Positions 1-64,000 of a stretch of 64,000 nt of DNA are shown piece after piece. The stretch spans positions 71,156 to 135,155 of the forward strand of contig CAZRBB010000004.1 in the NCBI GenBank assembly GCA_964598205.1, in the 5' to 3' direction. This stretch comes from an uncultured Candidatus Saccharibacteria bacterium (GTDB taxonomy: Bacteria > Patescibacteriota > Minisyncoccia > CAIUEV01 > JAHKAQ01). Numbering within the stretch: the stretch's first letter is position 1; each line of letters starts with the position of its first letter. A program made the position numbers and the translations under genes. The notes under the pieces are model-generated. The model was not told the DNA's origin, did no database searches, and saw only the letters and a program-made list of their open reading frames with translations.

Positions 1-81
1 CATTTCTTTTCTTTGATTAACTCCTATATTCCTTTCGGAGGCTAGCATTTATGGGCAAAAATGTAAACTTTTATTGAATTA

Positions 82-305
82 CTTTTTCCAAACCAATGTT
101 CTTAGAGGAGGCTCCTTGTTCCCGCTAACACAGACCAGAGGAATATATCTATTCAGTAGACAAGGCTCTTAGTCTACTGAATAGATATATTCCTCTGGTC
201 TGTGTAGAGCTTTAAGCTTTTTAGGCGAAGTAAAACAGGAACAAGGTGGAGTGAGGCCCGGTCGAGGCCGAGCGTACTCCGAGAAGAACATTGGTTTGGA
301 AAAAG
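82..305 (+). repeat. Hairpin (MITE-like) repeat element, copy A, with a nested palindrome inserted at its centre
   Basis: About 140-bp element with conserved core gaggaggctccttgttcccgc...aacaggaacaaggtggagcgaggcccggtcgagg(c/a)cgagcgtactcc. The same element recurs at 1417-1567 (inverted) and 24424-24563. Copy-specific perfect inverted flanks ctttttccaaaccaatgttctt / aagaacattggtttggaaaaag. Confidence 0.75.
129..204. repeat. 76-bp near-perfect palindrome nested inside copy A (33-bp arms, loop aaggctcttag)
   Basis: cacagaccagaggaatatatctattcagtagac-aaggctcttag-gtctactgaatagatatattcctctggtctgtg. It is absent from the other two element copies at the corresponding position. The 18-nt core agacaaggctcttagtct is shared with the palindrome at 38131-38200. 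Confidence 0.8.
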
Positions 306-391
306 AAATAAAGAAATATAAAGTTGACAGGGAGGAGTTTTGGTAATTACAATGGATGTAAAGTTTTTTTATAAAAATAATAAAGAAATAA

Positions 392-1366
392 ATGAACAGG
401 TTAAAAGTAGAGATTTGGGGAGGACTGTTTTTGGTTTTTTCTTTCTTATTTTTAATGCCTCTAGGAGTAAAGGCGGCGGGAGAAGAATTGCCGGCGGTTG
501 GAGATCCTTTTTGGGATGTAATGGCGCAGATTAATCGTCCAGATGATTCCACTTGTACTGCCAAGGCGACTGCTATTTTAGAAACTAACAACATTCCCGG
601 GGGAGCCCAAAGAGCGACAGCTACTTGTGCGGGGATTGCTGGAATTGTGACCGACATGCAATCTGATTTAAATCGAGAAGGTGTTAGCACTAATCTTTTT
701 AGCGAGACAAACTGGCATCATGTAGATAATTTATATTTTGACCAAAGCAATGGCCGAATAGAATTTACCAACGAAGTAGATTTTATGAGTCGGAGCTTTA
801 TGTTGCTTTTAAGTAATATGGTTACGCGGTTGGATTTTTCCCAAAACGAAACGACTTTTGATGCTGATATTGTTGGAGGAATGAGGGATGCTGGATCGGT
901 AGTAACTATGCGCAATGTTTCGGATTTTTCTTCTCCAGAAATTTTAGTAGATGGAGCAGGAGACGCCGGTGGAGTGGTTTCTGGAATGACTTACAATCAA
1001 AATGCCAACACCATTGTTTTTAATGCGGCTCACTTTACTACCTTTAAGGCAGTAGAAGGAGGCGATTCTTCTGATGCGCCTAGAATTACTAAAATATCTA
1101 CCACCAAGCTTGTAAGTAAAAATGGTAAAGAAAGGATCCGAGTTTCTATTGAAGGCAAGCGCTTTGATAAAAAAATGGAAGTTAAATTAGGAAGCGTTGA
1201 AGCCTATTCGGTTCACTGGAAAAATAAAAATAAAGTAACAGCTTATTTTTCGGTCAAAGAAGTGTTAAAAAAATCTGGGAAAACTTCTTATTTTAAGGTG
1301 AAGAATGTGGATGGATTGGGCGATAAATACAAAAAACAGCTCAATATTTTAACGGTAGGGGAATAG
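392..1366 (+). CDS. Secreted hypothetical protein (N-terminal signal peptide; C-terminal Lys-rich beta/Ig-like region)
   Basis: ORF of 324 aa. Hydrophobic N-terminus LFLVFSFLFLMPLGVKAAG. No recognisable catalytic motif. Bracketed by inverted copies of the hairpin repeat element. Confidence 0.45.
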   Translation: MNRLKVEIWGGLFLVFSFLFLMPLGVKAAGEELPAVGDPFWDVMAQINRPDDSTCTAKATAILETNNIPGGAQRATATCAGIAGIVTDMQSDLNREGVSTNLFSETNWHHVDNLYFDQSNGRIEFTNEVDFMSRSFMLLLSNMVTRLDFSQNETTFDADIVGGMRDAGSVVTMRNVSDFSSPEILVDGAGDAGGVVSGMTYNQNANTIVFNAAHFTTFKAVEGGDSSDAPRITKISTTKLVSKNGKERIRVSIEGKRFDKKMEVKLGSVEAYSVHWKNKNKVTAYFSVKEVLKKSGKTSYFKVKNVDGLGDKYKKQLNILTVGE

Positions 1367-1416
1367 AAAATCAATCTCTGGCTAATCTTTATTTCTAAAG
1401 CGGGAATAATTTTAAC

Positions 1417-1567
1417 ATTCCTCTTGAGCTAATATCCTTCTCGGAGTACGCTCGCCCTCGACCAGTTCTCGCTCCACCTTGTTCCTGTTCTGCTTTGTCT
1501 AAAAAAACTTGAAGTTTAATAGGCGGGAACAAGGAGCCTCCTCTAAGGACATTAGCTCAAGAGGAAT
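1417..1567 (-). repeat. Hairpin (MITE-like) repeat element, copy B, inverted relative to copy A
   Basis: Reverse complement carries the same conserved core (ggaggctccttgttcccgcc ... ggaacaaggtggagcgagaactggtcgagggcgagcgtactcc). Embedded in copy-specific inverted flanks attcctcttgagctaat / attagctcaagaggaat. Confidence 0.75.
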
Positions 1568-1578
1568 GGAGCTTGGAT

Positions 1579-4500
1579 TTAAAATTGTTCTTTGTTTTTA
1601 ATAAATGACGCGAAGAGGACAGGGACAATAAAGAGAGTTAAGAACGAAGAAAGCATTAAGCCAAAGATAATGGCGCCGCCTAGGGCGCGCCAAACCTCGT
1701 TAGAAAGAGTGACCGGGATAATTCCTAGAATGGTGCAGAGGGAGGTGATAAAGATAGCTTCTATCCGAGATTTACCGGCATCTACAATAGCTTCTTTAAA
1801 AGGAATTTTGCTTTTTAAGTTAAGGTTTATTTTGTCTATTAGGATAATGGCGTTTTTAACGACGATTCCGAATAGGGCTAAGATACCGATTAAACCAGGG
1901 AAGCTGAGCGTAATACCAAAAACTGCCATTCCCAAAAAGACACCAATTAAGGCCAAAGGAAGGGTGACTAAAACAATCAAGGCTTTAATAAAAGAGTCAA
2001 ATTGAATGATTAGAGTGGAAACAATTAAGATGGCAGCAATAATCATAGCCGTGATAATGGATTTTACCGATTCGGTGTTTTGTTCATTTTCTCCTCCGTA
2101 GACCAGGGTGTAACCTTCTGGTAATTGATAACCTTCTTTTACCTTTTTTTGAAATTCAGAAAGAATAAAGTTGGAGCGGGTTTTACCTTCGGCACTGGCC
2201 GAAAGAAGGACCGCTCTTTTTTGATCGGTTCTGGAAATTGATTCTACGGACGGGTCTAATTTTATTGTGGCAACATCTTTTAAGAAGACGGGTTGGTTTT
2301 GGAGATTAGTTATTTTTAAATCTTGTAGGGCTTTTAGGGTGGGTATTTGATCTTTGGCAAAACGACTTACAATGTCTATCTCCTCGTTTTCTTTAATAAT
2401 GGTGCTGATTTTTATTCCGGAAACAGCTAAGCGAAGAATCCCTCCAACTGAAGCGGCATTCAAGTTATAAAGTTCTAATTTTTCGTGGTTAAGTTTAAAA
2501 GTATACTGTGCTGGTGCCTCTTTGAGCGATGTTTTAACATTGATTGCTCCGGGAATAGAGGCAAGGATTGGTTTTAAATCTTGAGATATTTTATCTAGGG
2601 TTTGCAGATCTTCGCCAACAACTCTGGCTTCGAAGGAAGCACCAGATGGTGGACCACTCTTGGCTGATTCCACACTGACAGAGGAAAGACCACTGACGCC
2701 AGAAAGATCCTGGCGAATTTTTTGGGCTAGTTCGTAAGATTTTAGAGATCGTTTTTCTTTTAGGGTAATGGTAATGCCGGCTAGGTGGGAGTTTCCTTGG
2801 GAAACCGTTGTGCCACCATCGGGAGAAGCACCGGCTTGGCCAACAATTGTGGCAAAGTTTTGAATGTCTGGGTATTTTTCTAGTCGTTCTTCTACTTTTG
2901 CGGTGAGTTCATTGGTTTTATCTAAATTAAAACCGATAGGTGCTTGGAGATTGATGTAAAGCATGTCTTCGTCTGAAGCAGGAAAGAACTCTGTTTTAAC
3001 AACACCTAGAACTGGAAGCAGAACGGATACTACAAAGATAAGGAGGGTTGAAGCAATTACAAGGAACCGGCTTTTTTTAGAAGCCAATGTTCGGCGCAAA
3101 TATTTTTCGTAAACAGGAATAACTTTTTCAAAACAGAGAATTCCGTGGATTAAGCGACTAATTAAATCTTTTTCTTCTCCTTGGGCTTGTTTTTTTAATT
3201 TTTCTTTGATTAATTCGTCACTCCTCCATTCTTCCTCGGCTAGTTTTTGATTGTTTTCTAATCTTGTTTTGCCGTTTCTTTTGGCGTACCACCAGCCGAT
3301 AACTATAAGGACAAGGAAGGCGAGCAGAGAAGCACTAAGGCCCCAAATTCTTTGGACCTTTAATCCCCAGCCAACAATAATTAAGAATAGAAGAACATAA
3401 AATAAGAGTAAGTTTTTGGTGAGGCGAATACGCTCCAAGACGGCGGCCAAGGGGTGATTGATCATTAGGGCGATTAGGAGAGAAGAAACAAGAGTTACAG
3501 AAACAGTGATGGGAATGGAGCGAATAAAGGAGCCAATAATGCCAGTGGAAAGAAGTAGTGGTAAAAAGGCAAAGGTGGTGGCTAGGGTAGTAGAAAGAAG
3601 TACGATTTTAAAATCGTTTAGAACCAAGAGTACGGCTTCTTCTGGAGTAAATTTACCACTCTTCATGTATTGTTTGGTGGCGCTGACTACCACAATGGCG
3701 TCGTCAACTAAAAGTCCAAGCGCTAAAAGCAAAGAAAAGATAGAAAGAAAGTTTAAGGTAATGCCCGTTAAAAGCATAACGCCAAAAGTGGCAAAGAAAA
3801 CTAAGGGAATGGCCAGACCGGCTACCAGTGCTTCTTTTAGGCCGACTATTAGAAACAGAACGCCCATTACCAAAACAATGGTGATTAAAAAATCGTGGGT
3901 TAATTGTTTAAAATCGTGGTCAATGATTTTGGCAAAGTCGGTGGTTACTTCGTAAGACATTCCTTTAGGAAATGTTTTTAAAAGTTCTTCAATGGTTTTT
4001 TTAGCTTCTTCGGTGGTAGCAATAATGGAGCCGCCACTTTTTTTAACAATATCTAAATTAACGGCTTCTTTGGCGGGTGAGCCGTTAGCGGAAAGGCGGG
4101 AGTAGGTGGTTTTTTTAATGGCTTGTTCTTTTACTTGGGCAATATCTTTTAGGTAAACGATTGCTCCTGCTTGGGTATGAGTAAGGGGGAGATTTTTTAA
4201 TTCTTCTTGGGAGAAAACTCGAGCGTCGGTTCTTACGGTGTAGTTAAAGGATTCGCCTTCAAAGTTTCCGCTGGGAATTGCGGTGTTGGCGGTGGCGACT
4301 AATTGGTTAATTTGAATGGGGGATAGATTGTAAAAGGTTAACTTGTTGGGATCATAAGCAATGGAAAATTCTTTTTCTAGGCCACCGGAAATATGGACTT
4401 CTCTTACTCCGGGGATTTTTTCTAAGCCATCTTTTATTTTTTCGGCATAGCCACGAAGCAAAAATCCGTCTTCTATGCCGGTTAGAGATACGGAAAAAAT

Positions 4501-4992
4501 AGGTTCATCGCTAAAGGAAATTTCTTTAGCTTCTGGAGTTTCTACTTCTTGAGGGAAGTCCTTGATTTCGGCAACCTTATCTCGTAATTTCCTTAAAACA
4601 TCTTCTTGATTTTCTTTGGTGTCGAATTCTACGGAAATTGCGGAAAAAGAATTAGCCGAACTAGAAGTTATTTTTTTTACTCCCTTAATGCTGGAAACAG
4701 CAGTTTCTATTTTTTTGGTAACTAATTCTTCTACATCTTCTGGTGAAGCGCCTGGAAAAACAGCGGTGACAATAGCATAAGGGATTTTAACTTCTGGATT
4801 TGATTCGCGAGGAAGATTAAAAAAAGAATAAATTCCCCAACCGGTAAGAAGGATGATTAAAAGAATGACCGTGCGGAAATTAGACACAAAGAAATTGAGC
4901 CAACTTTTTCTTAACTCTGGATTAAATTCCAGTTGTTCTAAGTAGCGATGATCGGAAGATTGATCCTGTTCTTTTTTAGGGTCACAACTCAT
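1579..4992 (-). CDS. RND-family efflux transporter permease (AcrB/HAE1-like)
   Basis: 1137 aa. 12-TM architecture with two large extracytoplasmic loops. N-terminal pattern typical of AcrB-like pumps. Overlaps the upstream membrane-fusion gene by 4 nt (operon). Confidence 0.85.
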   Translation of the reverse strand: MSCDPKKEQDQSSDHRYLEQLEFNPELRKSWLNFFVSNFRTVILLIILLTGWGIYSFFNLPRESNPEVKIPYAIVTAVFPGASPEDVEELVTKKIETAVSSIKGVKKITSSSANSFSAISVEFDTKENQEDVLRKLRDKVAEIKDFPQEVETPEAKEISFSDEPIFSVSLTGIEDGFLLRGYAEKIKDGLEKIPGVREVHISGGLEKEFSIAYDPNKLTFYNLSPIQINQLVATANTAIPSGNFEGESFNYTVRTDARVFSQEELKNLPLTHTQAGAIVYLKDIAQVKEQAIKKTTYSRLSANGSPAKEAVNLDIVKKSGGSIIATTEEAKKTIEELLKTFPKGMSYEVTTDFAKIIDHDFKQLTHDFLITIVLVMGVLFLIVGLKEALVAGLAIPLVFFATFGVMLLTGITLNFLSIFSLLLALGLLVDDAIVVVSATKQYMKSGKFTPEEAVLLVLNDFKIVLLSTTLATTFAFLPLLLSTGIIGSFIRSIPITVSVTLVSSLLIALMINHPLAAVLERIRLTKNLLLFYVLLFLIIVGWGLKVQRIWGLSASLLAFLVLIVIGWWYAKRNGKTRLENNQKLAEEEWRSDELIKEKLKKQAQGEEKDLISRLIHGILCFEKVIPVYEKYLRRTLASKKSRFLVIASTLLIFVVSVLLPVLGVVKTEFFPASDEDMLYINLQAPIGFNLDKTNELTAKVEERLEKYPDIQNFATIVGQAGASPDGGTTVSQGNSHLAGITITLKEKRSLKSYELAQKIRQDLSGVSGLSSVSVESAKSGPPSGASFEARVVGEDLQTLDKISQDLKPILASIPGAINVKTSLKEAPAQYTFKLNHEKLELYNLNAASVGGILRLAVSGIKISTIIKENEEIDIVSRFAKDQIPTLKALQDLKITNLQNQPVFLKDVATIKLDPSVESISRTDQKRAVLLSASAEGKTRSNFILSEFQKKVKEGYQLPEGYTLVYGGENEQNTESVKSIITAMIIAAILIVSTLIIQFDSFIKALIVLVTLPLALIGVFLGMAVFGITLSFPGLIGILALFGIVVKNAIILIDKINLNLKSKIPFKEAIVDAGKSRIEAIFITSLCTILGIIPVTLSNEVWRALGGAIIFGLMLSSFLTLFIVPVLFASFIKNKEQF

Positions 4993-6089
4993 TTTTCTTG
5001 AGTTATTGTTTGATTGTCTTCTAGAAGTTTGTTGTTTTCTACTACGATTAAGGTTTCTTTTGGTAAGCTAGCAGTAACCTCGGCGATTTCTCCAGAGATC
5101 TTATTAACAGTGACTGCTGTTTTTTTAGCTTTTCCTTCTTGGGCAATAAAAATAAAATTTTCGTTTTGACCAATGGTCAGCGCGGAAAGCGGTAAAAGGA
5201 AGGCTTCTTTTTGGGAAGGAATAATTGTTGTTTCTACTATGACCGAAATTACCGTTCCTAGGGAAAGATCGGTTTTGGTCAACGGTTCGGCTTCTGCTAG
5301 AAATCGTTTAGTAGCGGGATCGGCAGAAGAAGAAACGGCAGTTATTTTTCCTGGGGTTTCTTTTTTTTGATTGTCTTTTAAAATAATTGTTTGATTTTGT
5401 TTGATTAGTTTTACTTCTTCTTCGTCTAGGAAAAAGGTGATGGTTGTTTCTCCAGTGGCGCTAATGGTTCCAAGGGATTGGCCGGCGGTGATTGAGTTAC
5501 CAATGGAAGTTGTTTTTTGAGTGATTGTTCCAGTAAGGGGAGCAGTAACCAGATGGCGTTCTAGTGCGCTTTCTAGAGCGGTGCTAGTTGAATCGCGATT
5601 TAATTCGGCAATTTCTTTGGCGGTTTTATTGGTTTTGCTTTTAGTGTTTGCATAATTCCGACGAGCGAGCCTTAAAGATTCATGGGCGGTTTCTTTGGCA
5701 ATTTCTAGTTGCTTAATTTGTTCGCTTTTGTAACCAGTTTCCCCAGTAGAAAGATTATTGTCTTCGTCTAGTACGGCAAGAGTTGTTCCTTTTTGGATTT
5801 TGTCTCCCAAATCAAAATTAATGGAAACTATAACGCCTCCTGTTTTGGCTATGATCTGGGCCTCTTGTTTGGCCGTGACTAGCGCAGGGTATTCTTTCTT
5901 TATTTTTAGGGATTGGCTTTCTTGGATTGTTTGTAGCTTAACGGCGACTACTGCCGGTTCGTTAGATGATTCGGTTAAAGTTGCTTCTGCTGGGGTTTTG
6001 GGAGTAGTTTCCTTTTTAGCAAAAAAGGTAAAAGCAAAAATGGCAACCAAAAAAAGAAGGACGATTGGAAAATATTTTTTGAATCGCAT
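4989..6089 (-). CDS. RND efflux membrane-fusion (periplasmic adaptor, HlyD/AcrA-like) protein
   Basis: 366 aa. N-terminal membrane anchor, then coiled-coil hairpin and beta-barrel segments typical of MFPs. Translationally coupled to the RND permease. Confidence 0.75.
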   Translation of the reverse strand: MRFKKYFPIVLLFLVAIFAFTFFAKKETTPKTPAEATLTESSNEPAVVAVKLQTIQESQSLKIKKEYPALVTAKQEAQIIAKTGGVIVSINFDLGDKIQKGTTLAVLDEDNNLSTGETGYKSEQIKQLEIAKETAHESLRLARRNYANTKSKTNKTAKEIAELNRDSTSTALESALERHLVTAPLTGTITQKTTSIGNSITAGQSLGTISATGETTITFFLDEEEVKLIKQNQTIILKDNQKKETPGKITAVSSSADPATKRFLAEAEPLTKTDLSLGTVISVIVETTIIPSQKEAFLLPLSALTIGQNENFIFIAQEGKAKKTAVTVNKISGEIAEVTASLPKETLIVVENNKLLEDNQTITQEK

Positions 6090-6368
6090 TAGAGGGTGTT
6101 AAACTTAAAAAAAATTCCCCAAAAGGGAACCTTTAATTTAACTCCATTTTAAGGATTAAGACAAGACCATTAGTTAATTTTTAATTTCGAATTTTGAATT
6201 TCGATTAAAGATCAAATTTTAAATTTTAAGGTAACTTTTACGAATTAACAATTTCGAATTTTGAATTTTGTAAGTTGTGTTTGTGGTGGTTGTCTTTTTA
6301 GAATAAAATACGAAAAATAGTTTAGGATGATAGCTAATAAAAATCGCTGAAGAAGTTTTTGTCCAATA

Positions 6369-7448
6369 ATGAAAACCAAAAGAAATAAATTTTTATTTTT
6401 TGTATTCGCTCTTTTTTTTGTATTTTTTTTGACTGGAAAAAACTGTTTAGCACTGGTTGTTTCCCCAACAACAGTTGAGCTTACAGCCAATCCTGGACAG
6501 ATGATTGATTTTAATATTGAGATTCATAACGATAATTCAAAAGAAAGAGAGGAATTTATTACATCGATTCTGAATTTTAATGCCAAAGACAATGAAAATG
6601 GAGAACCAAAATTTTTTTCTGGGGATGATTTTCTAGGAGAAGATTTGGCTTCTGAGTGGTTGGAAATAGAGAGTGTTCCCTTGGTGGTAGAGCCAAGCGC
6701 TTGGCGGAAAATTCCTATAACAATCAAGATTCCCCAAAAGGTACAGCCCGGCGGTTATTATGTGGCAGTGTTTTTTGGACCAAAGAAAAATGAAGAAAAA
6801 AGCAAAGATAAAATTTCTAGCGTTTCTTATTACGCCGGATCGTTAGTATTGATCAATGTTTCTGGAGAGACGATTCAAGGAGGGGCGGTTAAGGAATTTT
6901 CTACAGAAGGCGGAAAAAAGTTTTTTCGTAACTTGCCAATAGGGTTTTTTACTCGAATAGAAAATTCTGGCAATCTTCATTTTCGTCCTGCCGGTAATGT
7001 GGAAATTAAAAATTTTTGGAACAAAAAAGTTGCCCAAATCCCAGTGATTAAATCTCAAACCGGGGGGAATATTCTGCCGGAAAGTATTCGTCGCTATAAT
7101 CTTAATTGGGAGAGCGCTTGTGGAGAGAAAGCAAACAAAAATTTTTTTAGTAGCGGATTTTTGGAGCGGGCAAACAGACAACGCCAAGAGTTTTATTTGG
7201 GTCGTTATGCCGCTGTTTTAACAGTAGTCCTACCCAACAAAGAAACGGGAACAGTGTCTATCTTTTTTTGGTTGATTCCAGCCGAGCTACTAACTGTGAT
7301 TTTGGTAGTGCTTATAATTTTGTGGGCACTAATTTATTGTTACAATCGCTGGATTGTTGGTTTTTTAAGGAGTCGCGTTAGGAAGGAACCAAAGAGAACT
7401 CCTATTAAAAGAAAAGAGAAAAAGCAAGATTATTTTTTGAGAAAATAG
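6369..7448 (+). CDS. Cell-surface protein with signal peptide and C-terminal TM anchor (DUF916/DUF3324-like architecture)
   Basis: 359 aa. N-terminal signal peptide, beta-rich ectodomain (VVSPTTVELTANPGQ...), a single C-terminal TM followed by a basic tail. Confidence 0.4.
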   Translation: MKTKRNKFLFFVFALFFVFFLTGKNCLALVVSPTTVELTANPGQMIDFNIEIHNDNSKEREEFITSILNFNAKDNENGEPKFFSGDDFLGEDLASEWLEIESVPLVVEPSAWRKIPITIKIPQKVQPGGYYVAVFFGPKKNEEKSKDKISSVSYYAGSLVLINVSGETIQGGAVKEFSTEGGKKFFRNLPIGFFTRIENSGNLHFRPAGNVEIKNFWNKKVAQIPVIKSQTGGNILPESIRRYNLNWESACGEKANKNFFSSGFLERANRQRQEFYLGRYAAVLTVVLPNKETGTVSIFFWLIPAELLTVILVVLIILWALIYCYNRWIVGFLRSRVRKEPKRTPIKRKEKKQDYFLRK

Positions 7449-7607
7449 TTTGTGCTTGAATTATAATTTTTTTTAGATTTTAAGCGGAAAAAGTGTTTAT
7501 AAATGACTTGTGGTAAAAGTCTTTTTTTGTTATCATTTACCCAGCGAATCCAGAGTAAAAAAGGGGGAAAAGCCTTGAGAAAGAAATAAAGATTCAAACA
7601 AAAAAGG

Positions 7608-10600
7608 GTGACAGTAAGAAAACAAAAAAAAGGTGGGATTAATGGTTTCCAACCCTTGGGGGTTTGGGGGCTTTTTATTGTTTTGGGAATCAGCTTGGTG
7701 ATGGTTTTTGGAGGGAATTCGGTTTGGGGAGCGGCGGAGGGGACGGAGGGGACGGAGATAACGGAGGGGACGGTCTGGGGTCGTTTTTGGAGTGGTGTTG
7801 ACCAAGGGGTAACGAGTTTTAAAGAAGGATTTTTAGCAACAACGAATAATCTAAAAAGCTATTTGGGAACAAGTGGACAGTTTATAGCTCGTTTTGGCAA
7901 GGAAAAAAACGAGAAAGAAGCCGAAGAATTGGCCAGCGTTATAGCTAGTCAAAAGATGGAAAAATGGTTGGAATGGTTTAGCAAGAACGGAGAAAGATTG
8001 GAGGAAATTGCTAACGGGGAAAATTTTAACAACCTGTATCTTTCTGGAGCAATAGATGGTCAGAATATTGCCAATAGAAGCTTGAATGGAAATCTTAAAA
8101 TAATTCCTGGATCCATTACCGGATTAGTAATTGCCAACGGTTCTGTTAGTAAAGAAGATATTCTTTGGCGGGGAATTACTTCTGTTAACTTACATGCCAA
8201 TGCGGTAACTACGAGAATTATTAAGGACGGAACTATTATCGGTGCCGATCTTTCAGATGATCTTAGTTTTTCTACTACGGGGACCATCCACGCTGACAAT
8301 ATTAATGGGAATCATTTAATAGTGAAAGATGGTTCAACGCTTTCTGGAGATACGGTTTTTAATGGGGGGGCTTTTTCCCATATGGGAACAACTTTTCTAG
8401 TCAACGAGACTGGAGATGCCACTTTTGATTCTGATGCGGTCACCACTTTTTCTGGGTCAAGATTGGAATTGGTAGCGGACGGTGGCGGGGTAACGATTAC
8501 TTATCCCGATGGTCAAACTTTTCAATTAAAAGATAGAACTACTCGAATTGAAACTTTAGCCAACGGTTCTTTGATTTTAGGAAATGATTCTGACGCTACT
8601 ACCGTGGACGGTTCGGTGATTAATCTTTCTGGGAATACCGTTATTAACGGGACCATTACTGGGAATATTACCGATAACGCTAGTAATGCTTTTGATTTAC
8701 AAGAAGGAACGAATAAGTATCTCAACATTTCTACTGTGGACGGTTCGGAAAAAATTGATTTTGGTAACACAACCCTTAATCCGAGCTATGAATTTTTAGG
8801 AACGGGAGCAACCACTTTGGGCGGTAATTTAACAGTGAATGGAGCGTTAATAGTTGGAGGAGGTACCGCGGTGGCTGGCCATTTTTTACCAGGCTCAAAC
8901 AATGTTTACAATCTGGGTAGTAATACTTACCGCTGGGCTAATCTGTATTTGGGTGGGGAAACATTACATTTAGGAGCTTCGATTACCGACGAAGCGGTTG
9001 TTAGTTATGACACAACTATCAATATTTTAAACATTGGTACTGATGCAACCACCAACGGCGACATTGCTTTTTTTAGTGATGATCTATACCTAGATAAGTC
9101 TAGCGGCAACGTTGGCATTGGGACAACGGACCCGGGGGCGAAGTTGGATGTTGCTGGTGTGGCAACTTTCCGGGGAAACTTGCTTTTTTCCACCGACAAT
9201 ACACTAGACATTGGAGCTAATGGCGCAACACGACCAAGAACAGGGTACTTTGGGACATCGGTAGTCGCACCTAATTTTACCGGCCTGGCTTCCAGCGCTA
9301 CTATTCTTGCCACTGCTCGCGATCTTTATGGCTTTAGTTTTAATGGTTCTGTTGGTACTGTATCGGGAATAAATATTATAGCTAGCAGTTATGGCGGAAC
9401 AGGCAATGGTTTTACGAAATTTACTGGACCGACCACAGCAGAAAAAACTTTTACATTGCCCGATGCCAATGCCATTATTGCCAGAACTGATGCTGGACAA
9501 ACTTTTACTGGAGTCAATATTTTTACTTCCCCAACCTTCACCACTAGCATTGTTCCGACCATAAACGATGGAACAACCATTGGAACAACCACTTTGCAAT
9601 TTTCCGATTTATTCCTCGCTTCGGGAGCAACTATTAACTATGCTAACGGTGATACAACTCTCACTCACTCAACCGGAATTTTGACATTGGGAACAGGAAC
9701 ACTGAAAATCACCACCCCTACCAACACCGCCACCAGCGTGGCGACGATTGACGGAATGCAGACTCTGACGAACAAGACATTGACTGCATCTAACAATACT
9801 TTAGGTGGAGTGACTATGACATTGGGAACTGATGCTACTGGTGATATATATTATCGCAATGTTTCTGGATATTTGACTAGATTAGGAATTGGAACTTCTA
9901 ATCAGATTCTCCATGGTGGAACTACTCCAAGTTATTCTGCTATTTCTCTGACTGGAGATATTACTGGAATTTTACCACTAGCCAATGGTGGCACCAATAA
10001 AAATATAACGGCTTCATCTGGAGCAATCATATTCTCTGATACTGATTCAATGGAACTTACTCTAGTTGGGTCTTCTGGGCAAATTTTGGTTTCTCAAGGA
10101 GCAGGTACGCCTATCTGGTCAACTCCCACCTATCCTTCTGCTTCCGGATCTGCCGGGAAAATTATTCGTTCCAATGGCGCTAACAATATCTATTCAACAG
10201 CCGCTTTTGCCGATACCTACACCGCCTCAAATCTTCTATATTCAAACGGCGACAACACCGTGCAGGGATTGGCTACGGCCAATAACGGCGTTCTCATTAC
10301 CGGTGTCACCGGTGTTCCTTCTATTTCTTCTACTATTCCAGTGGTTACACAACAAAATATTACCAATGTAAATTCAGCCTTGGTTACAGGACTTCTTCAA
10401 ATTACCACCACGACTGGCGCGCTCACGAGTGTTACCACTTCGGCTGGAATAGACGCTCTCATTTCCAACAATACCGGTTCGGGGCTTTTGGTTTTCAACG
10501 ACGGTCCGACTTTTATTGCCCCGACTCTCGGTGTGGCTACCGCCACTTCAATTAACGGACTTACGATCAATACCACCACCGGCACGCTAGCAATTTCCAA

Positions 10601-13600
10601 TTTAAAAACGCTCACCGCTTCCGATTCCACAACTCTTGCCACCAATGCGATTACTCTCGCTGGTGGGGAAGTCATAACTTTTTCACCAACTAACGCTTTG
10701 TCACTTTTGACGACTGGAGCAACAAGTGTGACTTTGCCAACATCTGGAACATTGATCAGTACCGACCAAACAGTGGGGCAAACTATTGGATTAACTGGAT
10801 CAAGATTAACAAAACTTTGGGCAACCAACATTGAATCAACCAATGCTCCGACAGTTTTAGGTTCAGCAGTTTATTATACTGGTGGTACGGATGTTTCTTT
10901 GGCTGATGGTGGTACCAACGCTTCCCTTACTGCCAATAATGGAGGAATTTTTTATTCCACGGGAACAGCTGGAGCAATTTTAGCAGGAACATCGACAGCC
11001 AATCAAATTTTGCTTTCTGGTTCATTAACAACACCAGTGTGGTCCACCGCCACCTATCCGGTTACGACGATGGCTAATCAATTATTATATTCTTCAGCGC
11101 TTAACACGGTTACTGGTCTAACTACTGCCAACAGTGGTGTTTTGGTTACCAACGCCACTGGAAATCCTTCTTTCTTGGGCTCTCTGACTAATGGACAATT
11201 AGTCGTTGGTTCTACTGGAGCCATTCCAGTTTTAGCCACTTTGACCGGTACAGATAATCAAATCGTGGTGACCAATGGCGCTGGCACAATTACTCTTTCC
11301 ACCTCTCAAAGTATTAATACCACTTCCACTCCGCAATTCGCTAGAATAGGCTTGGGGGTTTCCGCTGACACTACGAACATTCTCACTGCTACATCTGTTT
11401 CTACTACCGATCTTTCAAAGACGCTAAATATCTCTCATACTGGAGCCATCACTGGCACGGGATACGCCGGATACTTTTCCAAAACTGGAGCATCAACTAC
11501 TAATGTTGGGCTTTATACGATTGCCACTGGGGCAACTAATAACTATGCGTTGCAAATAGATTCTGCCGTAGCTGGAGCGAATAATTATACAATCTATGCT
11601 AATGGCACGGCACAAAGTTATTTTGCGGGCAACGTCGGCATCGGGACGACAGCCCCTTCTTCATTATTAAGTGTTGGCGGTGCAGGTTCCAGTTCTTATA
11701 GTATTTCTGGGATAGGTTCTCAAAGTGGAATTTATGGCTCTGCAAGTGCTGGTTATACTGGAGTGTATGGTCTTTCTACATCTGGTGCTGGTATCTCTGG
11801 CTCTTCCACGAGTGGAGTGGGTGGTTATTTTACTTCTTCTGTTGGTTACGCACTTATTACAGGAAACGGCAACGTCGGCATCGGGACGACGGCACCAGAA
11901 TCAAAACTGCATGTTTCAGCAGATGGTGCTGTTCAAATTTTCATGGGCGATCTTTATAGTGATCTATCATATAATACGCCAGAATTCTCAGGCAGGAGAG
12001 CCAGAGGAACTCAATCATTGCCATCCGCAGTATTGGCGGGTGATACGCTAATGCTTGTTGGGGCTAGAGGATATATGGATACTGGGGGGTTTAGCGCAAA
12101 TAAAGCCGTCATACACATGTATGCTGCGGAAAATTTCACTTCTACTACAAACGGAACTTATATCACTTTTTCAACAACACCTATCGGATCAACATCAAGA
12201 GCCGTAAGGATGACAATAGGGGATGCTGGCAACGTCGGCATCGGGACGACGAGTCCGGGGGCGAAGTTAAATATAAAAAGTAATAATGATGCTTCTGCTT
12301 TAAAACTTACATCATCTCTTGGTGGTACTATGATGGATCTTTACGAACTATCAGATGGAAGAATTCAATTCAATCTTTATGATGGGAGCGGAATTACCAA
12401 GGTACGATTAGATGGAAATGCAGATAATTACATAACCGGTGGCAACGTGGGAATCGGGACGACGGGACCTTCGGCCCTCTTGCATGTTGGATCCGGCGGT
12501 ACTCCCGGCTACGCAACTACGGGTGACGCTTATTTCCAAAATGATGTTGAAATTGACGGAACACTTTATACCGCAGGATTATCGGTACTTGGCAGCATTA
12601 TTCCTGCAACGGACGACACTTACGATCTTGGTTCATCGTCTTACCGCTGGAGAGATCTTTATCTTGGTCCAACATCATTACACCTAGTTTCAACGGTTGG
12701 GGAAACAACAACGGCCAGAGATTGGAAGTTGTCTATTCAGGAAACAGACGGCACAAGCGAAGGCAATTTGCGTATTATGGAAGGCGCAACGGAAATAATG
12801 AACATACAACCCGGCGGCAACGTCGGCATCGGGACGACGGGACCGGGGGCAAAACTGAATGTAGTAGGTGGTTCCGCTGGGACAAATACAGGTATTTTTA
12901 GAATCGAAAACAATACTAATGCTTCTGCTAACACAGGTGCATCAGTTGAGTTTTACAGTTACGATAACACGCCAGCTCAGGTAGAAATGGGACGAATTGG
13001 CACATTGGTAACAACTGGAACTGCCGGAGCGGCTTCATCTGATTTAGCTTTCTCGGCACGCAATAGTGGAACATTGACGGAATGGATGAGAATAAAAGGT
13101 AGCGGCAACGTCGGCATCGGGACGACGGGACCAGCGACAAAATTACAAATAGCTGGTACGGGTTCGACAAATGGACTTTCTTTTGGTGATGCGGCAGATG
13201 TGATTTTATATCGAAATTCAAGTACGCAACTTAGAATGAATAGTGATTTGCGGACAAGTGGTTCTAGCGGCTTGACTGTGGATGGGCCTGCTTTTTCTCT
13301 TGGTGGATTTAACACGCTTTATAACGCCGCAAGTGGTTTGCAATTTAAAGCGAATGCTACTTCGCAGATGCAACTATTTGCATCAGGTGGTTTAGCACTT
13401 GGTAGTACTTATTGGTCAACTGACCCAGGGGCAGGGAATTTAACAATACAAGGCAACGTCGGCATCGGGACGACGGCACCGGGGGCAGCCTTGGATGTGA
13501 TTGGAACAGGGATATTTCAATATGCGGCCTTGGAAAATGAAGGTGAATTTCTAAGAATATCGAGAACCTCTCAGACAACTCGATATAGTTCTTTATGGGC

Positions 13601-16600
13601 GAGACAGTCAGTTACAAAAGCGAATAATTATATTGGATTTAGAGTGTATGATGGTAATTCGACAGATTATGCTCCTGTAGAAATGATGAGAATAACAGGA
13701 AGTGGCAACGTCGGCATCGGGACGACGAATCCGACTGCGAAATTGGAAATAGGGGGAGATAATAATGGACTAAAAATATCTGGAGCAACATATGTTAGTG
13801 CTGAATTATTAGATGGTGGTAGCAATGATTCAGGGTACTTATCTCTTTATCGTGCTGGAGTTAAGGCTTTTTCTATTGGTGCTAATGACACATATTTCAA
13901 TTACGGCAACGTCGGCATCGGGACGACGGGACCGGCACAGAAACTGCATGTGTTCGGTGCGACGCCTCAAGTGGAAATTGACTCGTCATCTGGCACTAAC
14001 CCTTCATTGTTCTTAACAACGACAAATGACACGACTCAAGGAATAAAGTTTAGTTATGACCAAGGGGCTGGGGACGGGTATATTGATAATGTTTGGAACA
14101 ATGCTGCTGGAGATTTATTTTTTAGACTACGCACTCTCGGAACTCCAGTGGATGTCTTGTCGTTAAAAGCGAGCGGCAACGTCGGCATCGGGACGACGGC
14201 ACCGGTAAGCAAATTTCATCTATATGATAGCACGGGCTCCGGGTTAAGTATTGATACGGGAAATGGTTATGCGAATTTGTATTTCTTGGACGGTGGAGTT
14301 GAAAGATGGAGGTTTAGAAACGATGGTGCGACCGATGACTTTCACTTAATGGAAGATGCATCGGACATACGTCTTACTGTTCAAGAAGGCGGCAACGTCG
14401 GCATCGGGACGACGAGTCCACTGTCAAGTTTCTATGTAGGTAGTACTACTCCAACTAGTCTTTCCTACGCCCTTGGTAATTGGAACTCATACAAGGCAGC
14501 CATTGTAGATACATTCAATTATGCATCGGTTGATGATGAACATACTTCGTTTTTATCAGACCTGACCGTGAATTCGACCGTAAATAGTAGTGAACAGATG
14601 GCAGCGATTGCAGCATCAATAACAGTTAGTACGGCAAGTACGGCAGATACTGGGTCACTTAGGACTATATGGTCAAATTTGCAACATGATGGTACTGGAA
14701 CAGTTGCTGCCGCTCGGTTGTTTAATGGTGAGTTGGCAAATAAATCCACTGGCACAATGACTAAGGCGGATGGACTTGGTGTAGCTTTTAGAAATACAGG
14801 AGGGGGAATAATCAGTGATTTGAGAGGTGTTAACATTATTGACCTAGTAAACACTAGTGGGACAATCACTAATACATATGGGATATATACTGGCGACTTG
14901 TCATTAGGTACTCAAACGAATATGCCATTTTCTTTTTATGCCTCTGACTCTGATACATACAATTATTTTGCGGGCAACGTCGGCATCGGGACGACGGCAC
15001 CGGTAAGCAAATTTCATCTATATGATAGCACGGGCTCCGGGTTAAGTATTGATACGGGAAATGGTTATGCGAATTTGTATTTCTTGGACGGTGGAGTTGA
15101 AAGATGGAGGTTTAGAAACGATGGTGCGACCGATGACTTTCACTTAATGGAAGATGCATCGGACATACGTCTTACTGTTCAAGAAGGCGGCAACGTCGGC
15201 ATCGGGACGACTGGGCCATTGGTAAAGTTGCATATAACTACTGATGATGTTAATGGTAATGGCATACGAATTCAAAATGATAATGCTCTTGGCACTTGGA
15301 AATATGGAACGCTCGCTATGATGGGGCAAACTGGAAACAGCATTGTTGATTGGCCAAATGCTTTAGTAATTGAAGGTGCTGGCAATGGGGGAACTGTTAT
15401 TAGTAGTGCAGCAGGGGATATTAAATTTAATCCTGGTAGAATACAAGGAATGATAGTAAAGCAAACAACAGGCAACGTCGGCATTGGGACGACCGCGCCG
15501 GGATTTAGATTAGATGTTCCAGCGGTTTCTGCTAGCAACTATGATGTTGCAAAAATAGGCGGATTTGTAATTGCAAGAGCAGGGACTGATGTTAGTAATT
15601 TACTTATAACTGGTGCAAGTTGGGCTGGTGGAAGTACATTAACAGCTACCGCAACTACTTATGCCAGTTATCAACAAACTAGCGGAAATCATTATTTTTA
15701 TACTGCTACGGGACAAACCGTGGGAAATGCAGTTACTACTGTTATTCCAATGACAATAGTGGGTAATGGAGCAGTGGCCAATACTTTGTATCTAACTGCG
15801 GGCAACGTCGGCATCGGGACGACGAGTCCGACTCAAGCATTACAAATTACAGGAAGTCAATTTCAACAGCTGTCTTTACAAACAACTGGTGCTTATACAA
15901 CAAAAACTTACTTTGCGAATTATGCTGCAATAGGGAACTTGAACTCGTATTGGTCTATGAATAGAAATATTGGGACTGGTGTATTTGATAATATTGAACT
16001 GCCAGCGGCGGCAATCGCAATGAATGGCTCTACGGGAAATTCATCTATTCAATTTTATACTGCAGCCGCAAATAACACCGCACCATCTGTGCGTATGACA
16101 ATCGACAATAGTGGCAACGTCGGCATCGGGACGACGAGTCCGGGTGATAAGTTGAGTGTAGATGGCACAACTTATGGCACAACTATATCTGTCACAGGTA
16201 GAAGTGCATCATGGCCTGGCAATGCGACGGATTTGTCAAAACTTAATTTTAATGGATTAGTAGGTGCTTCTGGTGGAACACTGGCTTCTATAGCAACGAG
16301 GTTTGGGAATTCTGGTTCTGATTTTAGTAGCCAACTTCTTTTTTCAACAACTGACGCTTCCTTTGTTTTACAGGAAAGGATGAGAATCAATAACCTCGGC
16401 AACGTCGGCATCGGGACGACAGCACCGGGGGCATTATTGCACGTCGGACCAAACTCAGTTGTGTACCAACCAACCGTTGGAACTAAACAGCTAATTCTCT
16501 CTGGTGCTGGAAATACAAACGCAATTGATAATGGGACAATGATGATTTTTAGTGGTGGGTATAATTCAACGCTTGCACAAAATGCGACTTATGGTGCAAT

Positions 16601-18164
16601 TGCTGGTTTAAAAGAAAATGGGACCGACAATATTGCGTCTGGTTATTTAGGGTTTTACACCGGTCGTACTGGAGATGCCAATGCCTTGGAAAAAATGAGA
16701 ATTACAAGCACTGGCAACGTCGGCATCGGGACGACGGGACCGGTAGAGGCTTTGGATGTTTTGGGAAAAATAAAAGCAAGCAGTTCGGTTCAAGCAAATG
16801 GCGTAGCAATAGGTGGATTAAACGGCCTTTATTATAGTTCTTCCACAAGGGGTAAATATGGTTTTGGTTCTGTGACAGCGCTAGGAGCTTATCCACTCGA
16901 TTTATCTTCTGGTGATGTTACGACGTATACTGATGGATATATCAAATTCAGTACCGCCGGAACAGAAGCGATGCGAATTCAATCAAGTGGCAACGTCGGC
17001 ATCGGGACGACGGGACCAGGTGGTAGACTTCATATCGCAGATGGAATTACGGGCAATGACGCGACATATCGGGGAAAGTTAATTATTGAGAGCGGGCAAA
17101 CAGATAATGCCAGTAATGGATTGGAATTTAAAGCCAGCGCAGGGGCGAGCGGGTATGGTTATCGTTTGGCAACCGTTTATCCTACTTCTGGCATTGACCT
17201 TCGTTTTCAATCCAGACAAAATTCAGCTACTTGGTCTGATGTAATGACAATAAATACAGTCGGCAACGTCGGCATCGGGACGACGAATCCGGGGTATAAG
17301 TTGCAAGTTAGACCGGCTACTGATGTCAATCTTGGTTTTGGAAGTAATGCTGTTGGTGGTTTGCTAAATGTGGCTAATGATGCCGCATCAGTTGTTGATT
17401 TGACAACTAATGCGTGGGAATATCACTTTCAATCAAATGGAAACGAAAGGGTTACAATTCTCAACGGCGGCAACGTCGGCATCGGGACGACGGGGCCGGG
17501 GGCACGGTTAAATGTAGTTGATGTAAATTATGGATTTAATAATGTTGGAAATCTATTTATTCGCACTTCTGACGCACAGGCGGCAGACATTGGTGGAATG
17601 ATTGGACTGGGAGGTATTGGAAATGACGCAGGAACGGGAATTACTTCCTTTGCGACAATAGCAGGAAGAAAAGAAAATGGAACAACTTCAAATTACAGTG
17701 GATATTTGCAATTCTCAACATCTAATCCAGGAAGTACAAAGAATGAATGGATGCGAATCACAAGCACCGGCAACGTCGGCATCGGGACGACGGCACCCTC
17801 CCAAAAACTTCATGTTGAAGGTCACTGTCTTACCGGCGACACCCTAATCGCTGTTCGTCGTAAAAAAAGACGAAATTCTGAAAACGGAGAAAATGAAATT
17901 GACCCAGATGACCTAGACTTTTCTTTATCCGATTTTGCGTCTTCTAGCGATCAAGAAACAGAAGACTGTATCCTAGTACCAATTTGCAACATTCTCCCCG
18001 GAGACGAGGTTTTATCGCTCAATGAGGAGACAAATCGCACCGAGTATCACCCCATAAATGGCCTCCTAGACATGGGCATTCAAGAAATTTATCAAATTCG
18101 CACTAAGTCTGGACGGGTAATTCGGACTACCGGAAATCATCCGTATCTGGTAAAAATGAACTGA
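7608..18164 (+). CDS. Giant (3518 aa) tail-fibre-like repeat surface protein = N-extein fused to the N-terminal half of an intein
   Basis: N-terminal signal/TM anchor. Tail-fibre-type motifs (ILPLANGGTN...). About 23 modules each starting GNVGIGTT(A/S/G/N)P..KL.V. Last 112 aa are Hint N-terminal blocks A (CLTGDTLI) and B (TGNHPYL). Confidence 0.85.
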   Translation: MTVRKQKKGGINGFQPLGVWGLFIVLGISLVMVFGGNSVWGAAEGTEGTEITEGTVWGRFWSGVDQGVTSFKEGFLATTNNLKSYLGTSGQFIARFGKEKNEKEAEELASVIASQKMEKWLEWFSKNGERLEEIANGENFNNLYLSGAIDGQNIANRSLNGNLKIIPGSITGLVIANGSVSKEDILWRGITSVNLHANAVTTRIIKDGTIIGADLSDDLSFSTTGTIHADNINGNHLIVKDGSTLSGDTVFNGGAFSHMGTTFLVNETGDATFDSDAVTTFSGSRLELVADGGGVTITYPDGQTFQLKDRTTRIETLANGSLILGNDSDATTVDGSVINLSGNTVINGTITGNITDNASNAFDLQEGTNKYLNISTVDGSEKIDFGNTTLNPSYEFLGTGATTLGGNLTVNGALIVGGGTAVAGHFLPGSNNVYNLGSNTYRWANLYLGGETLHLGASITDEAVVSYDTTINILNIGTDATTNGDIAFFSDDLYLDKSSGNVGIGTTDPGAKLDVAGVATFRGNLLFSTDNTLDIGANGATRPRTGYFGTSVVAPNFTGLASSATILATARDLYGFSFNGSVGTVSGINIIASSYGGTGNGFTKFTGPTTAEKTFTLPDANAIIARTDAGQTFTGVNIFTSPTFTTSIVPTINDGTTIGTTTLQFSDLFLASGATINYANGDTTLTHSTGILTLGTGTLKITTPTNTATSVATIDGMQTLTNKTLTASNNTLGGVTMTLGTDATGDIYYRNVSGYLTRLGIGTSNQILHGGTTPSYSAISLTGDITGILPLANGGTNKNITASSGAIIFSDTDSMELTLVGSSGQILVSQGAGTPIWSTPTYPSASGSAGKIIRSNGANNIYSTAAFADTYTASNLLYSNGDNTVQGLATANNGVLITGVTGVPSISSTIPVVTQQNITNVNSALVTGLLQITTTTGALTSVTTSAGIDALISNNTGSGLLVFNDGPTFIAPTLGVATATSINGLTINTTTGTLAISNLKTLTASDSTTLATNAITLAGGEVITFSPTNALSLLTTGATSVTLPTSGTLISTDQTVGQTIGLTGSRLTKLWATNIESTNAPTVLGSAVYYTGGTDVSLADGGTNASLTANNGGIFYSTGTAGAILAGTSTANQILLSGSLTTPVWSTATYPVTTMANQLLYSSALNTVTGLTTANSGVLVTNATGNPSFLGSLTNGQLVVGSTGAIPVLATLTGTDNQIVVTNGAGTITLSTSQSINTTSTPQFARIGLGVSADTTNILTATSVSTTDLSKTLNISHTGAITGTGYAGYFSKTGASTTNVGLYTIATGATNNYALQIDSAVAGANNYTIYANGTAQSYFAGNVGIGTTAPSSLLSVGGAGSSSYSISGIGSQSGIYGSASAGYTGVYGLSTSGAGISGSSTSGVGGYFTSSVGYALITGNGNVGIGTTAPESKLHVSADGAVQIFMGDLYSDLSYNTPEFSGRRARGTQSLPSAVLAGDTLMLVGARGYMDTGGFSANKAVIHMYAAENFTSTTNGTYITFSTTPIGSTSRAVRMTIGDAGNVGIGTTSPGAKLNIKSNNDASALKLTSSLGGTMMDLYELSDGRIQFNLYDGSGITKVRLDGNADNYITGGNVGIGTTGPSALLHVGSGGTPGYATTGDAYFQNDVEIDGTLYTAGLSVLGSIIPATDDTYDLGSSSYRWRDLYLGPTSLHLVSTVGETTTARDWKLSIQETDGTSEGNLRIMEGATEIMNIQPGGNVGIGTTGPGAKLNVVGGSAGTNTGIFRIENNTNASANTGASVEFYSYDNTPAQVEMGRIGTLVTTGTAGAASSDLAFSARNSGTLTEWMRIKGSGNVGIGTTGPATKLQIAGTGSTNGLSFGDAADVILYRNSSTQLRMNSDLRTSGSSGLTVDGPAFSLGGFNTLYNAASGLQFKANATSQMQLFASGGLALGSTYWSTDPGAGNLTIQGNVGIGTTAPGAALDVIGTGIFQYAALENEGEFLRISRTSQTTRYSSLWARQSVTKANNYIGFRVYDGNSTDYAPVEMMRITGSGNVGIGTTNPTAKLEIGGDNNGLKISGATYVSAELLDGGSNDSGYLSLYRAGVKAFSIGANDTYFNYGNVGIGTTGPAQKLHVFGATPQVEIDSSSGTNPSLFLTTTNDTTQGIKFSYDQGAGDGYIDNVWNNAAGDLFFRLRTLGTPVDVLSLKASGNVGIGTTAPVSKFHLYDSTGSGLSIDTGNGYANLYFLDGGVERWRFRNDGATDDFHLMEDASDIRLTVQEGGNVGIGTTSPLSSFYVGSTTPTSLSYALGNWNSYKAAIVDTFNYASVDDEHTSFLSDLTVNSTVNSSEQMAAIAASITVSTASTADTGSLRTIWSNLQHDGTGTVAAARLFNGELANKSTGTMTKADGLGVAFRNTGGGIISDLRGVNIIDLVNTSGTITNTYGIYTGDLSLGTQTNMPFSFYASDSDTYNYFAGNVGIGTTAPVSKFHLYDSTGSGLSIDTGNGYANLYFLDGGVERWRFRNDGATDDFHLMEDASDIRLTVQEGGNVGIGTTGPLVKLHITTDDVNGNGIRIQNDNALGTWKYGTLAMMGQTGNSIVDWPNALVIEGAGNGGTVISSAAGDIKFNPGRIQGMIVKQTTGNVGIGTTAPGFRLDVPAVSASNYDVAKIGGFVIARAGTDVSNLLITGASWAGGSTLTATATTYASYQQTSGNHYFYTATGQTVGNAVTTVIPMTIVGNGAVANTLYLTAGNVGIGTTSPTQALQITGSQFQQLSLQTTGAYTTKTYFANYAAIGNLNSYWSMNRNIGTGVFDNIELPAAAIAMNGSTGNSSIQFYTAAANNTAPSVRMTIDNSGNVGIGTTSPGDKLSVDGTTYGTTISVTGRSASWPGNATDLSKLNFNGLVGASGGTLASIATRFGNSGSDFSSQLLFSTTDASFVLQERMRINNLGNVGIGTTAPGALLHVGPNSVVYQPTVGTKQLILSGAGNTNAIDNGTMMIFSGGYNSTLAQNATYGAIAGLKENGTDNIASGYLGFYTGRTGDANALEKMRITSTGNVGIGTTGPVEALDVLGKIKASSSVQANGVAIGGLNGLYYSSSTRGKYGFGSVTALGAYPLDLSSGDVTTYTDGYIKFSTAGTEAMRIQSSGNVGIGTTGPGGRLHIADGITGNDATYRGKLIIESGQTDNASNGLEFKASAGASGYGYRLATVYPTSGIDLRFQSRQNSATWSDVMTINTVGNVGIGTTNPGYKLQVRPATDVNLGFGSNAVGGLLNVANDAASVVDLTTNAWEYHFQSNGNERVTILNGGNVGIGTTGPGARLNVVDVNYGFNNVGNLFIRTSDAQAADIGGMIGLGGIGNDAGTGITSFATIAGRKENGTTSNYSGYLQFSTSNPGSTKNEWMRITSTGNVGIGTTAPSQKLHVEGHCLTGDTLIAVRRKKRRNSENGENEIDPDDLDFSLSDFASSSDQETEDCILVPICNILPGDEVLSLNEETNRTEYHPINGLLDMGIQEIYQIRTKSGRVIRTTGNHPYLVKMN
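17826..18161 (+). other. Split-intein N-terminal fragment (IntN, about 112 aa) at the C-terminus of the giant protein
   Basis: Cys1 in CLTGDTLIAV (block A). TGNHPYLV (block B, conserved T..H). Followed directly by a stop codon. No intein C-terminal blocks in this ORF. Confidence 0.8.
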
Positions 18165-18193
18165 ACTTAAAAATTTTTAACTAAGTTTTCTTT

Positions 18194-19753
18194 ATGTTTG
18201 GCGGTGGATTTTTGAAAAATTTTAGGGGCACTTGTATCACGCTTGCCAAACGAGTAGTCGATTTATTTCAAAGTCGTGATACCGAACCCTTGCCGATTCG
18301 TGATACGAAACCAGTCCTTAAAAAAATACGGAAAACCAAAAATTCCCAAAATTCGGTCAAAATTTTAGCCAAAGAAAAAATTCCCATGGGCGTGGAAATT
18401 TTAGAACCGGAACCTAGGCCCAATCTTTTGGAAATTTTTTGTCCGTATTGCTCTGGCAAAAATTTTGTAAAACGCGGTTTACGGCAAAAGAAAAAAGAAA
18501 AAGTTCAACTTTATCTTTGCCGTGATTGTCGGCGGTCGTTTACTCCCGGAGCGGTGAAAGGTCGGCATTATCCAATGGAGGTGATTCTTAACGCCATTAG
18601 TTTATATAACCTGGGGTACAGTTTGGAAAAGGCGGGAAAGATGGCATCTAAAATAGAGGGATTCAATAGGGAAGGAAAAAAAGAGCAGGGGGCGGGACTC
18701 AAAGGGACAAGGTTCCAGAGGGGACTGCTTACAACATCGGGCAACTTCGGGAGCGGGATGATCGGCAGCGGGACGGTGCTAAGTTGGGTGAACCGCTACC
18801 GTCATCTCTGTGCTTTTTCCCGAATGCGGGAATTTGCCATAAAAATGCTACCGCCGAATGAAATGATTTCTTCGGCTACCCTAGCGCATCGGCAACTCTA
18901 CCGATTCCGGCACCATCGTGCCAAAACAATCTTGATTATTAAAGAAGATTTTAAGAACAGTCCCTTTTGGCCATTAAAAGAATTTTTGGATTTAGTGCCG
19001 GTGGAATGTCCACATCAATATTTTCAAGAAGGTTTGCGGGCGTCAGAAGCGCCGCTTACTTTTTCCAAAACGGAAATGATTGTGCGGGGCAAAAATAATT
19101 TTGCCAACAAAATGGCTAAGTTTGCGCTAGAATCGGCCACTAAAGCCAAAGATCGCCACGATGTTTTACAGCGATTTATGTTGGCCAACGATTCGGTAAC
19201 AGTAGCTACAGAAGTGCCGATTTATCTTCGTCGGGAAGATTTAGCACACATGCAAACACAGTTGGGGTTTGAGCTGTATAAAAAGAGGATTCGTTCTAGA
19301 AAGAAGGAAGACAAGGCCCAAGGGGGGGCGAGGCCCAAGGGGGACTACTTACAACATCGGGCAACTTCGGGAGCGGGAAGATCGGGCAGCGGGACGGCAT
19401 TGGAACTTTTTCCCCTAGAAGAAATACCCAAATTAATTACCGGTCACATTGATTTTGTGCAGATTAGAAACGGAATGATCCATATTTTGGATTACAAGCC
19501 AAAAGCCGCCAAAGAAAGACCGATTGAACAATTAACCATTTACGCGTTGGCGCTTTCCCGCTTAACTGGCTTACGGGTGTATCATTTTAAGTGCGCTTGG
19601 TTCGACGAAAAAGATTATTTTGAATTTTTCCCACTGCATGTGGTTTCCAAGCCGGGAAAGAGGCGTTATCGGCGGAAAATTCGGACGATTGAAGGGACTT
19701 ATAAATTAAACGACGATCCGTTAAAGGTGGCGAATATTAAGGCTCAAGGCTAA
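18194..19753 (+). CDS. Putative free-standing homing-type nuclease: N-terminal C4 zinc ribbon (IS1/IS1595-transposase-like) plus C-terminal PD-(D/E)xK RecB/Cas4-family nuclease motifs
   Basis: CPYCSGKNF...x17...CRDCRRSF zinc ribbon. C-terminal GHIDFV (motif II), ILDYKPK (D/ExK), QLTIYALAL (QxxxY). Lies between the two intein halves. Contains out-of-frame 56-bp direct repeats and a G7 tract, so the ORF may be composite or decaying. Confidence 0.5.
   Translation: MFGGGFLKNFRGTCITLAKRVVDLFQSRDTEPLPIRDTKPVLKKIRKTKNSQNSVKILAKEKIPMGVEILEPEPRPNLLEIFCPYCSGKNFVKRGLRQKKKEKVQLYLCRDCRRSFTPGAVKGRHYPMEVILNAISLYNLGYSLEKAGKMASKIEGFNREGKKEQGAGLKGTRFQRGLLTTSGNFGSGMIGSGTVLSWVNRYRHLCAFSRMREFAIKMLPPNEMISSATLAHRQLYRFRHHRAKTILIIKEDFKNSPFWPLKEFLDLVPVECPHQYFQEGLRASEAPLTFSKTEMIVRGKNNFANKMAKFALESATKAKDRHDVLQRFMLANDSVTVATEVPIYLRREDLAHMQTQLGFELYKKRIRSRKKEDKAQGGARPKGDYLQHRATSGAGRSGSGTALELFPLEEIPKLITGHIDFVQIRNGMIHILDYKPKAAKERPIEQLTIYALALSRLTGLRVYHFKCAWFDEKDYFEFFPLHVVSKPGKRRYRRKIRTIEGTYKLNDDPLKVANIKAQG
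18721..18776. repeat. 56-bp direct repeat, copy 1 (inside the nuclease ORF)
   Basis: gggactgcttacaacatcgggcaacttcgggagcgggatgatcggcagcgggacgg. Near-identical copy at 19341-19397. The two copies are read in different frames, so the repeat is at DNA level. Confidence 0.8.
19341..19397. repeat. 56-bp direct repeat, copy 2 (one extra G), preceded by a G7 homopolymer at 19322-19328
   Basis: gggactacttacaacatcgggcaacttcgggagcgggaagatcgggcagcgggacgg. Confidence 0.8.
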
Positions 19754-19931
19754 ATTCAACCAACGCTTTTTTGATCTCCTCTTTTTTGGTAAAAAGATTA
19801 AAATCCAAAGATTGCCGGTGCCCAATGTGAAGAGCAATGGCGGTACCGCCAGCCAAACCAAAATCTCGGGAAAAATCACTAATTAATGGCAAGATTTTTA
19901 CTTGTTCGGAAGTTAAAATCTCAGTGTGCAT
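19737..19931 (-). pseudogene. N-terminal remnant of an AbiEii-family (DUF1814) nucleotidyltransferase toxin gene, truncated
   Basis: 64-aa ORF with LAGGTAIALHIGHRQSLDFNLF, resembling the AbiEii N-terminal GGTAL...R.S.DiDf motif. A stop follows and no downstream continuation exists in any frame of 60 aa or more. Overlaps the 3' end of the nuclease ORF. Confidence 0.35.
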
Positions 19932-20317
19932 GTTTGTTAAAATAAAGAGTGAAATAATTTTTTATTTCTGGTCGGTAATTGGTTCTTTTTTTTGATTTTT
20001 TGGTTTGGTTTTTAAAGATAGTCGCTATTTTTTGGAGGCCAACCACGGTCAAAAGTTTTTAAAAATCCTGCCAATCGCCGTAATTCAAAACGGTTTCTGT
20101 GATTGATTCAACAGACAAAACGGAAGGGTCTTTAACTGACCAAAAAAGCATTTTTCTTTGGACAGCAAATTGTTTCAGCTCTTTATCCATGATAGAATAA
20201 TAGCATATTTGGTTGGAAAAATCATTGGTTTGTGATTAAAGTTTTGTTTTTAATATCTTCTTAAATTATTTTGGTAATATTAAGTTAAGATTTTTGGTGA
20301 GGAGATGATAAAAATCA

Positions 20318-20767
20318 ATGTATCGCAATTATGTAAAAAGAGCGGTTAAGAATTTTACCGATTTAGATGTTTACCAAAAGCTTTTGGAAGGAAGTGTTTT
20401 TGTGGCAAAAGTGGTGGTGCCGGCTTTTTGGGAAAAACAAACGGAGACAAAAAAAGACAAAACGGCGGAGCTGATTATAGAAAAGCTAACAGTGCATACT
20501 CTTTATCTTCCAGAGCTGATTGCCAAGGCTCATTCTGTTCGTTTTGGAGCGGGGGAGCAATGTTTGGCATTTTTAGAAGAAGCAATGCTTGGCTGTAATT
20601 TAGCGGTGGTCTATTTGGAACAAACGCGGGATATTTGCGAAACTGGGTTAGAAACCGAACAATTTTCCGAACAGATTAAAAAATATTTTCAGGTAAGACA
20701 AAAAGTGTTAAACTTGCAAAGAGTTTGGAAGAAATTTATAGAAATCAAAAAACAAGAACAAAACTAA
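20318..20767 (+). CDS. Four-helix-bundle protein (TIGR02436 / 23S-rRNA-IVS-protein-like; Avd-like fold)
   Basis: 149 aa, all-helical. N-terminal FTDLDVYQK...resembles the F.DL.VWQKA signature of this family. Stop lies 4 nt before the IntC gene start. Confidence 0.4.
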   Translation: MYRNYVKRAVKNFTDLDVYQKLLEGSVFVAKVVVPAFWEKQTETKKDKTAELIIEKLTVHTLYLPELIAKAHSVRFGAGEQCLAFLEEAMLGCNLAVVYLEQTRDICETGLETEQFSEQIKKYFQVRQKVLNLQRVWKKFIEIKKQEQN

Positions 20768-20771
20768 AATT

Positions 20772-21059
20772 ATGTTTGGTTTTTTAAAGAAAGTTGCTAA
20801 AAAATGGCTCAAGGTTTCCCAGTTAAAAGTGGGAGCAAAAATTGCTGTGCCCAGAGCAGCGGCAATGGCTGGTTATGGTGGACTGGTTGCTAATGATTCC
20901 TTACTAGAAGAAGGCGAAGGGGATTATATGTGGGACGAAATTACCGAAATTAAAAAAGTTGGTCGAGAAAGAGTTTACGACATTGAAGTAGACGGAACGC
21001 ATAATTTTATTGCGGGGAATATTAATAATAAATTATTCGGCGGAATTTTTGCTCACAAC
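20772..21059 (+). other. IntC (C-terminal intein half; 96 aa from the first ATG, 44 aa if translation starts at 20928)
   Basis: Terminal His-Asn (AHN) followed by +1 Thr. Block F VYDIEVDGTHNFIA. Confidence 0.75.
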
Positions 21060-22670
21060 ACCTATGTCACCGGCAACGTCGGCATCGGGACGACGACACC
21101 GACCTACCGTCTTCAACTCCCCAATGTAGGCGATGCTACCGGGCAGGGCCAAGCCAATGCTTGGGTAGCATATTCAGATAGAAGTTTAAAAGAAGAGGTT
21201 GATCCAATCACTAATGCTCTAAACAATGTTCTTCTCTTACAAGGAGTAGACTTTACTTGGAAGGGTCAAGGAATTAGAAGCTCTGGCTTTATTGCTCAAG
21301 ATGTAGAAGAGGTTATTCCTAGTCTAGTATCCACAGACATTAACGGAATTAAGTCTTTAGACTATGGAAGATTTACTCCTTACCTAGTAGAAGCAATCAA
21401 AACCCAACAACTAAACATTACTACTAACACGAGCCGTCTTGATCTCCTAGATCAAAAGATAATGGAAGAGGCGAGTGGTTCTTTAATCCTTAATGCTACT
21501 GGCAATAGTATCCAAGCCAAAGATCTCTTAGACGCTACCTTACAAGGTGTAGCTACTAAAGTTAAATCCGGCACTATTTCCGACACTGACTTTATTTTAC
21601 CGATCAATGGTTTAATGGCAGTAGACTCAGCTAATGGAAGGGTCTATTTCCGTTACGACAATGATTGGCATTATGTTAATCAAACAGGAGGCTTTCAGAT
21701 TCCTAATTACGAAACCGCTCCGTACGAAAAGCTATCTCAAAACTCTAAGATTAAAGAAAATGAAGCTCTTCCTTTTGAATCAAGTAACTATCCTCACTAC
21801 ATAACAGAAAAGTTAACTCCCGGAGAGCTTCTGATTCCTTTTGTAGATGAATACCTTCCAGACGGAGCTGTCCATGGTCTGTATGCTAGATTCGAAGATG
21901 TTAAAGAAAAAATGTTTACTCAAGAAAAGAGCCAGTTAGTAGATCTAGCCCTTAAAACCGCAGAGAACATAGAAACTATTAAAGAGTTTAAAGAATCAGT
22001 AGATAAAAACCTAGCCGTAATTTCTTCTAACTTTGAATCATTAGATAACAACATTGACCGAAACGAAAAGAATGTTGAAAGCTTAGAAACCAGAACAGAA
22101 GCTACAGAAGCTAAAAATAATGATCTATCTTCCCGAGTTTCTGTCTTAGAGTTTTCTCTTTCTGAATCCCAACTAGCCGGAGAGCGCTTAGAGTTCCTTA
22201 CCCAAATCTTAAACCCAGCTGAAGACGGAAGCCTGACTATTTACAATGATCTGAATTTAGAAGGCAGATTGAGCGCCGAGGAAGTGGTGCTTAACAAGAT
22301 CACTATTAAGACCGATTCCGAAGAAACCCGCACGGTAGGGCAGGCGGTGATTGTTGGATTAGCTAAAGATGAAGATGCTGATGGCAAAGACGACAACACC
22401 GGAGCCGATGGTAAGAGCGTGATTATAAAAACCAGAATGGTTACGGAAAGTTCCAAGATTTTTTTAACCTTTGAAAACAATCCTCAATCATTGTATTGGG
22501 CAGAAAAAGTAACCAATGAATCTGGTGCTCTTATTGGTTTTAAGATTCTTCTAAACAGTCCGGCGTCGGCGGATATTAAAGTTTCTTGGTGGATTCTAGA
22601 AGAAGACGATCCGGCCAAGCAAACAACAAGCACTCCGGTCATTCCTTCTTCCCAATCAGAAGCACTTTAA
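20772..22670 (+). CDS. Split-intein C-terminal fragment (IntC) fused to C-extein: final GNVGIGTT repeat, peptidase-S74 intramolecular chaperone domain, coiled coil and C-terminal beta domain
   Basis: Blocks F/G: ERVYDIEVDGTHNFIAGN ... GIFAHN | T. The C-extein starts TYVTGNVGIGTTTP using the same 23-mer as the giant gene. SDRSLKEEV...GFIAQDVEEVIPSLV...LDYGRFTPYLVEAIKTQQ matches the S74 (CIMCD) consensus. Internal starts at M32 and M53 (20928) would give an IntC of 44 aa. Confidence 0.8.
   Translation: MFGFLKKVAKKWLKVSQLKVGAKIAVPRAAAMAGYGGLVANDSLLEEGEGDYMWDEITEIKKVGRERVYDIEVDGTHNFIAGNINNKLFGGIFAHNTYVTGNVGIGTTTPTYRLQLPNVGDATGQGQANAWVAYSDRSLKEEVDPITNALNNVLLLQGVDFTWKGQGIRSSGFIAQDVEEVIPSLVSTDINGIKSLDYGRFTPYLVEAIKTQQLNITTNTSRLDLLDQKIMEEASGSLILNATGNSIQAKDLLDATLQGVATKVKSGTISDTDFILPINGLMAVDSANGRVYFRYDNDWHYVNQTGGFQIPNYETAPYEKLSQNSKIKENEALPFESSNYPHYITEKLTPGELLIPFVDEYLPDGAVHGLYARFEDVKEKMFTQEKSQLVDLALKTAENIETIKEFKESVDKNLAVISSNFESLDNNIDRNEKNVESLETRTEATEAKNNDLSSRVSVLEFSLSESQLAGERLEFLTQILNPAEDGSLTIYNDLNLEGRLSAEEVVLNKITIKTDSEETRTVGQAVIVGLAKDEDADGKDDNTGADGKSVIIKTRMVTESSKIFLTFENNPQSLYWAEKVTNESGALIGFKILLNSPASADIKVSWWILEEDDPAKQTTSTPVIPSSQSEAL
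21174..21420 (+). other. Peptidase S74 / C-terminal intramolecular chaperone autoproteolytic domain
   Basis: YSDRSLKEEVDPITNALNNVLLLQGVDFTWK...SGFIAQDVEEVIPSLVSTDINGIKSLDYGRFTPYLVEAIKTQQLN. The Ser-Lys dyad motif SD(R/K)xLK is conserved. Confidence 0.8.
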
Positions 22671-22835
22671 TTAATTCCGAATTTTGAAATTACGAATAAA
22701 GATTTTTCTTCTTGGTCTTCCTTAAAACCAATGCAATACTTCTTTTTTGATTCTTGTCTGTAAATTGTCAATTAAATATTTGTGTGTTTAGATAATTAAG
22801 AATCGATTAATTTTAAATTAAATAAATCTAAAATC

Positions 22836-23303
22836 ATGGAAAGAACTTTGGTCATTATTAAACCAGATGCGCTTCAAAGAAATTTGATTGGGGAAATAAT
22901 TTCTCGTTTTGAAAGAAAGGGATTAAAAATTATTGGCATGAAGATGATGTCGGTAGATAATGTTAAGCTAGATGAACATTATGGCAAGTATTCTGACAAG
23001 CCATTCTTTGTTCATCTTAAAAAATTTATGCAGAGTTCGCCAGTAGTGGCAATGGTTTGGGAAGGTGTGGAGGCCGTTTCAGCGGTGCGCTTAATTGCTG
23101 GATCCACCAAAGGAAGAGAGGCAGATGCTGGCACAATCCGAGGCGATCTTTCTATGAGTCTACAAACCAATGTGATTCATGTTTCCGATCCCAAAGAAGA
23201 TCCAGAAGCGGAAATTAAGAGATTTTTTGGGGACGACGAACTTTTTGATTATGAAAAGATAGACATGTTTTATCTTTATTCTCCAGACGAATTAGAAAGC
23301 TAA
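22836..23303 (+). CDS. ndk: Nucleoside diphosphate kinase
   Basis: ERTLVIIKPDALQRNLIGEIISRFERKGLKIIGMK; NDK fold signature. Confidence 0.9.
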   Translation: MERTLVIIKPDALQRNLIGEIISRFERKGLKIIGMKMMSVDNVKLDEHYGKYSDKPFFVHLKKFMQSSPVVAMVWEGVEAVSAVRLIAGSTKGREADAGTIRGDLSMSLQTNVIHVSDPKEDPEAEIKRFFGDDELFDYEKIDMFYLYSPDELES

Positions 23304-23427
23304 GTTGACACAACGGTTTTCCTTTGCTAATTTTCTTTCATTGGAAGGACTTTTGCGTACGGAAAAGCCCTACTTTATTGGAAGGACCTTTGTTCCCTCG
23401 TTGTTTATTTGATTCATAAATTAGCCA

Positions 23428-23859
23428 ATGCCCACCATTAATCAACTAGTTAGGAAAGGACGCCAAGATAAAATTAGGAAGTCAAAATCGCCTGCCTTGC
23501 AGCGCTTTTTTAATACATTAAACAATAGGCCGGTAAAGTATAAAAAGGGTAGCCCGTTTAAAAGAGGTGTCTGTGTTAAGGTTTCTACTACTACTCCTAA
23601 AAAACCAAACTCTGCTTTACGAAAAATTGCCAGAGTACGGTTGACTAATCAAATGGAAGTCACGGCTTACATTCCGGGTATTGGCCACAACCTTCAAGAA
23701 CACTCCATTGTAATGATTCGCGGTGGTCGGGTAAAAGATTTACCCGGTGTTCGGTACCATATTGTGCGGGGCGTCCTAGACTCTGAAGGCGTTCATGACC
23801 GCAAACAAGGTCGCAGTCGTTACGGTGCCAAGCGGCCTAAAAAAGAGAATAAAGATTAA
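23428..23859 (+). CDS. rpsL: 30S ribosomal protein S12
   Basis: [12 protein letters not shown]...; conserved S12 sequence. Confidence 0.95.
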
Positions 23860-23885
23860 TAATTTAGTTTAGTCATTACTTTAAT

Positions 23886-24332
23886 ATGGAAAAGCAATAC
23901 ACTCCCGATCCCAAGTTTCATAATGTGCTAGTTGGTCGCTTGATTGGTCAATTAATGAAGCGAGGTAAAAAAATTAAAGCCGAAAAAATTATTTACGATT
24001 GTTTTGATTTAATAAAAGAAAAATCCAAACAAGATCCAATAGATGTTCTAGACGAAGCGATTCGTAACATTGCTCCTTCTCTAGAAGTAAAAGCCAAGCG
24101 GGTGGGTGGCGCTAACTATCAAGTGCCAGTTCCGGTAATTGGAGAAAGACGAATTACTTTAGCTTTGCGTTGGTTGCTTTTGGCAGTAAGAAACAAAAAA
24201 GGAAAATCTACCGCTCAAAAACTGACCGCCGAAATCCTAGACGCGGCTCATCGCCAAGGAGCGGCTGTTAAAAAAAGAGAAGACGTTCACCGAATGGCAG
24301 AATCAAACAAAGCCTTTGCGCATTTTGCCTAA
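23886..24332 (+). CDS. rpsG: 30S ribosomal protein S7
   Basis: Conserved S7 sequence. Position between rpsL and fusA. Confidence 0.9.
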   Translation: MEKQYTPDPKFHNVLVGRLIGQLMKRGKKIKAEKIIYDCFDLIKEKSKQDPIDVLDEAIRNIAPSLEVKAKRVGGANYQVPVPVIGERRITLALRWLLLAVRNKKGKSTAQKLTAEILDAAHRQGAAVKKREDVHRMAESNKAFAHFA

Positions 24333-24423
24333 ACCAAAAGACTATCATCTTTTTAATTTTTAATTTCGGATTTTGAATTTTGATTAAAATTGGAATTTAT
24401 AATTTAAAAAGATTTTCTATTTT

Positions 24424-24563
24424 CCATAAGCCAATGTTTTTTGAGGAGGCTCCTTGGTCCCGCCCACTAAACTTCAAGCTTTTTAGGTAAAGTAGAACAG
24501 GAACAAGGTGGAGCGAGGCCCGGTCGAGGACGAGCGTACTCCAAAAAAGACATTGGCTTATGG
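24424..24563 (+). repeat. Hairpin (MITE-like) repeat element, copy C, in the rpsG-fusA intergenic region
   Basis: Same conserved core as copies A and B. Copy-specific inverted flanks ccataagccaatg / cattggcttatgg. The inverted symmetry continues outward to about 24360-24640 (gaattttgattaaaatt / aattttaatcaaaattc). Confidence 0.75.
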
Positions 24564-24642
24564 AAAAAAATTCAAAGCCACTCAATTTAAAATTCAAATT
24601 TTAATCAAAATTCAAAACTATTAATTCATAATTAAACAAGAA

Positions 24643-26787
24643 ATGCCTCGGGAATATCCGCTTCTAAAAACTAGAAACATTGGGATCATTGCCCATATCG
24701 ACGCCGGTAAAACAACAACTACGGAGCGTATTTTATTTTACACTGGAATTTCTCACAAAATTGGAGAAGTGCACGAAGGTGCAGCAATTATGGACTGGAT
24801 GGAGCAAGAGCGGGAGCGGGGGATTACCATTACTTCGGCGGCAACTACTTGTTTTTGGTCGCCTTCTGTTTTTAACGAAGAAGGCGTAATGCAGTCTGGT
24901 AAAAAAGATTATCGAATAAATATTATAGATACTCCTGGCCATGTTGATTTCACCGTGGAAGTAGAACGGTCACTGCGGGTATTAGATGGTGGCGTAGTGG
25001 TTTTTGACGGCAAAATGGGAGTAGAGCCTCAATCGGAAACGGTTTGGCGCCAAGCAGACAAATATAAGGTTCCTCGGATTTGTTTTGTGAACAAAATAAA
25101 TCAAACTGGTGGCGATTTTTACATGAGCTTTCAATCGATTAAGGATCGGCTAAGTCCTAAGGCGGTAGCGATTACTTTGCCAATTGGCGAAGAACAGGAA
25201 ATACAAGGATTGGTAGATCTAATAGAAATGAAGGCGTTTGTTTATGCTAACAAAGACCACACCGAATTAAAAAGAACAGAAATTCCCCAAGATATGCTAG
25301 AAAAGGCTAAAGAGTATCGGGCTGTGCTAATAGAAAAGGTAGCCGAAACAGACGACAAGCTTTTGGAAATATTTTTAGAAGACGGAATTATTTCCAAACA
25401 AGAATTAAAATATGCACTACGCAAGGCAACACTAGATAGCAAGATTTTTCCAGTAACTGGTGGCGATGGTCGTTCAGTAATGGTCACTAAAGTTTTGGAT
25501 TTCGTAATTGATTTTTTACCCAGCCCGTTAGATATTCTACCAGTAGAAGGAATTGATCCTAAGACTGAAGATAAAATTATTCGCGAAGCCGATGAATCCA
25601 AGAGCTTTGCTTCTTTGGCTTTTAAAATTGCCACTGATCCTTTTGTGGGATCGTTGTGTTTTTTCCGAGTCTATTCTGGAACCTTAAAAGTAGGGACTTA
25701 TGTTTACAATTCTACCAAAGACGAAAAAGAGCGGATTGGTCGGATTGTGCGGATGCACGCTAACAAAAGAGAAGAAGTGGAAGAAGTTTTTGCTGGCGAC
25801 ATTGCGGCCATGATCGGCTTAAAATACACTACTACTGGAGACACGCTTTGCTCCATAGAAGATCCAATAATTTTAGAAAAGATTTCTTTCCCAGAACCAG
25901 TAATTTCCGTGGCAGTAGAACCCAAGACTAAAGCTGATCAAGAAAAAATGGGCATGGCTCTAAAAAAGTTAGCCGAAGAAGATCCTACTTTTAGAGTACA
26001 TACCGACGACGAAACCTTGGAAACAATTATTTCTGGAATGGGAGAATTACATTTGGAAATTTTGGTGGATCGAATGAAACGAGAATTTAAAGTAGAAGCG
26101 AATACTGGTAAACCTAGGGTGGCTTATCGGGAAACAATCGGCAATGAAAGCGAAGCCGAAGAAAAATATATTCGGCAGACTGGTGGTCGTGGTCAGTACG
26201 GCCATGTGGTGTTAAAGGTGGAACCGCAAGAGCCAGGCAAGGGTTATGAATTTGTAGACGCTATTAAAGGCGCCAGAATTCCTAATGAATATATTCCAGC
26301 AGTGGCCAAGGGTATTAAAGAGGCGCTAGAAGGCGGTGTCTTGGCTGGTTATCCAATTGTAGATTTAAAAGTTACTCTTTTAGATGGTTCGTATCATGAA
26401 GTAGACTCTTCGGAAGCGTCCTTTAAGATTGCCGGTTCCAAGGGATTCAAAAAAGCTTTTCGAGCGGGTAGTCCATATTTACTAGAACCGGTAATGAAGG
26501 TAGAAGTGGTGACTCCAGAAAAATTTATGGGAGATGTAGTGGGAGATATTAATTCTCGAAGAGGAGTAATAGAAAATATGGAAGATCGGGGCGAAGGTTC
26601 GGCGGCAGTCAAAATTATTTCTTCTAAAGTTCCCTTGGCAACAATGTTTGGTTACGCTACTTCCCTGCGGTCTTTGAGTCAGGGGCGAGCCAACTATTCT
26701 ATGGAATTCAATCACTACGAAAGAGTTCCCAATAATGTGGCTCAAGAAATTATGGGCACCAGTGCGCCCGTTAAAGAGGAAGAATAA
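24643..26787 (+). CDS. fusA: Elongation factor G
   Basis: [19 protein letters not shown]...; full-length EF-G. Confidence 0.95.
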
Positions 26788-26797
26788 TTTTTCCCCA

Positions 26798-27361
26798 ATG
26801 AATCCTTTTACCGTTTTGGCCAAGTATTATGATCCGTGTTCCCTAGAGTATCAAACACTGGTGGTTCATTCGGTTTTAGTGGCGCAAAAAGCACTTTTAA
26901 TAGCCAAAAGATTAAAAGAAGACGAAATTGCAGATGTGGATTGCAATTTTATTTACGAAGCGGCCATGTTGCACGACATTGGTTTTAAATTCCCGGTTGG
27001 TGCTAAAAACAGGGAAGAGCTGAGCACTTGTTATGTTGCTCACGGTTATTACGGTGCGGAAATTTTGCGAAAGGAAAAATTACCGCTTTATGCCAGGGTA
27101 GCCGAAAGGCATGTAGGAATGGGGATCTTGGCGAAAGATATTAAAGAGAATAATTGGCCAATTCCCGAGGCGGATTACAAGCCCCAAACCGTAGAAGAAA
27201 AGATTATTTCTTTTGCCGATTTGTTCTTTTCTAAAAAACCAGAAGCTCTTTTTAAAGAAGGAACCCCGGAACAAATAGAGCAAGAAATCTCTACTTATTC
27301 TTTAAGGAAAGAGAAGTTAGCGCTTTTTCGTGCTTGGCAAAAAGAATTTTCTTTTCTTTAG
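26798..27361 (+). CDS. HD-domain phosphohydrolase
   Basis: H...HD...D motif region (VVHSVLVAQ..., AAMLHDIGF, RHVGMG). The ORF-track start at 26735 overlaps fusA; the internal ATG at 26798 is the likely start. Confidence 0.6.
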   Translation: MNPFTVLAKYYDPCSLEYQTLVVHSVLVAQKALLIAKRLKEDEIADVDCNFIYEAAMLHDIGFKFPVGAKNREELSTCYVAHGYYGAEILRKEKLPLYARVAERHVGMGILAKDIKENNWPIPEADYKPQTVEEKIISFADLFFSKKPEALFKEGTPEQIEQEISTYSLRKEKLALFRAWQKEFSFL

Positions 27362-27524
27362 CTCTTGACTTATCTTTAAATATAAGTTAATTATTTTAGT
27401 TATAGCTAGCTTTTGCTGGTTGACTTTTTTTTATAAATATTTTAATAAATCAAAATTAATCAAGACCAATTGGCTGAAACCCAAGCTCTAAATTTGGGGT
27501 TGGTCTTAGGGGGAAATCAAAAAA

Positions 27525-28718
27525 ATGGCAGAGAAATTTGACCGCAGTAAACCTCATGTCAATGTGGGGACAATTGGGCACGTAGATCACGGTAAAACAA
27601 CCTTGACTGCCGCTATTTTGCACAGTCTTAAACTGGCTGGTAAAAAAGCGAGTGACAAGGGTGTAGATCAAATCGATTCCGCTCCAGAAGAAAAAGAAAG
27701 AGGAATTACGATCGCTACTGCGCATGTGGAATACGAATCCGACGCTCGGCACTACGCTCATGTGGACTGCCCAGGGCATGCCGATTACATTAAGAATATG
27801 ATTACTGGCGCCGCGCAAATGGACGGAGCCATTTTGGTAGTTTCCGCTGCAGACGGTCCAATGCCACAAACCAGAGAGCACATTCTTTTGGCTCGCCAAG
27901 TAGGTGTTCCGGCGATTGTGGTTTTTTTGAACAAAATAGATCAGGTAGATGATCCAGAATTAATTGATCTAGTAGAAACAGAAGTTCGCGAGCTTTTAAC
28001 CAAATACGAATTCGACGGCGACAACATTACCATTGTTAAAGGTTCAGCCTTAAAAGCTTTGGAATCAACCAACAAGGACGATGAAAGCGTAAAAGCGGTT
28101 CTAAGTTTAGTAGATGCGTTAGACGCCAAAATTCCTCAACCGGAAAGAGAAGTAGATAAGCCTTTTATGATGCCTATTGAAGATGTCTTCTCCATAGAAG
28201 GAAGAGGCACCGTGGTTACTGGTAGAATAGAAAGAGGAGAAGTTAAGGTTGGAGAAGAAGTAGAATTGGTAGGTCTAAAAGACACAATGAAAACCGTGGT
28301 AACCGGAATCGAAATGTTCAATAAGGAATTAGATAAAGGCCAAGCTGGAGACAACGCTGGAGTGCTTTTGCGAAGCATTAAGAAAGAAGATGTAGAAAGA
28401 GGCCAAGTACTAGCCAAGGTTGGATCAATCAATCCACATAGTGAATTCGAAGCTGAGGTTTATATTTTAACCAAAGAAGAAGGCGGACGGCACACTCCTT
28501 TTTTCACCGGTTACAAACCTCAATTCTATATTCGAACTACAGATGTTACCGGAGATGTTGTACTACCAGAAGGAACAGAAATGGTAATGCCTGGAGACAC
28601 AATCAGTATTGTAGTGAAATTGGTTAACAAGGTAGCAATGGAATCAGGAATGCGATTTGCAATCAGAGAAGGTGGTAAAACGGTTGGAGCAGGAGTAGTG
28701 ACAAAGATTATCAAGTAG
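27525..28718 (+). CDS. tuf: Elongation factor Tu
   Basis: [14 protein letters not shown]...; full-length EF-Tu. Confidence 0.95.
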
Positions 28719-28728
28719 AACTAAAGAA

Positions 28729-28765
28729 GGAGAGTCTTGTTTAGGCAAGGCTCTCCTGGTTTTTA
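28729..28765 (+). terminator. Hairpin plus T-tract after tuf (putative terminator/attenuator)
   Basis: ggagagtcttg-tttagg-caaggctctcc followed by tggttttt. Confidence 0.45.
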
Positions 28766-28784
28766 AAACAGTGTTAATTAAAAT

Positions 28785-29123
28785 TTGATGTCCAAGAAGA
28801 AAGCACCAGAAACCGAGGAAAAATCCAGAATCAGAATCAAGATCAAGGCTTTTGATCATCGAGTGATCGATCAATCAGCAAGACAGATTATGAATGCGGC
28901 GGAAAGAACCGGTGCTAAAGTAATCGGTCCGGTGCCGCTTCCAACTTCGGTAAGTAAGTTTACTATTAATCGCTCTACTTTTGTTCACAAGGATGCTCGG
29001 GATCAATACGAAATGCGAACACATAAGCGATTGCTAGACATAGAAGACTTTAATCCGCAAACAATTGATTCTCTGATTAATCTTGATTTACCGGCGGGAG
29101 TCAATGTGGAGATAAAAATGTAA
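28785..29123 (+). CDS. rpsJ: 30S ribosomal protein S10
   Basis: [40 protein letters not shown]. Confidence 0.95.
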
Positions 29124-29156
29124 GCTGTCTATTTTTTTTGTTTTATTTTTACCAAG

Positions 29157-29700
<544 letters not shown>

Positions 29701-29714
<14 letters not shown>

Positions 29715-30459
29715 AAAAGTCTACAATTTAGAAGGTAACGAGCAGGGAGAAATTCGCTTGGAAAAAGAAATTTTTGAAGTGCCTTTTAGCCATGACTTGG
29801 TTTACCAAGTAACTACGGCGCTTCTTTCTAATAAAAGACGACCAACGGCCCACACTAAAGTTAGAGGAGAAATTCGGGGTGGAGGAATAAAGCCTTGGAA
29901 GCAAAAAGGAACAGGTAGAGCCAGAACGGGTTCTATTCGCAATCCTCTTTTTCGGGGTGGTGGAACAATTTTTGGTCCACGCAATACTGCTAATTATCAA
30001 AGAAAGGTCAACAAGAAGGCGCGAAAGAAAGCTTTTGAAATGGTTTTTTCGGAAAAAATAAAAGACAACGAAGTTTTTTTTATTGACAGTTTTATTTTGG
30101 AAAAACCGGTTACCAAGAAAATGATGGTCCTTTTTTCCAAGTTAAAAACTAAAGGAAAGTCGGCGCTAATAGTCTCTTCTTCTAAGAATAAAGAATTGCA
30201 ACTTTCGCTAAGGAATATTAAAAAAACGGCGTATCGATCTTGTGGCAATGTTTCCGTATTAGATCTTTTGAATCATCAATTCTTTTTTTTAGAAAAGGAA
30301 GCGGTAGATTATTACCGGACCAGAAGCGAAAAACCGCTAAATGCTGCTGATTCAAAGAAGGTTGAAAAAAAGGCTAAGACCAAGGATGAAGCTAAGGTTA
30401 AGACTAAGGCGGAGGACAAATTCAAAACTAAAGCGGTAAAAATTAAGAAAACGGAATGA
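29701..30459 (+). CDS. rplD: 50S ribosomal protein L4 with a Lys-rich C-terminal extension of about 70 aa
   Basis: MELIKKVYNLEG...KQKGTGRARTGSIRNPLFRGGGTIFGPR. Start moved to the ATG at 29701 (the ORF-track start overlaps rplC). Confidence 0.85.
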
Positions 30460-30854
30460 CGGGATTAATAGAGAAAATTAAAGACGGTGGCAAAGAAGAA
30501 GCTAGGAAACCAGCTTCCAATATTAAGACTGACCAATCAAAAGATAAATCTAAGCCAGAAGAAAAATCGGTCTTAGGTTCATTTTTGGGACAAGCTTTTG
30601 GAATCTTATTGGGAAGAATTGATACAGAAAAATCAAGCACTGGTGCTTCTTTGGGAAAATATGTTTTTAAAGTAAGCCTAAGAGCAGATAAAGAAAAGGT
30701 AAAAAAATCGGTAGAAAGTTATTTTAACACCAAGGTAAAAAAGGTGAATATTCTAACACTGAATCCTAAAAAGAAGATTTTTAAAGGAGAAGAAGGAATA
30801 AGAAGTGCTTATAAAAAGGCGATTGTTACCCTAAAAGAGGGATTAAGTATCTAA
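30456..30854 (+). CDS. rplW: 50S ribosomal protein L23 with an N-terminal Lys-rich extension
   Basis: C-terminal KYVFKVSLRADKEKVKKSVESYFNTKVKKVNILTL matches L23. Located between rplD and rplB. Confidence 0.75.
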   Translation: MTGLIEKIKDGGKEEARKPASNIKTDQSKDKSKPEEKSVLGSFLGQAFGILLGRIDTEKSSTGASLGKYVFKVSLRADKEKVKKSVESYFNTKVKKVNILTLNPKKKIFKGEEGIRSAYKKAIVTLKEGLSI

Positions 30855-30863
30855 TTAGGCGTT

Positions 30864-31694
30864 ATGTTGATAATTAAGAAAATCAAAAATAGGGGAGTCC
30901 GGATCATGTCTTTTATTAAAGGAGAAGGCGTGGATTATAAGACAAAGCCTCTTAAATCTTTAACCAAGACCCTAAAAAAACGCGGTGGTCGCATGCGATC
31001 AGGAAAAATTTCTGCTTGGCAACGGGGTGGTGGTCAAAGAAGACGATACCGCTTGATTAATTTTAAGGGAGCAGAAGGTTCTTTTAAGGTTGAACGACTA
31101 GAAAAAGATCCTAATCGGAGTGCTTTTATTGCCTTGGTTTCAGACGAAAAAGAAAAAAGGCATTATATGCTAGCCGAAAACTCTTTGCGTTCGGGAGATT
31201 CTTTTAAGATTGGCAAAGAAGCGGAAATTAAAGAAGGTAACAGAACGACTTTATCTAGAATTCCTACTGGTACTTTAGTTTCTAATATTGAACTTTATCC
31301 TGGAGCAGGAGGCAAGATTGCTCGCTCGGCTGGATCTTCTGCGGTAATGATGGGACTAGAAGGCGGTTTGGCACAGCTTAAAATGCCGTCTGGAGAGGTT
31401 CGTCAAGTAAAGGAAAATTGTTTTGCCAATATTGGACCAATGTCTAATCCAGAAAATAGCGCTATGAGAATTGGAAAGGCTGGCCGTAAGCGATTAATGG
31501 GCTGGAGACCGAATGTTAGAGGCAAAGCTATGAATCCAGTTGATCATCCGCACGGTGGAGGTGAAGGCAATCAGCCAATCGGGTTAAAGCATCCCAAAAC
31601 TCCTTGGGGCAAGCCGGCATTGGGAGTTAAGACTAGAAATCCTCGCAAATTAAGCAGTAAATATATCGTTAGTAGAAGAAAACGCAAGCGATAA
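30864..31694 (+). CDS. rplB: 50S ribosomal protein L2
   Basis: NPVDHPHGGGEGN. The start could instead be the internal ATG at 30906. Confidence 0.9.
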   Translation: MLIIKKIKNRGVRIMSFIKGEGVDYKTKPLKSLTKTLKKRGGRMRSGKISAWQRGGGQRRRYRLINFKGAEGSFKVERLEKDPNRSAFIALVSDEKEKRHYMLAENSLRSGDSFKIGKEAEIKEGNRTTLSRIPTGTLVSNIELYPGAGGKIARSAGSSAVMMGLEGGLAQLKMPSGEVRQVKENCFANIGPMSNPENSAMRIGKAGRKRLMGWRPNVRGKAMNPVDHPHGGGEGNQPIGLKHPKTPWGKPALGVKTRNPRKLSSKYIVSRRKRKR

Positions 31695-31703
31695 CCATAA
31701 ACT

Positions 31704-32045
31704 ATGTCTAGAAGTTTAAAAAAAGGCCCATTCGTTGATCCAAGACTCTTAAAAAAGATTCAGAATTTAAAGCAGGGCGAAAGAAGAGTAATTAAGACTT
31801 GGGCAAGGGATTGCGTAATCAGTCCCGAGATGATAGGCTTCGTTTTCGGTGTTCATAACGGCAAGGTTCATTTGGAAGTGGCAGTAACAGAAGAAATGGT
31901 TGGACACAAGCTGGGCGAATTTTCTCCAACAAGAAAATTTGTAAAACACGGAGGCAAAAAGCAACGAGACGCTGAACAAGCAGAGGCCCAAAAAACCGCA
32001 GTAGTTTCTCCCACCAAGCAAGAAGGGGCTAAGAAAAAGAAGTAA
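31704..32045 (+). CDS. rpsS: 30S ribosomal protein S19
   Basis: [19 protein letters not shown]. Confidence 0.95.
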
Positions 32046-32058
32046 ATAACCATCAAGC

Positions 32059-32616
32059 ATGCAGGTAAGATCTAGATTGCACAATTTTCGAATGTCTTCT
32101 AAAAAAGCACGAATAGCGGCAGATTTAATTAGAGGAATGAAGACTCAAGAGGCAGAGGACCAACTTTTCCATTTGGAAAGTAAGTTGGCGAGCCCACTTT
32201 TAAAGCTGATTCGTTCGGCGGTGGCCAATGGAGTGAACAATTTAGGGTTAGATAAAAATAATTTACGAATAGAAAGAATTAAGGTAGACGAAGGAACTGT
32301 TTTAAAACGCTGGATGCCTCGAGCCCATGGTCGCGCTTTTCCGATTCTAAAAAGATCTTGCCATGTAGAGCTGATTTTAAATGAAGTAGAAGAAGGCAAG
32401 GGAAGAACGGTTAGGGAAAAGGTAAAAGCTCCTTTAATGAGTTATGCCGAGATTAAAAAGATTACCCAAAAGGCAGATGAAATTCTAGAAAAACAGAAGG
32501 GGATGAAAAAGAGCAAAAAGGCTGAAATGGAAAAGAATACTGGAAAGAATTCAGGTTCCAAGCTGGGTAAGGCTGGTGGTGCACTTTCTAAGATGTTTCG
32601 CAGAAAAAGTATTTAA
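32059..32616 (+). CDS. rplV: 50S ribosomal protein L22 with a C-terminal Lys-rich extension
   Basis: SSKKARIAADLIRGMKTQEAEDQL. Confidence 0.85.
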   Translation: MQVRSRLHNFRMSSKKARIAADLIRGMKTQEAEDQLFHLESKLASPLLKLIRSAVANGVNNLGLDKNNLRIERIKVDEGTVLKRWMPRAHGRAFPILKRSCHVELILNEVEEGKGRTVREKVKAPLMSYAEIKKITQKADEILEKQKGMKKSKKAEMEKNTGKNSGSKLGKAGGALSKMFRRKSI

Positions 32617-32621
32617 TTCTT

Positions 32622-33320
32622 ATGGGAAAGAAAATCAATCCAAAAAGTTTTAGGTTGGGAGCAGGAGAAGAGTGGTCTTCCAAATGGTTTAAGTCCAAAG
32701 GCTATGCTCTTTTTTTAAGAGAAGATTTGGCAATCAGAGACTTTATTTTTAAAAAATTAAAGCAAGGGGCCATTAAAGATGTTTTAATTGAAAGATCGGA
32801 AAATTCACTAAAGATTAAGATTTTAGCTGGTCGGCCAGGAGTAGTGATTGGTCGCGGAGGAGTAGGAATAGAAGAAACCAAGAATGGGATTAAGGCAACA
32901 ATGATGTCTGTAAGAAGCACCCAGAAGAAAAATAAAGGGGCTGGTCGAGTAATGGTTGACCTAGAAGTTAAAGAAATAAAAAACTTTGAAGAAAACGCTG
33001 ACTTAGTGGCACAGAATGTAGCCGAGCAGTTGGAAAAAAGAGTTTCTTTTAGAAGAGTTTTAAAATCTACGCTGGATTCTGTTTCTAAGCAAAGAGAAGT
33101 TAAGGGAGTAAAGATTATGATTGCTGGAAGATTAAATGGTGCGGAAATGTGCCGAAGAGAATGGGTGATTAGTGGCGGTATTCCGTTGCATACAATTAGA
33201 GCCAATATTGATTATTCCAAAAAGAATGCTTATACCACTTACGGAGTAATTGGTGTTAAGGTCTGGATTTATAAGGGAGAAATTTTTGATACAGAAGAGA
33301 AAGAATCGATTAATTCCTAA
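32622..33320 (+). CDS. rpsC: 30S ribosomal protein S3
   Basis: MGKKINPKSFRLG...; KH domain. Confidence 0.9.
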   Translation: MGKKINPKSFRLGAGEEWSSKWFKSKGYALFLREDLAIRDFIFKKLKQGAIKDVLIERSENSLKIKILAGRPGVVIGRGGVGIEETKNGIKATMMSVRSTQKKNKGAGRVMVDLEVKEIKNFEENADLVAQNVAEQLEKRVSFRRVLKSTLDSVSKQREVKGVKIMIAGRLNGAEMCRREWVISGGIPLHTIRANIDYSKKNAYTTYGVIGVKVWIYKGEIFDTEEKESINS

Positions 33321-33332
33321 AACTGTTTTGCC

Positions 33333-33740
33333 ATGCTTTTGCCGAAAAAAGTTAAACATAGGAAACAACACAAACGAGCATTCAGTCGCCTTACTAAGAG
33401 AGGTGACGAGGTTAAGTTTGGCAGTTTCGGTTTAAAGGTAATGGAAGCAGATTGGATTACTTCCCGACAGTTAGAAGCAGCACGGAGAGCGCTAACCCGT
33501 TATGTTCAACGCCAAGGAAAGATTTGGATTCGAGTTTTTCCAGATGCACCGATGACTCAAAAAGGGGCGGAAACACCGATGGGTAAAGGGAAAGGAAGCG
33601 TGGATCATTTTGTGGCTTCGGTTTCTCCGGGACGAATTATTTTTGAAATGGATGGTGTAGACGAAAAGACCGCCAGAGAAGCGCTGAAAAGAGCAGGAGA
33701 CAAGCTTTCTGCAAAGACAAAGATTGTTAAAAAACAATAA
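33333..33740 (+). CDS. rplP: 50S ribosomal protein L16
   Basis: MLLPKKVKHRKQHKR. Confidence 0.95.
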   Translation: MLLPKKVKHRKQHKRAFSRLTKRGDEVKFGSFGLKVMEADWITSRQLEAARRALTRYVQRQGKIWIRVFPDAPMTQKGAETPMGKGKGSVDHFVASVSPGRIIFEMDGVDEKTAREALKRAGDKLSAKTKIVKKQ

Positions 33741-33946
33741 TGAAGGCCAAAGAATTAAAAGGAATGAGCCAGAAAAAATTAGAGGAATTGTCGGTGATGA
33801 CCAAAAAAGAGGTAATGGACTTAAAATTCCAATTTTCTTCCGGAAAAAAAGACGGCAATGTGCGGTCTTTGCGGAAAAAAAGAAAGGACTTAGCTAGAAT
33901 TTTGACTTTAATTAAGAAGAAAGACGATGGAAAAGAAATTAAATAA
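33740..33946 (+). CDS. rpmC: 50S ribosomal protein L29
   Basis: MKAKELKGMSQKKLEEL. Confidence 0.85.
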   Translation: MKAKELKGMSQKKLEELSVMTKKEVMDLKFQFSSGKKDGNVRSLRKKRKDLARILTLIKKKDDGKEIK

Positions 33947-34202
33947 AGCGGTGGAAACTTCTGGTAAAAAAATGCAAGGGGTGGTAGTTTCCGACAAAAT
34001 GGATAAAACGATTGTAGTTTCTGTAACGAGCGTAAAGATTCATCCTAAGTATCAAAAAAGATTCAAGCGCAACAAGCGGTATTCCGTTCACGATCCCGAA
34101 AATCAGTACAAGGAAGGTGATGAAGTTTTGTTTACTCCTTCCAAGCCTTTTAGTAAGAATAAGAAATGGCTTGTTTTAGGATTGACCAATAAGAAAAGTT
34201 AA
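33927..34202 (+). CDS. rpsQ: 30S ribosomal protein S17
   Basis: QGVVVSDKMDKTIVVSV. An alternative start at 33972 would remove the overlap with rpmC. Confidence 0.85.
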   Translation: MEKKLNKAVETSGKKMQGVVVSDKMDKTIVVSVTSVKIHPKYQKRFKRNKRYSVHDPENQYKEGDEVLFTPSKPFSKNKKWLVLGLTNKKS

Positions 34203-34212
34203 ATAGAAGTTT

Positions 34213-34578
34213 ATGATTCAACCGGAGACAAAATTAAAAGTAGCAGACAATAGCGGCGCCAAGCTGATTGAATGTTTTAGAGTGCTTGGAGGAACGCGCC
34301 GACGATATGCTCGTTTAGGAGATATTATTGTGGCTTCGGTAAAATCAGCTGAACCAAGAGGTATGGTTAAGAAAAAAGAAGTAGTAAGGGCGGTAATTGT
34401 TCGGCAAAAGGCGGCCTTTAAAAGAAGTGATGGTACTTATATACGATTCGACGATAACGCAGCGATTATTTTAGATGGCAAAGAAATGAAGGCAACGAGA
34501 GTCTTTGGTCCAGTAGCAAGAGAACTAAGAAATAAAGGATTTAAAAAAATTATTTCTTTGGCGCCAGAGGTTTTGTAA
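34213..34578 (+). CDS. rplN: 50S ribosomal protein L14
   Basis: [17 protein letters not shown]. Confidence 0.95.
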
Positions 34579-34600
34579 TCAATAATAAAGAATTTATATA

Positions 34601-34906
34601 ATGCGGATCAAAAAAGGAGACATTGTAAAAGTTATTTCCGGTAAAGATAAAGGCTTTAAGGGAGAAGTCCTGAATGTTTTGGCGGCTAAAAATCGATTGG
34701 TGGTAGATGGAGCGAATCTAGTTAAAAAACATTTACGGGGTTCCGGAAAAGATAAAAAAGGTCAACGGGTGGAAGTGCCGGCGCCGCTTGATGTTTCCAA
34801 GGTGCTTCTTTATTGCAATAAATGTGAAAAAGGGGTAAGGTTCGGAATAAAAATTGAGGAAGATGTTAAAAAAAGAATTTGTAAAAAATGCGGTCATGAG
34901 TTATAA
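34601..34906 (+). CDS. rplX: 50S ribosomal protein L24 with a C-terminal C4 zinc-ribbon extension
   Basis: KOW region MRIKKGDIVKVISGKDKGFKGEV. C-terminal CNKC...x18...CKKC. Confidence 0.85.
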   Translation: MRIKKGDIVKVISGKDKGFKGEVLNVLAAKNRLVVDGANLVKKHLRGSGKDKKGQRVEVPAPLDVSKVLLYCNKCEKGVRFGIKIEEDVKKRICKKCGHEL

Positions 34907-35507
34907 GGAAGAAACTTCATCTAAAGAAAAAGCTAAAGAAAGCAATCTTCTTCTGAAATATCGGAAAGAAGTGATTTTTCAAATGAAGGAAAAGTTTGCC
35001 TACAAAAGTGCAATGGCTGTTCCCAGATTGCAAAAAATAGTTTTAAATTCTGGAATTGGACCATGGTTAGAAAAGGGTGCTGAAGTTAAAGAAAGAATTC
35101 TAAAAGATTTAACCGTGATCAGTGGTCAAAAGCCAGTATTTACACTTTCACGGAAAGCTATTTCTAGTTTTAAAATTAGAGAAAGACAGGAAGTGGGAAT
35201 AGTAGTTACTCTTAGGGGTAGGCGCATGTATGATTTTTTAGAAAGACTGATTGTAGAAGCTTTACCTAGAGTAAAAGATTTTCGGGGTATTCCAGAAAAA
35301 AGTTTTGGAAAAGAAGGTAATATTAGCATTGGTCTAAAAGAACATACGGTTTTTGCAGAAATTGACAACGAAAGAACGGACCATGTTTTTGGTTTAGAAA
35401 TTACAGTAGTCAATACTGCTAAAAATAAGGAAGAAGGAATTGCTTTAATGCGCTTTATGGGATTTCCCGTGGAACGCGAAGCAGCTTCTAGTGAGAGAAA
35501 GAAATAA
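34896..35507 (+). CDS. rplE: 50S ribosomal protein L5
   Basis: KEKFAYKSAMAVPRLQKIVLNSGIG. Start ambiguous (34854 TTG, 34863 or 34896 ATG); 34896 minimises the overlap with rplX. Confidence 0.8.
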   Translation: MSYKEETSSKEKAKESNLLLKYRKEVIFQMKEKFAYKSAMAVPRLQKIVLNSGIGPWLEKGAEVKERILKDLTVISGQKPVFTLSRKAISSFKIRERQEVGIVVTLRGRRMYDFLERLIVEALPRVKDFRGIPEKSFGKEGNISIGLKEHTVFAEIDNERTDHVFGLEITVVNTAKNKEEGIALMRFMGFPVEREAASSERKK

Positions 35508-35533
35508 TTAATTTTTACTAATCATTCCAAAAG

Positions 35534-35719
35534 ATGGCCAGGAAAGCTCTGATTGAAAAAGCAGCGAAAAAACCCAAGTTTAGCACCAGAAAGGTTAGCC
35601 GATGTTTTCGGTGTGGACGCAATAAAGGGTATTTACGAAAGTTTGAGCTTTGCCGAATTTGTTTTAGGGAGCTGGCTGAAGAAGGGAATATTCCCGGAGT
35701 GAAAAGGACTTCTTGGTAA
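35534..35719 (+). CDS. rpsN: 30S ribosomal protein S14, zinc-binding type Z
   Basis: 61 aa with CFRCGR...CRIC. Confidence 0.9.
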
Positions 35720-35731
35720 TTAAAATTTTTC

Positions 35732-36121
35732 ATGGACACTATTTCCGAAATGTTAACCAATATTAAGAACGCTCAAGCAAGGGGGCACGAAGAACTAACG
35801 ATCGCTTATTCGCGGATCAGAGTTGAAATAGCTAAAGTTTTAAAAAGAGAAGGCTATTTGGGAGAATTTCAAATACTAGAAGACGAAGGAAAAAAAGATA
35901 TTAAGATTTTCCTTGTTTATGATGAGGCCGATGCTCCCGCTATTAGAAGCATTAAGAGAGTTTCTAAGCCAGGAAGAAGAGTCTATAAGGGATTTAAGAA
36001 TATTCATCGGGTTTTGAACGGAATGGGGCTTTCGCTTATTTCCACTTCCCAAGGAATCTTAACAGACAAAGAGGCCCGGAAGAAAAAGCTGGGTGGAGAA
36101 ATAATTTGTGAATTATATTAA
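35732..36121 (+). CDS. rpsH: 30S ribosomal protein S8
   Basis: MDTISEMLTNIKNAQ. Confidence 0.9.
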   Translation: MDTISEMLTNIKNAQARGHEELTIAYSRIRVEIAKVLKREGYLGEFQILEDEGKKDIKIFLVYDEADAPAIRSIKRVSKPGRRVYKGFKNIHRVLNGMGLSLISTSQGILTDKEARKKKLGGEIICELY

Positions 36122-36125
36122 TAGA

Positions 36126-36674
36126 ATGTCTAGAATAGGAGTAAAACCGATTGTGATTCCCGAAACTGTGTCTTTAGAAGTTTCTTCTACTAAGATTACC
36201 GTTAAGGGTCCCAAGGGGCAGTTAGAATTGGGACTAAAAAGGGGAGTAAAGATAGAAAAGAAAGAAAAAACGGTGGTTTTGTCTTTAGAAAAAACAACCA
36301 AAGAAGCTAAATCTCTTTGGGGCACTTATTGGGCGTTGATTACGAATATGGTTAAAGGAGTGACAGAAGGTTACGAAAAGAAACTAGAATTAAACGGTAC
36401 TGGTTACAAGGTTTCTGTTTCTGGAAAAAAATTATTACTGGAATTAGGCTATTCTCATCCAATTACCATAGAAGCACCAGAAGGAATCAGTTTTATGGTA
36501 GAAAAGAATGTAATTACTGTTTTGGGAATAGACAAGCAGGTGGTGGGAGAAATTGCCGCTCAAATTCGATCTAAAAGAAAGGTAGAACCCTATAAAGGCA
36601 AAGGATTAAGATATATTGATGAATTTGTTAGAAGAAAGTCTGGTAAAAAAGCAGCTGGAGAAGGTGCTAAATAA
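36126..36674 (+). CDS. rplF: 50S ribosomal protein L6
   Basis: MSRIGVKPIVIPETV. Start set at the ATG at 36126. Confidence 0.9.
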   Translation: MSRIGVKPIVIPETVSLEVSSTKITVKGPKGQLELGLKRGVKIEKKEKTVVLSLEKTTKEAKSLWGTYWALITNMVKGVTEGYEKKLELNGTGYKVSVSGKKLLLELGYSHPITIEAPEGISFMVEKNVITVLGIDKQVVGEIAAQIRSKRKVEPYKGKGLRYIDEFVRRKSGKKAAGEGAK

Positions 36675-36702
36675 TTCAAAAGTTTAAGGATTTAATTATA
36701 TC

Positions 36703-37068
36703 ATGGTCAAGAAAAATAGCCGCAACAATTTAAGAAAATGGCGCAAAAAAAGAGGGAATATTTTTGGAACGGAAGTTCTGCCACGGCTTTCTGTTTTTAG
36801 AAGCAATAAAAATATTTTTGCCCAGTTAGTTAACGACGAAAAAGGAACTTCCTTGGCTGGAGTCCTAAGCTCTAAAGAAAAGGAAGAAAATAAGACTGTG
36901 TCTGCTTTTAAGACTGGGGAAAAGTTGGCAGAGATGGCTCTAAAAAAGGGAATTACCAGAGCGGTTTTTGATCGAAGTGGATATAAATTTCACGGTCGAA
37001 TCAAAGCACTTTTGGAAGGAGCCGAAAAAGCAGGTATTAATTTTAGAAAGTTAAAAGCTAAAAAATAG
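36703..37068 (+). CDS. rplR: 50S ribosomal protein L18
   Basis: RLSVFRSNKNIFAQLVNDEKGTSLA. Confidence 0.9.
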   Translation: MVKKNSRNNLRKWRKKRGNIFGTEVLPRLSVFRSNKNIFAQLVNDEKGTSLAGVLSSKEKEENKTVSAFKTGEKLAEMALKKGITRAVFDRSGYKFHGRIKALLEGAEKAGINFRKLKAKK

Positions 37069-37073
37069 GGGCC

Positions 37074-37586
37074 ATGAACAATAGAAACAACAGCAAAGGA
37101 AAAAAAGATTTTGATCAAAAACTTTTGGATTTGGCCAGAGTCACTAGAGTAGTAAGAGGTGGACGCCGTTTTCGGTTTAGAGCAACGGTAGTAGTGGGTA
37201 ATAAAAAGGGAAAAGTAGGAATTGGAATTGCCAAAGGAGCCGATGTTAGCGATGCTATTAACAAAGCTTTTAATCAAGGCAAAAAAAGACTGGTAGATGT
37301 TAAGGTTAACAAGGAAGGAACGATTGCTCACGCCATTCGGGCCAAGTATAAAAGTGCGGAAGTACTTTTAAGGCCGGCTAAGAAAGGTCGCGGAATTGTA
37401 GTTGGTGGTGCGGTGCGCTTGGTAGTGGAATTGGCTGGCATTACCGATTTAACGGCTAAAATTTTACGCCGTGGTAGCAAGATAGCTAACGCAATGGCTG
37501 CTCTAAAGGGTCTGACTCAAATAAAGGAAAGACCTGTTAGGGAAGAAGAATCAAAAGAGATCCCGGAAATTACTTCCAAGAATTAA
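37074..37586 (+). CDS. rpsE: 30S ribosomal protein S5
   Basis: VTRVVRGGRRFRFRATVVVGNKKGKVGIGIAKG. Confidence 0.9.
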   Translation: MNNRNNSKGKKDFDQKLLDLARVTRVVRGGRRFRFRATVVVGNKKGKVGIGIAKGADVSDAINKAFNQGKKRLVDVKVNKEGTIAHAIRAKYKSAEVLLRPAKKGRGIVVGGAVRLVVELAGITDLTAKILRRGSKIANAMAALKGLTQIKERPVREEESKEIPEITSKN

Positions 37587-37594
37587 GAAAAATC

Positions 37595-38047
37595 ATGCAA
37601 ATTCACGATTTAAAACCGAATAATAAGTTCAAAAAAAGAAAGCGAGTTGGTCGTGGCGGTAAAAGAGGTACTTACAGTGGCAAAGGAATGAAGGGGCAAA
37701 GAGCTCGTTCTGGAACTGGTGGTACTGGTATTGCCGAAAAAGGACGATCTTCTTGGGTTAAGCGAATTCCTAAATTGGGAGGATTTAACGCTGTTAAGTT
37801 ACCTAACATTTTAGTAAAGAGTGAAAAAATAGAAGTACTGTTTGCCGAAGGAGAAACGATTAATCCAGAAACCCTAAAAGCAAAACGCCTTTTGGGTAAT
37901 TTAAAGAAGGGGAGATCTGGAGTGATTCAAAGAGTAAAAATCTTGTATTCCGGAGAGGTAACCAAAAAATTGATTTTTTCTGATTGTATTTTCTCCAAAA
38001 AAGCCAAAGAGACCATAGAAAAGGCTGGCGGTGTAATCTCTAATTAA
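37595..38047 (+). CDS. rplO: 50S ribosomal protein L15
   Basis: RVGRGGKRGTYSGKGMKGQRARSG. No rpmD precedes it and no secY follows it. Confidence 0.9.
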   Translation: MQIHDLKPNNKFKKRKRVGRGGKRGTYSGKGMKGQRARSGTGGTGIAEKGRSSWVKRIPKLGGFNAVKLPNILVKSEKIEVLFAEGETINPETLKAKRLLGNLKKGRSGVIQRVKILYSGEVTKKLIFSDCIFSKKAKETIEKAGGVISN

Positions 38048-38130
38048 AATTTTTAATTTTGAATTTTGAATTTCGAAATAATTTAAAAATTTGAATTTTA
38101 ATTTGAATCGAAATTCAGGATTAAACTTGC

Positions 38131-38200
38131 GCTAATTACAAAAGACTCGCGTAGGCAGACTAAGAGCCTTGTCTGCCCAAGCGAGTCTTTTGTAATTAGC
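38131..38200. terminator. 70-bp palindrome acting as a probable bidirectional terminator; carries the same 18-nt core as the 129-204 palindrome
   Basis: gctaattacaaaagactcgc-gtaggcagactaagagccttgtctgcccaa-gcgagtcttttgtaattagc. Stem gactcgc/gcgagtc followed by T-run. Centre agactaagagccttgtct is the reverse complement of agacaaggctcttagtct. Confidence 0.6.
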
Positions 38201-38209
38201 AGAAATTCC

Positions 38210-39085
38210 CTACTCTTGTAAGTTCGGTTCGGTGATGATTACGCTTTTTTCTCCTAAAAGAATTTTCTTTTTGTCTCCGGGAAAATCGTGAATGCTATCC
38301 ATTAAATTAGAAAAAGGGTAGCGAAAATCTTTACCTCTTTTGGTTCCTGGGTCGTTAGTAATAAACTCCTGCTTTTTGTCGTCGTAACCAATAACTACCA
38401 AGACATGGTAAATTGGTCCTGGCTGTTTAAAGTAAGGATTTAAAAGCATTCGACCAGCGGCAGGAACAATAATGATGCGCTTTTCGTTAAGCCATCCTTT
38501 AAGCTCTTCTGTGGAAGGGTCTTTTTTAATTGTTAAATTATCACCGTAAAAACTATTAGCTAGTGCAACTATTTTATTGGCACTTAAATCGTGATGGCCG
38601 TTAAAATTTTTTGTTTGCCAAGCAACCAAGGCTTGAATTTCTGCTTCGGCTTTTTCGGTGGAAACCGATTCATTCTTTAAAAAATAATGAGCGGTGATTA
38701 AAGAGGCTTCTTCGCAAGCTTCTTCGTGAAGACTATCCCAATTGGCAAACGGCGCCTGCGGAACAAAGGGGGCTTGGTTTTTTAATTTAGACGGCAAGTT
38801 GCTAGTGGAAGGCCTTGGAGGTTCTTGGGGGTCGGCTTTTGATTCGTTATTTGATGTTGGTGGTTCGGCGCTGTCTTTTGGAAGAGTCTCGGCTTTATTG
38901 GGATCGGTTTTGTTTTTTTCGGTTTCTTCTTGATAAATAGAGGAATATTTTTTTTTATTTTGGGAGGTAAAAACAAAGTGCAAACTTTTTTTAAAGAACA
39001 GTCCTAGGATTACAACAACTAAAACAAAGGAGGCCAGAACAGTCCCTAAAAATATAAGGATAAATTTTTTTTGCTTGATTTTCAC
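38210..39085 (-). CDS. Membrane-anchored putative papain-like (C39-like) cysteine peptidase
   Basis: 291 aa. N-terminal TM. Pro/Ser/Thr-rich linker. Candidate Cys (WDSLHEEACEEASL) and His (IYHVLVVIGYDD) in papain-like order. Confidence 0.4.
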   Translation of the reverse strand: MKIKQKKFILIFLGTVLASFVLVVVILGLFFKKSLHFVFTSQNKKKYSSIYQEETEKNKTDPNKAETLPKDSAEPPTSNNESKADPQEPPRPSTSNLPSKLKNQAPFVPQAPFANWDSLHEEACEEASLITAHYFLKNESVSTEKAEAEIQALVAWQTKNFNGHHDLSANKIVALANSFYGDNLTIKKDPSTEELKGWLNEKRIIIVPAAGRMLLNPYFKQPGPIYHVLVVIGYDDKKQEFITNDPGTKRGKDFRYPFSNLMDSIHDFPGDKKKILLGEKSVIITEPNLQE

Positions 39086-39187
39086 CTTTTCATTTTACCA
39101 TAATGAATGTTTTTTAATTCTTTTTTAATTCTTTTTTAATTTTGAGGAGTAGCTTAAATAGCGGAAAGAAAAGAATTAAAAACAAAA

Positions 39188-41464
39188 ATGTTTAATCGTC
39201 TATTTTTTTTAGGAGGGCTCTTGGTTTTTTCTTGGTTAGCTTTTCCTAGGGGTTGCTGGGCTTCCGGAACTATTTCTGGTGAGGTTTTTTGGGAGGGGAA
39301 AAAAGAAATAAGTGAAGAAATTTTGATTCAAAAAAATTCCAAATTGATTATTAAAAAGGGGACTTTGGTGGAATTTAAGAAGGGAGGCAGTATTATGGCT
39401 CAAGGAGATTTGGTGGTAGAAGGAGAAGCCGAAAGCCCCGTTGTTTTTTTTAGAGAAAAAGGGATTCCTGGGGAAGCTCGTTGGAGTTACTATTTTTATA
39501 TTGATACTTCTTCTCATTCAGTGTTAAATTACGCACTAATTAGGGAGGCAGGTGGTTATTTTGAAGGTGGTTCTAAAATGCCTGGGTTTAGAATCAAAGG
39601 TAATTTAGAAATTTATAATAGTTTAATCACCGATAATACTTGGGCATTAGAAGTATGGGGTGCTGGTCGGTTAAAAATTCGGGATTGCGATATTTATGGC
39701 AACAAGGCTACTTGGGGAATAGAAATGTTTGGAACTGCCGGCTTGGCCGATGTTTCTGGAAATTATTGGGGTGAAGATTCCGGTCCTTTTCATTCAACCT
39801 TAAACAAGGAAGGCAAGGGAGAGACAGTTAAAGGTGTCGGCTTGAATTTTTCGCCGTGGACCAAAAGAGGTCGGCATCCCGTTATTTTAATTCCTGGCTT
39901 AGGAGAGGCTTTTAGTTTTCAGAAATTTTTTGGGGAAACTGTTACGGATGATTGGTTTTTGGCACCAACTGATTCCGGAACGGCTTTTTTAGGGGACTTG
40001 TTTTTGGCTTCTGGTTACCAAGAAAATACCGACCTGTTTATTTATTTTTATGATTGGAGGAAAAGTCCAAAAGAAAATTCAACTGCGGATTTGGTAAATT
40101 TTATTAAAGAAGTAAAAAATAAAAAGGGATTTAAAGAAGTTGACTTGGTAGCCTTTAGTTTTGGGGGATTGGTGGGGAGATATTATTTAGAAAGCGACGA
40201 ATTTGGTTTTGATGTTAATAATTTTATTGCGTTTGGAACTCCTCATCAGGGATCTTCCAAGATCTATCCCTTTTTAGAAGGAGGAATCTTGCCGGCTAAT
40301 TGGCCGCCTCTTATTTATGCGTATCTTTGGTGGAATAAAGAGTCTTCTGGTAAGGAATACTTAGAATATATTCAAAAAGAATTTACCTCTCTTCCTGCTA
40401 TTTTGCCAACAACACCTTTTTTGCTAGATCAAGCAGACAATCACTCAGTAGAAATTAGCACAATGCAGCTAAAGAATGATTTTTTGCCTCCATTAAACGC
40501 ACCAGCGGCGATCAGAGCGTTAAAGAATCGCGCTACTGTCCATTTCTTTGCGGGAGAGGGCATTTCTACTGTAGGTTCAATTCCGGTCAATAGAACTGAT
40601 TGTGGAGTGGGTGGTTTCTGGGCCGACGGCATACCCAATCCTTTTAAAATAGTCGCCTTGGCCAATGGGGACGGTACGGTTACCAAAGAAAGTGCTTCTT
40701 TGGAAGGAAGCGGTATTGGCAGGACTTTTTTGAATGCTCGGCATGTTAATTTGCCCCTAGTGGCAGGAGAAAGTTTGGAAAATATTTTAGAAATTTCTTT
40801 TGATGCCGAAAAAAAATCACAAGGAATAATTAAAAGTGTTTTAGAAAAAGAGGTTTTGGTTTTGGCGGTGGGTTCTCCGGTGGAAATAGAAATTAAAAAT
40901 TTGGAAGGGAAAGTTCTTAAAAAGACAGAGCAAAATTTTTTGGGAGAATTTTTTAGCCAAGAAGATCCCAGCGGTAAAAAAATAATTTTTATCCCTTCTC
41001 CGGATTCGGAATATATTATTAATTTAAAAGGAGTAGGGTCAGGTGATTATGCGGTCCTGGCTTTTAAATATAATACAGAGAAAGAAGATCCGGTGAGTGG
41101 ACTGGAATTAAAAGGAAACACCTTTTTAGGTAAAGAGGAACAATTTTTCCTAACAAAAGAAGATACTCCCGCCAGTAATTCATTGGCCTTAAAAATAAAA
41201 GCAGTTCCTGGTCCAGCCTATAAAGAACTAGTTCAAGCAATCAACGATCTTTACCTTGAAGGAGGGATAAAAAGTTGGAAGACAAGGCAAGAAGCCTTGA
41301 GATTACTTTTAAAAAGTTATAACTTTCTTTTAGAAGAAAAGAAGGAAGAAAAAGCGGTGGCGTTAAAAGAATTTTCCCAAAAGGTCGTTTTTTTAAAAGA
41401 AGAAAATTCAATTAGTACTGCCGGTGCGGATGCTTTAATTCTAAAAATTAATCGTTTGGAATAA
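39188..41464 (+). CDS. Secreted alpha/beta-hydrolase (lipase/esterase-like) with an N-terminal beta-helix-like domain
   Basis: 758 aa. Signal peptide. HPVILIPGLGE and nucleophile-elbow-like AFSFGG (GxSxG variant). Confidence 0.45.
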   Translation: MFNRLFFLGGLLVFSWLAFPRGCWASGTISGEVFWEGKKEISEEILIQKNSKLIIKKGTLVEFKKGGSIMAQGDLVVEGEAESPVVFFREKGIPGEARWSYYFYIDTSSHSVLNYALIREAGGYFEGGSKMPGFRIKGNLEIYNSLITDNTWALEVWGAGRLKIRDCDIYGNKATWGIEMFGTAGLADVSGNYWGEDSGPFHSTLNKEGKGETVKGVGLNFSPWTKRGRHPVILIPGLGEAFSFQKFFGETVTDDWFLAPTDSGTAFLGDLFLASGYQENTDLFIYFYDWRKSPKENSTADLVNFIKEVKNKKGFKEVDLVAFSFGGLVGRYYLESDEFGFDVNNFIAFGTPHQGSSKIYPFLEGGILPANWPPLIYAYLWWNKESSGKEYLEYIQKEFTSLPAILPTTPFLLDQADNHSVEISTMQLKNDFLPPLNAPAAIRALKNRATVHFFAGEGISTVGSIPVNRTDCGVGGFWADGIPNPFKIVALANGDGTVTKESASLEGSGIGRTFLNARHVNLPLVAGESLENILEISFDAEKKSQGIIKSVLEKEVLVLAVGSPVEIEIKNLEGKVLKKTEQNFLGEFFSQEDPSGKKIIFIPSPDSEYIINLKGVGSGDYAVLAFKYNTEKEDPVSGLELKGNTFLGKEEQFFLTKEDTPASNSLALKIKAVPGPAYKELVQAINDLYLEGGIKSWKTRQEALRLLLKSYNFLLEEKKEEKAVALKEFSQKVVFLKEENSISTAGADALILKINRLE

Positions 41465-41466
41465 AA

Positions 41467-42228
41467 ATGAAAACTGTTCTTTGCGGTGGCTGTTTCAACG
41501 AAATTCATTTGGGTCATGTCCACTTTCTAAAAGAATGCCGAAAAAAAGGAGACAAGCTAGTGGTTGTTTTGGCTAACGATTTTAATAATCAAAAAGAGCG
41601 GGCGCTTTTGGCAAAAGAAAGAAAAGAAAATTTACTGTCCTTGGGGTTAGTGGATACTGTTTTGGTCGGGACAAAGAGCAATCCAGAGCTAATAATTCAA
41701 AAAGTAAAACCGCAAATAATTTGCTTGGGCTATGATCAAAAACTTCCTTTTAATGGTAAAAATTTTCCGAATATTAAAGTAACAAGAATTTCCCAGCTAC
41801 CTTCTTATAAAAAAAGTTCTAATAAAGTAATTGGCCGAGTGTTTTCTGGGAAAAAAAGAGCTCAGAAATTTCTTAGCGAAAAAGAATATGCCAATCGTAT
41901 TCTAGCGGCGATTGGTTTTTTTGTTTTTCCAGGGACCCTTAATCTTGCTTTAGCACGGAATGGGGTAGATGATCTTTTGGTAGAAAAAAAGAAAAAAAAG
42001 ATTTTTAGTTTTTATAAAGACAAAGAAGAAAGAGGGGGATTAGTTTTGTATCCGGTGATGATTCGCTTTTTTCCTTTAGTTCCTTTAAAAACAAAAGAAA
42101 AAAAGGTTTGGGTAGTTTTTCCGGAAAAAACAGGTTACAATAAAACGGTATCGGAAGTAGTGAGTAAAATTAATTTAAGGGAGTTGTTAAATTTATTAGA
42201 CGGTGATTTGGCGGAGATCGTTTTTTAA
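41467..42228 (+). CDS. Archaeal-type bifunctional FAD-synthesis protein: RibL-like nucleotidyltransferase fused to CTP-dependent riboflavin kinase (RibK)
   Basis: N-terminal CGGCFNEIHLGHVHFL (HxGH cytidylyltransferase-superfamily motif). C-terminal PGTLNLAL motif characteristic of CTP-dependent RFKase (MJ0056-type). Confidence 0.5.
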   Translation: MKTVLCGGCFNEIHLGHVHFLKECRKKGDKLVVVLANDFNNQKERALLAKERKENLLSLGLVDTVLVGTKSNPELIIQKVKPQIICLGYDQKLPFNGKNFPNIKVTRISQLPSYKKSSNKVIGRVFSGKKRAQKFLSEKEYANRILAAIGFFVFPGTLNLALARNGVDDLLVEKKKKKIFSFYKDKEERGGLVLYPVMIRFFPLVPLKTKEKKVWVVFPEKTGYNKTVSEVVSKINLRELLNLLDGDLAEIVF

Positions 42229-42239
42229 TATTTTTTCCT

Positions 42240-44423
42240 ATGAAGCTTAAAAAAGCTTTCCTTTTTCTTTTGTTTTTTGCCGTTGTCCTTACTTTTCCTC
42301 TTTTATTTTCCTTGTTTTCTAAAATTCCAGGGGAATACGCTGACACTTATCAGGTTTGGGGAAAGACTTTGGAGTTTCGTAATCTAATTAAAGATCAGGG
42401 AATAGGAGGGACTATTTCTTGGCAGTTTAAGCATCTTCGCTTTACTCCAGTAGAAGCTATTGGCTGGTTTCAATGGGCGTTAACGCCATTTTTTGGTTAT
42501 AATTTAGTTTGGCTTTTTTCTTTTGTAGCGGCTGCCTGGGGGATGTTTCTTTTGGTGCGCTATTTAACTGGTAATGCATATTCGGGAATCATTGCAGCAA
42601 TTATTTTTGCTTTTTCCCCGTTTCATTTTTCCCAAGCTGTTTCCACCAATATTGGAACAATGCATTTGGAATGGATTCCATTTTTTGTTCTTTTCTTGAT
42701 TAAATTTTTAAGGCAACTTAGGATTAAGGATTTTTTACTGACTTCTCTTTTCTTGGTGCTAATCGCTTTTGCCGAACATCAGCTCTTGGCTTTTACCTTG
42801 GTCTTTACTATTTTGTTGGTGGTTTTTTTCTTAATCAAGAATCACCAAAAATTAAAAGAAGTCCGTTTCTGGGGATTTTTAGGAGGCGGGGCCTTGATTC
42901 TTTTTTTGGCAGTGAAACTTATTTTTGGTGGCTTACTAACGGTTACCGAATCGAGTGATAATTATTTGGATCCTGGTTCTGATCAGGTACGGCGCTATTC
43001 TTCGGATGCGATTGATTTCTTTTTGCCGTCTAGAGCGCATCCTTTTTGGGGCGAAAAGTTTAATTATTTAAGAAAAGACACCGAGGCCAATAGTCTTGGC
43101 AGGCAGTCGGTTTATATTGGTTATGCGGTTCTTTTTTTGGCTCTGGTTTCTGTTTTGGGAGGAAAAAAGAGATTGGCAATAAGACTATTCTTCTTTTTTT
43201 CGGGAATATTTTTTTCCGTACTGGCTCTTGGTCCTTTGTTCCATTGGCAGGGAGCAATTTATAAAGATTTTAAACTTCCCTATGCTTTTCTTTATGACCA
43301 TTTACCTTACTGGTACATTATCCGAACGGTCAATCGAATCTTTGTAATAGCTATTTTTAGTTTTGCTGTTTCGGCTGGTTTTGGTTTGAGTTTTATTTTA
43401 AACAAACTGGTTAACAAAAAAGAAGAATCCCAAAAAGATTTAGGAGAAGGCTTAGATAGAAGTATCCCCCCATCTTCTTTTAAGAAAAAAAGGCTGATCT
43501 TTTTATTATTTTTAGGTCTGGTTGTATTAGAATACTTGTTTGCTCCATTGCCAATGCTTTCTTTGGCGCACAGTTCTTTTTATGAACAAATGGCCAAAGA
43601 AAAAGAAGCGTATTCTGTCCTAGATATTCCTGGAGCCACTAGCTACGATTATGGTTCTAGACTAATGTTCTATAATCAAATTCACCGAAAGAACAATTTG
43701 GCCCAAATGGATTTTGCCAGGGAAATAGAGGACCATTGGGATTTTCAAAAAAATACGCCGATAATCAATGATCTTTTATATAGTCTACCTACTGGTGGCA
43801 CGCCTCCTACCAAAGAAGTCATTAACGACGACTATTACAGCTTGGCCACCAAGATCCTAAACCATCACAACATAAAGTATTTAATAGTTTCCAAGGGTTA
43901 TTTGTCGGACGATAAAAAATTCGATGGTCAGGCCTTTGAAAACACGATTGATTTTATAGAAGGTCAAATCAGTACAGAGAAAGTTTACGAAGACGAGTTT
44001 TTGGTGGCGTATCGAGTGGAAAAGAGCGAGCACCTTGACGGTTGGTTTTTGGCGCTTTCCTTAAAGGGCGATAAATGGGGGAAAAAAGAAGGAATCAAAG
44101 GTTCTACTGCTCGTTGGGCTAGTGACGGAGCAGAAATGCGTTTAGTAAACATGGACAGTGTTAAAAAAGATATTCGACTTTCTTTTACATTGAATGTGAA
44201 AAATCTAAACAAAGTAGAGATTTATCTTAATGGGGTACTTCAAGCCGATTTTTCTATTAAGGAAGAAAAGGAAAATCGAGTCATTTCTTTAAAAGAGGTT
44301 TTGCCGGGAGAGAATATAATTTTATTTAGAATTTTTGACATGGAAGGAAATCCCATGAAGGACCTAGAGTTTAAAAAGGGGGTTAAATTTTCTAACTTTA
44401 GAACGCTAACGCCTATTAGGTAA
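42240..44423 (+). CDS. Integral membrane protein, GT-C-type glycosyltransferase-like (YfhO/PMT-like), with a C-terminal extracytoplasmic domain
   Basis: 727 aa. About 12 TM segments in the N-terminal half, then a soluble domain. Confidence 0.4.
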   Translation: MKLKKAFLFLLFFAVVLTFPLLFSLFSKIPGEYADTYQVWGKTLEFRNLIKDQGIGGTISWQFKHLRFTPVEAIGWFQWALTPFFGYNLVWLFSFVAAAWGMFLLVRYLTGNAYSGIIAAIIFAFSPFHFSQAVSTNIGTMHLEWIPFFVLFLIKFLRQLRIKDFLLTSLFLVLIAFAEHQLLAFTLVFTILLVVFFLIKNHQKLKEVRFWGFLGGGALILFLAVKLIFGGLLTVTESSDNYLDPGSDQVRRYSSDAIDFFLPSRAHPFWGEKFNYLRKDTEANSLGRQSVYIGYAVLFLALVSVLGGKKRLAIRLFFFFSGIFFSVLALGPLFHWQGAIYKDFKLPYAFLYDHLPYWYIIRTVNRIFVIAIFSFAVSAGFGLSFILNKLVNKKEESQKDLGEGLDRSIPPSSFKKKRLIFLLFLGLVVLEYLFAPLPMLSLAHSSFYEQMAKEKEAYSVLDIPGATSYDYGSRLMFYNQIHRKNNLAQMDFAREIEDHWDFQKNTPIINDLLYSLPTGGTPPTKEVINDDYYSLATKILNHHNIKYLIVSKGYLSDDKKFDGQAFENTIDFIEGQISTEKVYEDEFLVAYRVEKSEHLDGWFLALSLKGDKWGKKEGIKGSTARWASDGAEMRLVNMDSVKKDIRLSFTLNVKNLNKVEIYLNGVLQADFSIKEEKENRVISLKEVLPGENIILFRIFDMEGNPMKDLEFKKGVKFSNFRTLTPIR

Positions 44424-44424
44424 A

Positions 44425-46269
44425 TTGAAGATGAATTTTTTTAACAAGAAGAATTTGGGAAAGTTGGCACCACTCTTTTTGATTATTATTTTAGGAGTTT
44501 TTTTAAGGCTGTATCGTCACGCTGATTTTCTTCATTTTGAGTTGGATCAGGCGCGGGACTCTATAATTATAAGCGATGCTTATTTGCATGGTCCCGGAGA
44601 GTTACCGCTTTTAGGTCCACGGGCGGCAGGAACTATGCTCCGATTGGGACCTTTATTTTATTACTTGGAATATTTAAGCTCTCTTTTGTTTGGCAATTCT
44701 CCTTCGGGAATGGACGGCATCTTTGTTTTATTTTCTATTTTAGCTATTCCGGCCTGCTATCTTTTTTTGGGGAACTATTTTTCTTCTCGGATTTCTCTTT
44801 TTACTACTGCAATATTTTCGGTTTCTCTTTTTTTAGTAACCTACGGAAAATTTGCTTGGAATCCGAATTCTCTTGCCTTGTTTGGTTTTATTTTTTTAGG
44901 TGGTTTATTGCTTTCTTTTAAAAAAACAAAATCACCTACTTATCTTTATCTTCTTGCTTTAGGGTTTAGTTTTGGAATTCAACTTCATTTTTTAGTTTTC
45001 TTGGCTTATCCAGCGGTGGTTTTTTTGTTTCTTCTTTGGAAATTTTTTAGTCAGAGAAGTAAAGCCAAAGAGGTGTTTAAAAAATTTGTTACCAATAAGC
45101 ATTTTTGGGGGGCTTTGGCGCTAGTGGTTTTTTTGAACTTTCCGGTAATAATCAACGAGTTTTTAACTGGTGGTGCTAATTTAAAAGAATTGGTAAGCGC
45201 TGTTGGAGAGAAAACTTCTAGAGGAGAGGATCGTGGTTTTGGAGAAAAATTGGTTCGTAATTTACAGGAATATGCTAACGGTTACTTGTTGATTATTAGT
45301 GGCTCAGAAAAAATGCGGTCGGTGGGAATTGAATTTTTTCCTACTGGTTCTTCTAAAATAATGAAGTCTACCTGCAAAGAAGATTGTCGATTGGGCTTAC
45401 CTTACTTATTTTTTGGGTTGATTTTCTTTTTAGGTGGGATTTGGCTTCTTTTTAGTGAATTTATTTCTCTTTTAAAATCTAAGGACCAGAAAGATTTTTT
45501 TAGGAAAGATTTCTTAATTTTGAATTTCATTCTTTTATTTGTTCTCTTCTTTGGATTTTTGTCGGCGGCTTTTAATTTTCCGCCACGGTTTCTTTTGGCT
45601 AGCTTACCTACTGTTTTTGTTTTTTTGGCTCTTTGGTTTAAGTTTTTAGCCAAAGCTGGAGAAAAATTGGCTGGTTTTGATTTTTTTAAAAAAATCAAAA
45701 CGATTTTAGTCTTTTTATTGCCGTTCCTTTTGGTGAGCCTTCTTTTCTTAACGAACATTTATTTTAATATTCAAAGATTAAAAGAGCAGGCCAGTGCGCA
45801 TACCAAAAACTCGCCACCATTAGAACGAGACCTAGTTTTAAAAGAAGATTTTCGGTTTACTTTTTTGCAACAAAGATTAATTACTGATTGGATAGTGTCC
45901 CAATCCTCTTACAAAACAGTATTTGTTTCTGCTCCTTCTAAATATTACCGCTCATTGACCTATCTTCTAACATATCAAAAAGAGAAAGATGGACGATCGT
46001 TGGGGTCCAAGCCTCCTTGTTTAGAAGCGGATTTTTTTGTGGTGATGGCGTTGTCTAATTCTTCCTTAGATTTTTTAAAAAAAGGCGAGGACTCTTTTAT
46101 TGTCTCTCAAGAAAAGCAGTTTGGTACTTTTATGGTTTATAAGTTGGCAATAAAAAATCCTAAATTAATAAAGAAAACTCAGTGTGTTTTTAAAAAAGAA
46201 GCCCCAGATTCCAAGGCCGTTCGCTATTTGTGGAAAGAGGTAATTCCTGAATCAAAGAAGAGATTTTAG
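44425..46269 (+). CDS. ArnT/PMT-family (GT39/GT83-like) membrane glycosyltransferase
   Basis: 614 aa, polytopic. First-loop acidic motif (FELDQARD). Adjacent to another GT-C-like gene. Confidence 0.45.
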   Translation: MKMNFFNKKNLGKLAPLFLIIILGVFLRLYRHADFLHFELDQARDSIIISDAYLHGPGELPLLGPRAAGTMLRLGPLFYYLEYLSSLLFGNSPSGMDGIFVLFSILAIPACYLFLGNYFSSRISLFTTAIFSVSLFLVTYGKFAWNPNSLALFGFIFLGGLLLSFKKTKSPTYLYLLALGFSFGIQLHFLVFLAYPAVVFLFLLWKFFSQRSKAKEVFKKFVTNKHFWGALALVVFLNFPVIINEFLTGGANLKELVSAVGEKTSRGEDRGFGEKLVRNLQEYANGYLLIISGSEKMRSVGIEFFPTGSSKIMKSTCKEDCRLGLPYLFFGLIFFLGGIWLLFSEFISLLKSKDQKDFFRKDFLILNFILLFVLFFGFLSAAFNFPPRFLLASLPTVFVFLALWFKFLAKAGEKLAGFDFFKKIKTILVFLLPFLLVSLLFLTNIYFNIQRLKEQASAHTKNSPPLERDLVLKEDFRFTFLQQRLITDWIVSQSSYKTVFVSAPSKYYRSLTYLLTYQKEKDGRSLGSKPPCLEADFFVVMALSNSSLDFLKKGEDSFIVSQEKQFGTFMVYKLAIKNPKLIKKTQCVFKKEAPDSKAVRYLWKEVIPESKKRF

Positions 46270-46394
46270 TTTTGCCTGTTTCTCTTTTTTCTTGTAGCTT
46301 AAAGAGGTGCTTCTCTGTTGCTTGCTTGCTCGGTTTTGCTTTGAACTGTCCTTTGGCATATAAGTAAGATTGATAAATTTTTAATTAAAAAAAA

Positions 46395-47333
46395 ATGAAG
46401 GCTAAACAAATTTTTGACTTGGCAATTAAGGAAGGAGTTAAAAATGATTTTCGAGATCAAGAAACAATTAATGAACATCTTAAAAAAGCTAAGGAACAAT
46501 TTGGTAAGTTGTCGGCTAAAAGAAAATCTTTTTTTGATCAAGAGAGAATCATCAATCCTTATTCAGACACGCGGATTCATTTTGATTCCGGCAAAAAAGA
46601 AATTAAAAAAGTTTTGGTGGGAATAGACATTACTACCGGTGAAATTCTAATGGCTAAGGAACTGGGAGTGGACTTGGTGATTGGGCATCATCCTTCCGGA
46701 AGTGCACTACAGGGATTAGACGACGCAATGAAGTTGCAAGCCGATGTTTTAGAAATCTATGGAATACCGATTAATGTGGCAGAAGGTTGTTTAAGAAAAA
46801 GAATTTCGGAAGTGGCTCGGGGAATTCACGCTTCTAATTCTTTTATTACCGTAGATGCTGCCAAGAACATGGGAATGAGTTTTATGAACATTCACACACC
46901 AGCGGACAACGCTGTTTCCATGTTTGTTAAAAAAGAAATAGAAAAGAAAGAGCCACGATTCGTTTCGGAAATTTTAGATTTACTTTACGAAATTCCGGAA
47001 TACCAAGAGGCTACTCGTCGGGGATCGGCTCCCACTCTTTATGCTGGATCGCCAGAAAATCGCGCCGGCAAGATTGCGGTTACAGAAATGACCGGTGGCA
47101 CCGAAGGTGCTCCAGAAATTTACCAAAAAATGGCAGCAGCTGGGATCGGTACGGTAATTGCTATGCATCAATCAGAAAAGCATCGAACGGCCGCAGAGAA
47201 GGCACATATTAATGTAGTGGTGGCTCCGCATATTGCTTCTGATTCTTTAGGAATGAATTTGGTTTTGTCTAATATTTTAGAAAAGGGAATTAAGATTATT
47301 CCTGCAGGGGGATTTATTTGGGTAAAAAGATAA
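46395..47333 (+). CDS. NIF3/YqfO-family (DUF34) dinuclear metal-centre protein
   Basis: GVDLVIGHHPSGSA and C-terminal ...VVVAPHIASDSLG pattern. Confidence 0.4.
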   Translation: MKAKQIFDLAIKEGVKNDFRDQETINEHLKKAKEQFGKLSAKRKSFFDQERIINPYSDTRIHFDSGKKEIKKVLVGIDITTGEILMAKELGVDLVIGHHPSGSALQGLDDAMKLQADVLEIYGIPINVAEGCLRKRISEVARGIHASNSFITVDAAKNMGMSFMNIHTPADNAVSMFVKKEIEKKEPRFVSEILDLLYEIPEYQEATRRGSAPTLYAGSPENRAGKIAVTEMTGGTEGAPEIYQKMAAAGIGTVIAMHQSEKHRTAAEKAHINVVVAPHIASDSLGMNLVLSNILEKGIKIIPAGGFIWVKR

Positions 47334-47336
47334 TCA

Positions 47337-48605
47337 ATGCACCAAAAGAAAAAATTAAGTTCAGGCGCTGTTCTTTTGCTTTTGCCGGTAGCTGGCATTA
47401 AGACAACAACTGTAATGGCTCTTTTTGGCGCCGGTTCAAGAGAAGAAAAAAAAGAAAATCAAGGCGTGGCTCATTTTTTAGAGCACATGCTTTTTAAAGG
47501 AACCTCCAAGAGACCAACATACAAAGAGGTTTCCGAAGAATTAGATAAAATCGGAGGAATTTGTAACGCTTTTACCAGTAAGGAATATTCTGGGTATTAT
47601 GCCAAAACGGCTTGTCTTCATTTTGACTTAGCTTTGGACTGGCTTTCCGATATTATTGGTGATTCTTTTCTGGCAGCAGAAGAAATAGAAAAAGAAAAGG
47701 GTGTAATTGTTGAAGAATTGAATCTAGGAGAAGATACGCCTACTCAAAATATTCACGATGTTTTTGAGGCCTTGATTTTTAATGGCGGGTCTTTGGCTAA
47801 AGAAATAATTGGAACTAAGGAAACTATTAGAAAGATGAATCGCCAAAAACTTTTTTCTTTTAGGGAAAAAAACTATCAGGCAAAGAATTGTGTAATTTGT
47901 GTTGCCGGAAAGATTCCTGCTGGTGTAGTTTCTAAGGTAGACCAAGCTTTTTCTTTTTTAAAAAAGAAAAAATCAATCATTCGACCATTAGAAAAAGAAG
48001 ATCAAAAAGAACCAAGACTGATTATTAAGAATAAAAAAACCGATCAAGCTCATCTTGTGGTGGGCTTTAGAACTTCTGGATTAAAAACTAAGGAGCGCTA
48101 CGCACTATGCCTAGCAGAAACTGTTTTAGGAGAGGGAATGAGCTCGCGGCTTTTTGAAGAAGTAAGAGAAAAGCGGGGGCTGGCTTATTATATTGGTGCT
48201 GCTTCGGAAAACTATACAGATGCTGGTTATATAGGAGCAATGGCAGGGGTGGAAAATAAAAAACTAGAAGAAGCGTTAAGAGTAATTTTGGCTGAATTTA
48301 AAAAGCTAAAAGAAACTTTAATTCCAAACGAAGAATTAAAGAAAGCTAAAGAATGTACTAAAGGACACAGTCTAATTTCCTTGGAATCTTCTAATTCTCG
48401 GGCTTTTTATTTCGGTATTTCTCAAATTCTTTTGGGAAAAGTGGAAACACTAGAAGAAAGATTCCGACTTTACAATAAAGTTACTCCCCAAGAAATAAAA
48501 GCGGCGGCACGGAAGTTCTTTACTCCTAATCGACTTAATTTTGCGCTAATTAGTCCTATGGCTAGTCGATCAAGGTTAGAAAAAATTATAAAAGAATTTA
48601 ACTAA
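47337..48605 (+). CDS. M16-family zinc peptidase (pitrilysin/insulinase-like)
   Basis: Inverted zinc motif HFLEHM (HxxEH). Confidence 0.8.
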   Translation: MHQKKKLSSGAVLLLLPVAGIKTTTVMALFGAGSREEKKENQGVAHFLEHMLFKGTSKRPTYKEVSEELDKIGGICNAFTSKEYSGYYAKTACLHFDLALDWLSDIIGDSFLAAEEIEKEKGVIVEELNLGEDTPTQNIHDVFEALIFNGGSLAKEIIGTKETIRKMNRQKLFSFREKNYQAKNCVICVAGKIPAGVVSKVDQAFSFLKKKKSIIRPLEKEDQKEPRLIIKNKKTDQAHLVVGFRTSGLKTKERYALCLAETVLGEGMSSRLFEEVREKRGLAYYIGAASENYTDAGYIGAMAGVENKKLEEALRVILAEFKKLKETLIPNEELKKAKECTKGHSLISLESSNSRAFYFGISQILLGKVETLEERFRLYNKVTPQEIKAAARKFFTPNRLNFALISPMASRSRLEKIIKEFN

Positions 48606-48609
48606 AAAA

Positions 48610-49641
48610 ATGCGGCGCGAAGCGGTTAATATTTCTACCAGCACAATTGTTAGAATGATTCTGATTATTTTGGCTTTTCTTTTTATTTATTACATTATAG
48701 ATATTCTTTTTTTGGTTTTTATTGCTTTTGTGATTGTTTCGGCAGTAGCTCCATTGGTAGACAGATTAGAAAAATTTAAAATTCCACGATTTTTGGCAGC
48801 GGCTTTAATTTTTGTTTCTTTCTTTTTCTTGTTTGGATTTTTTCTTTCTTTAATTATTCCTCCGGTAGCCAGAGAAGCTGGACAGCTTTTAGAGCAACTA
48901 CCTAGTTATTGGGGAAAACTTTCTCGGAGTAGCTGGGGAAGCGTTTGGCTGGGCGGAGGGCCTGGAGAAAGTAATCCTTTTGGAAATTTAAAACAGTTTT
49001 TGGGTAGTAATTTTTCGGGTGTCTTTTTTTCCAAAGCGGGATCTTTTGTGATTCGAGTGGTTTATTCGGCGGTGGTTTTTTCTTTGGCTTTTTATATGAC
49101 TATTCAAAAAAACGCTATCAAGAAACTAATAGAGACAATGGCTCCAAAAGAGTATCACGAATATATCAATTCTCTTTTAATACGAATTCAAGAAAAAATG
49201 GGGCGTTGGCTTTCTGGGCAAATTCTTTTGAATTTCTTGATTGGCGGATTGGTTTATTTGGCTCTTTCTTTGCTTCATATTCCTTATGCTCCGGTTTTGG
49301 CTTTGGCGGCTGGGCTTTTGGAATTTATTCCTAATATTGGCCCCACTCTGTCTACGGTATTTGCCTCTCTAGTTGCTCTAACGGTTAGTCCGGTAATGGC
49401 CGTTCTGACGATTTTAGCGTTTGTAGCAATTCAACAGTTAGAAAATCATTTAATTGTTCCTTTGGTAATGAAAAAAGCGGTAGGGTTGAATCCAGTAGTA
49501 ATTATTCTTTCCCTGTTAATCGGTGTTCGCTTAGGTGGTCCTTTGGGGGCGATTATGGCTGTTCCTTTTGCCACGGCGCTTTCTGTTTTCTTGGGAGACC
49601 TTTTTTCCGAAGATAAAACGAATAAAAAAGAAAAAGAATGA
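48610..49641 (+). CDS. AI-2E family transporter (PerM/YhhT-like, UPF0118)
   Basis: 343 aa, about 8 TM; typical family topology. Confidence 0.5.
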   Translation: MRREAVNISTSTIVRMILIILAFLFIYYIIDILFLVFIAFVIVSAVAPLVDRLEKFKIPRFLAAALIFVSFFFLFGFFLSLIIPPVAREAGQLLEQLPSYWGKLSRSSWGSVWLGGGPGESNPFGNLKQFLGSNFSGVFFSKAGSFVIRVVYSAVVFSLAFYMTIQKNAIKKLIETMAPKEYHEYINSLLIRIQEKMGRWLSGQILLNFLIGGLVYLALSLLHIPYAPVLALAAGLLEFIPNIGPTLSTVFASLVALTVSPVMAVLTILAFVAIQQLENHLIVPLVMKKAVGLNPVVIILSLLIGVRLGGPLGAIMAVPFATALSVFLGDLFSEDKTNKKEKE

Positions 49642-50483
49642 AAAAACCTTATTTAATTGATTCGCATGTTCATCTTGGTTTTGAGGCTTTTTGTGATGAT
49701 TGGCAAGAAGTTTTAGGCGAAGCCTTGGAAAAGAAAATTTGGGTAGTTAATGTTGGTGCCGGATTTGATACTAGTCGCAAAGCTGTGGAAATAGCGCAAG
49801 GTTATTCAAGCGGGGTTTATGCGGCAGTAGGCACTCACCCAATCCATGTATTAGAAGAAGATTTTAGCCAAGAGATTTTTTGGGACTTGGCAACGAACAA
49901 TGAAAGAGTTGTAGCAATCGGCGAAACTGGTTTGGATTATTTTCATCTTTTAAGTGATCAAGGAAAATTAGCAAAAACTGTTTCACCAAAAAAAGTAAAA
50001 GAAAAACAAAAGAAAGTTTTAAGAGGACATTTGGAATTGGCTAGAATTACGAACAAGCCTTTAATTTTTCATTGTCGTCACTTTAAAAATTGGGATGCGC
50101 ATCTTGATTTTCTAAAAGTGTTAGAAGATTTTTCCATTGAAAGACATGATTTTATTCTAAGAGGAGTAATGCATTGTTACACAGGAAATTTGTCTTTGGC
50201 GCAAGCGTATCTTAAATTGGGACTTTATTTGGGATTTACAGGGATTATTACTTTTTCTTCTGATTTAGAAGAAGTGATCAGGGAGACTCCACTAGAAAGA
50301 ATTCTGGTGGAAACGGATTGCCCTTACTTGTCTCCCGATCCAAAAAGAGGAGAAAGGAATGTACCGATAAATGTTCGTTATGTGGCCAGTAAGATTGCGG
50401 AGATTAAAGGGGTTAGCTTAGAAGAGGTAGCTAAAGTTACTACTAGGAACGCCTTTGATCTGTTTGATTTGGAGAAATACTAA
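49638..50483 (+). CDS. tatD: TatD-family metal-dependent deoxyribonuclease/hydrolase
   Basis: LIDSHVHLGF...; TIM-barrel hydrolase motifs. Confidence 0.8.
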   Translation: MKKPYLIDSHVHLGFEAFCDDWQEVLGEALEKKIWVVNVGAGFDTSRKAVEIAQGYSSGVYAAVGTHPIHVLEEDFSQEIFWDLATNNERVVAIGETGLDYFHLLSDQGKLAKTVSPKKVKEKQKKVLRGHLELARITNKPLIFHCRHFKNWDAHLDFLKVLEDFSIERHDFILRGVMHCYTGNLSLAQAYLKLGLYLGFTGIITFSSDLEEVIRETPLERILVETDCPYLSPDPKRGERNVPINVRYVASKIAEIKGVSLEEVAKVTTRNAFDLFDLEKY

Positions 50484-50647
50484 GATTACTCTTACTGGAT
50501 GTAGTTTTTTGAATTTTTGAATTTTATTTGATATGGTGGTTGGGAGGCTAAATTTTAAATAATGAATTTTGAATTTCGATTAAAATTTTAATTACGAATT
50601 ACAAAATTCAATTGAAATTAAAAATTCATAATTAAAAATTTAAAAAT

Positions 50648-51052
50648 ATGTCTAAAAAATCTATTCTAGGAATAGTTGGTGTTTTTGCTTTTGTGGTAAT
50701 GAGTCTTAATTGGCTTTTAAGGTTAAAAGGACAACAAGAAGAAAATGTTGATCTAATGCCGATTGGATTTGATGCTAGCAAAACTTATCTTTTTATTGGT
50801 GAAGGCTGTGGTCATTGCGTGGCAATAGAGAAATTTATTAAAGAAGGAAAAATAGAAGAAAAGGTAGCCATAGAGATACAAGAAGTTTTTGTGAATATTG
50901 AGAATCAAAAGAATTACAAAGCGGCTTTTGGGGAATGTAAAAAGAAGATAGAAGGAATATCGGTTCCTGTGCTTTATCATAAGGGAGCTTGCTTTCAGGG
51001 AGAGGATGAGATAAAAGGAAAGTTGGAGGAATTGGCAGGAATAAAGAAGTAA
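50648..51052 (+). CDS. Membrane-anchored thioredoxin-fold protein (CGHC active site)
   Basis: N-terminal TM. GEGCGHCVAIEKF CxxC motif. Confidence 0.55.
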   Translation: MSKKSILGIVGVFAFVVMSLNWLLRLKGQQEENVDLMPIGFDASKTYLFIGEGCGHCVAIEKFIKEGKIEEKVAIEIQEVFVNIENQKNYKAAFGECKKKIEGISVPVLYHKGACFQGEDEIKGKLEELAGIKK

Positions 51053-51073
51053 CGAACTAGGCATTGTGATAAC

Positions 51074-51156
51074 GCCGCGGTGGCGAAATTGGTAGACGCG
51101 CCAGCCTTAGGAGCTGGTGGATTTTTTCCATGAGAGTTCGAGTCTCTCCCGTGGCA
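51074..51156 (+). tRNA. tRNA-Leu (anticodon UAG)
   Basis: Acceptor stem GCCGCGG/CCGTGGC. D-arm GCGAAATTGGTAGACGC. Anticodon stem CCAGC/GCTGG with loop CTTAGGA. Long variable arm. T-arm GAGAG-TTCGAGT-CTCTC. Discriminator A. No encoded CCA. Confidence 0.85.
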
Positions 51157-51272
51157 CTAATAAAAAAAAGAGGTAACTTAAAAATCATTGCGTTTTTTGT
51201 GTTTTGTAAAAATACTTTCTACTCTTTAGTTTAATGTTTTTCAACGAAGAAACCTTAACAGAGGGAGGAAAA

Positions 51273-51719
51273 GCGATGGCAAAGTCAGCTGTATCACTGT
51301 TAGAAAAAAAAGAAGTACCGATTGTGTACAGGATTGATGGATTGGGAGAAGGACAATGGCGTCCTTGTTTGGGAAGGTTAAAAATTGGTGAAGTTTTTTT
51401 CCGGTGGGAGTTTTCTTTTGTGTTTCCTGTTTGGGAAATAGAAAAAATTGGGCAAGGAGAAATCGTATTCACAGCAAGGGGTCCTAAAAGAGTAATGGAT
51501 GTGGTTGATGTTCGAATATGGCAGGGAGGGGTGAAAATTACCCTTTTGAACGAGGAGCACAATTTTTTTGTGAGCCTACTTGCTCCGCTTTTGCTGGATT
51601 TTTGTCGCGGTAAAGCGAAAATCGATAAAGGTTCCTGCGAGGGCTGTATGTTTTTTTCTGTTTCTCTTAATTTTTGCAAAACCCTGCAAAGACGGTTTGA
51701 TTGTTGCTTTCTAGATTAG
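51273..51719 (+). CDS. Hypothetical protein
   Basis: Plus-strand ORF preferred over the overlapping Ser-rich minus-strand ORF 51185-51679. No recognisable motifs. Confidence 0.25.
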   Translation, partial: AMAKSAVSLLEKKEVPIVYRIDGLGEGQWRPCLGRLKIGEVFFRWEFSFVFPVWEIEKIGQGEIVFTARGPKRVMDVVDVRIWQGGVKITLLNEEHNFFVSLLAPLLLDFCRGKAKIDKGSCEGCMFFSVSLNFCKTLQRRFDCCFLD

Positions 51720-51835
51720 AATGTATGTGGGGGCCTCTAGCAATTAATTGCTGAAGCCTCCTTTTTCATATTTTTTGTTGAAAAAAAATGACCTCGCTTT
51801 AAACCCAGAAAAAGCGGGGTCAATATTTAATGTAC

Positions 51836-52276
51836 TTAATAATTGTTGTTTTGCTTTCGGCCTTCACAGACTTCCTCAATTTTAGTAGAGGAATTACCAT
51901 TTACCGTGGTGGTAGTGGTAATTTTTCGACAGTTAGTTGATGCCGATTGTTGTCCTGGAGTGGCTGTAACCACTGCCCCACTTTCGTTGTGATAAGTAAC
52001 TGTTTGTCCGGTCATTGCGGCCTTTTCTGCGGCCTTTTTTTCTAAGTAATACTTAGTGCCGTCCACCAACAGCCCTGCCACTCCGCCAATAGCTGCTCCG
52101 TTAACTGCTCCTCTGTAGCGGTTATTGGTATCACCCAAGGCACCAATAGCAGCGCCGGCGGCAGCACCGATTCCAGTAGCGCATCCTGATAAAAGAACAG
52201 CTCCAGCAGAAATGATTGCTAGAGCAAGACAGACGGAAGCAATAATACTTCTTTTTTTACTAATTTTACTAAACAT
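51836..52276 (-). CDS. Glycine-zipper lipoprotein (17-kDa-surface-antigen-like)
   Basis: Signal peptide with lipobox LLSGC. GxxxG-rich glycine-zipper segment. Confidence 0.55.
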   Translation of the reverse strand: MFSKISKKRSIIASVCLALAIISAGAVLLSGCATGIGAAAGAAIGALGDTNNRYRGAVNGAAIGGVAGLLVDGTKYYLEKKAAEKAAMTGQTVTYHNESGAVVTATPGQQSASTNCRKITTTTTVNGNSSTKIEEVCEGRKQNNNY

Positions 52277-52408
52277 ATTGTGGACCTCCCTCGTTTTTTC
52301 TGTTGATAAAGTGCTGGGTTTAAGTTGCTAGTTTACTCCACCCTCAAAAAATGGCAATCTATGGGTATTATTGGGGGTTTGCTTTTTTATTAAAACCAAA
52401 AAATTAAA

Positions 52409-55400
52409 ATGCAAGATTTTAAAGAGGCGTATCGAGAATTAAATGCCAATCAAAAGCAGGCGGTAGATGCATTGACTGGTCCGGTAATGGTGATTGCTGG
52501 CCCCGGTACTGGGAAAACACAAGTTCTGGCTCTACGAATTGTAAATTTGATTCGGAAAAAAAAGGCCCAGCCAAGCGAAATTTTGGCATTAACTTTTACA
52601 GATTCGGCGGCATCGGCTATGCGCCAGCGAATCAGCGATTTTACTGGGGCGGTGGCTTATGACATTTCTATTACCACCTTCCATGGTTTTTGTAACGGTG
52701 TGATTTTGGAAAACCCAGAACTTTTTCTTTTTGCCAAAGATCTACGACAATTAGATGAATTAGAATCTTTAAAGTTGATTAAGGAAATCCTAAAAAAGGG
52801 AAAGTTTTTGCGGTTAAAAAATTTCTTTGATCCTTATTATTATCAGGAAGATATTTTAAAAAGAATTGGAGAACTTAAAAGGGCTGGATTGGTGGCGGAA
52901 GAATTTACCGTCAAAATCAATCTGATTAAAAAAGAGTTGGAAGCGACTCAAGAAATTAATCCGCGAACCGGCAAGCCCAAGGGAGATTGGCAGAAAGAAT
53001 GGAAAAACTGGGAAAAGCTTTTTGATTTGTCTTTTATTTATCAAAGGTACCAAGATTTATGCCAAAAGCGGGGACTTTATGATTTTAACGACATGATTCT
53101 TTCTGTAACGGAAAAATTAAAGACTGATTTGGGTTTAAAAAGAGAGTATCAGGAAAGATTCAAATATTTCTTAAGTGATGAGTATCAGGATACTAACTTA
53201 TTGCAAAATTCGGTTTTGGAAATTTTGGGTAATCGGGGAAAGAGCGCGGAAATTTTTGTGGTAGGAGATGATGATCAAGCGATTTATGGTTTTCAGGGAG
53301 CAAATTTAGAAAATATTTTGTCTTTTAAGGAACGCCATCCCGGGGCACAAGTAATTCCAATCACGATTAATTATCGGTCCGTTGGAGAAGTCGTGGCTTT
53401 GGCGGAGGCCTTGATTGGCAATAATCAAGAAAGAATTACTGAGCGATTAAACGGAGAGATAGACAAAAAAATAACTGCCAACGCCAAAGAAAACAATCAA
53501 CAAGCGGTTCTTAAATACGAATTTTCTGATGCGGCTACCGAGAATTATTTTTTGGTAGAAAAAATAAAAAAGTTGATTGGGGATGGAATTCCTGCTGCCA
53601 AGATTGCAGTTTTAGTAAGGACTAACAAGCAGGTTTCCATGCTGGCGGATATTTTTATTAAGTCTGGGATTCCGGTGGAAATTTCCGAGGCCAGTTCGAT
53701 CCTAGAAACTAGACCAATTAAAGAGCTACTTCTTCTTTTAGAAGCAGTAGCTAATCCGCTAGCGGATAGTGCTGTTTATGCGGCCATGAGTTTGGAAATT
53801 TGGGAGATTGTTCCAGCCGATTTTTTTAATTTTCATCATTGTTCGCGTTTGGCTAAAAAATCATTAGGGACATTATTTTTATCTTTTAACGATGGTTCGG
53901 CAAAAAAAGAATGGCGTGATTTTTCCAAAATAGAACGATTTTTTTCGGTGATTTTTTTGCTACATAAAGAATCGATTAGGGAACCGGTATTGTTTCTTTT
54001 GGAAAAAGTGCTGAACGAATCCGGAATCCTAGATGCTTATTTAAAAAAGAAAGACATTCGTTCTCTTAATCAACTACAAACCTTTTTTAATTTCACTAAA
54101 AAGTTTAGCAAGAAAGACTCAGAAGCTAAGTTAAAGGCGCTACTTCTAGATTTAAAAATTATTAAAGAAGATCAAATAAAAATCAAAGAGCAAAAACTTT
54201 CTATGGCCGAAGAAGATGTTCGCATAATGACGGTTCATCGGGCCAAGGGATTGGAATTTACGGCAGTTTTTATTCCCCAACTTTATTCTGGCAATTGGGG
54301 AGGGAGAATAGAAAGAGATAATTTAAAAATGCCGTTTCCCAAGTTGCTTGGTTTTATGAGTCGGCATTTTGAATTCAACAAAGAAGAAAGTGAGCGACGA
54401 TTATTTTTTGTAGCGCTGACTCGGGCTCGTCTTCGGCTGTTTCTTTCTCGGGCTTCTTTTCCAAATTCAGATGATCCCGAAAAAGAAAAAACGCCTTCTC
54501 GATTTTTAGAAGAGATTAAAGAAGTACCAATTTTAATTGGTGATTCTGAGCGATACGAAAAAAGTTTTGAAGAAAAAGTAAAGATGGTTTTAAAGACGCC
54601 GAAAGATAATAAGCTTTCTTATTTTCAAAAAGCGGAAGAAAAATTCCTAAAAGAAAGAGTAAAAGAATTATCTCTTAGTCCAACGGGATTAAACTTGTTT
54701 TTAAAATGTCCCCAACGGTATAAATACGAAAAGTTATTGTTAATTCCTAAAACAAAGAGTAAAACTTTGGTACTAGGAACGGCTGTTCATCAGGGGTTGG
54801 AAGACTTTTTTCGTCTTTTTGGTAAGCGGGGAACGGCGGAAAAGTCTGATTTGTTAGAAGGATTTAACAGGGTTTTGGCTAAAGAAATTTTAAATAAGGA
54901 GGATCGAGAATCGGTAAAAGAAGAGGGAGAGAAAATACTTTTTTCGTACTACGAAAATTACAAGGATAATTTAGAAAAGCCATTATGTTTAGAAACACGG
55001 TTTAATAAGGTTTTTTTAGAGGGGGTTTTATTAACTGGCCAGGTAGATAAAATAGAGACAATAATTGGTGGTAAATTAAAATCAGCTAACGGGAATAATA
55101 AACCGTTGGTACGAGTAGTGGATTACAAAACAGGGAAGAGATATACTAAAAATGCGATTTTGGGAAAAACCAAGCTTGGCAATGAAGGCATTTACAGACA
55201 GTTGGTTTTTTATAAACTGCTTTCTGTTTTAGACACCAAGTTTCCTTTTGTAGTAAAAGAAGTACAGGTGGATTTTGTAAAGCCAGACAATAATAAATTT
55301 TACAGAGAGTCATTTGAAATTACCGAAGAAGAAATAAAGAAGTTAGAAATATTAATTAAAGAAGTGATTGGCAAAATTAAACGGCTGGAGTTTTCAAAAA

Positions 55401-55465
55401 CAACAGATCAAAAAGAGTGTGAGTTTTGCGATAATCGAAATTTTTGTGAAATTTGGGAAAAATGA
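52409..55465 (+). CDS. UvrD/PcrA-family helicase fused to a C-terminal PD-(D/E)xK RecB-like nuclease with a Cys cluster
   Basis: Walker A AGPGTGKTQVL. UvrD motifs. C-terminal CEFCDNRNFC (Fe-S/Cas4-like). Confidence 0.8.
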   Translation: MQDFKEAYRELNANQKQAVDALTGPVMVIAGPGTGKTQVLALRIVNLIRKKKAQPSEILALTFTDSAASAMRQRISDFTGAVAYDISITTFHGFCNGVILENPELFLFAKDLRQLDELESLKLIKEILKKGKFLRLKNFFDPYYYQEDILKRIGELKRAGLVAEEFTVKINLIKKELEATQEINPRTGKPKGDWQKEWKNWEKLFDLSFIYQRYQDLCQKRGLYDFNDMILSVTEKLKTDLGLKREYQERFKYFLSDEYQDTNLLQNSVLEILGNRGKSAEIFVVGDDDQAIYGFQGANLENILSFKERHPGAQVIPITINYRSVGEVVALAEALIGNNQERITERLNGEIDKKITANAKENNQQAVLKYEFSDAATENYFLVEKIKKLIGDGIPAAKIAVLVRTNKQVSMLADIFIKSGIPVEISEASSILETRPIKELLLLLEAVANPLADSAVYAAMSLEIWEIVPADFFNFHHCSRLAKKSLGTLFLSFNDGSAKKEWRDFSKIERFFSVIFLLHKESIREPVLFLLEKVLNESGILDAYLKKKDIRSLNQLQTFFNFTKKFSKKDSEAKLKALLLDLKIIKEDQIKIKEQKLSMAEEDVRIMTVHRAKGLEFTAVFIPQLYSGNWGGRIERDNLKMPFPKLLGFMSRHFEFNKEESERRLFFVALTRARLRLFLSRASFPNSDDPEKEKTPSRFLEEIKEVPILIGDSERYEKSFEEKVKMVLKTPKDNKLSYFQKAEEKFLKERVKELSLSPTGLNLFLKCPQRYKYEKLLLIPKTKSKTLVLGTAVHQGLEDFFRLFGKRGTAEKSDLLEGFNRVLAKEILNKEDRESVKEEGEKILFSYYENYKDNLEKPLCLETRFNKVFLEGVLLTGQVDKIETIIGGKLKSANGNNKPLVRVVDYKTGKRYTKNAILGKTKLGNEGIYRQLVFYKLLSVLDTKFPFVVKEVQVDFVKPDNNKFYRESFEITEEEIKKLEILIKEVIGKIKRLEFSKTTDQKECEFCDNRNFCEIWEK

Positions 55466-56820
55466 AGAAATCAAAAGATTCATTAGAAGATTTGCCTCTT
55501 TTTAGGGCAAGCAACAAGGAAGACAACGAATTGGCCGAAGGAGTATTAAAAGAGCAAAAGCAAAAAGAAGAGGCGTTAATTGCCGAAGTTAACGCCGGTG
55601 TTTTTAGTGTTTCTGATTTTCTTGATTTTACCAACAGTCGATTAAAAGAGGCAGAGTACCGAGTTAAAGGGGAGGTCGGTCAGCTTCAAGAGCGATCCAG
55701 TTATGTTTTTTTCTCGCTAAAAGACAAAGAAGACGAAAGCGTGCTGCGCTGTTTTGCTTGGCAACGAACGCTAAAATTTTGCGGAGTGCAATTAAAAGAG
55801 GGAACGGAAGTAATTGTTTCTGGCTATTCGGAAGTTTATAAAAGAACAGGGAGTTTGAGTTTTCAGGTAAAAACAGTGGAGTTGGTGGGGGAGGGCGTTC
55901 TAAAAAAAGCGTTCGAAGAGTTAAAAGAGAAGCTTCAAAAAGAAGGTCTTTTTGCCGAAGAAGTAAAAAAGCCGTTGCCTTTTTATCCTAAAACTATTGG
56001 ACTGATTACTTCTCGTCATGGTGAGGCGATCAATGATTTTAACGCTAACTTAGGAAGTTTTGGTTTTAAGATAAAGTTTATTGATTGTCGGGTAGAGGGG
56101 CAGCGAGCGGTTTTTGATTTAATAGCGGCTTTAAAATCGTTTGGTCGGAGTAAAAATCGCCCCGATGTTTTGGCGTTGGTTAGAGGCGGTGGCAGTTGGG
56201 AAAGTTTGCAGGCATTTAATAATGAAGAACTAGCTAGAGAGATTCATCGATCGTCGATTCCGATTATTTCTGGGGTTGGTCACGAGGGAGATGTTACCAT
56301 TGCCGATTTGGCGGCAGATTTTCGGGCCTCTACTCCCACTGGTGCTGCTAAAAGAATTGGCGAGGAATGGCGAAAGGCGCGCGAAGAATTGAACAATCGA
56401 GAAAGAGATATTTTTTCTGGTTTTCCTCGTTTTTTAGAAAACCAGCGCTTGGTCCTGGAACGGTCTTCTAGTCAAATTCTTTTGGGTTTTGGTGTGATTC
56501 CGGAGCTTTTGCGAAAGTGGGAAGTTGGAATTAAAAATGGTTTTTCTAGAATTGAATTTTCACTAGAAAAAGAAAGAGGTTTTTTAGAAGAAACCAAAGA
56601 GGGGATTAGGCGAGATTTTTTGCGGGGTTTTTTGGCCAACCGTTCATTAATTGATAGTTGGGAAAAGACGATTGTGGCTGGTGATCCAGAGAATCAATTG
56701 CGTTTAGGTTATAGTTTGGCTTATCAGAACGGCAATCTCTTAAAGAGTGCCAAGATGGTGGTTCCCGCAAAAGAACTGGAAATTAAATTTTCTGATGGCA
56801 AAATTGTGGCTATGCCTTAA
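55453..56820 (+). CDS. xseA: Exodeoxyribonuclease VII large subunit
   Basis: N-terminal OB fold. LITSRHGEAINDF...VRGGGSWESLQAFN...SGVGHEGD. Confidence 0.85.
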   Translation: MGKMKKSKDSLEDLPLFRASNKEDNELAEGVLKEQKQKEEALIAEVNAGVFSVSDFLDFTNSRLKEAEYRVKGEVGQLQERSSYVFFSLKDKEDESVLRCFAWQRTLKFCGVQLKEGTEVIVSGYSEVYKRTGSLSFQVKTVELVGEGVLKKAFEELKEKLQKEGLFAEEVKKPLPFYPKTIGLITSRHGEAINDFNANLGSFGFKIKFIDCRVEGQRAVFDLIAALKSFGRSKNRPDVLALVRGGGSWESLQAFNNEELAREIHRSSIPIISGVGHEGDVTIADLAADFRASTPTGAAKRIGEEWRKAREELNNRERDIFSGFPRFLENQRLVLERSSSQILLGFGVIPELLRKWEVGIKNGFSRIEFSLEKERGFLEETKEGIRRDFLRGFLANRSLIDSWEKTIVAGDPENQLRLGYSLAYQNGNLLKSAKMVVPAKELEIKFSDGKIVAMP

Positions 56821-56886
56821 AATTAAGAATGCAGTTGTGTATTTTTCTAAAAGAATTAAATTAGAAGGTAATCAGTAATTTTTTTT

Positions 56887-57111
56887 ATGTCTTCTGCTAA
56901 AAAAGCTTCTGCTAAAAAAAACAAACCAAGCCTAAGTGGTGATTTGGAAAAATTAAAAGAAATTTCCGATTGGTTTTCGTTGCGTTCGGAAATTGATGTA
57001 GAGGAGGGAATTAAAAAAGTGAGAGAAGGAGCAGTTTTGATTAAGAGTTCTCGGGAAAGATTAAAAGAAATTGAAAACGAATTTGAAGAGTTAAAAAAAG
57101 AGCTAGATTAG
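56887..57111 (+). CDS. xseB: Exodeoxyribonuclease VII small subunit
   Basis: 74-aa coiled coil immediately downstream of xseA. Family-like LE.L..I...L......LEE.... Confidence 0.65.
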   Translation: MSSAKKASAKKNKPSLSGDLEKLKEISDWFSLRSEIDVEEGIKKVREGAVLIKSSRERLKEIENEFEELKKELD

Positions 57112-57142
57112 TTCTGCTTTTTAGACTTCTAAAACTTTACAC

Positions 57143-57177
57143 TAAAACAGGTCTTTTTATTGGGGCCTGTTTTATTT
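57143..57177 (+). terminator. Hairpin plus T-tract after xseB
   Basis: aaacagg-tctttttattgggg-cctgttttatttttt. Confidence 0.4.
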
Positions 57178-57253
57178 TTTATTTATCTTTTTTTTCCTTT
57201 TAATTTAGAGCTCTCGCCTTAAATTAAAGAAGCTCTAATTAAAAAGAAAGGAG

Positions 57254-57961
57254 GTGAAGAACATGAATCAATCAATAACGGCTAATAGATTAAGTTTTGG
57301 TGGATCTTTTTTGGGTCGGCTGGTGGCCAGGCGTCCTTTGTTCCAAAAGAAGAGAAAGTTACTTTTAATTTTGATTTTTTGTTTTGTGCTGGGTTCTTTT
57401 TTAGCGGCTTACGCTTATTTTTCTTTTAATAATCGGCAAGAGGGGAACAAAATTAAAATGGCTAATTTAAGCTTGGGACTGGCCGGAGAAAATGGTTCAG
57501 AAATTTTACCGCTAGATTTAAATAATATTTTTCCCGGATGGAATTACGACATGAAGGGAGAAGTTACCAATCAGGGCGGAGAAAATTTGATTTTTAGAAT
57601 TCAATTAGAAGAAACCAACAATCAATTTTCGGCTATTGCTAAAACTACGCTCTATACCTTAGAGGTGAAGGATCAGGCAGAAAATATTGTTTACACCAAA
57701 AGTGGGTATTTAGAAAATTTGAACCAAGAAAATCAAGCAATGAATGTTGCCATAGAAGAATCAGGCAAGAAAAAATACTCCTTGCGTCTAAGTATTCCCC
57801 AAGATATGGACGATTTTACTACGCCAGAAAACGAAGAAGACAATCAATACCAAGGAATGACTTCGGAATTTGATTTGGCGATTCAATCAACACAGGCAGC
57901 CAACAGCAATTGGGAAGGGTTCCCCGAAAAAGAAGTTCTAGGTCCTCCTGCTCAAAGTTAA
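57254..57961 (+). CDS. Secreted/anchored TasA/camelysin-like (M73-like) protein
   Basis: N-terminal anchor. NLSLGLAGENGSEILPLDLNNIFPGWNYDMKGEVTNQG resembles the TasA/CalY N-terminal pattern. Strong SD aaaggaggtga. Confidence 0.35.
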   Translation: MKNMNQSITANRLSFGGSFLGRLVARRPLFQKKRKLLLILIFCFVLGSFLAAYAYFSFNNRQEGNKIKMANLSLGLAGENGSEILPLDLNNIFPGWNYDMKGEVTNQGGENLIFRIQLEETNNQFSAIAKTTLYTLEVKDQAENIVYTKSGYLENLNQENQAMNVAIEESGKKKYSLRLSIPQDMDDFTTPENEEDNQYQGMTSEFDLAIQSTQAANSNWEGFPEKEVLGPPAQS

Positions 57962-58024
57962 TTTTAAATTAAGAAGGGGGAGTGCTCCTAGGATACTAGG
58001 GCATTCCCCCAAAAAGAATTATTT

Positions 58025-59311
58025 ATGTTGTTTAAATCATTGAAAATATTTTTGACTATTTTTTTCGTGATATTATTTTCCTTTTTTTCTGAGTCATCGG
58101 TTAAGGCCTTTTTTTCTTATAGGCAAATTTTAGGAGGAAACAAGGTTAGCTTAGGTGATTGGGAGGCTCCGCAATTATCTTTTGTTGAATTGCCAAATGA
58201 AAGCAAGGCGAGTCTATATTTGCGGTTTAAGTTGAAATCTTGGGACAATCAATCATCTATTGGAGGGATTGAATTTACGCTTTATTCAGGAGAAAAGGGG
58301 AGTACTGATTCTGATTGGGTAAAAACTTTTCGGTCAACCGATTGTGATTCCGGGACTTGTTCTAAAAAAGAAGAATTTTTTTCCTTGGATCTTGATTTGG
58401 ATTTTATAGACAATCCTAATCATCGACTTTGTTTAGTGGATACTGCTTGGTGTACTGGTAAACCTTTGCCACTGGGAAATTATTATTTAGAAATCAAAAC
58501 CTTCGATCAAAGCTCTACTGTGAATCTTTTAGGGAATATGAGTGATCCTTTGTTTTTTTCTGTAGAAAAGACAGCACCAAAGGTGGTTTGTCTTTCTTCT
58601 GGTTTTTATCTAAGGGTGGCGGCAGGGGAGCCGGTTAGTTTTCCTAGTGTTAGTTGCGAAGGGGAAGCACCGCTAGTAGAAATCCGCTGGGATCTAGACG
58701 CTCAAAATGGAGTTAGTTGGGAGCATCCGGATTTTTATGGAGAAATGCCAATTTGGCAAGAAGGCTATCTTGTTCCGGGGAGCTATCAGGCTTCTGTTTG
58801 GGGAAAAAATAATGCTGGAGAAATTGAGATAAAAATTTTTGAGGTAGATGTTTCTAATCCCCTACTGGCTTACCAGTCCCTCCTAATCAATGAGTTTTTA
58901 CCTAATCCGGTAGGAGATGATAATGCGCCTCTTCCTTTGGGAGAATGGGTGGAAATTTTTAATCCAGGAAGATCAGCGGTAGATCTTTTGGGATTTGTTA
59001 TTTACGATGCTTACAATGCGCACGAATTGCCGATCAGTGCTGCAAATATTGAAGGTGGAGAAACAATAATTTATCCCCAAGGATATAAAGTAATTTATCG
59101 TGCCGGTTCCCCGATTTTTTCCTTGAACAATCAAGGACCAGAAAAGGTTCGTCTCTTTGCGGGATTTATAGAAAATTCTGCGCCATTATTAGATCAAGTC
59201 AGCTATGATTCTTCTTTTTTGGAAGAAATTTCTTATTCGCGTTTTCCAGACGGGGCTATTAATTTTTTAATGACTAGTAGTCCTACTAAGGGAACAGCAA
59301 ACCAACAATAG
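58025..59311 (+). CDS. Secreted protein with a C-terminal lamin-tail domain (LTD)
   Basis: Signal peptide. LLINEFLPNPVGDDNAPLPLGEWVEIFNPGRSAVDLLGFVIYD matches the LTD signature. Confidence 0.6.
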   Translation: MLFKSLKIFLTIFFVILFSFFSESSVKAFFSYRQILGGNKVSLGDWEAPQLSFVELPNESKASLYLRFKLKSWDNQSSIGGIEFTLYSGEKGSTDSDWVKTFRSTDCDSGTCSKKEEFFSLDLDLDFIDNPNHRLCLVDTAWCTGKPLPLGNYYLEIKTFDQSSTVNLLGNMSDPLFFSVEKTAPKVVCLSSGFYLRVAAGEPVSFPSVSCEGEAPLVEIRWDLDAQNGVSWEHPDFYGEMPIWQEGYLVPGSYQASVWGKNNAGEIEIKIFEVDVSNPLLAYQSLLINEFLPNPVGDDNAPLPLGEWVEIFNPGRSAVDLLGFVIYDAYNAHELPISAANIEGGETIIYPQGYKVIYRAGSPIFSLNNQGPEKVRLFAGFIENSAPLLDQVSYDSSFLEEISYSRFPDGAINFLMTSSPTKGTANQQ

Positions 59312-59445
59312 GACTTGCATGATTGAGCACATTTCTTCATTAAAACCTGCGTCGCTCGTTCACCGTAATTTGATTACGCCCCGCCTCTGGGCGGCGGGCA
59401 TGCTCACTCGCTTACTCGGTTTTGCCTCGAACCGTGCTCAATCAA

Positions 59446-59476
59446 AAAACCCCTGTCGTTGCAGGGGGTTTTTGAT
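59446..59476. terminator. Bidirectional rho-independent terminator between convergent genes
   Basis: aaaaaa-cccctg-tcgttg-cagggg-ttttt. Confidence 0.7.
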
Positions 59477-59593
59477 TATCAAAAGTTTTCGTTGAAACTA
59501 GAAAGCGATATGAAAAAAAGGACTTGCTAATCTCATATGGTTTCGGAAACTTTTATTTTTCACAAACATTTTTCCATTTTCAACGCCTCCTAA

Positions 59594-60355
59594 CTAAAAA
59601 GAAGAAACCCTTTGGCTGTAGATTTTTAAGTGTTCCAGCTGTTGGGGGGTGAGTTTCTTAGCAGCATCTAGTGCTTCTTTCATATTGTCTGCCGAAAAAC
59701 TCTTTACTTCTCCTGCATTTAAGTGGCGGTTATAGCCCATTTTTTTAGCCAGGTAATCTTCCATGTAAACCCGATGTTCGTTGGTGATTTCCGAATCTTG
59801 ATTGGTTTCTATGTATTGCTTAACTGCAGAACGAGATATAGTCGTTAGACTGTCTCCTTTTCCTGCGGTAACTTCGTAGCCATCTTGATTTTGGGAAACA
59901 ACGGTTTCGGAATTTTTTTCTGTTTCAGCTGCCGCTGGTTCTGGCTCTGGTTCTTCTTTCTTCTCTTGAGTAACTGCTTGTTCTTCGGTTTTCTTTACGG
60001 CTTCTTCCTGGGCTATTTTTTTGGCGTCGTCGATTACTCCAGCCTTATCTTCTGGCTGAGCCTGTTCCTCATTTGTAACCAAGTCTTCTAGCTTTGCTTG
60101 GTCGGTATTTTCCTCTTGATTTTCCTTGAGTCCTTTCTTGGAATAAGAGTAGACAGACACGCCAATAATTAGGACCATAACAATGGATAAAACGATGCGA
60201 ATATTGTCTTGAATCCAATTCTTAGTTTCCGAAAGCCAATCTCCCATTGGTTCGGGAGTATTGCTTTCTTCTTCCATTTTTTTGCACCTCCCTTCCTTTG
60301 TTTCGTTAAGTTCGTTTTTTAAAAAAAACGTTCGACCGCGAGGCAATCGTAACAA
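59594..60355 (-). CDS. Membrane-anchored E/K-rich protein with a C-terminal LysM-like domain
   Basis: TM near the N-terminus. Acidic coiled region. C-terminal YEVTAGKGDSLTTISRS (LysM-like). Confidence 0.4.
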   Translation of the reverse strand: MLRLPRGRTFFLKNELNETKEGRCKKMEEESNTPEPMGDWLSETKNWIQDNIRIVLSIVMVLIIGVSVYSYSKKGLKENQEENTDQAKLEDLVTNEEQAQPEDKAGVIDDAKKIAQEEAVKKTEEQAVTQEKKEEPEPEPAAAETEKNSETVVSQNQDGYEVTAGKGDSLTTISRSAVKQYIETNQDSEITNEHRVYMEDYLAKKMGYNRHLNAGEVKSFSADNMKEALDAAKKLTPQQLEHLKIYSQRVSSF

Positions 60356-60395
60356 CGGAAAAAAAGAGTGTCAAGCTAGTTTCTGGCGATGTTTG

Positions 60396-61307
60396 CTAAT
60401 TCTTTAGAATAAAGAATCTTTTTTTTCTGCTTAAATCCTTGGAAAATTCTCTTTTAAAGGCAGGGAAAAGCAAAGAAGTCGTTTTGATTATTCGGGATTC
60501 TAGAGAAGGATCAATTTCGGCAAAAATTTTTACCAAGAGAGACGGATTTTTTTTGGTTATTTCCTTGACTTGGAACAGGGTTTTTTTGATTAAGAAAAAT
60601 CCTTTTTCTTTGATAAATAGTGCGTGGCGCGGTTCTTTTTTTACTTCTGGTGCGGTTTTTAGGTATTGAGAATAAGAAAGATAGGGAAGATTGGCAATGA
60701 TTATTAAATGGCTTTTAGGTGGCCATTTTTTATTAGAGAGAGCACTAAGCAGATTGCTTTTTTGGAAATTGATTTTTTTTTCTAATTTGAATTTTTGGGC
60801 ATTTTCTTTGGCAAGCAGTAGTGCTTTTGGGGAAATATCTAAAGCCAGAAACTGAATATTTTTTTTATTCTTTAATTCGTTAACTAAAGAAAGGACAATA
60901 CAGCCACTGCCTGTTCCTAAGTCAACTATAAGGTGGGGGTTTTTCTTTTTTAGGGAAAGCTTAATTTCCGTTAAGGCTAAATCTACCAAGGTTTCTGTTT
61001 CCGGTCGGGGAATAAGCGCTTGAGGGGTGGTTTTAAATTCTTTTCCATAGAATTCTTTTTTGCCAATTAAATAAGCAATAGGAACTCTTTTCTTTCTTTT
61101 GGAGACTAATTTGGTTATCTTCTCTTCTGATTTTTTGGTGACTGGGCTTTCTGGATGGGCATAAAGCCATTCCTTTGTTTTTCTCAAAACAAAACCAACT
61201 AAAATAAAAGCTTCCAAGGAAGCGGTGGGAGAAATTGATTTTAGAATATTGCGAGAGTCTTCTATGATTTTTTCTACCGTTGATTCGCCAATGGTTTCCT
61301 GCTTCAT
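60396..61307 (-). CDS. prmC: Release-factor glutamine N5-methyltransferase (HemK/PrmC)
   Basis: SAM motif VDLGTGSGCI. NPPY-like IANLPY. Immediately downstream of prfA. Confidence 0.8.
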   Translation of the reverse strand: MKQETIGESTVEKIIEDSRNILKSISPTASLEAFILVGFVLRKTKEWLYAHPESPVTKKSEEKITKLVSKRKKRVPIAYLIGKKEFYGKEFKTTPQALIPRPETETLVDLALTEIKLSLKKKNPHLIVDLGTGSGCIVLSLVNELKNKKNIQFLALDISPKALLLAKENAQKFKLEKKINFQKSNLLSALSNKKWPPKSHLIIIANLPYLSYSQYLKTAPEVKKEPRHALFIKEKGFFLIKKTLFQVKEITKKNPSLLVKIFAEIDPSLESRIIKTTSLLFPAFKREFSKDLSRKKRFFILKN

Positions 61308-62383
61308 TCCGCTTGCTTTTTTAGGAATAGTTCTGTTTCAACTTGTTTTAAGTCTTTAAGAATTGATTCTATTTCTCCCTCCATTATTTTTTCTATTCCG
61401 TGCCAGCTTTTTTTTATTCGATGGTCGGTGACTCTATCTTGGGGAAAGTTATAAGTGCGAATTTTTTCACTGCGATCACCAGTCCCAATCTGAGAGCTTC
61501 TTATGTGAGCCATCTTTGATTGATCATCTTCTTTCTTCTTTTGTAAGAGACGAGATCTTAAAATAGTAAAGGCCTTGGCCTTGTTTTTGTGTTGAGATTT
61601 TTCATCTTGGCAGGTGACTACTACTCCGGTGGGAAGGTGTGTTAAACGAATGGCTGAATCGGTGGTATTAACGCTCTGTCCTCCTGGTCCTGACGAACGG
61701 TAGGTATCTATCTTTACTTCTTCGTCTTTTATTTCCAGTTCTTTTTCTTCGGCTTGAGGAATAATCGCTACAGTAGAAGTTGAAGTATGAATGCGGCCAC
61801 ATTTTTCTGTTTCTGGAATTCGCTGGACTCGATGGACTCCTGATTCATGTTTAAGCTGGCCATAAATCCAAGCTCCATTGATTTCGGCAATCAATTCTTT
61901 AATTCCTCCAAGATCGTTATTGTTAACATGAAGAATTTTTACGGTAAAATTTTGCCTTTCGGCGTAGCGGGAATACATTCTAAAAAGTTCTTTGGCAAAG
62001 ATTCCCGCTTCGTCTCCACCAGCGCCGGCTCTGATTTCTAAAAGAATATTTTTAGCGTCGTCTTCGTCTCTAGGGATAGTCAAATATAAAAAGCGTTGTT
62101 TTTGTTTTTTTATCTTTTGATTTAACTGGTTTCTTTCTTCTTCGATCATGGCCATCATAACCAATTTTTCTTCCTCGGATAACTCCTGTTCCATTCGCTC
62201 GTTTTCTAGGAGTGCTTTTTGAGAGGTCTCTATTGCTTCGATTAAATTTTTTATCTCCTCTAATTCTCTGTGTCTTTGGCTTAATTCCTTGATTACCTTA
62301 AAATCCCCCGTTATTTGGGGGTCGGCTAGCTTCTGGGTTACGAGAGCGTATTCTTCTAGGTATTTTTTGTGAATTTCTGACAT
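61304..62383 (-). CDS. prfA: Peptide chain release factor 1
   Basis: GGQ motif SSGPGGQSVNTTDSAIRLTHLPTGVV. RF1-type tripeptide region. Confidence 0.9.
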   Translation of the reverse strand: MSEIHKKYLEEYALVTQKLADPQITGDFKVIKELSQRHRELEEIKNLIEAIETSQKALLENERMEQELSEEEKLVMMAMIEEERNQLNQKIKKQKQRFLYLTIPRDEDDAKNILLEIRAGAGGDEAGIFAKELFRMYSRYAERQNFTVKILHVNNNDLGGIKELIAEINGAWIYGQLKHESGVHRVQRIPETEKCGRIHTSTSTVAIIPQAEEKELEIKDEEVKIDTYRSSGPGGQSVNTTDSAIRLTHLPTGVVVTCQDEKSQHKNKAKAFTILRSRLLQKKKEDDQSKMAHIRSSQIGTGDRSEKIRTYNFPQDRVTDHRIKKSWHGIEKIMEGEIESILKDLKQVETELFLKKQAE

Positions 62384-62395
62384 AAGCCTGATTGT

Positions 62396-62683
62396 TTAGG
62401 CTTTTGATTTTAGAGCGCTTTTAATTTCTGCTGGAGATTGAGATTTTTCGGGAGAAGCGGTTTTTGTGGTTTGTTTTAAACCTTCTGATTTCTTGAATCG
62501 TTTTAAGAAGCGATCTACGCGACCGGTGGCGTCTACAATTTTCTTTTTCCCAGTGTAGAAAGGATGACAACCACTGCAAATATCTACTTTTATTTCCGGA
62601 GTAGTAGCTTGAGTTTCTACAACATTACCACAAGCACAACGAATAACTGCTTGACCGTAAGAAGGATGAATATTCTTTTTCAT
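62396..62683 (-). CDS. rpmE: 50S ribosomal protein L31 (Zn-binding type) with a C-terminal extension
   Basis: [20 protein letters not shown]...[11 protein letters not shown]. Confidence 0.85.
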
Positions 62684-62780
62684 GTTAAATAAATAATTAA
62701 AAACACGGAGAAACCGTTTATTGAAAGTAAATTCTCATATTTAGGACCGTTAGTCAATGAAGAAATTCAGAAATCTATTT

Positions 62781-64000
62781 CTAGAATCCTAATGCCTTTT
62801 TAAAATCATCCTCTATTTTTTTTCTAAGCAGTGCCTTCATTCTTTCAATGGCTGGCTTGTTTTGATTTTTGGGATCGTTAGGATTTATTGGAGCGTTCGG
62901 ATCAGTACCTCTTTCTGCCCGACAACTGGCGTTAGTACCGCTATTAGCTCCTATGCAGTTCCAGGAAACAGAACTGTCTTTGGAGGGAAAAATAGGATTA
63001 GTGGGATCAGCAGTGCCGGCGGAACAGAAAGAATAACTACCCCAAGAAGTTTCTGTGTAGGCAAAGATTCTATTGGCGGTACCACACTGACCATTTACTT
63101 TAGCGGTACCAGGATCGGCATCTCTCTTGGCTTGGCAACTATCATTACTACCACCACTGGTTCCTTTACAAGTCCAGCTAGTGGTCTTGCCTTGATTAGG
63201 GAAGACGGGATTGAGAGGATCGGCGGTACCAGCAGAACAGAACGAATAATTCCCCCAGATAGTTTCGGTGTAGGCAAAGGTACGGTCAGCGGTACCGCAT
63301 TTGCCATTTATTTTAGTGGTATTTGGATCAGCATCTTTTTCTGCCTGACAACTGGCATTACTACCACCACTAATTCCCTTGCAAGTCCATTTTGTTTTAC
63401 TGCCAGTAGCGGGGAAAATTGGACTGGTGGGATCGGCGGTACCAGCAGAACAGAACGAATAACTACCCCAACTAGTTTCGGTGTAGGCAAAGGTACGGTC
63501 AGCGGTACCGCATTTGCCATTTATTTTAGTGGTATTTGGATCAGCATCTCTTTCTGCTTTGCAACTATCATTATTACCACCATTACTTCCCTTGCAAGTC
63601 CAGGTAATTTCTCCGCTGGGAGGGGGAAAGGCAGGACTGGTGGGATCGGCGGTACCAGCAGAACAGAACGAATAATTCCCCCAGGTGGTTTCATTGTAGT
63701 CAAAAGAACGGTCGGCGGTACCACAATGGCCATTTATTTTAGGAGTGTTTGGATCAGTACCTCTCTCTGCTTGACAACTATCATTGCTACCACCATTAGA
63801 TCCCTTACAAGTCCAGGAGGTTTTACTGCCAGTAGCGGGGAAAATTGGACTGGTGGGATCGGCGGTACCAGCAGAACAGAACGAATAACTACCCCAACTA
63901 GTTTCGGTGTAGGCAAAGGTACGATTAGCCGTGCCACACTGACCATTTACTTTAGTGGTACCAGGATCGGCGTCTCTCTTGGCTTGGCAACTAGCATTAC
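62781..64000 (-). CDS. Partial (5' end beyond the window) Cys-rich tandem-repeat secreted protein; at least 5 modules of 71 aa with 4 Cys each
   Basis: Hand translation of the minus strand in the frame lacking stops: ...ADRTFAYTETSWGSYSFCSAGTADPTSPIFPATGSKTKWTCKGISGGSNASCQAEKDADPNTTKINGKCGT... repeated. C-terminal tail KPAIERMKALLRKKIEDDFKKALGF, stop at 62781-62783. Not in the ORF track because its start lies outside the window. Confidence 0.7.
   Translation of the reverse strand, partial: NASCQAKRDADPGTTKVNGQCGTANRTFAYTETSWGSYSFCSAGTADPTSPIFPATGSKTSWTCKGSNGGSNDSCQAERGTDPNTPKINGHCGTADRSFDYNETTWGNYSFCSAGTADPTSPAFPPPSGEITWTCKGSNGGNNDSCKAERDADPNTTKINGKCGTADRTFAYTETSWGSYSFCSAGTADPTSPIFPATGSKTKWTCKGISGGSNASCQAEKDADPNTTKINGKCGTADRTFAYTETIWGNYSFCSAGTADPLNPVFPNQGKTTSWTCKGTSGGSNDSCQAKRDADPGTAKVNGQCGTANRIFAYTETSWGSYSFCSAGTADPTNPIFPSKDSSVSWNCIGANSGTNASCRAERGTDPNAPINPNDPKNQNKPAIERMKALLRKKIEDDFKKALGF
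62880..64000. repeat. Tandem 213-bp DNA repeats (period of the Cys-rich protein modules)
   Basis: Four spurious 70-aa ORFs with exact 213-nt spacing in the ORF track (63095, 63308, 63521, 63734). Units are roughly 85-90% identical. Confidence 0.85.

What the first reader, a model, noticed from the sequence alone, without database searches (positions are those of the whole stretch)
82..24563. Hairpin (MITE-like) repeat family inserted at the centres of pre-existing, copy-specific palindromes
Three copies of a roughly 140-bp element share a conserved core that includes a GC-rich arm (gaggcccggtcgagg.cgagcgtactcc). Copies lie at 82-305, 1417-1567 (inverted) and 24424-24563. In every copy the sequence immediately outside the element forms a perfect inverted repeat of 14-22 bp that differs between copies: ccaaaccaatgttctt..., attcctcttgagctaat..., ccataagccaatg.... 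A simple explanation is insertion into the loop of existing hairpins such as terminators or REP-like palindromes. Alternatively, compensatory covariation is maintaining a structured RNA. Copy C sits in the rpsG-fusA spacer inside a palindrome of about 280 bp.
Basis: seen in the sequence. Interest (0 to 1): 0.6.

Follow-up and report, generated by a model that had tools for sequence, protein, structure and literature searches.

The report
Hairpin repeat family in a Moranbacteria genome
Three copies of a roughly 150-bp non-coding hairpin repeat sit between genes of an uncultured Moranbacteria genome; it resembles the small palindromic repeats known from other bacteria, except that the two stem arms differ from copy to copy yet stay complementary.

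Summary
Three copies (78-309 +, 1416-1568 -, 24418-24569 +) share a directional core of about 105 nt, enclosed by near-perfect inverted arms of 24-26 bp. There is no Rfam match, no coding potential and no further copy in 74 kb of this species or 119 kb of seven relatives.

The arms are not unrelated pre-existing hairpins. A and C arms are homologous, and all three share the inner 11 bp and an outer TTCC. The arms differ 28-40% between copies, as much as the least constrained part of the core, yet each copy has only 1-2 non-Watson-Crick pairs. Complementarity is therefore actively maintained. Three core blocks are nearly invariant (p = 7e-5) but show no covariation and no unusual stability.

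Copy C lies at the centre of an AT-rich palindrome that has uninterrupted paralogues at 38039-38145 and 50549-50642. Copy A carries a nested hairpin of a second family.

Best reading: a Correia/ERIC-like palindromic repeat whose arms co-evolve, probably by hairpin-templated template switching. When transcribed it forms a long double-stranded RNA stem, which may be an RNase III target. A functional structured RNA is not excluded. Moderately interesting.

The parts
78..309 (+). H1 copy A. Arms 78-103 / 284-309; core 104-283, interrupted by the nested hairpin at 126-207.
   Evidence: Covariance-model score 162 bits. Lies between the start of the DUF4446 gene (window 48, minus strand) and the promoter-like site at 324-353.
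126..207 (+). H2 hairpin nested inside copy A. Perfect 34-bp stem (128-161 / 172-205) with centre GAC-AAGGCTCTTA-GTC. Absent from copies B and C.
   Evidence: (I10).
1416..1568 (-). H1 copy B, inverted relative to A. Arms 1416-1439 / 1545-1568. Lies between the convergent 324-aa ORF (392-1366, +) and the RND transporter gene (1579-4992, -).
   Evidence: Covariance-model score 168 bits.
24418..24569 (+). H1 copy C. Arms 24418-24442 / 24545-24569. Lies in the 310-nt rpsG-fusA spacer, in the same direction as the operon.
   Evidence: Covariance-model score 173.5 bits.
24344..24408 (+). Left arm of the AT-rich palindrome that encloses copy C. It is one unit of the TTAATTTTTAATTTCGAATTTTGAATTTCGATTAAA repeat.
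   Evidence: (D6, D7, I6).
24582..24636 (-). Right arm of the same AT-rich palindrome: an inverted copy of the unit.
   Evidence: (I6: 53 nt, 81% complementary).
38039..38145 (.). Uninterrupted inverted pair of the AT-rich unit with a 3-nt centre. Serves as an 'empty-site' analogue within the same genome.
50549..50642 (.). Uninterrupted inverted pair of the AT-rich unit: 45-nt arms and a 4-nt centre. A second 'empty-site' analogue.
38124..38207 (-). Second H2 hairpin. Same 16-nt centre (GACAAGGCTCTTAGTC) as the one in copy A but an unrelated 32-37-bp stem. Lies between convergent genes (rplO-like, +; Peptidase_C39-like, -).

Best explanation
H1 is a lineage-specific, non-coding palindromic repeat of about 150 bp, of the same general kind as Correia/CREE, ERIC and other MITE-like elements. 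It has a directional core of about 105 bp with three nearly invariant blocks. The core is enclosed by 24-26-bp inverted arms that belong to the element.

Shown:
- It occupies at least three intergenic sites.
- At least one copy (C) landed at or near the centre of an existing AT-rich palindrome.
- Copy A has in turn been hit by another hairpin element (H2).
- The arms diverge between copies as fast as the least constrained part of the core, yet remain complementary within each copy.

Inferred:
- Complementarity is kept mainly by one-step DNA events, in which a change in one arm is copied to the other through hairpin-templated template switching. Selection for a foldable hairpin may add to this.
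- The invariant core blocks are sequence-specific recognition sites for whatever propagates or uses the element.
- Copies that are transcribed (C, inside the rpsL-rpsG-fusA-tuf operon) fold into a stem of at least 22 bp without a U tract. This is not a terminator but a typical RNase III substrate, which would uncouple or tune upstream and downstream cistrons, as demonstrated for Correia elements.
For: - Three copies against 0 expected. No Rfam family matches. No consistently open reading frame.
- Absent from 119 kb around fusA in seven relatives whose EF-G is 78-83% identical. Their rpsG-fusA spacers range from 47 to 461 nt. This sporadic distribution is typical of mobile repeats.
- Arms are homologous between copies and change on both sides: 12 of 22 pairs changed on both sides, 0 broken, 0 of 500 shuffles as high.
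- Pairwise identity is 60-72% in the arms, 63-78% in the central core and 94-97% in the blocks. Blocks have 4 of 65 variable columns against 13 of 32 in the centre, p = 7e-5.
- Each stem has only 1-2 non-Watson-Crick pairs. Compensated indels and a compensated 5-to-7-nt replacement can be read directly.
- The core alone is not unusually stable (z = +0.3, +0.8 and -2.5) and has no covarying pair. What is conserved there is sequence, not demonstrable structure.
- C is centred in an AT-rich palindrome that has uninterrupted paralogues. The H2 hairpin is nested in A.
- The stems are flanked 5'-T-run ... A-run-3', and no terminator-like site is found (and direct reading).
- Other core families with the same architecture occur in Moranbacteria ribosomal-protein operon spacers.
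- Template switching can create and repair perfect stems in one event (PMC8794818).
- Correia elements are 26-bp inverted repeats plus a directional core, 104-157 bp long, and are cleaved by RNase III when transcribed (PMC2649163).
Against: - Only three copies were available. The genome-wide count is unknown.
- No target-site duplication, no transposase or integrase in the window, and no presence/absence polymorphism: all conspecific contigs are 100% identical. Mobility is therefore inferred only from the sporadic distribution among distant relatives and from the nesting.
- Near-invariant blocks are equally what a functional RNA or a protein-binding site would show.
- All four transition mismatches in helices P1-P4 are G-U on the sense strand.
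- Across 13 hairpins in operon spacers, G-U outnumbers A-C 13 to 4 on the transcribed strand (p = 0.025). This points to RNA-level selection. The count is confounded by leading-strand mutation bias and by my hairpin finder, which counts G-T as a pair.
- RNase III cleavage is pure inference.
Confidence: 0.45

Rival explanations
1. H1 is a family of paralogous structured RNAs, either small RNAs or cis-acting mRNA elements. The conserved blocks are functional loops and junctions of a three-way junction. The long closing helix P1 is free to vary as long as it pairs, and selection acts on the RNA.
For: - P1 shows compensated changes (12 of 22 pairs) and 99% of cells are paired, against 37-51% for slid controls.
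- The four transition mismatches in P1, P3 and P4 are all G-U on the sense strand.
- The variable N of GGTCGAGGNCGAGCG falls in a predicted tetraloop.
- The blocks are far more conserved than the rest.
- C has the same direction as its operon.
- There is a G-U excess on the transcribed strand across similar hairpins.
Against: - No covariation occurs in any inner helix.
- The core alone folds no better than shuffled sequence in two of three copies.
- The arms evolve as fast as the least constrained region. That is faster than stepwise compensatory evolution under purifying selection would predict.
- Stems of 22-34 bp with almost no mismatch or bulge are unusual for bacterial functional RNAs.
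- Copy A lies upstream of the -35 box of the only strong promoter-like site (324-353), 30 nt from a divergent gene. Its sense strand may therefore not be transcribed.
- There is no Rfam match.
- It is absent from seven relatives, so it is not a conserved regulator of fusA.
Confidence: 0.27
2. A mobile core of about 105-125 bp without arms of its own inserts into the loops of unrelated pre-existing hairpins, such as terminators or REP-like palindromes. The outer stems are then target DNA.
For: - C lies at the centre of an AT-rich palindrome with uninterrupted paralogues.
- B lies between convergent genes, where a terminator hairpin would be expected.
- B's outer arm (CTCTTGAGCTAAT) differs from those of A and C. 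It shares GCTAAT with the H2 hairpin stem at 38131 and with the 'empty' hairpin in the rpsG-fusA spacer of relative L016.
- Relatives L016 and L028 carry other hairpins in the same spacer.
Against: - The arms of A and C are homologous over their whole length, although the two sites are unrelated.
- All three copies share the inner 11 bp and the outer TTCC.
- No uninterrupted hairpin with these arm sequences occurs in 74 kb.
- None of the stems has a terminator U tract.
- The GCTAAT match is a single hexamer and could be chance.
Confidence: 0.15
3. The arms are rebuilt at every transposition. Only one arm plus the core is transferred, and the second arm is synthesised by fold-back (hairpin-primed) copying. 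Every new copy is therefore born with perfect arms, whatever mutations its source carried.
For: - It explains perfect arms together with 28-40% divergence between copies, and the compensated indels, without any selection.
- The same signature appears in the H2 family, whose three unrelated stems of 32-37 bp surround one conserved centre.
Against: - No enzyme or intermediate is known for such a mechanism in bacteria.
- The single non-Watson-Crick pairs in B and C show that the arms are not strictly perfect.
- It cannot be distinguished from in-situ template switching with three copies.
Confidence: 0.1
4. Chance similarity or an assembly artefact, such as a chimeric inverted join.
For: Short-read contigs of this species often break inside the element.
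Against: - 0 matches in shuffles.
- Identical sequence in independent assemblies from at least five JGI samples and several SRA runs, including contigs of 129 kb and 198 kb that read through all copies.
- The contig breaks are what a dispersed repeat produces.
Confidence: 0.01

Closest known systems
Correia repeat-enclosed elements (CREE / NEMIS) of Neisseria
   Same: - Non-coding and about 105-157 bp long.
- Inverted repeats of about 26 bp enclose a directional, characteristic core.
- Length variants arise from internal insertions or deletions.
- Located in intergenic regions, including inside operons and 5' of genes.
- When transcribed, the inverted repeats form a hairpin that RNase III binds and cleaves (PMC2649163).
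   Different: - Correia inverted repeats are conserved in sequence across hundreds of copies. H1 arms differ 28-40% between copies while staying complementary.
- Correia elements duplicate a TA target. No duplication is seen here.
- There is no sequence similarity, and the host is a CPR bacterium.
- Only three H1 copies are known.
- RNase III cleavage is not tested here.
ERIC / IRU and YPAL palindromic repeats of enterobacteria (from my own knowledge)
   Same: - Imperfect palindromes of about 127-170 bp in transcribed intergenic regions.
- Some copies carry internal insertions at fixed points, as copy A does.
- Reported to change the stability of flanking mRNA segments.
   Different: - The whole ERIC sequence, arms included, is conserved between copies.
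- There is no evidence that ERIC sits at the centres of other palindromes.
- Unrelated in sequence.
REP / BIME / REPIN elements and the insertion sequences that target them (IS1397, ISKpn1, IS110/IS1111-type; from my own knowledge)
   Same: - Hairpin-forming intergenic repeats.
- They provide a precedent for mobile DNA inserting specifically into the loops or centres of palindromic repeats, as inferred for copy C in the AT-rich palindrome.
   Different: - REPs are short (20-40 nt) with a conserved sequence and depend on a RAYT transposase.
- The elements that target REPs are full insertion sequences encoding a transposase. H1 encodes nothing, and no RAYT or transposase was seen in the window.
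Intervening sequences (IVS) of bacterial rRNA genes (from my own knowledge)
   Same: - Sporadically distributed inserts of 100-200 nt.
- They replace the apex of an existing helix with a long, nearly perfect extended stem.
- RNase III excises them from the transcript.
   Different: IVS occur inside 16S and 23S rRNA genes, not in mRNA spacers. Their stems are not reported as a dispersed repeat family with a conserved core.
Template-switch (quasipalindrome) mutation as a maker and keeper of perfect stems
   Same: It explains multi-base compensatory changes and perfect reverse-complement arms arising in single events (PMC8794818). This matches the compensated indels and the segment replacement in H1 arms.
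   Different: It is a mutational mechanism, not an element family. Its operation here is inferred from the pattern only.

Membership tests
MITE (non-autonomous DNA transposon) | Small (under about 500 bp), non-coding, several dispersed copies | tested here: met
   150-230 bp, no consistently open frame, three dispersed copies.
MITE (non-autonomous DNA transposon) | Terminal inverted repeats with a family consensus, matching those of a parent insertion sequence | tested here: inconclusive
   Inverted arms are present in all copies. Only the inner 11 bp and an outer TTCC are shared; the rest differs with compensation. No parent insertion sequence is in the window.
MITE (non-autonomous DNA transposon) | Direct target-site duplication flanking the element | tested here: not met
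   The flanks next to the arms share no direct repeat. They are A: TTGA / AAAG, B: TTAA / GAGC, C: TTTC / ATTC.
MITE (non-autonomous DNA transposon) | Presence/absence polymorphism between close strains | not testable with these tools
   All conspecific contigs are 100% identical. The nearest other genomes have only 83% identical EF-G. They lack the element but are too distant to align flanks.
Correia / CREE | 26-bp Correia repeat consensus at both ends and a TA target duplication; restricted to Neisseria | tested here: not met
   The organism is a Moranbacteria. There is no TA duplication. The arm sequences vary between copies. The architecture is only analogous.
Known RNA families (Rfam 15), including self-cleaving ribozymes, 6S, SRP, Y-RNA-like and ribosomal-protein leaders | Score at or above the family's gathering threshold | tested here: not met
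   Only a tRNA at 51074-51156 passes the threshold in the window. At E up to 10 on 1-1700, the only hits are meaningless microRNA-like matches to the nested hairpin. The relatives' hairpin families also have no match.
Intrinsic (Rho-independent) terminator | GC-rich hairpin followed directly by a U tract | tested here: not met
   No terminator-like site at any copy. The stems are flanked 5'-T-run and 3'-A-run in A and C, which is the wrong polarity on both strands.
REP / REPIN | Short conserved imperfect palindrome (often with a 5' GTAG) and a RAYT gene in the genome | not tested
   H1 is much longer and has a non-palindromic core. No Y1/HUH transposase appears among the genes annotated in the window and L011. 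The genome as a whole could not be searched.
Structured RNA (generic criterion) | Covariation supporting the helices, beyond what relatedness gives | tested here: inconclusive
   The outer helix has 12 of 22 pairs with double changes, and 0 of 500 shuffles reach this. The inner helices have 0 double changes. There are only three sequences. A DNA-level mechanism would give the same outer-helix pattern.

The most novel reading that the evidence does not exclude
Moranbacteria genomes carry several unrelated families of 'structure-specified' hairpin elements. Those seen here are H1, H2 (centre AAGGCTCTTA) and H3 (in the ribosomal-protein operon spacers of L015 and upstream of the window). In each family a conserved core or centre is recognised by sequence. 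The long arms are free in sequence and are regenerated or corrected by hairpin-templated synthesis. The elements home to the apices of existing palindromes and so build nested, 'Russian-doll' palindromes. This would be a mode of propagation not described for bacterial repeats. If transcribed, the elements could also form a lineage-wide system of RNase III 'punctuation' in operons.
Probability: 0.15. Interest if true: 0.75.

Novelty: new variant of a known kind. Interest (0 to 1): 0.45.

Why it matters
Small palindromic repeats such as Correia, ERIC and REP elements are known to reshape operon expression. Almost nothing is described for the streamlined genomes of the Candidate Phyla Radiation.

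Here the arms diverge as fast as unconstrained sequence yet stay complementary, including through compensated indels. This gives a clean natural case for asking whether 'compensatory evolution' of long stems is driven by selection on RNA or by one-step template switching in DNA.

The nesting is also informative. H1 sits inside an AT-rich palindrome and H2 sits inside H1. This suggests that palindrome centres are preferred landing or repair sites.

If the stems are RNase III sites inside the str and S10 operons, they would affect the stoichiometry of translation factors and ribosomal proteins in these organisms.

Tried and rejected
- **Exact-pattern scans with the 3' core.** I scanned genome contigs, metagenome contigs and viral contigs. 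The only hits were chance matches in GC-rich coding DNA (L001-L003).
- **Spurious ORFs through other copies.** I searched the protein database with a concatenated six-frame translation of the element. Nothing came back.
- **Jumping to other loci of the same species.** I queried with a relative's GyrA and IleRS joined together. Only distant intein-containing GyrA proteins were returned. All three protein searches were then spent.
- **Walking beyond the window.** About 9.6 kb upstream was gained (L011). It holds no further H1 copy but does hold an H2 and an H3-like element. Contigs end at the right edge, in a 213-bp tandem repeat.
- **Exact-protein look-ups for S7, S12 and RF1.** They returned only clonal contigs of the same species, so no close-strain empty site is available.
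- **BLASTN of copy C against phage and plasmid collections.** No meaningful match.
- **An 18-mer of the H2 centre in viral contigs.** One chance hit in a coding region.
- **Rejected readings:**
  - Coding peptide: stops occur in every frame in at least one copy.
  - Terminator: no U tract.
  - Promoter inside the core: the hexamer spacing is wrong on inspection and the scan finds none.
  - Relation between the H1 and H3 cores: the nhmmer profile finds none.
  - Composite transposon A-gene-B: noted but not tested.
Full report
**1. The observation**

The three copies exist as described. Each half of the conserved core occurs exactly three times in the 64-kb window and never in dinucleotide-preserving shuffles:
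- GAGGAGGCTCCTTGTTCCCGC at 105(+), 1543(-) and 24443(+, one mismatch);
- GGTCGAGGNCGAGCGTACTCC at 260(+), 1463(-) and 24522(+).

A covariance model built from the three copies (R1) scores them at 162-174 bits. It finds no other copy in the window, even with all filters off. A core-only nhmmer profile also finds nothing else.

The element limits, arms included, are A 78-309(+), B 1416-1568(-) and C 24418-24569(+). The arms are:
- A: 26 bp, 25 Watson-Crick pairs, the inner 22 perfect;
- B: 24 bp, 23 Watson-Crick pairs plus one G-U on the sense strand;
- C: 25 bp, 23 Watson-Crick pairs plus one G-U and one A-A.

The whole elements fold far better than shuffled sequence, with z = -14.8, -6.7 and -5.6. 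Copy A is about 78 nt longer because a perfect 34-bp hairpin (128-205) sits inside its core.

The sequence is not an artefact. Identical copies are present in independent assemblies from several JGI metagenomes and SRA runs, including contigs of 129 kb and 198 kb that read through them. Short contigs break inside the shared core, as expected for a dispersed repeat.

**2. Organism and context**

The best EF-G matches are 78-83% identical. Those that carry a name are called Candidatus Moranbacteria or Patescibacteria. The window itself is not represented in the homologue search.

- Copy C lies in the 310-nt rpsG-fusA spacer and has the same direction as the operon.
- Copy B lies between the convergent 324-aa ORF and an RND transporter gene.
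- Copy A lies between the start of a divergent DUF4446-infB unit (start codon at window 48) and a near-consensus promoter-like site at 324-353 (TTGACA-18-TACAAT). That site would serve the 324-aa ORF. The sense strand of A may therefore not be transcribed with that gene.

None of the annotated genes in the window or in the 9.6 kb upstream is a transposase or recombinase.

**3. What it is not**

- There is no Rfam match at gathering thresholds. At E up to 10 there is no meaningful hit.
- No reading frame is open in all copies.
- It is not an intrinsic terminator. The scans find none, and in A and C the stems are flanked by a 5' T-run and a 3' A-run, the wrong polarity on both strands.
- Nothing similar appears among phage or plasmid records.

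**4. Anatomy and evolution of the copies**

With the arms and the nested hairpin removed, the cores align over 105 columns. Three blocks are almost invariant: GAGGAGGCTCCTTGTTCCCGC, GAACAGGAACAAGGTGGAGCGAG and GGTCGAGGNCGAGCGTACTCC. They have 4 of 65 variable columns and 94-97% pairwise identity. The 32-column centre has 13 variable columns and 63-78% identity (Fisher p = 7e-5). The blocks are therefore under constraint.

The predicted fold has these parts:
- a long closing helix P1;
- a 3x3 purine internal loop (AGA/GAG);
- P2 (GGAG/CUCC);
- P3 (GCUCCUUGUUCC/GGAACAAGGUGGAGC, with a GGU bulge);
- a small hairpin P4 (CGGUCG-AGGN-CGAGCG).

Only P1 shows covariation. It has 12 of 22 pairs changed on both sides and none broken. 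The inner helices never covary. The core alone is not unusually stable on the sense strand, with z = +0.3, +0.8 and -2.5. An alternative two-hairpin fold competes with the predicted one. What is demonstrably conserved in the core is sequence, not structure.

**5. The arms belong to the element**

The 5' arms are:
- A: ATTACTTTTTCCA-AA-CCAATGTTCTT
- C: TATTTTCCATAAGCCAATGTTTTTT
- B: CATTCCTCTTGAGCTAATGTCCTT

A and C are homologous throughout. They differ by two 1-bp indels and a few substitutions, every one mirrored in the 3' arm. B shares the inner CYAATGTYCTT and the outer TTCC, and has TCTTGAG where C has ATAAG, again mirrored.

Arm identity between copies is 60-72%, which is as low as or lower than the unconstrained centre of the core. 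If the two arms of a copy had drifted independently at that rate, each stem should carry roughly five or more mismatches. They carry one or two.

So perfection is not explained by recent origin from a common source. The arms co-evolve. Stepwise compensatory evolution under RNA-level purifying selection should make stems evolve more slowly than neutral sequence, and should rarely yield compensated indels without leaving bulges. One-step copying of a change from one arm to the other explains the pattern directly. [quoted passage not shown]

An alternative cannot be separated from this with three copies: the second arm may be resynthesised by fold-back copying at each transposition.

RNA-level selection is not excluded.
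- All four transition mismatches in P1, P3 and P4 are G-U on the sense strand.
- Over 13 hairpins in co-directional spacers of these genomes, G-U outnumbers A-C 13 to 4 on the transcribed strand (p = 0.025).
- That count is confounded by leading-strand mutation bias (GC skew is positive across the window) and by my finder treating G-T as a pair.

**6. Insertion at palindrome centres**

The AT-rich sequence around C is a separate repeat family, with unit TTAATTTTTAATTTCGAATTTTGAATTTCGATTAAA. Copies lie at 6174, 6243, 24353, 24584(-), 38046, 50549 and 50581.

- At 38039-38145 and 50549-50642, two units abut head to head, with only 3-4 nt between the arms.
- At the rpsG-fusA spacer, the same inverted pair (24352-24404 / 24584-24636, 81% complementary) is separated by 179 nt. 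This consists of H1-C flanked by 13 and 14 nt of non-palindromic linker.

The simplest reading is that H1-C, together with its own arms, entered the centre of such a palindrome.

Conversely, copy A has received an H2 hairpin. H2 is a second family with three copies in this species: window 126-207(+), window 38124-38207(-) and L011 7254-7325(+). These share the centre AAGGCTCTTA; the two window copies share 16 nt, GACAAGGCTCTTAGTC. Their 32-37-bp stems are unrelated.

No uninterrupted hairpin carrying the H1 arm sequences was found in the 74 kb sampled.

**7. Relatives**

Seven fusA loci from genomes with 78-83% identical EF-G (119 kb in total) contain no H1. Their rpsG-fusA spacers are 47, 87, 144, 146, 237 and 461 nt, or contain an extra gene. 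The long spacer with H1 is therefore derived.

Several of these relatives carry other elements of the same architecture.
- L015 has three copies of an unrelated core of about 87 nt (H3) with 18-20-bp near-perfect arms. They lie in the rpsL-rpsG, tuf-rpsJ and rpsS-rplV spacers. An H3-like copy lies 2.6 kb upstream of the window (L011 6962-7088).
- The H3 arms are homologous across copies and genera, and 20 of 38 predicted pairs show compensated changes.
- L016 and L028 have other long hairpins in the rpsG-fusA spacer itself.
- L019 has a 25-bp stem enclosing a 42-bp stem.
- None of these matches Rfam.

Long, near-perfect, sometimes nested hairpin elements in operon spacers are thus a recurrent and sporadically distributed feature of this clade. 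This argues for selfish or mobile repeats rather than ancient regulators.

**8. How it most likely works**

Shown:
- a dispersed non-coding repeat with a constrained directional core and co-evolving inverted arms;
- one copy centred in a larger palindrome;
- nesting of hairpin families;
- sporadic distribution among relatives.

Inferred:
- Spread is by an unidentified trans-acting function that recognises the invariant blocks.
- Arm complementarity is maintained chiefly by template switching.
- Copy C at least is transcribed with rpsG and fusA, since no terminator lies between them. It would form a dsRNA stem of at least 22 bp, extendable by the AT-rich arms to about 290 nt.
- Such stems are the canonical substrate of RNase III. 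For the architecturally closest known elements, the Correia/CREE repeats, RNase III binding and cleavage of transcribed copies and effects on neighbouring genes are documented. Those repeats have 26-bp inverted repeats enclosing a directional core, are 104-157 bp long and are often 5' of genes or inside operons (PMC2649163).

I put this reading at about 0.45, a dedicated functional RNA at about 0.27, literal insertion of an armless core into unrelated hairpins at about 0.15, and arm regeneration at transposition at about 0.10.

**9. Comparison and novelty**

H1 works like, and looks like, a Correia- or ERIC-type palindromic repeat. It is not a member of any named family.
- It shares no sequence with them and has no TA duplication.
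- Its arms lack a fixed consensus.
- The MITE criteria of target-site duplication and conserved terminal repeats are not met or are inconclusive.

The unusual feature is arm sequence that is free but kept complementary, around an invariant core. It recurs in H2, and with more conserved arms in H3. I therefore rate H1 as a new variant of a known kind.

Interest is moderate.
- The sample is only three copies, and mobility, transcription and processing are all untested.
- The system would be a good natural test of template switching against RNA selection in stem evolution.
- It is also a first look at repeat biology in CPR genomes.

**10. Limits**

The genome-wide copy number and the generality of the arm pattern remain unknown.
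- All conspecific contigs are clonal, and the nearest other genomes are too distant for flank alignment. No true empty site could be examined.

Noticed in passing
window 126-207, window 38124-38207, L011 7254-7325: H2 is a second hairpin family. Three stems of 32-37 bp with unrelated sequence share the centre AAGGCTCTTA; the two window copies share 16 nt, GACAAGGCTCTTAGTC. Two copies lie between convergent genes and one is nested in H1 copy A. Why unrelated stems share one centre is unexplained.
   Followed up: partly
L015 8916-9042, 16525-16648, 20174-20298; L011 6962-7088: H3 is a third, unrelated family: a core of about 87 nt (CGAAATTT...AAATTTCAT) with 18-20-bp near-perfect arms. It lies in the rpsL-rpsG, tuf-rpsJ and rpsS-rplV spacers of a relative with a 1.2-Mb contig. 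An H3-like copy lies next to a tRNA gene 2.6 kb upstream of the window. 20 of 38 predicted pairs have compensated changes. There is no Rfam match.
   Followed up: partly
window 6174-6273, 24344-24408, 24582-24636, 38039-38145, 50549-50645: An AT-rich intergenic repeat unit (TTAATTTTTAATTTCGAATTTTGAATTTCGATTAAA). It occurs as tandem or head-to-head pairs, mostly just upstream of genes. It may be a promoter or UP-like module, or a REP-like palindrome.
   Followed up: partly
window 78-1568: The 324-aa ORF (392-1366; N-terminal hydrophobic segment, no Pfam match) is bracketed by H1 copies A and B in inverted orientation. A near-consensus promoter-like site (324-353, TTGACA-18-TACAAT) lies directly after A. 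Short-read contigs of exactly this unit (1.28 kb) recur in several samples. This could be a cassette or a recombination product.
   Followed up: no
window 7608-18164 and 20772-22670: A 3518-aa ORF carries at least 22 copies of a conserved DNA motif, GGCAACGTCGGCATCGGGACGAC (peptide GNVGIGTT), spaced 200-640 nt apart. The same motif occurs once in the neighbouring 632-aa protein, which has a Peptidase_S74 domain. The DNA-level conservation of the motif is unusually high for a protein repeat.
   Followed up: no
window 62986-63924: Four tandem copies of a 213-bp unit (76-87% identical) inside a gene at the right edge of the window. All assemblies of this species break there.
   Followed up: no
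L016 9664-9729; L028 1335-1423; L019 13405-13579; L015 3950-4099: Other long, near-perfect and sometimes nested hairpins in relatives. Two of them lie in the rpsG-fusA spacer itself. The L016 stem (GGCTAATAATATCTTCT) resembles the arm of H1 copy B (GAGCTAATATCCTTCT). This may be chance.
   Followed up: partly
L015 9578-9898: In the closest relative, the rpsG-fusA spacer holds a 106-aa ORF with no Pfam match. In L029 a DUF1189 gene sits there. This spacer appears to be a hot spot for insertions in the clade.
   Followed up: no

Follow-up and report, generated by a model that had tools for sequence, protein, structure and literature searches.

We confirmed a giant modular fibre gene system, its modules headed by the motif GNVGIGTT, at positions 7608-22670 of the 64,000-nt stretch of DNA analysed here (the window; Table 1). 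At least 24 of its modules begin with the same 23-nt word, GGCAACGTCGGCATCGGGACGAC, and codon and wobble counts support conservation of this word at the DNA level beyond the protein's requirement, as the initial annotation had suspected. The explanation that we regard, on balance, as probable is that this is a giant two-piece surface fibre in which the 23-mer is kept frozen by recombination between modules.

The word has 21 exact matches in the 64-kb window, all on the plus strand; the chance expectation, taken from 100 shuffles, was 0 matches. Allowing up to 3 mismatches gave 24 matches, all direct and with no others anywhere in the 64 kb. All 24 copies are in frame, encode GNVGIGT+T and are confined to this one gene system, and the 23-mer is thus not equally frequent outside the gene within the window. 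Of the exact copies, 20 fall in the first ORF (7608-18164), from 11628 to 17791, and one falls in the second (20772-22670). Copies are spaced 201-375 nt apart, except for one spacing of 582 nt, a 2523-nt gap following copy 1 and the 3303 nt from copy 23 to copy 24, and every spacing is a multiple of 3. The recurring word that had been noticed at first stands as 21 exact and 3 variant copies, with one correction: the copy beyond the intein, placed at 21068, starts 4 nt later, at 21072.

Table 1. Features of the fibre gene system, in window coordinates.
Feature	Position	Strand	Remarks
ORF1	7608..18164	+	3518 aa; N-terminal fibre precursor: hydrophobic anchor, N-terminal region, module array, intein N-half
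N-extein	7608..17825	+	3406 aa
Motif copy 1	9105..9127	+	variant, 3 mismatches (GTT, ATT, ACA)
Motif copy 2	11628..11650	+	exact
Motif copy 3	11868..11890	+	exact
Motif copy 4	12228..12250	+	exact
Motif copy 5	12441..12463	+	variant, 2 mismatches
Motif copy 6	12816..12838	+	exact
Motif copy 7	13104..13126	+	exact
Motif copy 8	13452..13474	+	exact
Motif copy 9	13704..13726	+	exact
Motif copy 10	13905..13927	+	exact
Motif copy 11	14175..14197	+	exact
Duplicated module, copy A	14175..14413	+	239 nt, first base of one 23-mer to last base of next
Motif copy 12	14391..14413	+	exact
Motif copy 13	14973..14995	+	exact
Duplicated module, copy B	14973..15211	+	100% identical to 14175-14413; flanks unrelated
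Motif copy 14	15189..15211	+	exact
Motif copy 15	15471..15493	+	variant, 1 mismatch (ATT)
Motif copy 16	15801..15823	+	exact
Motif copy 17	16113..16135	+	exact
Motif copy 18	16398..16420	+	exact
Motif copy 19	16713..16735	+	exact
Motif copy 20	16989..17011	+	exact
Motif copy 21	17262..17284	+	exact
Motif copy 22	17469..17491	+	exact
Motif copy 23	17769..17791	+	exact; ends 34 nt (11 codons) upstream of intein
Intein N-half	17826..18161	+	112 aa; starts CLTGDTLI; block B TTGNHPY; stop 18162-18164
Candidate homing endonuclease	18194..19753	+	519 aa; IS1-type zinc ribbon aa 83-117; C-terminal RecB/Cas4-like PD-(D/E)XK domain
Mini-element copy a	18715..18765	+	inside nuclease ORF; core GGCAACTTCGGGAGCGGGATG resembles 23-mer
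Mini-element copy b	19335..19385	+	nuclease ORF, other reading frame; 92% identical to copy a
AbiEii nucleotidyltransferase toxin-like fragment	19737..19931	-	64 aa; weak match
Small ORF	20318..20767	+	149 aa; travels with nuclease
Intein C-half	20772..21059	+	96 aa; own ATG; ends ...THNFIAG...IFAHN
C-extein	21060..22670	+	536 aa; TYVT, then last capping-loop motif, S74 chaperone/protease, long C-terminal part
Motif copy 24	21072..21094	+	exact; 4 codons past intein; starts 3303 nt after copy 23
Peptidase_S74 intramolecular chaperone domain	21174..21329	+	PF13884; SDRSLK catalytic motif from 21174

All seven codons of the word (GGC, AAC, GTC, GGC, ATC, GGG and ACG) are rare and GC-ending in an AT-rich gene, and elsewhere in the same gene they are used at 14, 27, 8, 14, 14, 18 and 16%, respectively. 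Inside the word, 162 of 168 wobble bases are identical and 6 differ. Beside it, the invariant Pro two codons 3' is written with 4 codons (CCG in 16 of 24), a conserved Leu with 4 and an Ile upstream with 3. Thus, silent drift is found beside the 23-mer and not inside it. The module bodies differ in length and have a median amino-acid identity of 27%, one identical pair excepted. Where 23-mer variants depart from the consensus, C>T and G>A changes account for 180 of 331 differences, a pattern like mutational decay.

The two ORFs would be trans-spliced by a split intein to a fibre of 3942 aa (3406 aa of N-extein and 536 aa of C-extein), in agreement with the roughly 4000 aa first estimated. N-extein residues ~17-37 are hydrophobic and read as a putative signal anchor. 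A Pfam search of 7608-11627 matched no family, and Pfam and PHROGs together gave no match over 7608-9104. [quoted passage not shown] In the second ORF, we found a Pfam match to Peptidase_S74 (PF13884, 1.3e-13), with the S74 SDxxxK motif present as SDRSLK at Ser135. This C-terminal chaperone would drive trimerisation and cleave itself at Ser135, presumably releasing the long C-terminal part of the C-extein. In the shaft, at least 24 beta-helix/prism modules would follow one another, every one headed by GNVGIGTTxPxxKL. When the modules were compared with the PDB by phmmer, they matched solved Bdellovibrio MAT domains (8oml, 3.3e-13; 8ol4, 6.6e-08; 8on4, 1.9e-06; more weakly 8ond, 7e-06, and 8ojn, 7.6e-05). 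PHROG tail-fibre families also match the protein, and the best of its 43,219 related representatives are multi-module proteins of 2,000-7,700 aa. The 24 copies of GNVGIGTTxPxx(K)L at module edges have the capping-loop feature of MAT fibres, whose consensus is V-G-G/N-pi-x-x-P-x-x-x-L (Caulton et al. 2024, PMC10769870). The GNVGIGTT motif is thus the already known capping loop of each beta-helix module, which the initial annotation had not recognised, and the protein is a putative trimeric adhesin of the Bdellovibrio MAT/S74 tail-fibre kind. The proposed kinship of a giant modular fibre with a C-terminal S74 domain to trimeric phage tail fibres is borne out by the Pfam, PHROG and MAT structure matches.

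The MAT fibres of Bdellovibrio bacteriovorus (S74 subgroup, PMC10769870) are alike in beta-helix/prism domain homology, in the capping loop and in S74 with SDxxxK, and both kinds appear to be surface fibres of a bacterium living on other cells. However, the fibre here has 24 modules, a CPR host and three to four times the length, an intein carrying a nuclease cassette divides its gene, and nucleotide-level freezing of the motif is not described for MATs. With S74 phage tail fibres and tailspikes (T5 pb1, K1F endosialidase) it shares S74, an expected trimeric beta-helical shaft and the PHROG tail-fibre matches, but this gene is giant and chromosomal, adjoins the ndk-rpsL-rpsG-fusA-tuf operon and has no phage genes nearby. 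The EF-Tu is 86-87% identical to Moranbacteria/Patescibacteria proteins, and the host is probably a Moranbacteria-like Patescibacteria (CPR) bacterium with a tiny genome. A second assembly has the identical module order with 2 SNPs only, one of them at 14232, where the JGI contig has G instead of A.

The intein reported in the initial annotation is present, but it is split and holds 2.6 kb of inserted genes. It has the residues of a class 1 intein, with Cys1, a TxxH block B, HN at the C-terminus and T as the +1 nucleophile (FAHN/T); TIGR01443 matches it above its cut-off, and Pfam Intein_splicing matches both halves below the curated cut-off. The split arrangement is also found in the CPR fibre genes L104, L021, L429, L433 and L434, and its retention in these five loci argues that splicing is probably functional. 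The intein always lies 11 codons after the motif in the fibre loci compared. The fibre gene is thus "fractured" by a split intein with a nuclease gene and a small ORF. The 519-aa protein matches Pfam PDDEXK_1 and an IS1-type zinc ribbon; its predicted fold (pLDDT 58) gave weak matches to RecB/AddA, Cas4 and MGME1, none at E < 0.001, and it fell outside the recognised homing-endonuclease families compared (e.g., Vsr-like EDxHD). Homologues of the 149-aa ORF adjoin the nuclease in seven loci (L104, L021, L061, L050, L111, L008 and L114), and a single homologue shows a weak match to the four-helix family 23S_rRNA_IVP. The 64-aa AbiEii-like fragment is likely a remnant. In fractured genes (Dassa 2009, PMC2677866), each intein half likewise has an ORF of its own, the break falls where an endonuclease is usually inserted, and a nuclease gene occupies the gap (here, stop 18162; ORF 18194-19753; C-half from 20772). 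In contrast to those, the host gene here encodes a structural fibre rather than an enzyme of DNA synthesis or repair, the nuclease appears RecB/Cas4-like with an IS1-type zinc ribbon rather than Vsr-like, a conserved small ORF is added, and the element is bacterial, chromosomal and widespread in CPR.

Genome loci with the identical 23-mer number at least 119, from CPR, DPANN and others, and viral loci number at least 120. Control encodings of the motif are far rarer, and the word outnumbers an equally GC-rich alternative at least 30-fold (at least 120 loci versus 4). Thus, GC bias alone does not select this word. CPR phyla, DPANN archaea, Elusimicrobia and viral contigs all have this word as their consensus, with flank GC3 averaging ~0.4. 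Since neutral gene conversion predicts a lineage-specific consensus and the identical word is seen instead, neutral concerted evolution is insufficient. The 23-mer is kept even beside inteins that have diverged to ~55% identity, where the 34 nt between word and intein have changed. A 41-mer starting with copy 4 (12228-12268) is identical in L023, L229, L170 and L095.

Recombination at the motif is supported by a module-precise duplicate in this gene (Table 1) and by repeat ends at motifs elsewhere. Across 93 multi-motif loci, a motif marks the start of 16 of 31 intragenic repeats (2.6 expected), and motifs mark both ends of 5 (0.3 expected). A 329-nt block common to two different fibre genes in L429 starts at a 23-mer, and L189/L197 as well as L002/L053 have modules in common that start at the motif. 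These observations fit the gene conversion or recombination handle first suggested, although repeat ends at module edges could also arise if selection retained intact modules, with no breakpoint at the word itself. In an unbiased sample, motif wobble difference was 0.39 within loci and 0.64 between loci, and L311, L273 and L338 each have their own motif consensus, a signature of concerted evolution that shows homogenisation within loci in general. However, the 22 copies in L338 use 20 encodings; since this long array is hardly homogenised, many modules alone do not cause freezing. A length of 23 nt is also close to the minimum for RecA-type recombination, which counts against the recombination reading.

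In our proposed mechanism, the 23 nt would be the sole DNA identity shared among otherwise diverged modules, and homologous recombination would therefore begin and end there. Events would include unequal crossing-over, short-tract gene conversion and exchange with incoming fibre DNA; each would be in frame, with whole modules moved, duplicated or deleted. The same events would overwrite mutations in the word in a concerted, probably GC-biased evolution, and such repeated overwriting would leave its seven silent positions identical and GC-rich in an AT-rich gene. We infer that recombination causes the freezing, and the same holds for what initiates it and for the direction of any bias. In T-even phage adhesins, as summarised in PMC3157838 (from Tetart 1996/1998), the His boxes of gp37 and glycine-rich motifs of gp38 are recombination points: short conserved motifs lie between variable segments, which crossovers swap or duplicate. 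Set against the motifs as summarised there, the motif here differs in being frozen at every silent base, 24 times in one gene and across domains of life.

Alternatively, the 23-mer could be a protein-recognition site, at or near which the PD-(D/E)XK nuclease binds or cuts; we consider this unlikely, but it draws on several observations. The nuclease in or beside fibre genes would be a homing endonuclease or its domesticated descendant, breaks would be repaired from other modules or fibre genes, and the word would be kept through spread of the nuclease-linked element or through the host's use of breaks for module shuffling. Five of five nuclease homologues, picked by protein similarity alone, are encoded within a giant fibre gene or immediately behind one, and 31 of 51 motif copies at those loci are exact, versus 2% in an unbiased viral sample. 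In a nuclease-free relative of 7,453 aa the word has decayed, with 5 of 37 copies still exact. The nuclease family is very large (>3,243 matches, nearly all in Patescibacteria), the position of the intein 11 codons past the motif is constant, and 23 bp is a typical length for a homing site. The mini-element in nuclease cassettes hints at a DNA-level link: its core agrees with the word at 18/21 positions, silent ones among them, it occurs in different reading frames, and it is absent from 4.3 Mb of cassette-free loci. However, it occurs in only 5 of ~13 cassettes, and with 21 intact words beside an intact nuclease gene the genome would cut itself in the absence of some control. In L023, L145, L013 and L117, too, most words are exact, with no nuclease seen in the available stretches. 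Moreover, the putative nuclease fold is weakly assigned (RecB/Cas4-like), and the association may merely reflect shared CPR lineage.

Selection of the word for an effect on RNA or translation, through rare codons slowing the ribosome at each module boundary or through a small conserved hairpin (CGTCG/CGACG), is very improbable. The seven codons are rare in this genome, but rare-codon selection predicts any rare codons rather than a single word, and AT-ending codons in GC-rich hosts, whereas flank GC3 reaches 0.69 around the same word. Folding of S74 fibres begins at the C-terminus once synthesis is complete (PMC10769870), and co-translational pausing therefore has no obvious role. The 24-mer folds at -6.2 kcal/mol (z -2.9), but once natural flanks are included it does not outperform shuffled sequences (z -0.6 to -1.4), and the stem is mostly dictated by the amino-acid motif (GTNG/CNAC). 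Complementary covariation of positions 9 and 21 in a first sample (OR 0.27, p 0.004) was absent from an independent one (OR 0.85, p 0.8). An Rfam search of the window found one tRNA only and no RNA family over the repeat.

We give almost no credence to identity that is merely recent (a duplication burst with fast body divergence under positive selection) or an assembly chimera at short repeats: one module pair is identical and Logan contigs break at the 23-mer at 21072, but invariant residues 2-6 codons away have scrambled silent sites (Pro 4 codons, Leu 4), bodies are ~27% identical and unequal in length, an independent assembly has the same order with 2 SNPs, the word occurs in hundreds of unrelated contigs, and the assemblers used work with k-mers longer than a 23-28-nt repeat. 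The synonymous drift of neighbouring invariant residues and the diverged bodies exclude recent amplification, and the initial interpretation loses its recent modular expansion while keeping its fibre, its DNA-level conservation and its recombination.

Two known systems were rejected, in part on a scan of window ORFs that took in not every small one. For a diversity-generating retroelement, the scanned ORFs held no reverse transcriptase and there was no long near-identical repeat pair of that kind. Shufflons and the Min/Cin/Gin invertases of pilus and tail-fibre genes also use short intra-adhesin repeats as sites for rearranging C-terminal segments, but they combine inverted repeats with a dedicated recombinase; here 24 of 24 copies are direct repeats, and the same ORF scan turned up no recombinase.

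The 23-mer is common to hundreds of fibre genes in other phyla, in archaea and in viral contigs, and its conservation is thus a family-wide phenomenon rather than a trait of this gene alone, a breadth that the initial annotation had not noted. If the word is frozen by recombination between modules, as we propose, the resulting module shuffling may serve host-range variation.

We found that the 23-mer heading each fibre module, GGCAACGTCGGCATCGGGACGAC, which encodes GNVGIGTT, occurs in 21 exact copies in the window, all on the plus strand. Allowing up to three mismatches added just three further copies (at 9105, 12441, and 15471), and at this threshold there was none outside the fibre gene within the 64 kb. 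Together with the absence of any match in dinucleotide-preserving shuffles of the window, this rules out chance or a generic genomic repeat. The initial annotation, which had counted at least 19 perfect repeats, was therefore correct in its observation as a whole, apart from small coordinate slips. Every copy keeps the reading frame (GNVGIGT plus the first two bases of the second Thr codon). Over the seven silent positions, 162 of 168 wobble bases are identical, which bears out the claim that these positions do not drift. The codons of the word are rare ones in both the fibre gene and the genome; usage outside the motif in the gene is 14% for GGC, 27% for AAC, 8% for GTC, 14% for ATC, 18% for GGG, and 16% for ACG. 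The invariant Pro two codons 3' of the word uses four codons (CCG in 16 of 24 cases), the conserved Leu near the word also four, and the Ile upstream of it three. The module bodies (67 to 194 aa) do differ, as had been claimed, with a median identity of 27%. These diverged bodies and the scrambled synonymous sites neighboring the word contradict a recent amplification of modules, and the recent modular expansion proposed initially was thus abandoned. An assembly chimera is contradicted by an independent JGI contig (Ga0485167_0000026, sample 3300044991), which has the same module order and differs from the window across the fibre gene by only two A/G SNPs, at 10349 and 14232. An Rfam scan gave no match in the fibre gene.

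The module region matches solved domains of the mosaic adhesive trimer (MAT) fibres of Bdellovibrio bacteriovorus (8oml at 3e-13, 8ol4, 8on4, 8ond, and 8ojn). In MAT structures, a capping loop with the consensus V-G-G/N-pi-x-x-P-x-x-x-L lies at the edges of the trimeric beta-helix (PMC10769870), and, judged from the sequence, the motif encoded by the 23-mer is this consensus. PHROG tail-fibre families matched the modules and the C-terminal ORF, Pfam detected Peptidase_S74 (1.3e-13), and SDRSLK at Ser135 of the second ORF is the S74 catalytic SDxxxK motif. These matches agree with the earlier placement among trimeric phage tail fibres with a C-terminal S74 domain. At the protein level, the predicted product adds a new and very large member to a known class, the MAT/S74 fibres. 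A phmmer search with three modules against 1.84 billion representatives returned 43,219 relatives, 10,357 of them at 1e-10, and the best were proteins of 2,000 to 7,700 aa with 10 to 50 matched stretches each. Thus, giant multimodule fibres are common, though uncharacterised. Among the other DNA loci compared with the window (L numbers), L433 holds a still larger relative, a fractured fibre of >5,200 aa (1692 plus at least 3536 aa; 4914-21434), and in L525 a contiguous fibre of 7,453 aa has 37 copies of the motif and a gene GC3 of 0.24 (3001-25362). A metagenome scan with the N-terminal 499 aa for orthologues of other module number recovered distant relatives only, and our literature search found "GNVGIGT" in no paper.

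The ndk-rpsL-rpsG-fusA-tuf genes and the S10 operon lie directly downstream of the fibre gene, which is therefore chromosomal. The EF-Tu of the window is 86 to 87% identical to Moranbacteria/Patescibacteria proteins. A role in fibre export is conceivable for the upstream efflux pair and 359-aa protein. About 30 kb downstream (52409-56820), the window encodes an AddA-like UvrD helicase that carries a PD-(D/E)XK nuclease domain, as well as the large subunit of exonuclease VII; these recombination/repair functions could process breaks in the module array.

Features of the fibre locus and of related loci (positions in the window unless a locus is named)
Feature	Position	Strand	Remarks
RND-type efflux pair (ACR_tran, HlyD-like)	1579-6089	-	Just upstream of fibre gene
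359-aa protein	6369-7448	+	Weak WxL-interacting-domain match; just upstream of fibre gene
Exact 23-mers, 20 copies	in ORF 7608-18164	+	ORF of 3518 aa
Exact 23-mer, one copy	21072, in ORF 20772-22670	+	ORF of 632 aa
Intein N-half	end of first ORF, stop at 18162	+	Cys1 CLTGDTLI, block B TTGNHPY
519-aa protein	between intein halves		IS1-type zinc ribbon and PD-(D/E)XK domain
Mini-elements, window	18715-18765, 19335-19385		Inside nuclease ORF, different reading frames
AbiEii-like 64-aa fragment	19737-19931	-	Weak, E 8e-4, below Pfam cut-off; between nuclease and 149-aa ORF
149-aa ORF	between intein halves		
Intein C-half	start of ORF 20772, own ATG	+	Ends ...IFAHN, then Thr+1
Mini-elements, other loci	L021 2708, 2788; L111 4099, 4214; L427 7947(-), 8002, 8314; L434 544		
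Y1 transposase genes	L104 5829-6527; L429 16810-17463; also L112, L058, L053, L064, L024		

We next consider recombination at the word. Segment 14175-14413 recurs at 14973-15211 with 100% identity over all 239 nt. This duplicated block opens with the first base of a 23-mer and closes with the last base of the following one, and its flanks are unrelated. In 93 loci carrying at least four motifs, we found 31 intragenic repeats of 120 nt or longer. Of these, 16 begin at a motif, compared with 2.6 expected under random shifts, and 5 have both ends at motifs, compared with 0.3. Blocks starting at the word are also common to two distinct fibre genes within a single genome (L429), to both halves of a fractured gene (L433), and to different contigs (L189/L197 and L002/L053). 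An unbiased sample came from a degenerate scan of viral contigs for any encoding of the motif. Here, the silent-site difference between motifs was 0.39 within loci and 0.64 between loci. Some loci have a consensus of their own: L311 is on an AT-rich word, L273 is one base from the 23-mer, and L338 is partly homogenised. This contrast and the own-consensus loci are the hallmark of concerted evolution. The changes in variant words are mostly C>T and G>A, as expected of decay under AT-biased mutation. That the capping-loop codons are frozen and serve as module junctions is well supported within genes, and the initial idea of gene conversion, or of the 23-mer as a recombination handle, finds its match in the module-precise duplicate and the repeats ending at motifs.

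Further observations concern individual copies and their surroundings. The SNP at 14232 (Thr/Ala) falls in the duplicated module, whose copies are identical in the window and one base apart in the JGI assembly, possibly through a conversion event. Short-read Logan contigs from three sequencing runs (L359, L360, and L361) start at or beside the 23-mer at 21072 (window 21071-21078). The first base of L361, directly before the 23-mer, is T, against C at 21071 of the window; the difference reflects either a SNP or another junction immediately 5' of this copy. Y1 (IS200-like/REP-associated) tyrosine transposase genes lie near 23-mer-bearing fibre genes in seven loci, and there is none in the window.

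The intein noted initially in the fibre gene is present, but it is split into two ORFs with three features between the halves. The same arrangement was described by Dassa et al. as a fractured gene (PMC2677866); unlike in their cases, the host gene here is a structural gene and the nuclease family is different. The locus shows a known but rare mode of encoding in a new context. The same order (intein-N, nuclease, small ORF, intein-C) occurs in L104 and L021. The nuclease family has >3,243 members, nearly all from Patescibacteria. Five members picked by protein similarity alone were all located within giant fibre genes or immediately behind them, and three of the five lie in the same split intein. 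Contiguous related inteins, one to four per gene, were found in L014, L020, L022, L145, and others. Wherever the N-terminal junction was read, the intein lies 11 residues after the motif (...GNVGIGTTxPxxKLHVxGx/C..., with the slash at the junction). The nuclease fold was modeled with low confidence (pLDDT 58) and gave weak RecB/Cas4-like matches only. Inserts vary around the constant nuclease and include four-helix 23S_rRNA_IVP, Bro-N, and NYN-domain proteins (L427 6509-7732, L433 11489-12880, and L061 1398-1907), and a complete AbiEii gene lies close to the cassette of L434. In the window, two exact 23-mers bracket the intein and cassette (17769-21094), with starts 3303 nt apart, a multiple of 3. 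One crossover between the words at 17769 and 21072 would delete intein and nuclease in frame, and an excised circle, which would carry one 23-mer, could in principle integrate again at any of the other copies. A literature search found nothing on inteins in CPR fibre genes.

The exact 23-mer is present in at least 119 stretches of a one-genome-per-species collection and in at least 120 viral contigs. The genome matches listed are mainly from CPR phyla and DPANN archaea, with Bdellovibrionales, Omnitrophica, Elusimicrobia, Planctomycetes, and others also among them. Archaeal loci carry the word in frame within long ORFs, in genomes as low as 28% GC. Flank GC3 around exact copies has a mean of ~0.4 (range, 0.07 to 0.69), and on this basis and that of the low-GC genomes a high-GC origin of the word was rejected. 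Among the 244 motif instances (187 encodings) of the unbiased viral sample, the exact word made up 2.0%, compared with 0.024% expected from independent position frequencies, and it was the best "center" of encoding space. A control word favored by independent codon frequencies was found in 53 viral loci. A control of equal GC was found in only 4, against the at least 120 contigs with the exact word, and GC bias alone was therefore rejected. In loci ascertained via the nuclease rather than the word, 31 of 51 motif copies were exact. Of two further relatives found without reference to the word, L424 had 4 of 5 exact copies and the 7,453-aa fibre 5 of 37, most of the other copies in this fibre being one to three transitions off.

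Three candidates may account for one word across lineages: a communal pool of fibre genes with frequent exchange, a common connector favored by selection, and recognition by a protein. GC-biased conversion would explain the codons in part: it accounts for AAC, ATC, and the overall GC richness but not for the choice of C versus G at five positions. Neutral concerted evolution does not explain the shared word, since it would predict a separate consensus per lineage and we instead observed one GC-rich word over a very wide range of lineages. The word is unchanged beside inteins diverged to ~55% identity. Co-conversion during intein homing fails as the sole cause, as the 34-nt spacer separating word from intein differs from locus to locus and the word does not. 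Rare-codon pausing would not predict one single word, and it would not predict that word in GC-rich hosts either. A conserved hairpin was dismissed: its stem (CGTCG/CGACG) is largely dictated by the amino acid motif, it folds no better than shuffles in natural context, and positions 9 and 21, which covaried in a first sample, did not do so in an independent one.

Bearing on recognition by a protein, a mini-element of ~45 nt occurs in one to three copies per cassette in the window, L021, L111, L427, and L434. Its core, GGCAAYNTCGGGAGCGGGACG, agrees with the 23-mer at 18 of 21 positions, silent ones included, and differs constantly by T14>G. The window copies encode Gly/Ser-rich linkers, which are low-confidence linkers in the predicted structure. 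There was no copy in 4.3 Mb of cassette-free loci, and the whole viral collection gave three chance-like matches only, in GC-rich DNA. The mini-element thus hints that word and nuclease cassette are linked at the DNA level. A bolder reading, which we consider improbable, is that the 23-mer would be a dedicated recombination site of a communal fibre-gene pool of CPR, DPANN, and their viruses. The PD-(D/E)XK nuclease family, intein-borne or free-standing, would recognize the word or the mini-element and make breaks, leading to in-frame module shuffling and horizontal spread of modules. Such a nuclease-powered adhesin cassette system would have a logic like that of HO-endonuclease mating-type switching. 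Against cutting of the word itself, the window has 21 intact words beside a nuclease gene that is also intact, and exact-word-rich loci were seen without a nuclease in the stretch examined. Neither the identity of the word across domains nor its tie to a huge nuclease family seems to have been described so far.

Both CPR bacteria and DPANN archaea depend on a life attached to other cells, and little is known of how they recognize their hosts. The giant fibre family (>43,000 representatives, some >7,000 aa) is an obvious candidate for their attachment organ. If the word is a true module exchange point, it would explain both the fast diversification of adhesins in tiny genomes and the breaks of these genes in short-read assemblies, and it would offer a natural in-frame connector for engineering fibre modules. 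The naturally split inteins of fibre genes may be useful tools. With the fixed intein site and the very large nuclease family attached to fibre genes, structural genes newly join the habitats of inteins and homing-type nucleases, and the cross-domain identity of silent sites is an evolutionary puzzle that is now directly testable.

Follow-up and report, generated by a model that had tools for sequence, protein, structure and literature searches.

Fractured genes, reported from marine metagenomes by Dassa et al. (2009), comprise 26 loci in which genes for DNA-metabolism enzymes or phage terminase are interrupted; their nucleases are of the GIY-YIG or Vsr-like kind rather than LAGLIDADG or HNH enzymes, the fold of Vsr being of the restriction-enzyme/PD-(D/E)xK type (PMC2677866). 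Endonucleases nested in contiguous inteins are of the LAGLIDADG or HNH type (PMC2677866), and a further source (PMC6801210) reports that such nested domains share one highly conserved insertion site. Cys1/Thr+1 pairs are found in about 12% of inteins (PMC11766414). Phage free-standing homing endonuclease genes are known from intronless homing and as nuclease genes at genetic-exchange boundaries (PMC10448857).

The window analysed in this study is a stretch of 64,000 nucleotides. It most probably contains a fractured fibre gene, in which a class-1 split intein of the DnaB mini-intein type is interrupted by a mobile cassette of a nuclease gene and the helper gene H149. The host appears to be a giant modular gene, cell-surface or tail-fibre-like, of a Patescibacteria (CPR) bacterium. 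As in the fractured genes of Dassa et al., the pieces lie on one strand with a nuclease ORF between the intein halves (IntN and IntC), the halves carry complementary charges, and in related loci the same nuclease breaks up, or lies next to, genes that have no intein. In contrast to those genes, a giant structural fibre encoded in a cellular CPR genome serves as the host, the nuclease belongs to an unrelated type (a zinc ribbon with a RecB/Cas4-like PD-(D/E)xK core), a second gene, H149, is always present, and the break lies off the canonical endonuclease-insertion site.

As shown in Table 1, the locus encodes four polypeptides on one strand, namely N-extein-IntN, the nuclease, H149, and IntC-C-extein. 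The N-extein modules each begin with GNVGIGTT, and the 23 copies of the 23-mer are all in frame; apart from the intein, the Pfam search found no domain in the N-extein. The giant ORF ends in ...TGNVGIGTTAPSQKLHVEGH/CLTGDTLIAV...IRTTGNHPYLVKMN and a stop codon (slashes mark junctions), with the Cys1 codon at 17826-17828. The downstream ORF begins with MFGFLKKVAKKWLKVSQLKVGAKIAVP...ERVYDIEVDGTHNFIAGNINNKLFGGIFAHN/TYVTGNVGIGTT; the Asn codon of IntC ends at 21059 and Thr+1 follows at 21060. The initial annotation had described an upstream ORF closing with N-terminal intein blocks and a stop, and a separate ORF about 2.6 kb downstream that opens with C-terminal blocks ending in AHN, continues with Thr+1, and resumes the fibre repeat through a 23-mer used about 20 times upstream. 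These assignments were borne out, the giant ORF containing 20 exact and 3 near copies of the 23-mer, and 1 further exact copy lying 12 nt after the end of IntC. An S74 chaperone domain had also been placed at the end of the fibre; Peptidase_S74 (intramolecular chaperone) is present at aa 135-186 of the downstream ORF (nt 21174-21329, E 1.3e-13, Pfam), but it is not terminal, as 446 aa of C-extein tail, ending ...VSWWILEED..., lie beyond it. An Rfam search of 17700-21200 gave no match.

Table 1. Features of the interrupted fibre locus (positions in the window)
Feature	Position	Strand	Basis or remark
N-extein-IntN ORF, 3518 aa	7608-18164	+	ORF list
N-extein, giant fibre protein, 3406 aa	7608-17825	+	ORF list, 23-mer copies
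Upstream flanking 23-mer copy	17769-17791	+	Repeat D2; ends 34 nt before intein insertion point
IntN (intein N-half), 112 aa and TGA stop	17826-18164	+	TIGR01445; DnaB mini-intein alignment
Free-standing nuclease, 519 aa	18194-19753	+	PF12705, zinc ribbon, invariant residues
GC-rich insertion in nuclease ORF, copy 1	18715-18776	+	Repeat D5; reads ...TTSGNFGSGMIGSGT
GC-rich insertion in nuclease ORF, copy 2	19335-19397	+	Other frame; reads ...ATSGAGRSGSGT
Decayed gene remnant (AbiEii-toxin N-terminus and DUF6922-like piece)	19737-20190	-	Translations, profile matches
Helper H149, 149 aa	20318-20767	+	AlphaFold2, Foldseek, PF05635 relatives
IntC-C-extein ORF, 632 aa	20772-22670	+	ORF list
IntC (intein C-half), 96 aa	20772-21059	+	TIGR01443; Ssp DnaB alignment
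C-extein, 536 aa	21060-22670	+	Thr+1, then TYVTGNVGIGTT, S74, tail
Downstream flanking 23-mer copy	21072-21094	+	12 nt past intein insertion point

Uninterrupted homologues indicate that both exteins are parts of one protein. The C-extein is collinear with the intein-free fibre protein P0203 (37% identity), and the joined junction ...GNVGIGTT.P.QKLHVEGN-TYISGNVGIGTT... is present on four metagenome contigs. Misassembly of the locus was excluded by the identical gene order in four independent assemblies, from JGI samples 3300044991, 3300044984, and 3300045131 and the Logan assembly of SRR12261224.

Both intein halves exceeded the NCBIfam cut-offs, IntN with 34.8 bits against TIGR01445 intein_Nterm (cut-off 24.5) and IntC with 25.0 bits against TIGR01443 intein_Cterm (cut-off 15.6); on the Pfam Intein_splicing model, they scored 29.3 and 29.5 bits, respectively, under the threshold of 35.8. 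IntN contains Cys1, a basic RRKKRR stretch, a 32-aa acidic insert, and the block B motif TGNH, and aligns with the Npu and Ssp DnaB mini-inteins. [quoted passage not shown] DnaB mini-inteins are the nearest solved relatives of both halves. Cys1, T-x-x-H, the block F D/H, the terminal HN, and Thr+1 are conserved in about 40 family members, and the family-wide motifs are C1, TGDT, GDEVLSLNE, TT.NHPYL, W.KVS.L..G..IAVP, VYDIEVEGTHNF, and AHN/T. With these models passed, the catalytic residues conserved, and the gene order recurring in about 35 of 81 loci (see below), the split-intein and fractured-gene reading of the initial annotation was upheld. Like BIL domains in variable surface proteins, this HINT-type domain sits in a repetitive, variable, non-enzymatic surface protein; unlike them, it has a strictly conserved +1 nucleophile and an associated nuclease gene, and a BIL-type domain was not supported, as the PT-HINT score of 20 bits stayed below its cut-off of 27.7 and the intein models exceeded theirs.

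The split itself consists of a stop codon after IntN, a next gene in another frame, and separate intervening genes. As in naturally split inteins (cyanobacterial DnaE, gp41-1, and AceL-TerL / GOS-TerL), the halves are separately encoded, with Cys1 and electrostatic complementarity (net charge -8 for IntN and +8 for the first 30 aa of IntC); unlike in those systems, they lie in one operon and are not dispersed. The atypical TerL inteins have an IntN of 25-30 aa, in contrast to the 112 aa found here. Because IntN ends right after block B and IntC carries both the N4-like strand and the closed linker, the gene break maps some 26 residues upstream of the point where endonucleases are canonically inserted and canonical split inteins are divided. 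[quoted passage not shown] We know of no described natural split intein broken at the G80/W81 position.

The HINT fold would be rebuilt when the acidic IntN associates with the basic N-terminus of IntC, and protein trans-splicing would then be carried out by Cys1, Thr+1, and the terminal Asn. The predicted fibre has 3942 aa and is joined at ...KLHVEGH-TYVTGNVGIGTT.... A cassette inside the intein would be harmless because, as we propose, trans-splicing rescues the host protein. Alternatively, a mobile element may have hit a once-contiguous intein and left a dead fibre gene, the halves being a pseudogene or two independent proteins and the intein pieces at most cleaving or holding the fragments together without ligation. 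The atypical break site, which is not known to support natural trans-splicing, the decayed AbiEii fragment as a sign of some junk accumulation in the cassette, and the probably non-essential nature of the fibre gene speak for this possibility. We consider it decidedly unlikely, as the extein ORFs of 3518 and 632 aa are long and intact, without a stop or frameshift, all intein catalytic residues are retained, and the split arrangement is maintained across dozens of divergent species. Furthermore, purifying selection acts on all four genes, including IntN and IntC (dN 0.25-0.5, dS saturated; dN/dS 0.15-0.16 where computable), and IntC is translationally coupled to H149, its ATG lying 4 nt past the H149 stop and the ORFs overlapping in loci L003 and L012.

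The nuclease contains a C4 zinc ribbon of the InsA/TFIIS type by profile matches (C83, C86, C109, and C112), a conserved helical middle, and a C-terminal PD-(D/E)xK core (D420, D433-Y-K435, and E445/Q446). It scored 23.1 bits against PF12705 PDDEXK_1 (cut-off 22), a model matched by 28/28 family members. The family shows no variation at D420, D433-x-K435, E445/Q446, or the four cysteines of the zinc ribbon, and the nuclease looks active. The AlphaFold model was poor (pLDDT 52), and the fold was therefore assigned from sequence profiles only. The initial annotation had named a PD-(D/E)xK nuclease in contrast to published LAGLIDADG/HNH enzymes; the class was confirmed, but the contrast was misworded, since the published fractured genes carry GIY-YIG or Vsr-like nucleases. 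Contiguous inteins with nested homing endonucleases likewise combine a HINT splicing domain with a mobility-giving nuclease; here the nuclease is of another type, has its own stop codon, and occupies a different site. An origin of the nuclease as a frameshift product of the giant ORF was rejected, given its different frame and a stop codon at 18182-18184 within the reading frame of the nuclease.

H149 is predicted to be a four-helix bundle with an Avd / 23S-rRNA-IVS-protein-like fold (AlphaFold2 pLDDT 90.8). Its best meaningful structural matches in Foldseek were 2RLD of the S23/IVP family (probability 1.0) and the diversity-generating-retroelement (DGR) Avd chains of 8UBE/8UB7 (probability 0.99 for 8UBE), with weak E-values of 0.1-0.2. 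PF05635 was matched weakly by 6/39 family members; no Pfam threshold was reached by the H149 of the window, but H149 shares an N-terminal F.DL.VYQ motif with PF05635 / Avd-type proteins, and bona fide PF05635 genes adjoin the nuclease in some cassette loci. The locus differs from those systems in having neither a reverse transcriptase nor a template repeat, and in that the partner of H149 is a nuclease. Wherever the contig continues, H149 comes after the nuclease, and it is the obligate partner of that enzyme, presumably in a helper role.

Nuclease homologues number more than 3243 (90% clustering) and belong to Patescibacteria wherever named. The order IntN-nuclease-H149-IntC occurs in about 35 of 81 distinct related Patescibacteria loci, spanning Moranii-, Uhr-, Gottesman-, Yanofsky-, and Kaiserbacteria, WWE3, and others; the remaining cassette copies (about 46/81) stand free, shortly downstream of GNVGIG fibre genes that lack an intein. 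These results extend the initial annotation, as the locus is one member of a large family and not a singleton, the obligate nuclease-H149 pair also lives outside inteins, and the intein is broken away from the canonical site. On the nuclease tree, copies from the two contexts intermingle, indicating that the pair behaves as a mobile cassette. The nuclease of the window is 72-77% identical to free-standing copies and 66-71% to other intein-embedded copies; with the nearest nucleases at 66-77%, no recent transfer of this copy was detectable. Three paralogous cassette copies with about 91% identity are present in one MAG. In some relatives (P0023 and P0034; L003, L012, L021, L022, and L075), IntN is fused in frame to this nuclease. 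L004, with three in one gene, and L115 carry contiguous inteins of the same family at equivalent sites, and the break site there holds other cargo, namely low-complexity linkers (L004) and an insert of about 235 aa (L115). The recurrent intein site is KLHVEGx/TYxxGNVGIGTT.

The cassette most likely acts like a free-standing homing-endonuclease gene. Break repair would copy it into cassette-less fibre genes, where it would land inside the intein or just past the 3' end of the gene, and we infer this direction of evolution. As for the presumed specificity of the nuclease, cutting of the empty intein site is not supported, because in L240 a KLHVEGN-TYISGN site is unoccupied, with a free-standing nuclease homologue about 1.4 kb downstream of it. 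The patchy, multi-copy distribution and the intergenic position of about half of the cassettes after a fibre gene resemble phage free-standing homing endonuclease genes; the cellular CPR genomes and the two-gene unit set the cassette apart from them. The 519-aa protein could instead be the transposase of an IS1/IS1595-type IS-like element that transposed into the intein. Its zinc ribbon scored 27.8 bits on the IS1/IS1595 zinc-binding domain model (cut-off 28), several homologues were named 'transposase-like protein' by JGI, and copies are often at contig ends and multi-copy in one MAG. This origin is nevertheless highly improbable: PD-(D/E)xK is the sole catalytic module, with no DDE or other transposase catalytic domain, the cassette bounds have no convincing terminal inverted repeats or target-site duplications, and the cassette is always inside or immediately past a GNVGIG fibre gene, on its strand, and never in random genomic contexts.

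The 23-mer that encodes GNVGIGTT (GGCAACGTCGGCATCGGGACGAC) keeps the same base at every synonymous site in many species. In the window it has 24 matches against 0 expected.

The exclusive association with GNVGIG fibre genes is also consistent with the nuclease and H149 being a domesticated recombination system of the fibre gene, not (only) a selfish homing element. Acting at or near the 23-mer that opens each module, it would stimulate module exchange, duplication, and deletion and thereby diversify the surface fibre, the split intein being merely one landing place. In nuclease-selected loci from species with 36-59% GC, 62-63% of GNVGIGT motifs (185/293; 165/266) are encoded by the identical 23-mer at all seven synonymous sites, whereas in phage loci chosen by S74 similarity alone it encodes 0/23 motifs and codons drift. 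Within the giant gene there is a single long duplication (239 nt, 100% identical), whose two ends coincide exactly with 23-mers, and the intein element is flanked by an exact, in-frame 28-nt direct repeat containing the 23-mer (downstream copy 21068-21095; spacing 3303 nt, or 1101 codons). High-identity blocks across loci have both ends on 23-mers in 10/128 cases against about 0.4 expected, a test that is biased because alignments tend to run through any conserved 23-mer. In addition, 23-mer-like sequences are enriched 5-10 times within the nuclease and H149 genes, and H149 is similar to the DGR accessory protein Avd. In contrast, the exact 23-mer also occurs on more than 120 IMG/VR contigs without the nuclease in the stretch fetched, and the nuclease would have to be tightly controlled for a host with 24 cleavable sites to stay intact. 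Such a system therefore seems unlikely as the main explanation, although homing and recombination-promoting roles are compatible with each other.

The GC-rich insertion in the nuclease gene is a degenerate relative of the fibre 23-mer; its two copies are 92% identical, and in the family alignment copy 1 falls in a variable loop and copy 2 in the second such loop. The interrupted remnant on the opposite strand, in which stops occur, matched AbiEii with E 8e-4 (19.8 bits, below the cut-off of 22.5) and DUF6922 with E 0.077, and it occupies an unusually long nuclease-helper spacer.

The split intein and the fibre gene that it interrupts lie in a cellular genome, where an AcrB/HlyD efflux pair is found upstream in the window and the str operon (S12, S7, EF-G, EF-Tu), more ribosomal protein genes and tRNA-Leu are found downstream. 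The coordinates that the initial annotation had assigned to the locus were exact, and its observation was confirmed. The N-terminal half of the intein (IntN, 112 aa) is followed by a stop, and the C-terminal half (IntC, 96 aa) has its own ATG. Between them lie 2.6 kb of DNA with two genes, encoding a nuclease and the helper protein H149 and together called the cassette here. The H149 stop and the IntC ATG are separated by 4 nt, and these two ORFs overlap in two of the compared loci (L003 and L012). Both extein ORFs, which encode the flanking parts of the fibre, are intact, and the predicted spliced product would be 3942 residues long (3406 + 536). The S74 domain is located 39 residues past the intein junction and is followed by 446 more residues, so the fibre does not end in this domain as had been described.

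Features of the interrupted fibre locus (a slash marks an intein-extein junction)
Feature	Position	Strand	Detail
Giant fibre ORF + IntN	7608-18164	+	3518 aa; end ...TGNVGIGTTAPSQKLHVEGH/CLTGDTLIAV...IRTTGNHPYLVKMN-stop
Cys1 codon of IntN	17826-17828	+	motif CLTGDTLI
Nuclease ORF	18194-19753		519 aa
H149 helper gene	20318-20767		149 aa
IntC + C-extein ORF	20772-22670	+	632 aa; start MFGFLKKVAKKWLKVSQLKVGAKIAVP...VYDIEVDGTHNFIAGNINNKLFGGIFAHN/TYVTGNVGIGTT; Asn codon end 21059

Misassembly was ruled out, since three JGI samples and one independent Logan assembly have the identical gene order. A programmed frameshift that fuses IntN to the nuclease was also ruled out, because the frame of the nuclease is closed by a stop at 18182-18184, past the point where the giant ORF terminates. 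Searching the 3.5-kb region against Rfam for an RNA element or self-splicing intron gave 0 matches at E<=1, and promoter and terminator scans returned sites no more often than in shuffled sequence. The inverted repeats that were considered as transposon ends proved to be AT-rich and of low complexity only. Directly upstream of the giant gene, a 359-aa ORF (6369-7448) gave only weak matches, to two domains (WxL-interacting peptidoglycan-binding and Fn3-like; E 0.004-0.016); its product possibly works together with the fibre at the cell surface.

Both halves scored above the NCBIfam cut-offs in the profile search that had been proposed for them: IntN matched TIGR01445 (intein_Nterm) with 34.8 bits (cut-off 24.5), and IntC matched TIGR01443 (intein_Cterm) with 25.0 bits (cut-off 15.6). 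Pfam Intein_splicing gave a sub-threshold match for both halves, and PT-HINT was weaker still (20 bits; cut-off 27.7). A bacterial intein-like (BIL) or pretoxin HINT domain, the outcome that would have spoken against an intein, was not supported, given these scores and the conserved Thr+1 nucleophile. The sequence features of a class-1 intein were all found. Position 1 is Cys in every family member whose alignment extends there; the T-x-x-H of block B is present as TTGNHPYL, which aligns to block B of the DnaB mini-inteins and is nearly invariant family-wide as TT.NHPYL; and blocks F and G read VYDIEVDGTHNF...GIFAHN/T, with AHN/T in all complete family members. Among approximately 40 family members, the conserved catalytic positions are Cys1, T-x-x-H, the block F Asp and His, the terminal His-Asn and Thr+1. 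In comparisons with relatives of 46-68% protein identity, dN was 0.25-0.5 and dS was saturated for each of IntN, IntC, the nuclease and H149, and dN/dS was 0.15-0.16 in the two comparisons where it was computable. These values indicate strong purifying selection on all four parts, a conclusion that is qualitative only because synonymous sites were saturated in almost all comparisons.

The two halves also carry opposite charges. IntN has a net charge of -8, which comes from a 32-aa acidic insert, and the first 30 residues of IntC have a net charge of +8; complementary charges were reported for the halves of earlier split inteins (PMC2677866). Block A of IntN is followed by a basic run (IntN aa 10-48, 17853-17968), conserved in the family as PIRRRKKRKK and present here as RRKKRR, and then by the variable acidic insert. 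The DnaB mini-inteins are otherwise similar and lack both the run and the insert. Separate ORFs for the two halves, an arrangement reproduced in four assemblies, together with the curated intein matches and the conserved catalytic residues, support the proposed reading of the locus as a fractured gene whose intein is naturally split. IntN and IntC would then be expected to join the fibre by protein trans-splicing.

The continuity of the host gene was assessed from uninterrupted homologues, as had been suggested. A degenerate DNA pattern of the predicted spliced junction matched four metagenome contigs (L237-L240), each of which contains an uninterrupted ...GNVGIGTT.P.QKLHVEGN-TYISGNVGIGTT... 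within a fibre ORF. Because the double motif, with two GNVGIGTT 16 residues apart, is uninterrupted in these four contigs, it is a natural sequence and the insertion site of the intein. The nearest intein-free homologue, P0203, is collinear with the whole C-extein from its GNVGIGTT and has 254 fibre residues before this point in the same ORF. It is 37% identical to the C-extein, and no closer intein-free allele of the window's own gene was found. The downstream ORF resumes the host fibre repeat, as initially described, and the locus contains a host coding region in two parts, a split intein and a free-standing endonuclease gene between the halves.

Profiles built from the four parts in the window were used to survey 80 loci, all of them taken from species-representative genomes. 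The nuclease gene is followed by an H149 homologue on the same strand in every locus whose contig continues, and this pair lies between an upstream IntN and a downstream IntC in approximately 35 of 81 distinct loci. Many of these have the extein junctions of the window (...GNVGIGTT.P..KLHVEG[QSHN]/C[VLM]TGDT... and ...AHN/TY..GN[VL]GIG...). In five loci (proteins P0023 and P0034), IntN continues in frame into the nuclease; the intein remains split there, because the fused ORF terminates after the nuclease and H149 lies between it and IntC. The arrangement is thus neither an artefact nor a one-off. Relatives of the cassette's mobile genes belong to Patescibacteria (CPR) wherever they are named, and more than 3243 nuclease homologues were counted at 90% clustering. 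With dozens of species sampled and thousands of nuclease homologues, the arrangement is frequent in CPR.

The closest solved relatives of the two halves are the DnaB mini-inteins 1MI8, 4O1R and 6FRG. Residues 61-108 of IntN align to residues 31-78 of the 1MI8 chain, and residues 11-84 of IntC align to 82-152. IntN terminates directly behind block B, at the position that corresponds to Ssp DnaB G80, and IntC includes the next (N4) strand, WLKVSQLKVGAKIAVP (corresponding to WKRLDELSLKEHIALP in Ssp DnaB), and a short closed linker at the place of the Ssp DnaB endonuclease. In the Ssp DnaB mini-intein construct, residues 106 and 107 are joined, so the break lies approximately 26 residues upstream of the reported nested-endonuclease site. 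Nested endonucleases are described in PMC6801210 as always occupying one intein site. The break does not coincide with that canonical insertion site, at which split inteins are typically, although not strictly, divided. It also differs from the break in atypical TerL split inteins, whose IntN is 25-30 residues long (PMC11766414). In contiguous relatives, the additional sequence is likewise found at this non-canonical position, between NHPYL.. and W.KV..L. One fibre gene (L004, 1-5901) has three contiguous inteins of the same family with low-complexity linkers of approximately 190-250 aa at that point, and IMG/VR contig 3300025317_000141 (L115) has one such intein with an in-frame insert of approximately 235 aa; the inteins of both loci occupy sites equivalent to that of the window. 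From these alignments, the break point between block B and N4 appears to be the cargo site of this intein family, and it constitutes a natural split site that is neither the canonical one nor the atypical one of the TerL type. If active, these inteins would provide new protein-ligation tools and a test of why endonucleases keep a single intein site.

The nuclease has an invariant C4 zinc ribbon, similar to those of InsA/IS1 and TFIIS/Rpb9, a strongly conserved middle region without known relatives, and a C-terminal PD-(D/E)xK core in which D420, D433-Y-K435 and E445/Q446 are invariant. It matched PF12705 with 23.1 bits (cut-off 22), as did 28 of 28 aligned family members (best E 1.7e-8), so both the gathering score and the catalytic signature bear out the nuclease type that had been proposed. 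An AlphaFold2 model built from 28 sequences was of poor quality, with a pLDDT of 52, and a PDB profile search returned zinc-ribbon matches only. An IS1/IS1595 transposase was rejected: the similarity covers the zinc-binding domain only (27.8 against 28 bits), and neither a DDE domain nor convincing inverted repeats were found. A defence system was rejected as well, since PADLOC gave only a partial Cas4-like match to the nuclease core and none for H149.

The AlphaFold2 model of H149 (pLDDT 90.8) is an up-down four-helix bundle of the 2RLD/Avd-like fold. Its best meaningful Foldseek matches were 2RLD, of the S23/23S-rRNA-IVS family (probability 1.0; TM 0.72, target-normalised), and the Avd chains in the structures 8UBE (chain D, probability 0.99) and 8UB7 of a diversity-generating retroelement, with E-values of only 0.1-0.2. 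H149 itself gave 0 matches to PF05635 (23S_rRNA_IVP) at E<=1, and 6 of 39 relatives matched it weakly (best E 4.3e-4). Despite the Avd-like fold, a diversity-generating retroelement was rejected, as neither a reverse transcriptase nor a template repeat is present among the ORFs between the intein halves. The nuclease and H149 genes are separated by an unusually long spacer of 564 nt, because 19737-20190 on the minus strand is filled by a DUF6922-like piece and by the remnants of a broken toxin gene of the AbiEii type, whose N-terminal 64 aa matched with E 8e-4, below the Pfam cut-off. The zinc-ribbon PD-(D/E)xK nuclease and its putative Avd-like helper form an uncharacterised, abundant two-gene mobile unit, which may be the first to place part of the enigmatic four-helix-bundle IVP family in a functional context.

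Fractured genes with split inteins are already known in general. Those published by Dassa et al. (2009) contain a GIY-YIG or Vsr-like endonuclease, whereas only PF12705 and a zinc ribbon were found in the window; the former is a feature of the published examples and not of the fractured-gene concept. Earlier fractured genes and split inteins came from a few dozen metagenome loci, most of them viral, and interrupt DNA-metabolism enzymes, in contrast to the cellular CPR genomes and giant structural protein described here. Our full-text literature searches found no paper on such inteins in CPR bacteria. What is new is the giant-fibre host, the cellular CPR lineage, the nuclease family with an obligate Avd-like partner, the break and cargo site in the HINT fold and the high abundance.

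Approximately 46 of the 81 cassette copies are found outside inteins, directly behind the stop codon of a GNVGIG fibre gene that has no intein, at times with Bro-N, PF05635 or small genes in between. For example, bona fide 23S_rRNA_IVP (PF05635) and Bro-N genes lie between the fibre end and the nuclease in L007/L008 (4676-5899) and L013 (9153-9974), and a DUF3800 gene follows the cassette. In L004, a free-standing cassette is followed by a 115-aa ORF (7695-8042) that opens with DLKFDWWIVQTEPVEIT..., a match to the very last residues of other fibre proteins. This ORF is possibly the 3' end of a fibre gene, displaced when the cassette either took it along or severed it. Intein-embedded and free-standing contexts were interleaved many times in a neighbour-joining tree of the nuclease, and the window nuclease was placed among free-standing copies, to which it is 72-77% identical, and not among the other intein-embedded copies (66-71%). 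One MAG contained three cassette copies of approximately 91% identity on three contigs. The cassette thus seems to behave as expected of a free-standing homing-endonuclease gene, in agreement with the model of Dassa et al. The context switching on the tree, the paralogues in one MAG and the empty sites lend indirect support to such a role. Cleavage of the empty intein site is the simplest assumption about the nuclease target. Against it, contig L240 contains a free-standing nuclease homologue (1812-3008) together with an unoccupied KLHVEGN-TYISGN site (348-386), which lies approximately 1.4 kb upstream, and two further nuclease C-terminal fragments downstream (3536-3730, 4820-5080); no H149 homologue was detected in this contig. 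This coexistence weakens the assumption.

Each module of the giant fibre ORF starts with a 23-nt sequence, GGCAACGTCGGCATCGGGACGAC, which encodes GNVGIGTT and is exact in 21 of the 24 motif copies of the window (9105-21094), although the gene has a GC3 of 0.35 and the flanks are unrelated. Among nuclease-selected loci from species of 36-59% GC, all seven synonymous sites were identical in 62-63% of motif copies (185/293; 165/266); the observation covers the window, L003-L089, L090-L209 and L237-L240. By contrast, none of 23 copies was exact in phage loci chosen by S74 similarity only, and most differed at 5-8 positions, the peptide being the same with drifting codons. Conservation at every synonymous site over phylum-level distances is a feature for which we have no explanation, and literature searches on the GNVGIGT motif returned nothing relevant. 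It points to DNA-level constraint or selection, or to intense recombination or gene conversion in CPR fibre genes. A strict tie between the 23-mer and the cassette was rejected, since more than 120 IMG/VR contigs have the exact 23-mer and no nuclease in the stretch examined.

The intein element is itself flanked by an in-frame 28-nt direct repeat that includes the 23-mer. The only long duplication of the giant gene (239 nt, 100% identical, 14175-14413 and 14973-15211) has both ends exactly at the 23-mer and unrelated flanks, which suggests module exchange by recombination at these sequences. Across loci, 10 high-identity blocks had both ends on 23-mers, against approximately 0.4 expected, in a test biased towards conserved anchors. 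The 23-mer could be a recombination signal at the DNA level across Patescibacteria and some viruses, on which the nuclease and its Avd-like partner act, shuffling modules and diversifying giant fibres, with the split intein allowing the system to sit inside its own target gene while the product is kept; we consider this unlikely. If true, nuclease-driven shuffling would parallel diversity-generating retroelements but rely on DNA breaks.

A 62-nt GC-rich repeat occurs twice in the nuclease ORF (18715-18776 and 19335-19397), in two different frames. Insertions of this kind, which encode ..S(G/D)N(V/I/F)G(S/T/I)GT.. and lie in variable loops, were found in 32 of 120 nuclease homologues and in some H149 genes and inteins. 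They resemble degenerate versions of the fibre 23-mer in which GIGT has consistently become GSGT (consensus ...GGCAGCGGGACG), and they are DNA-level insertions, because their reading frames differ.
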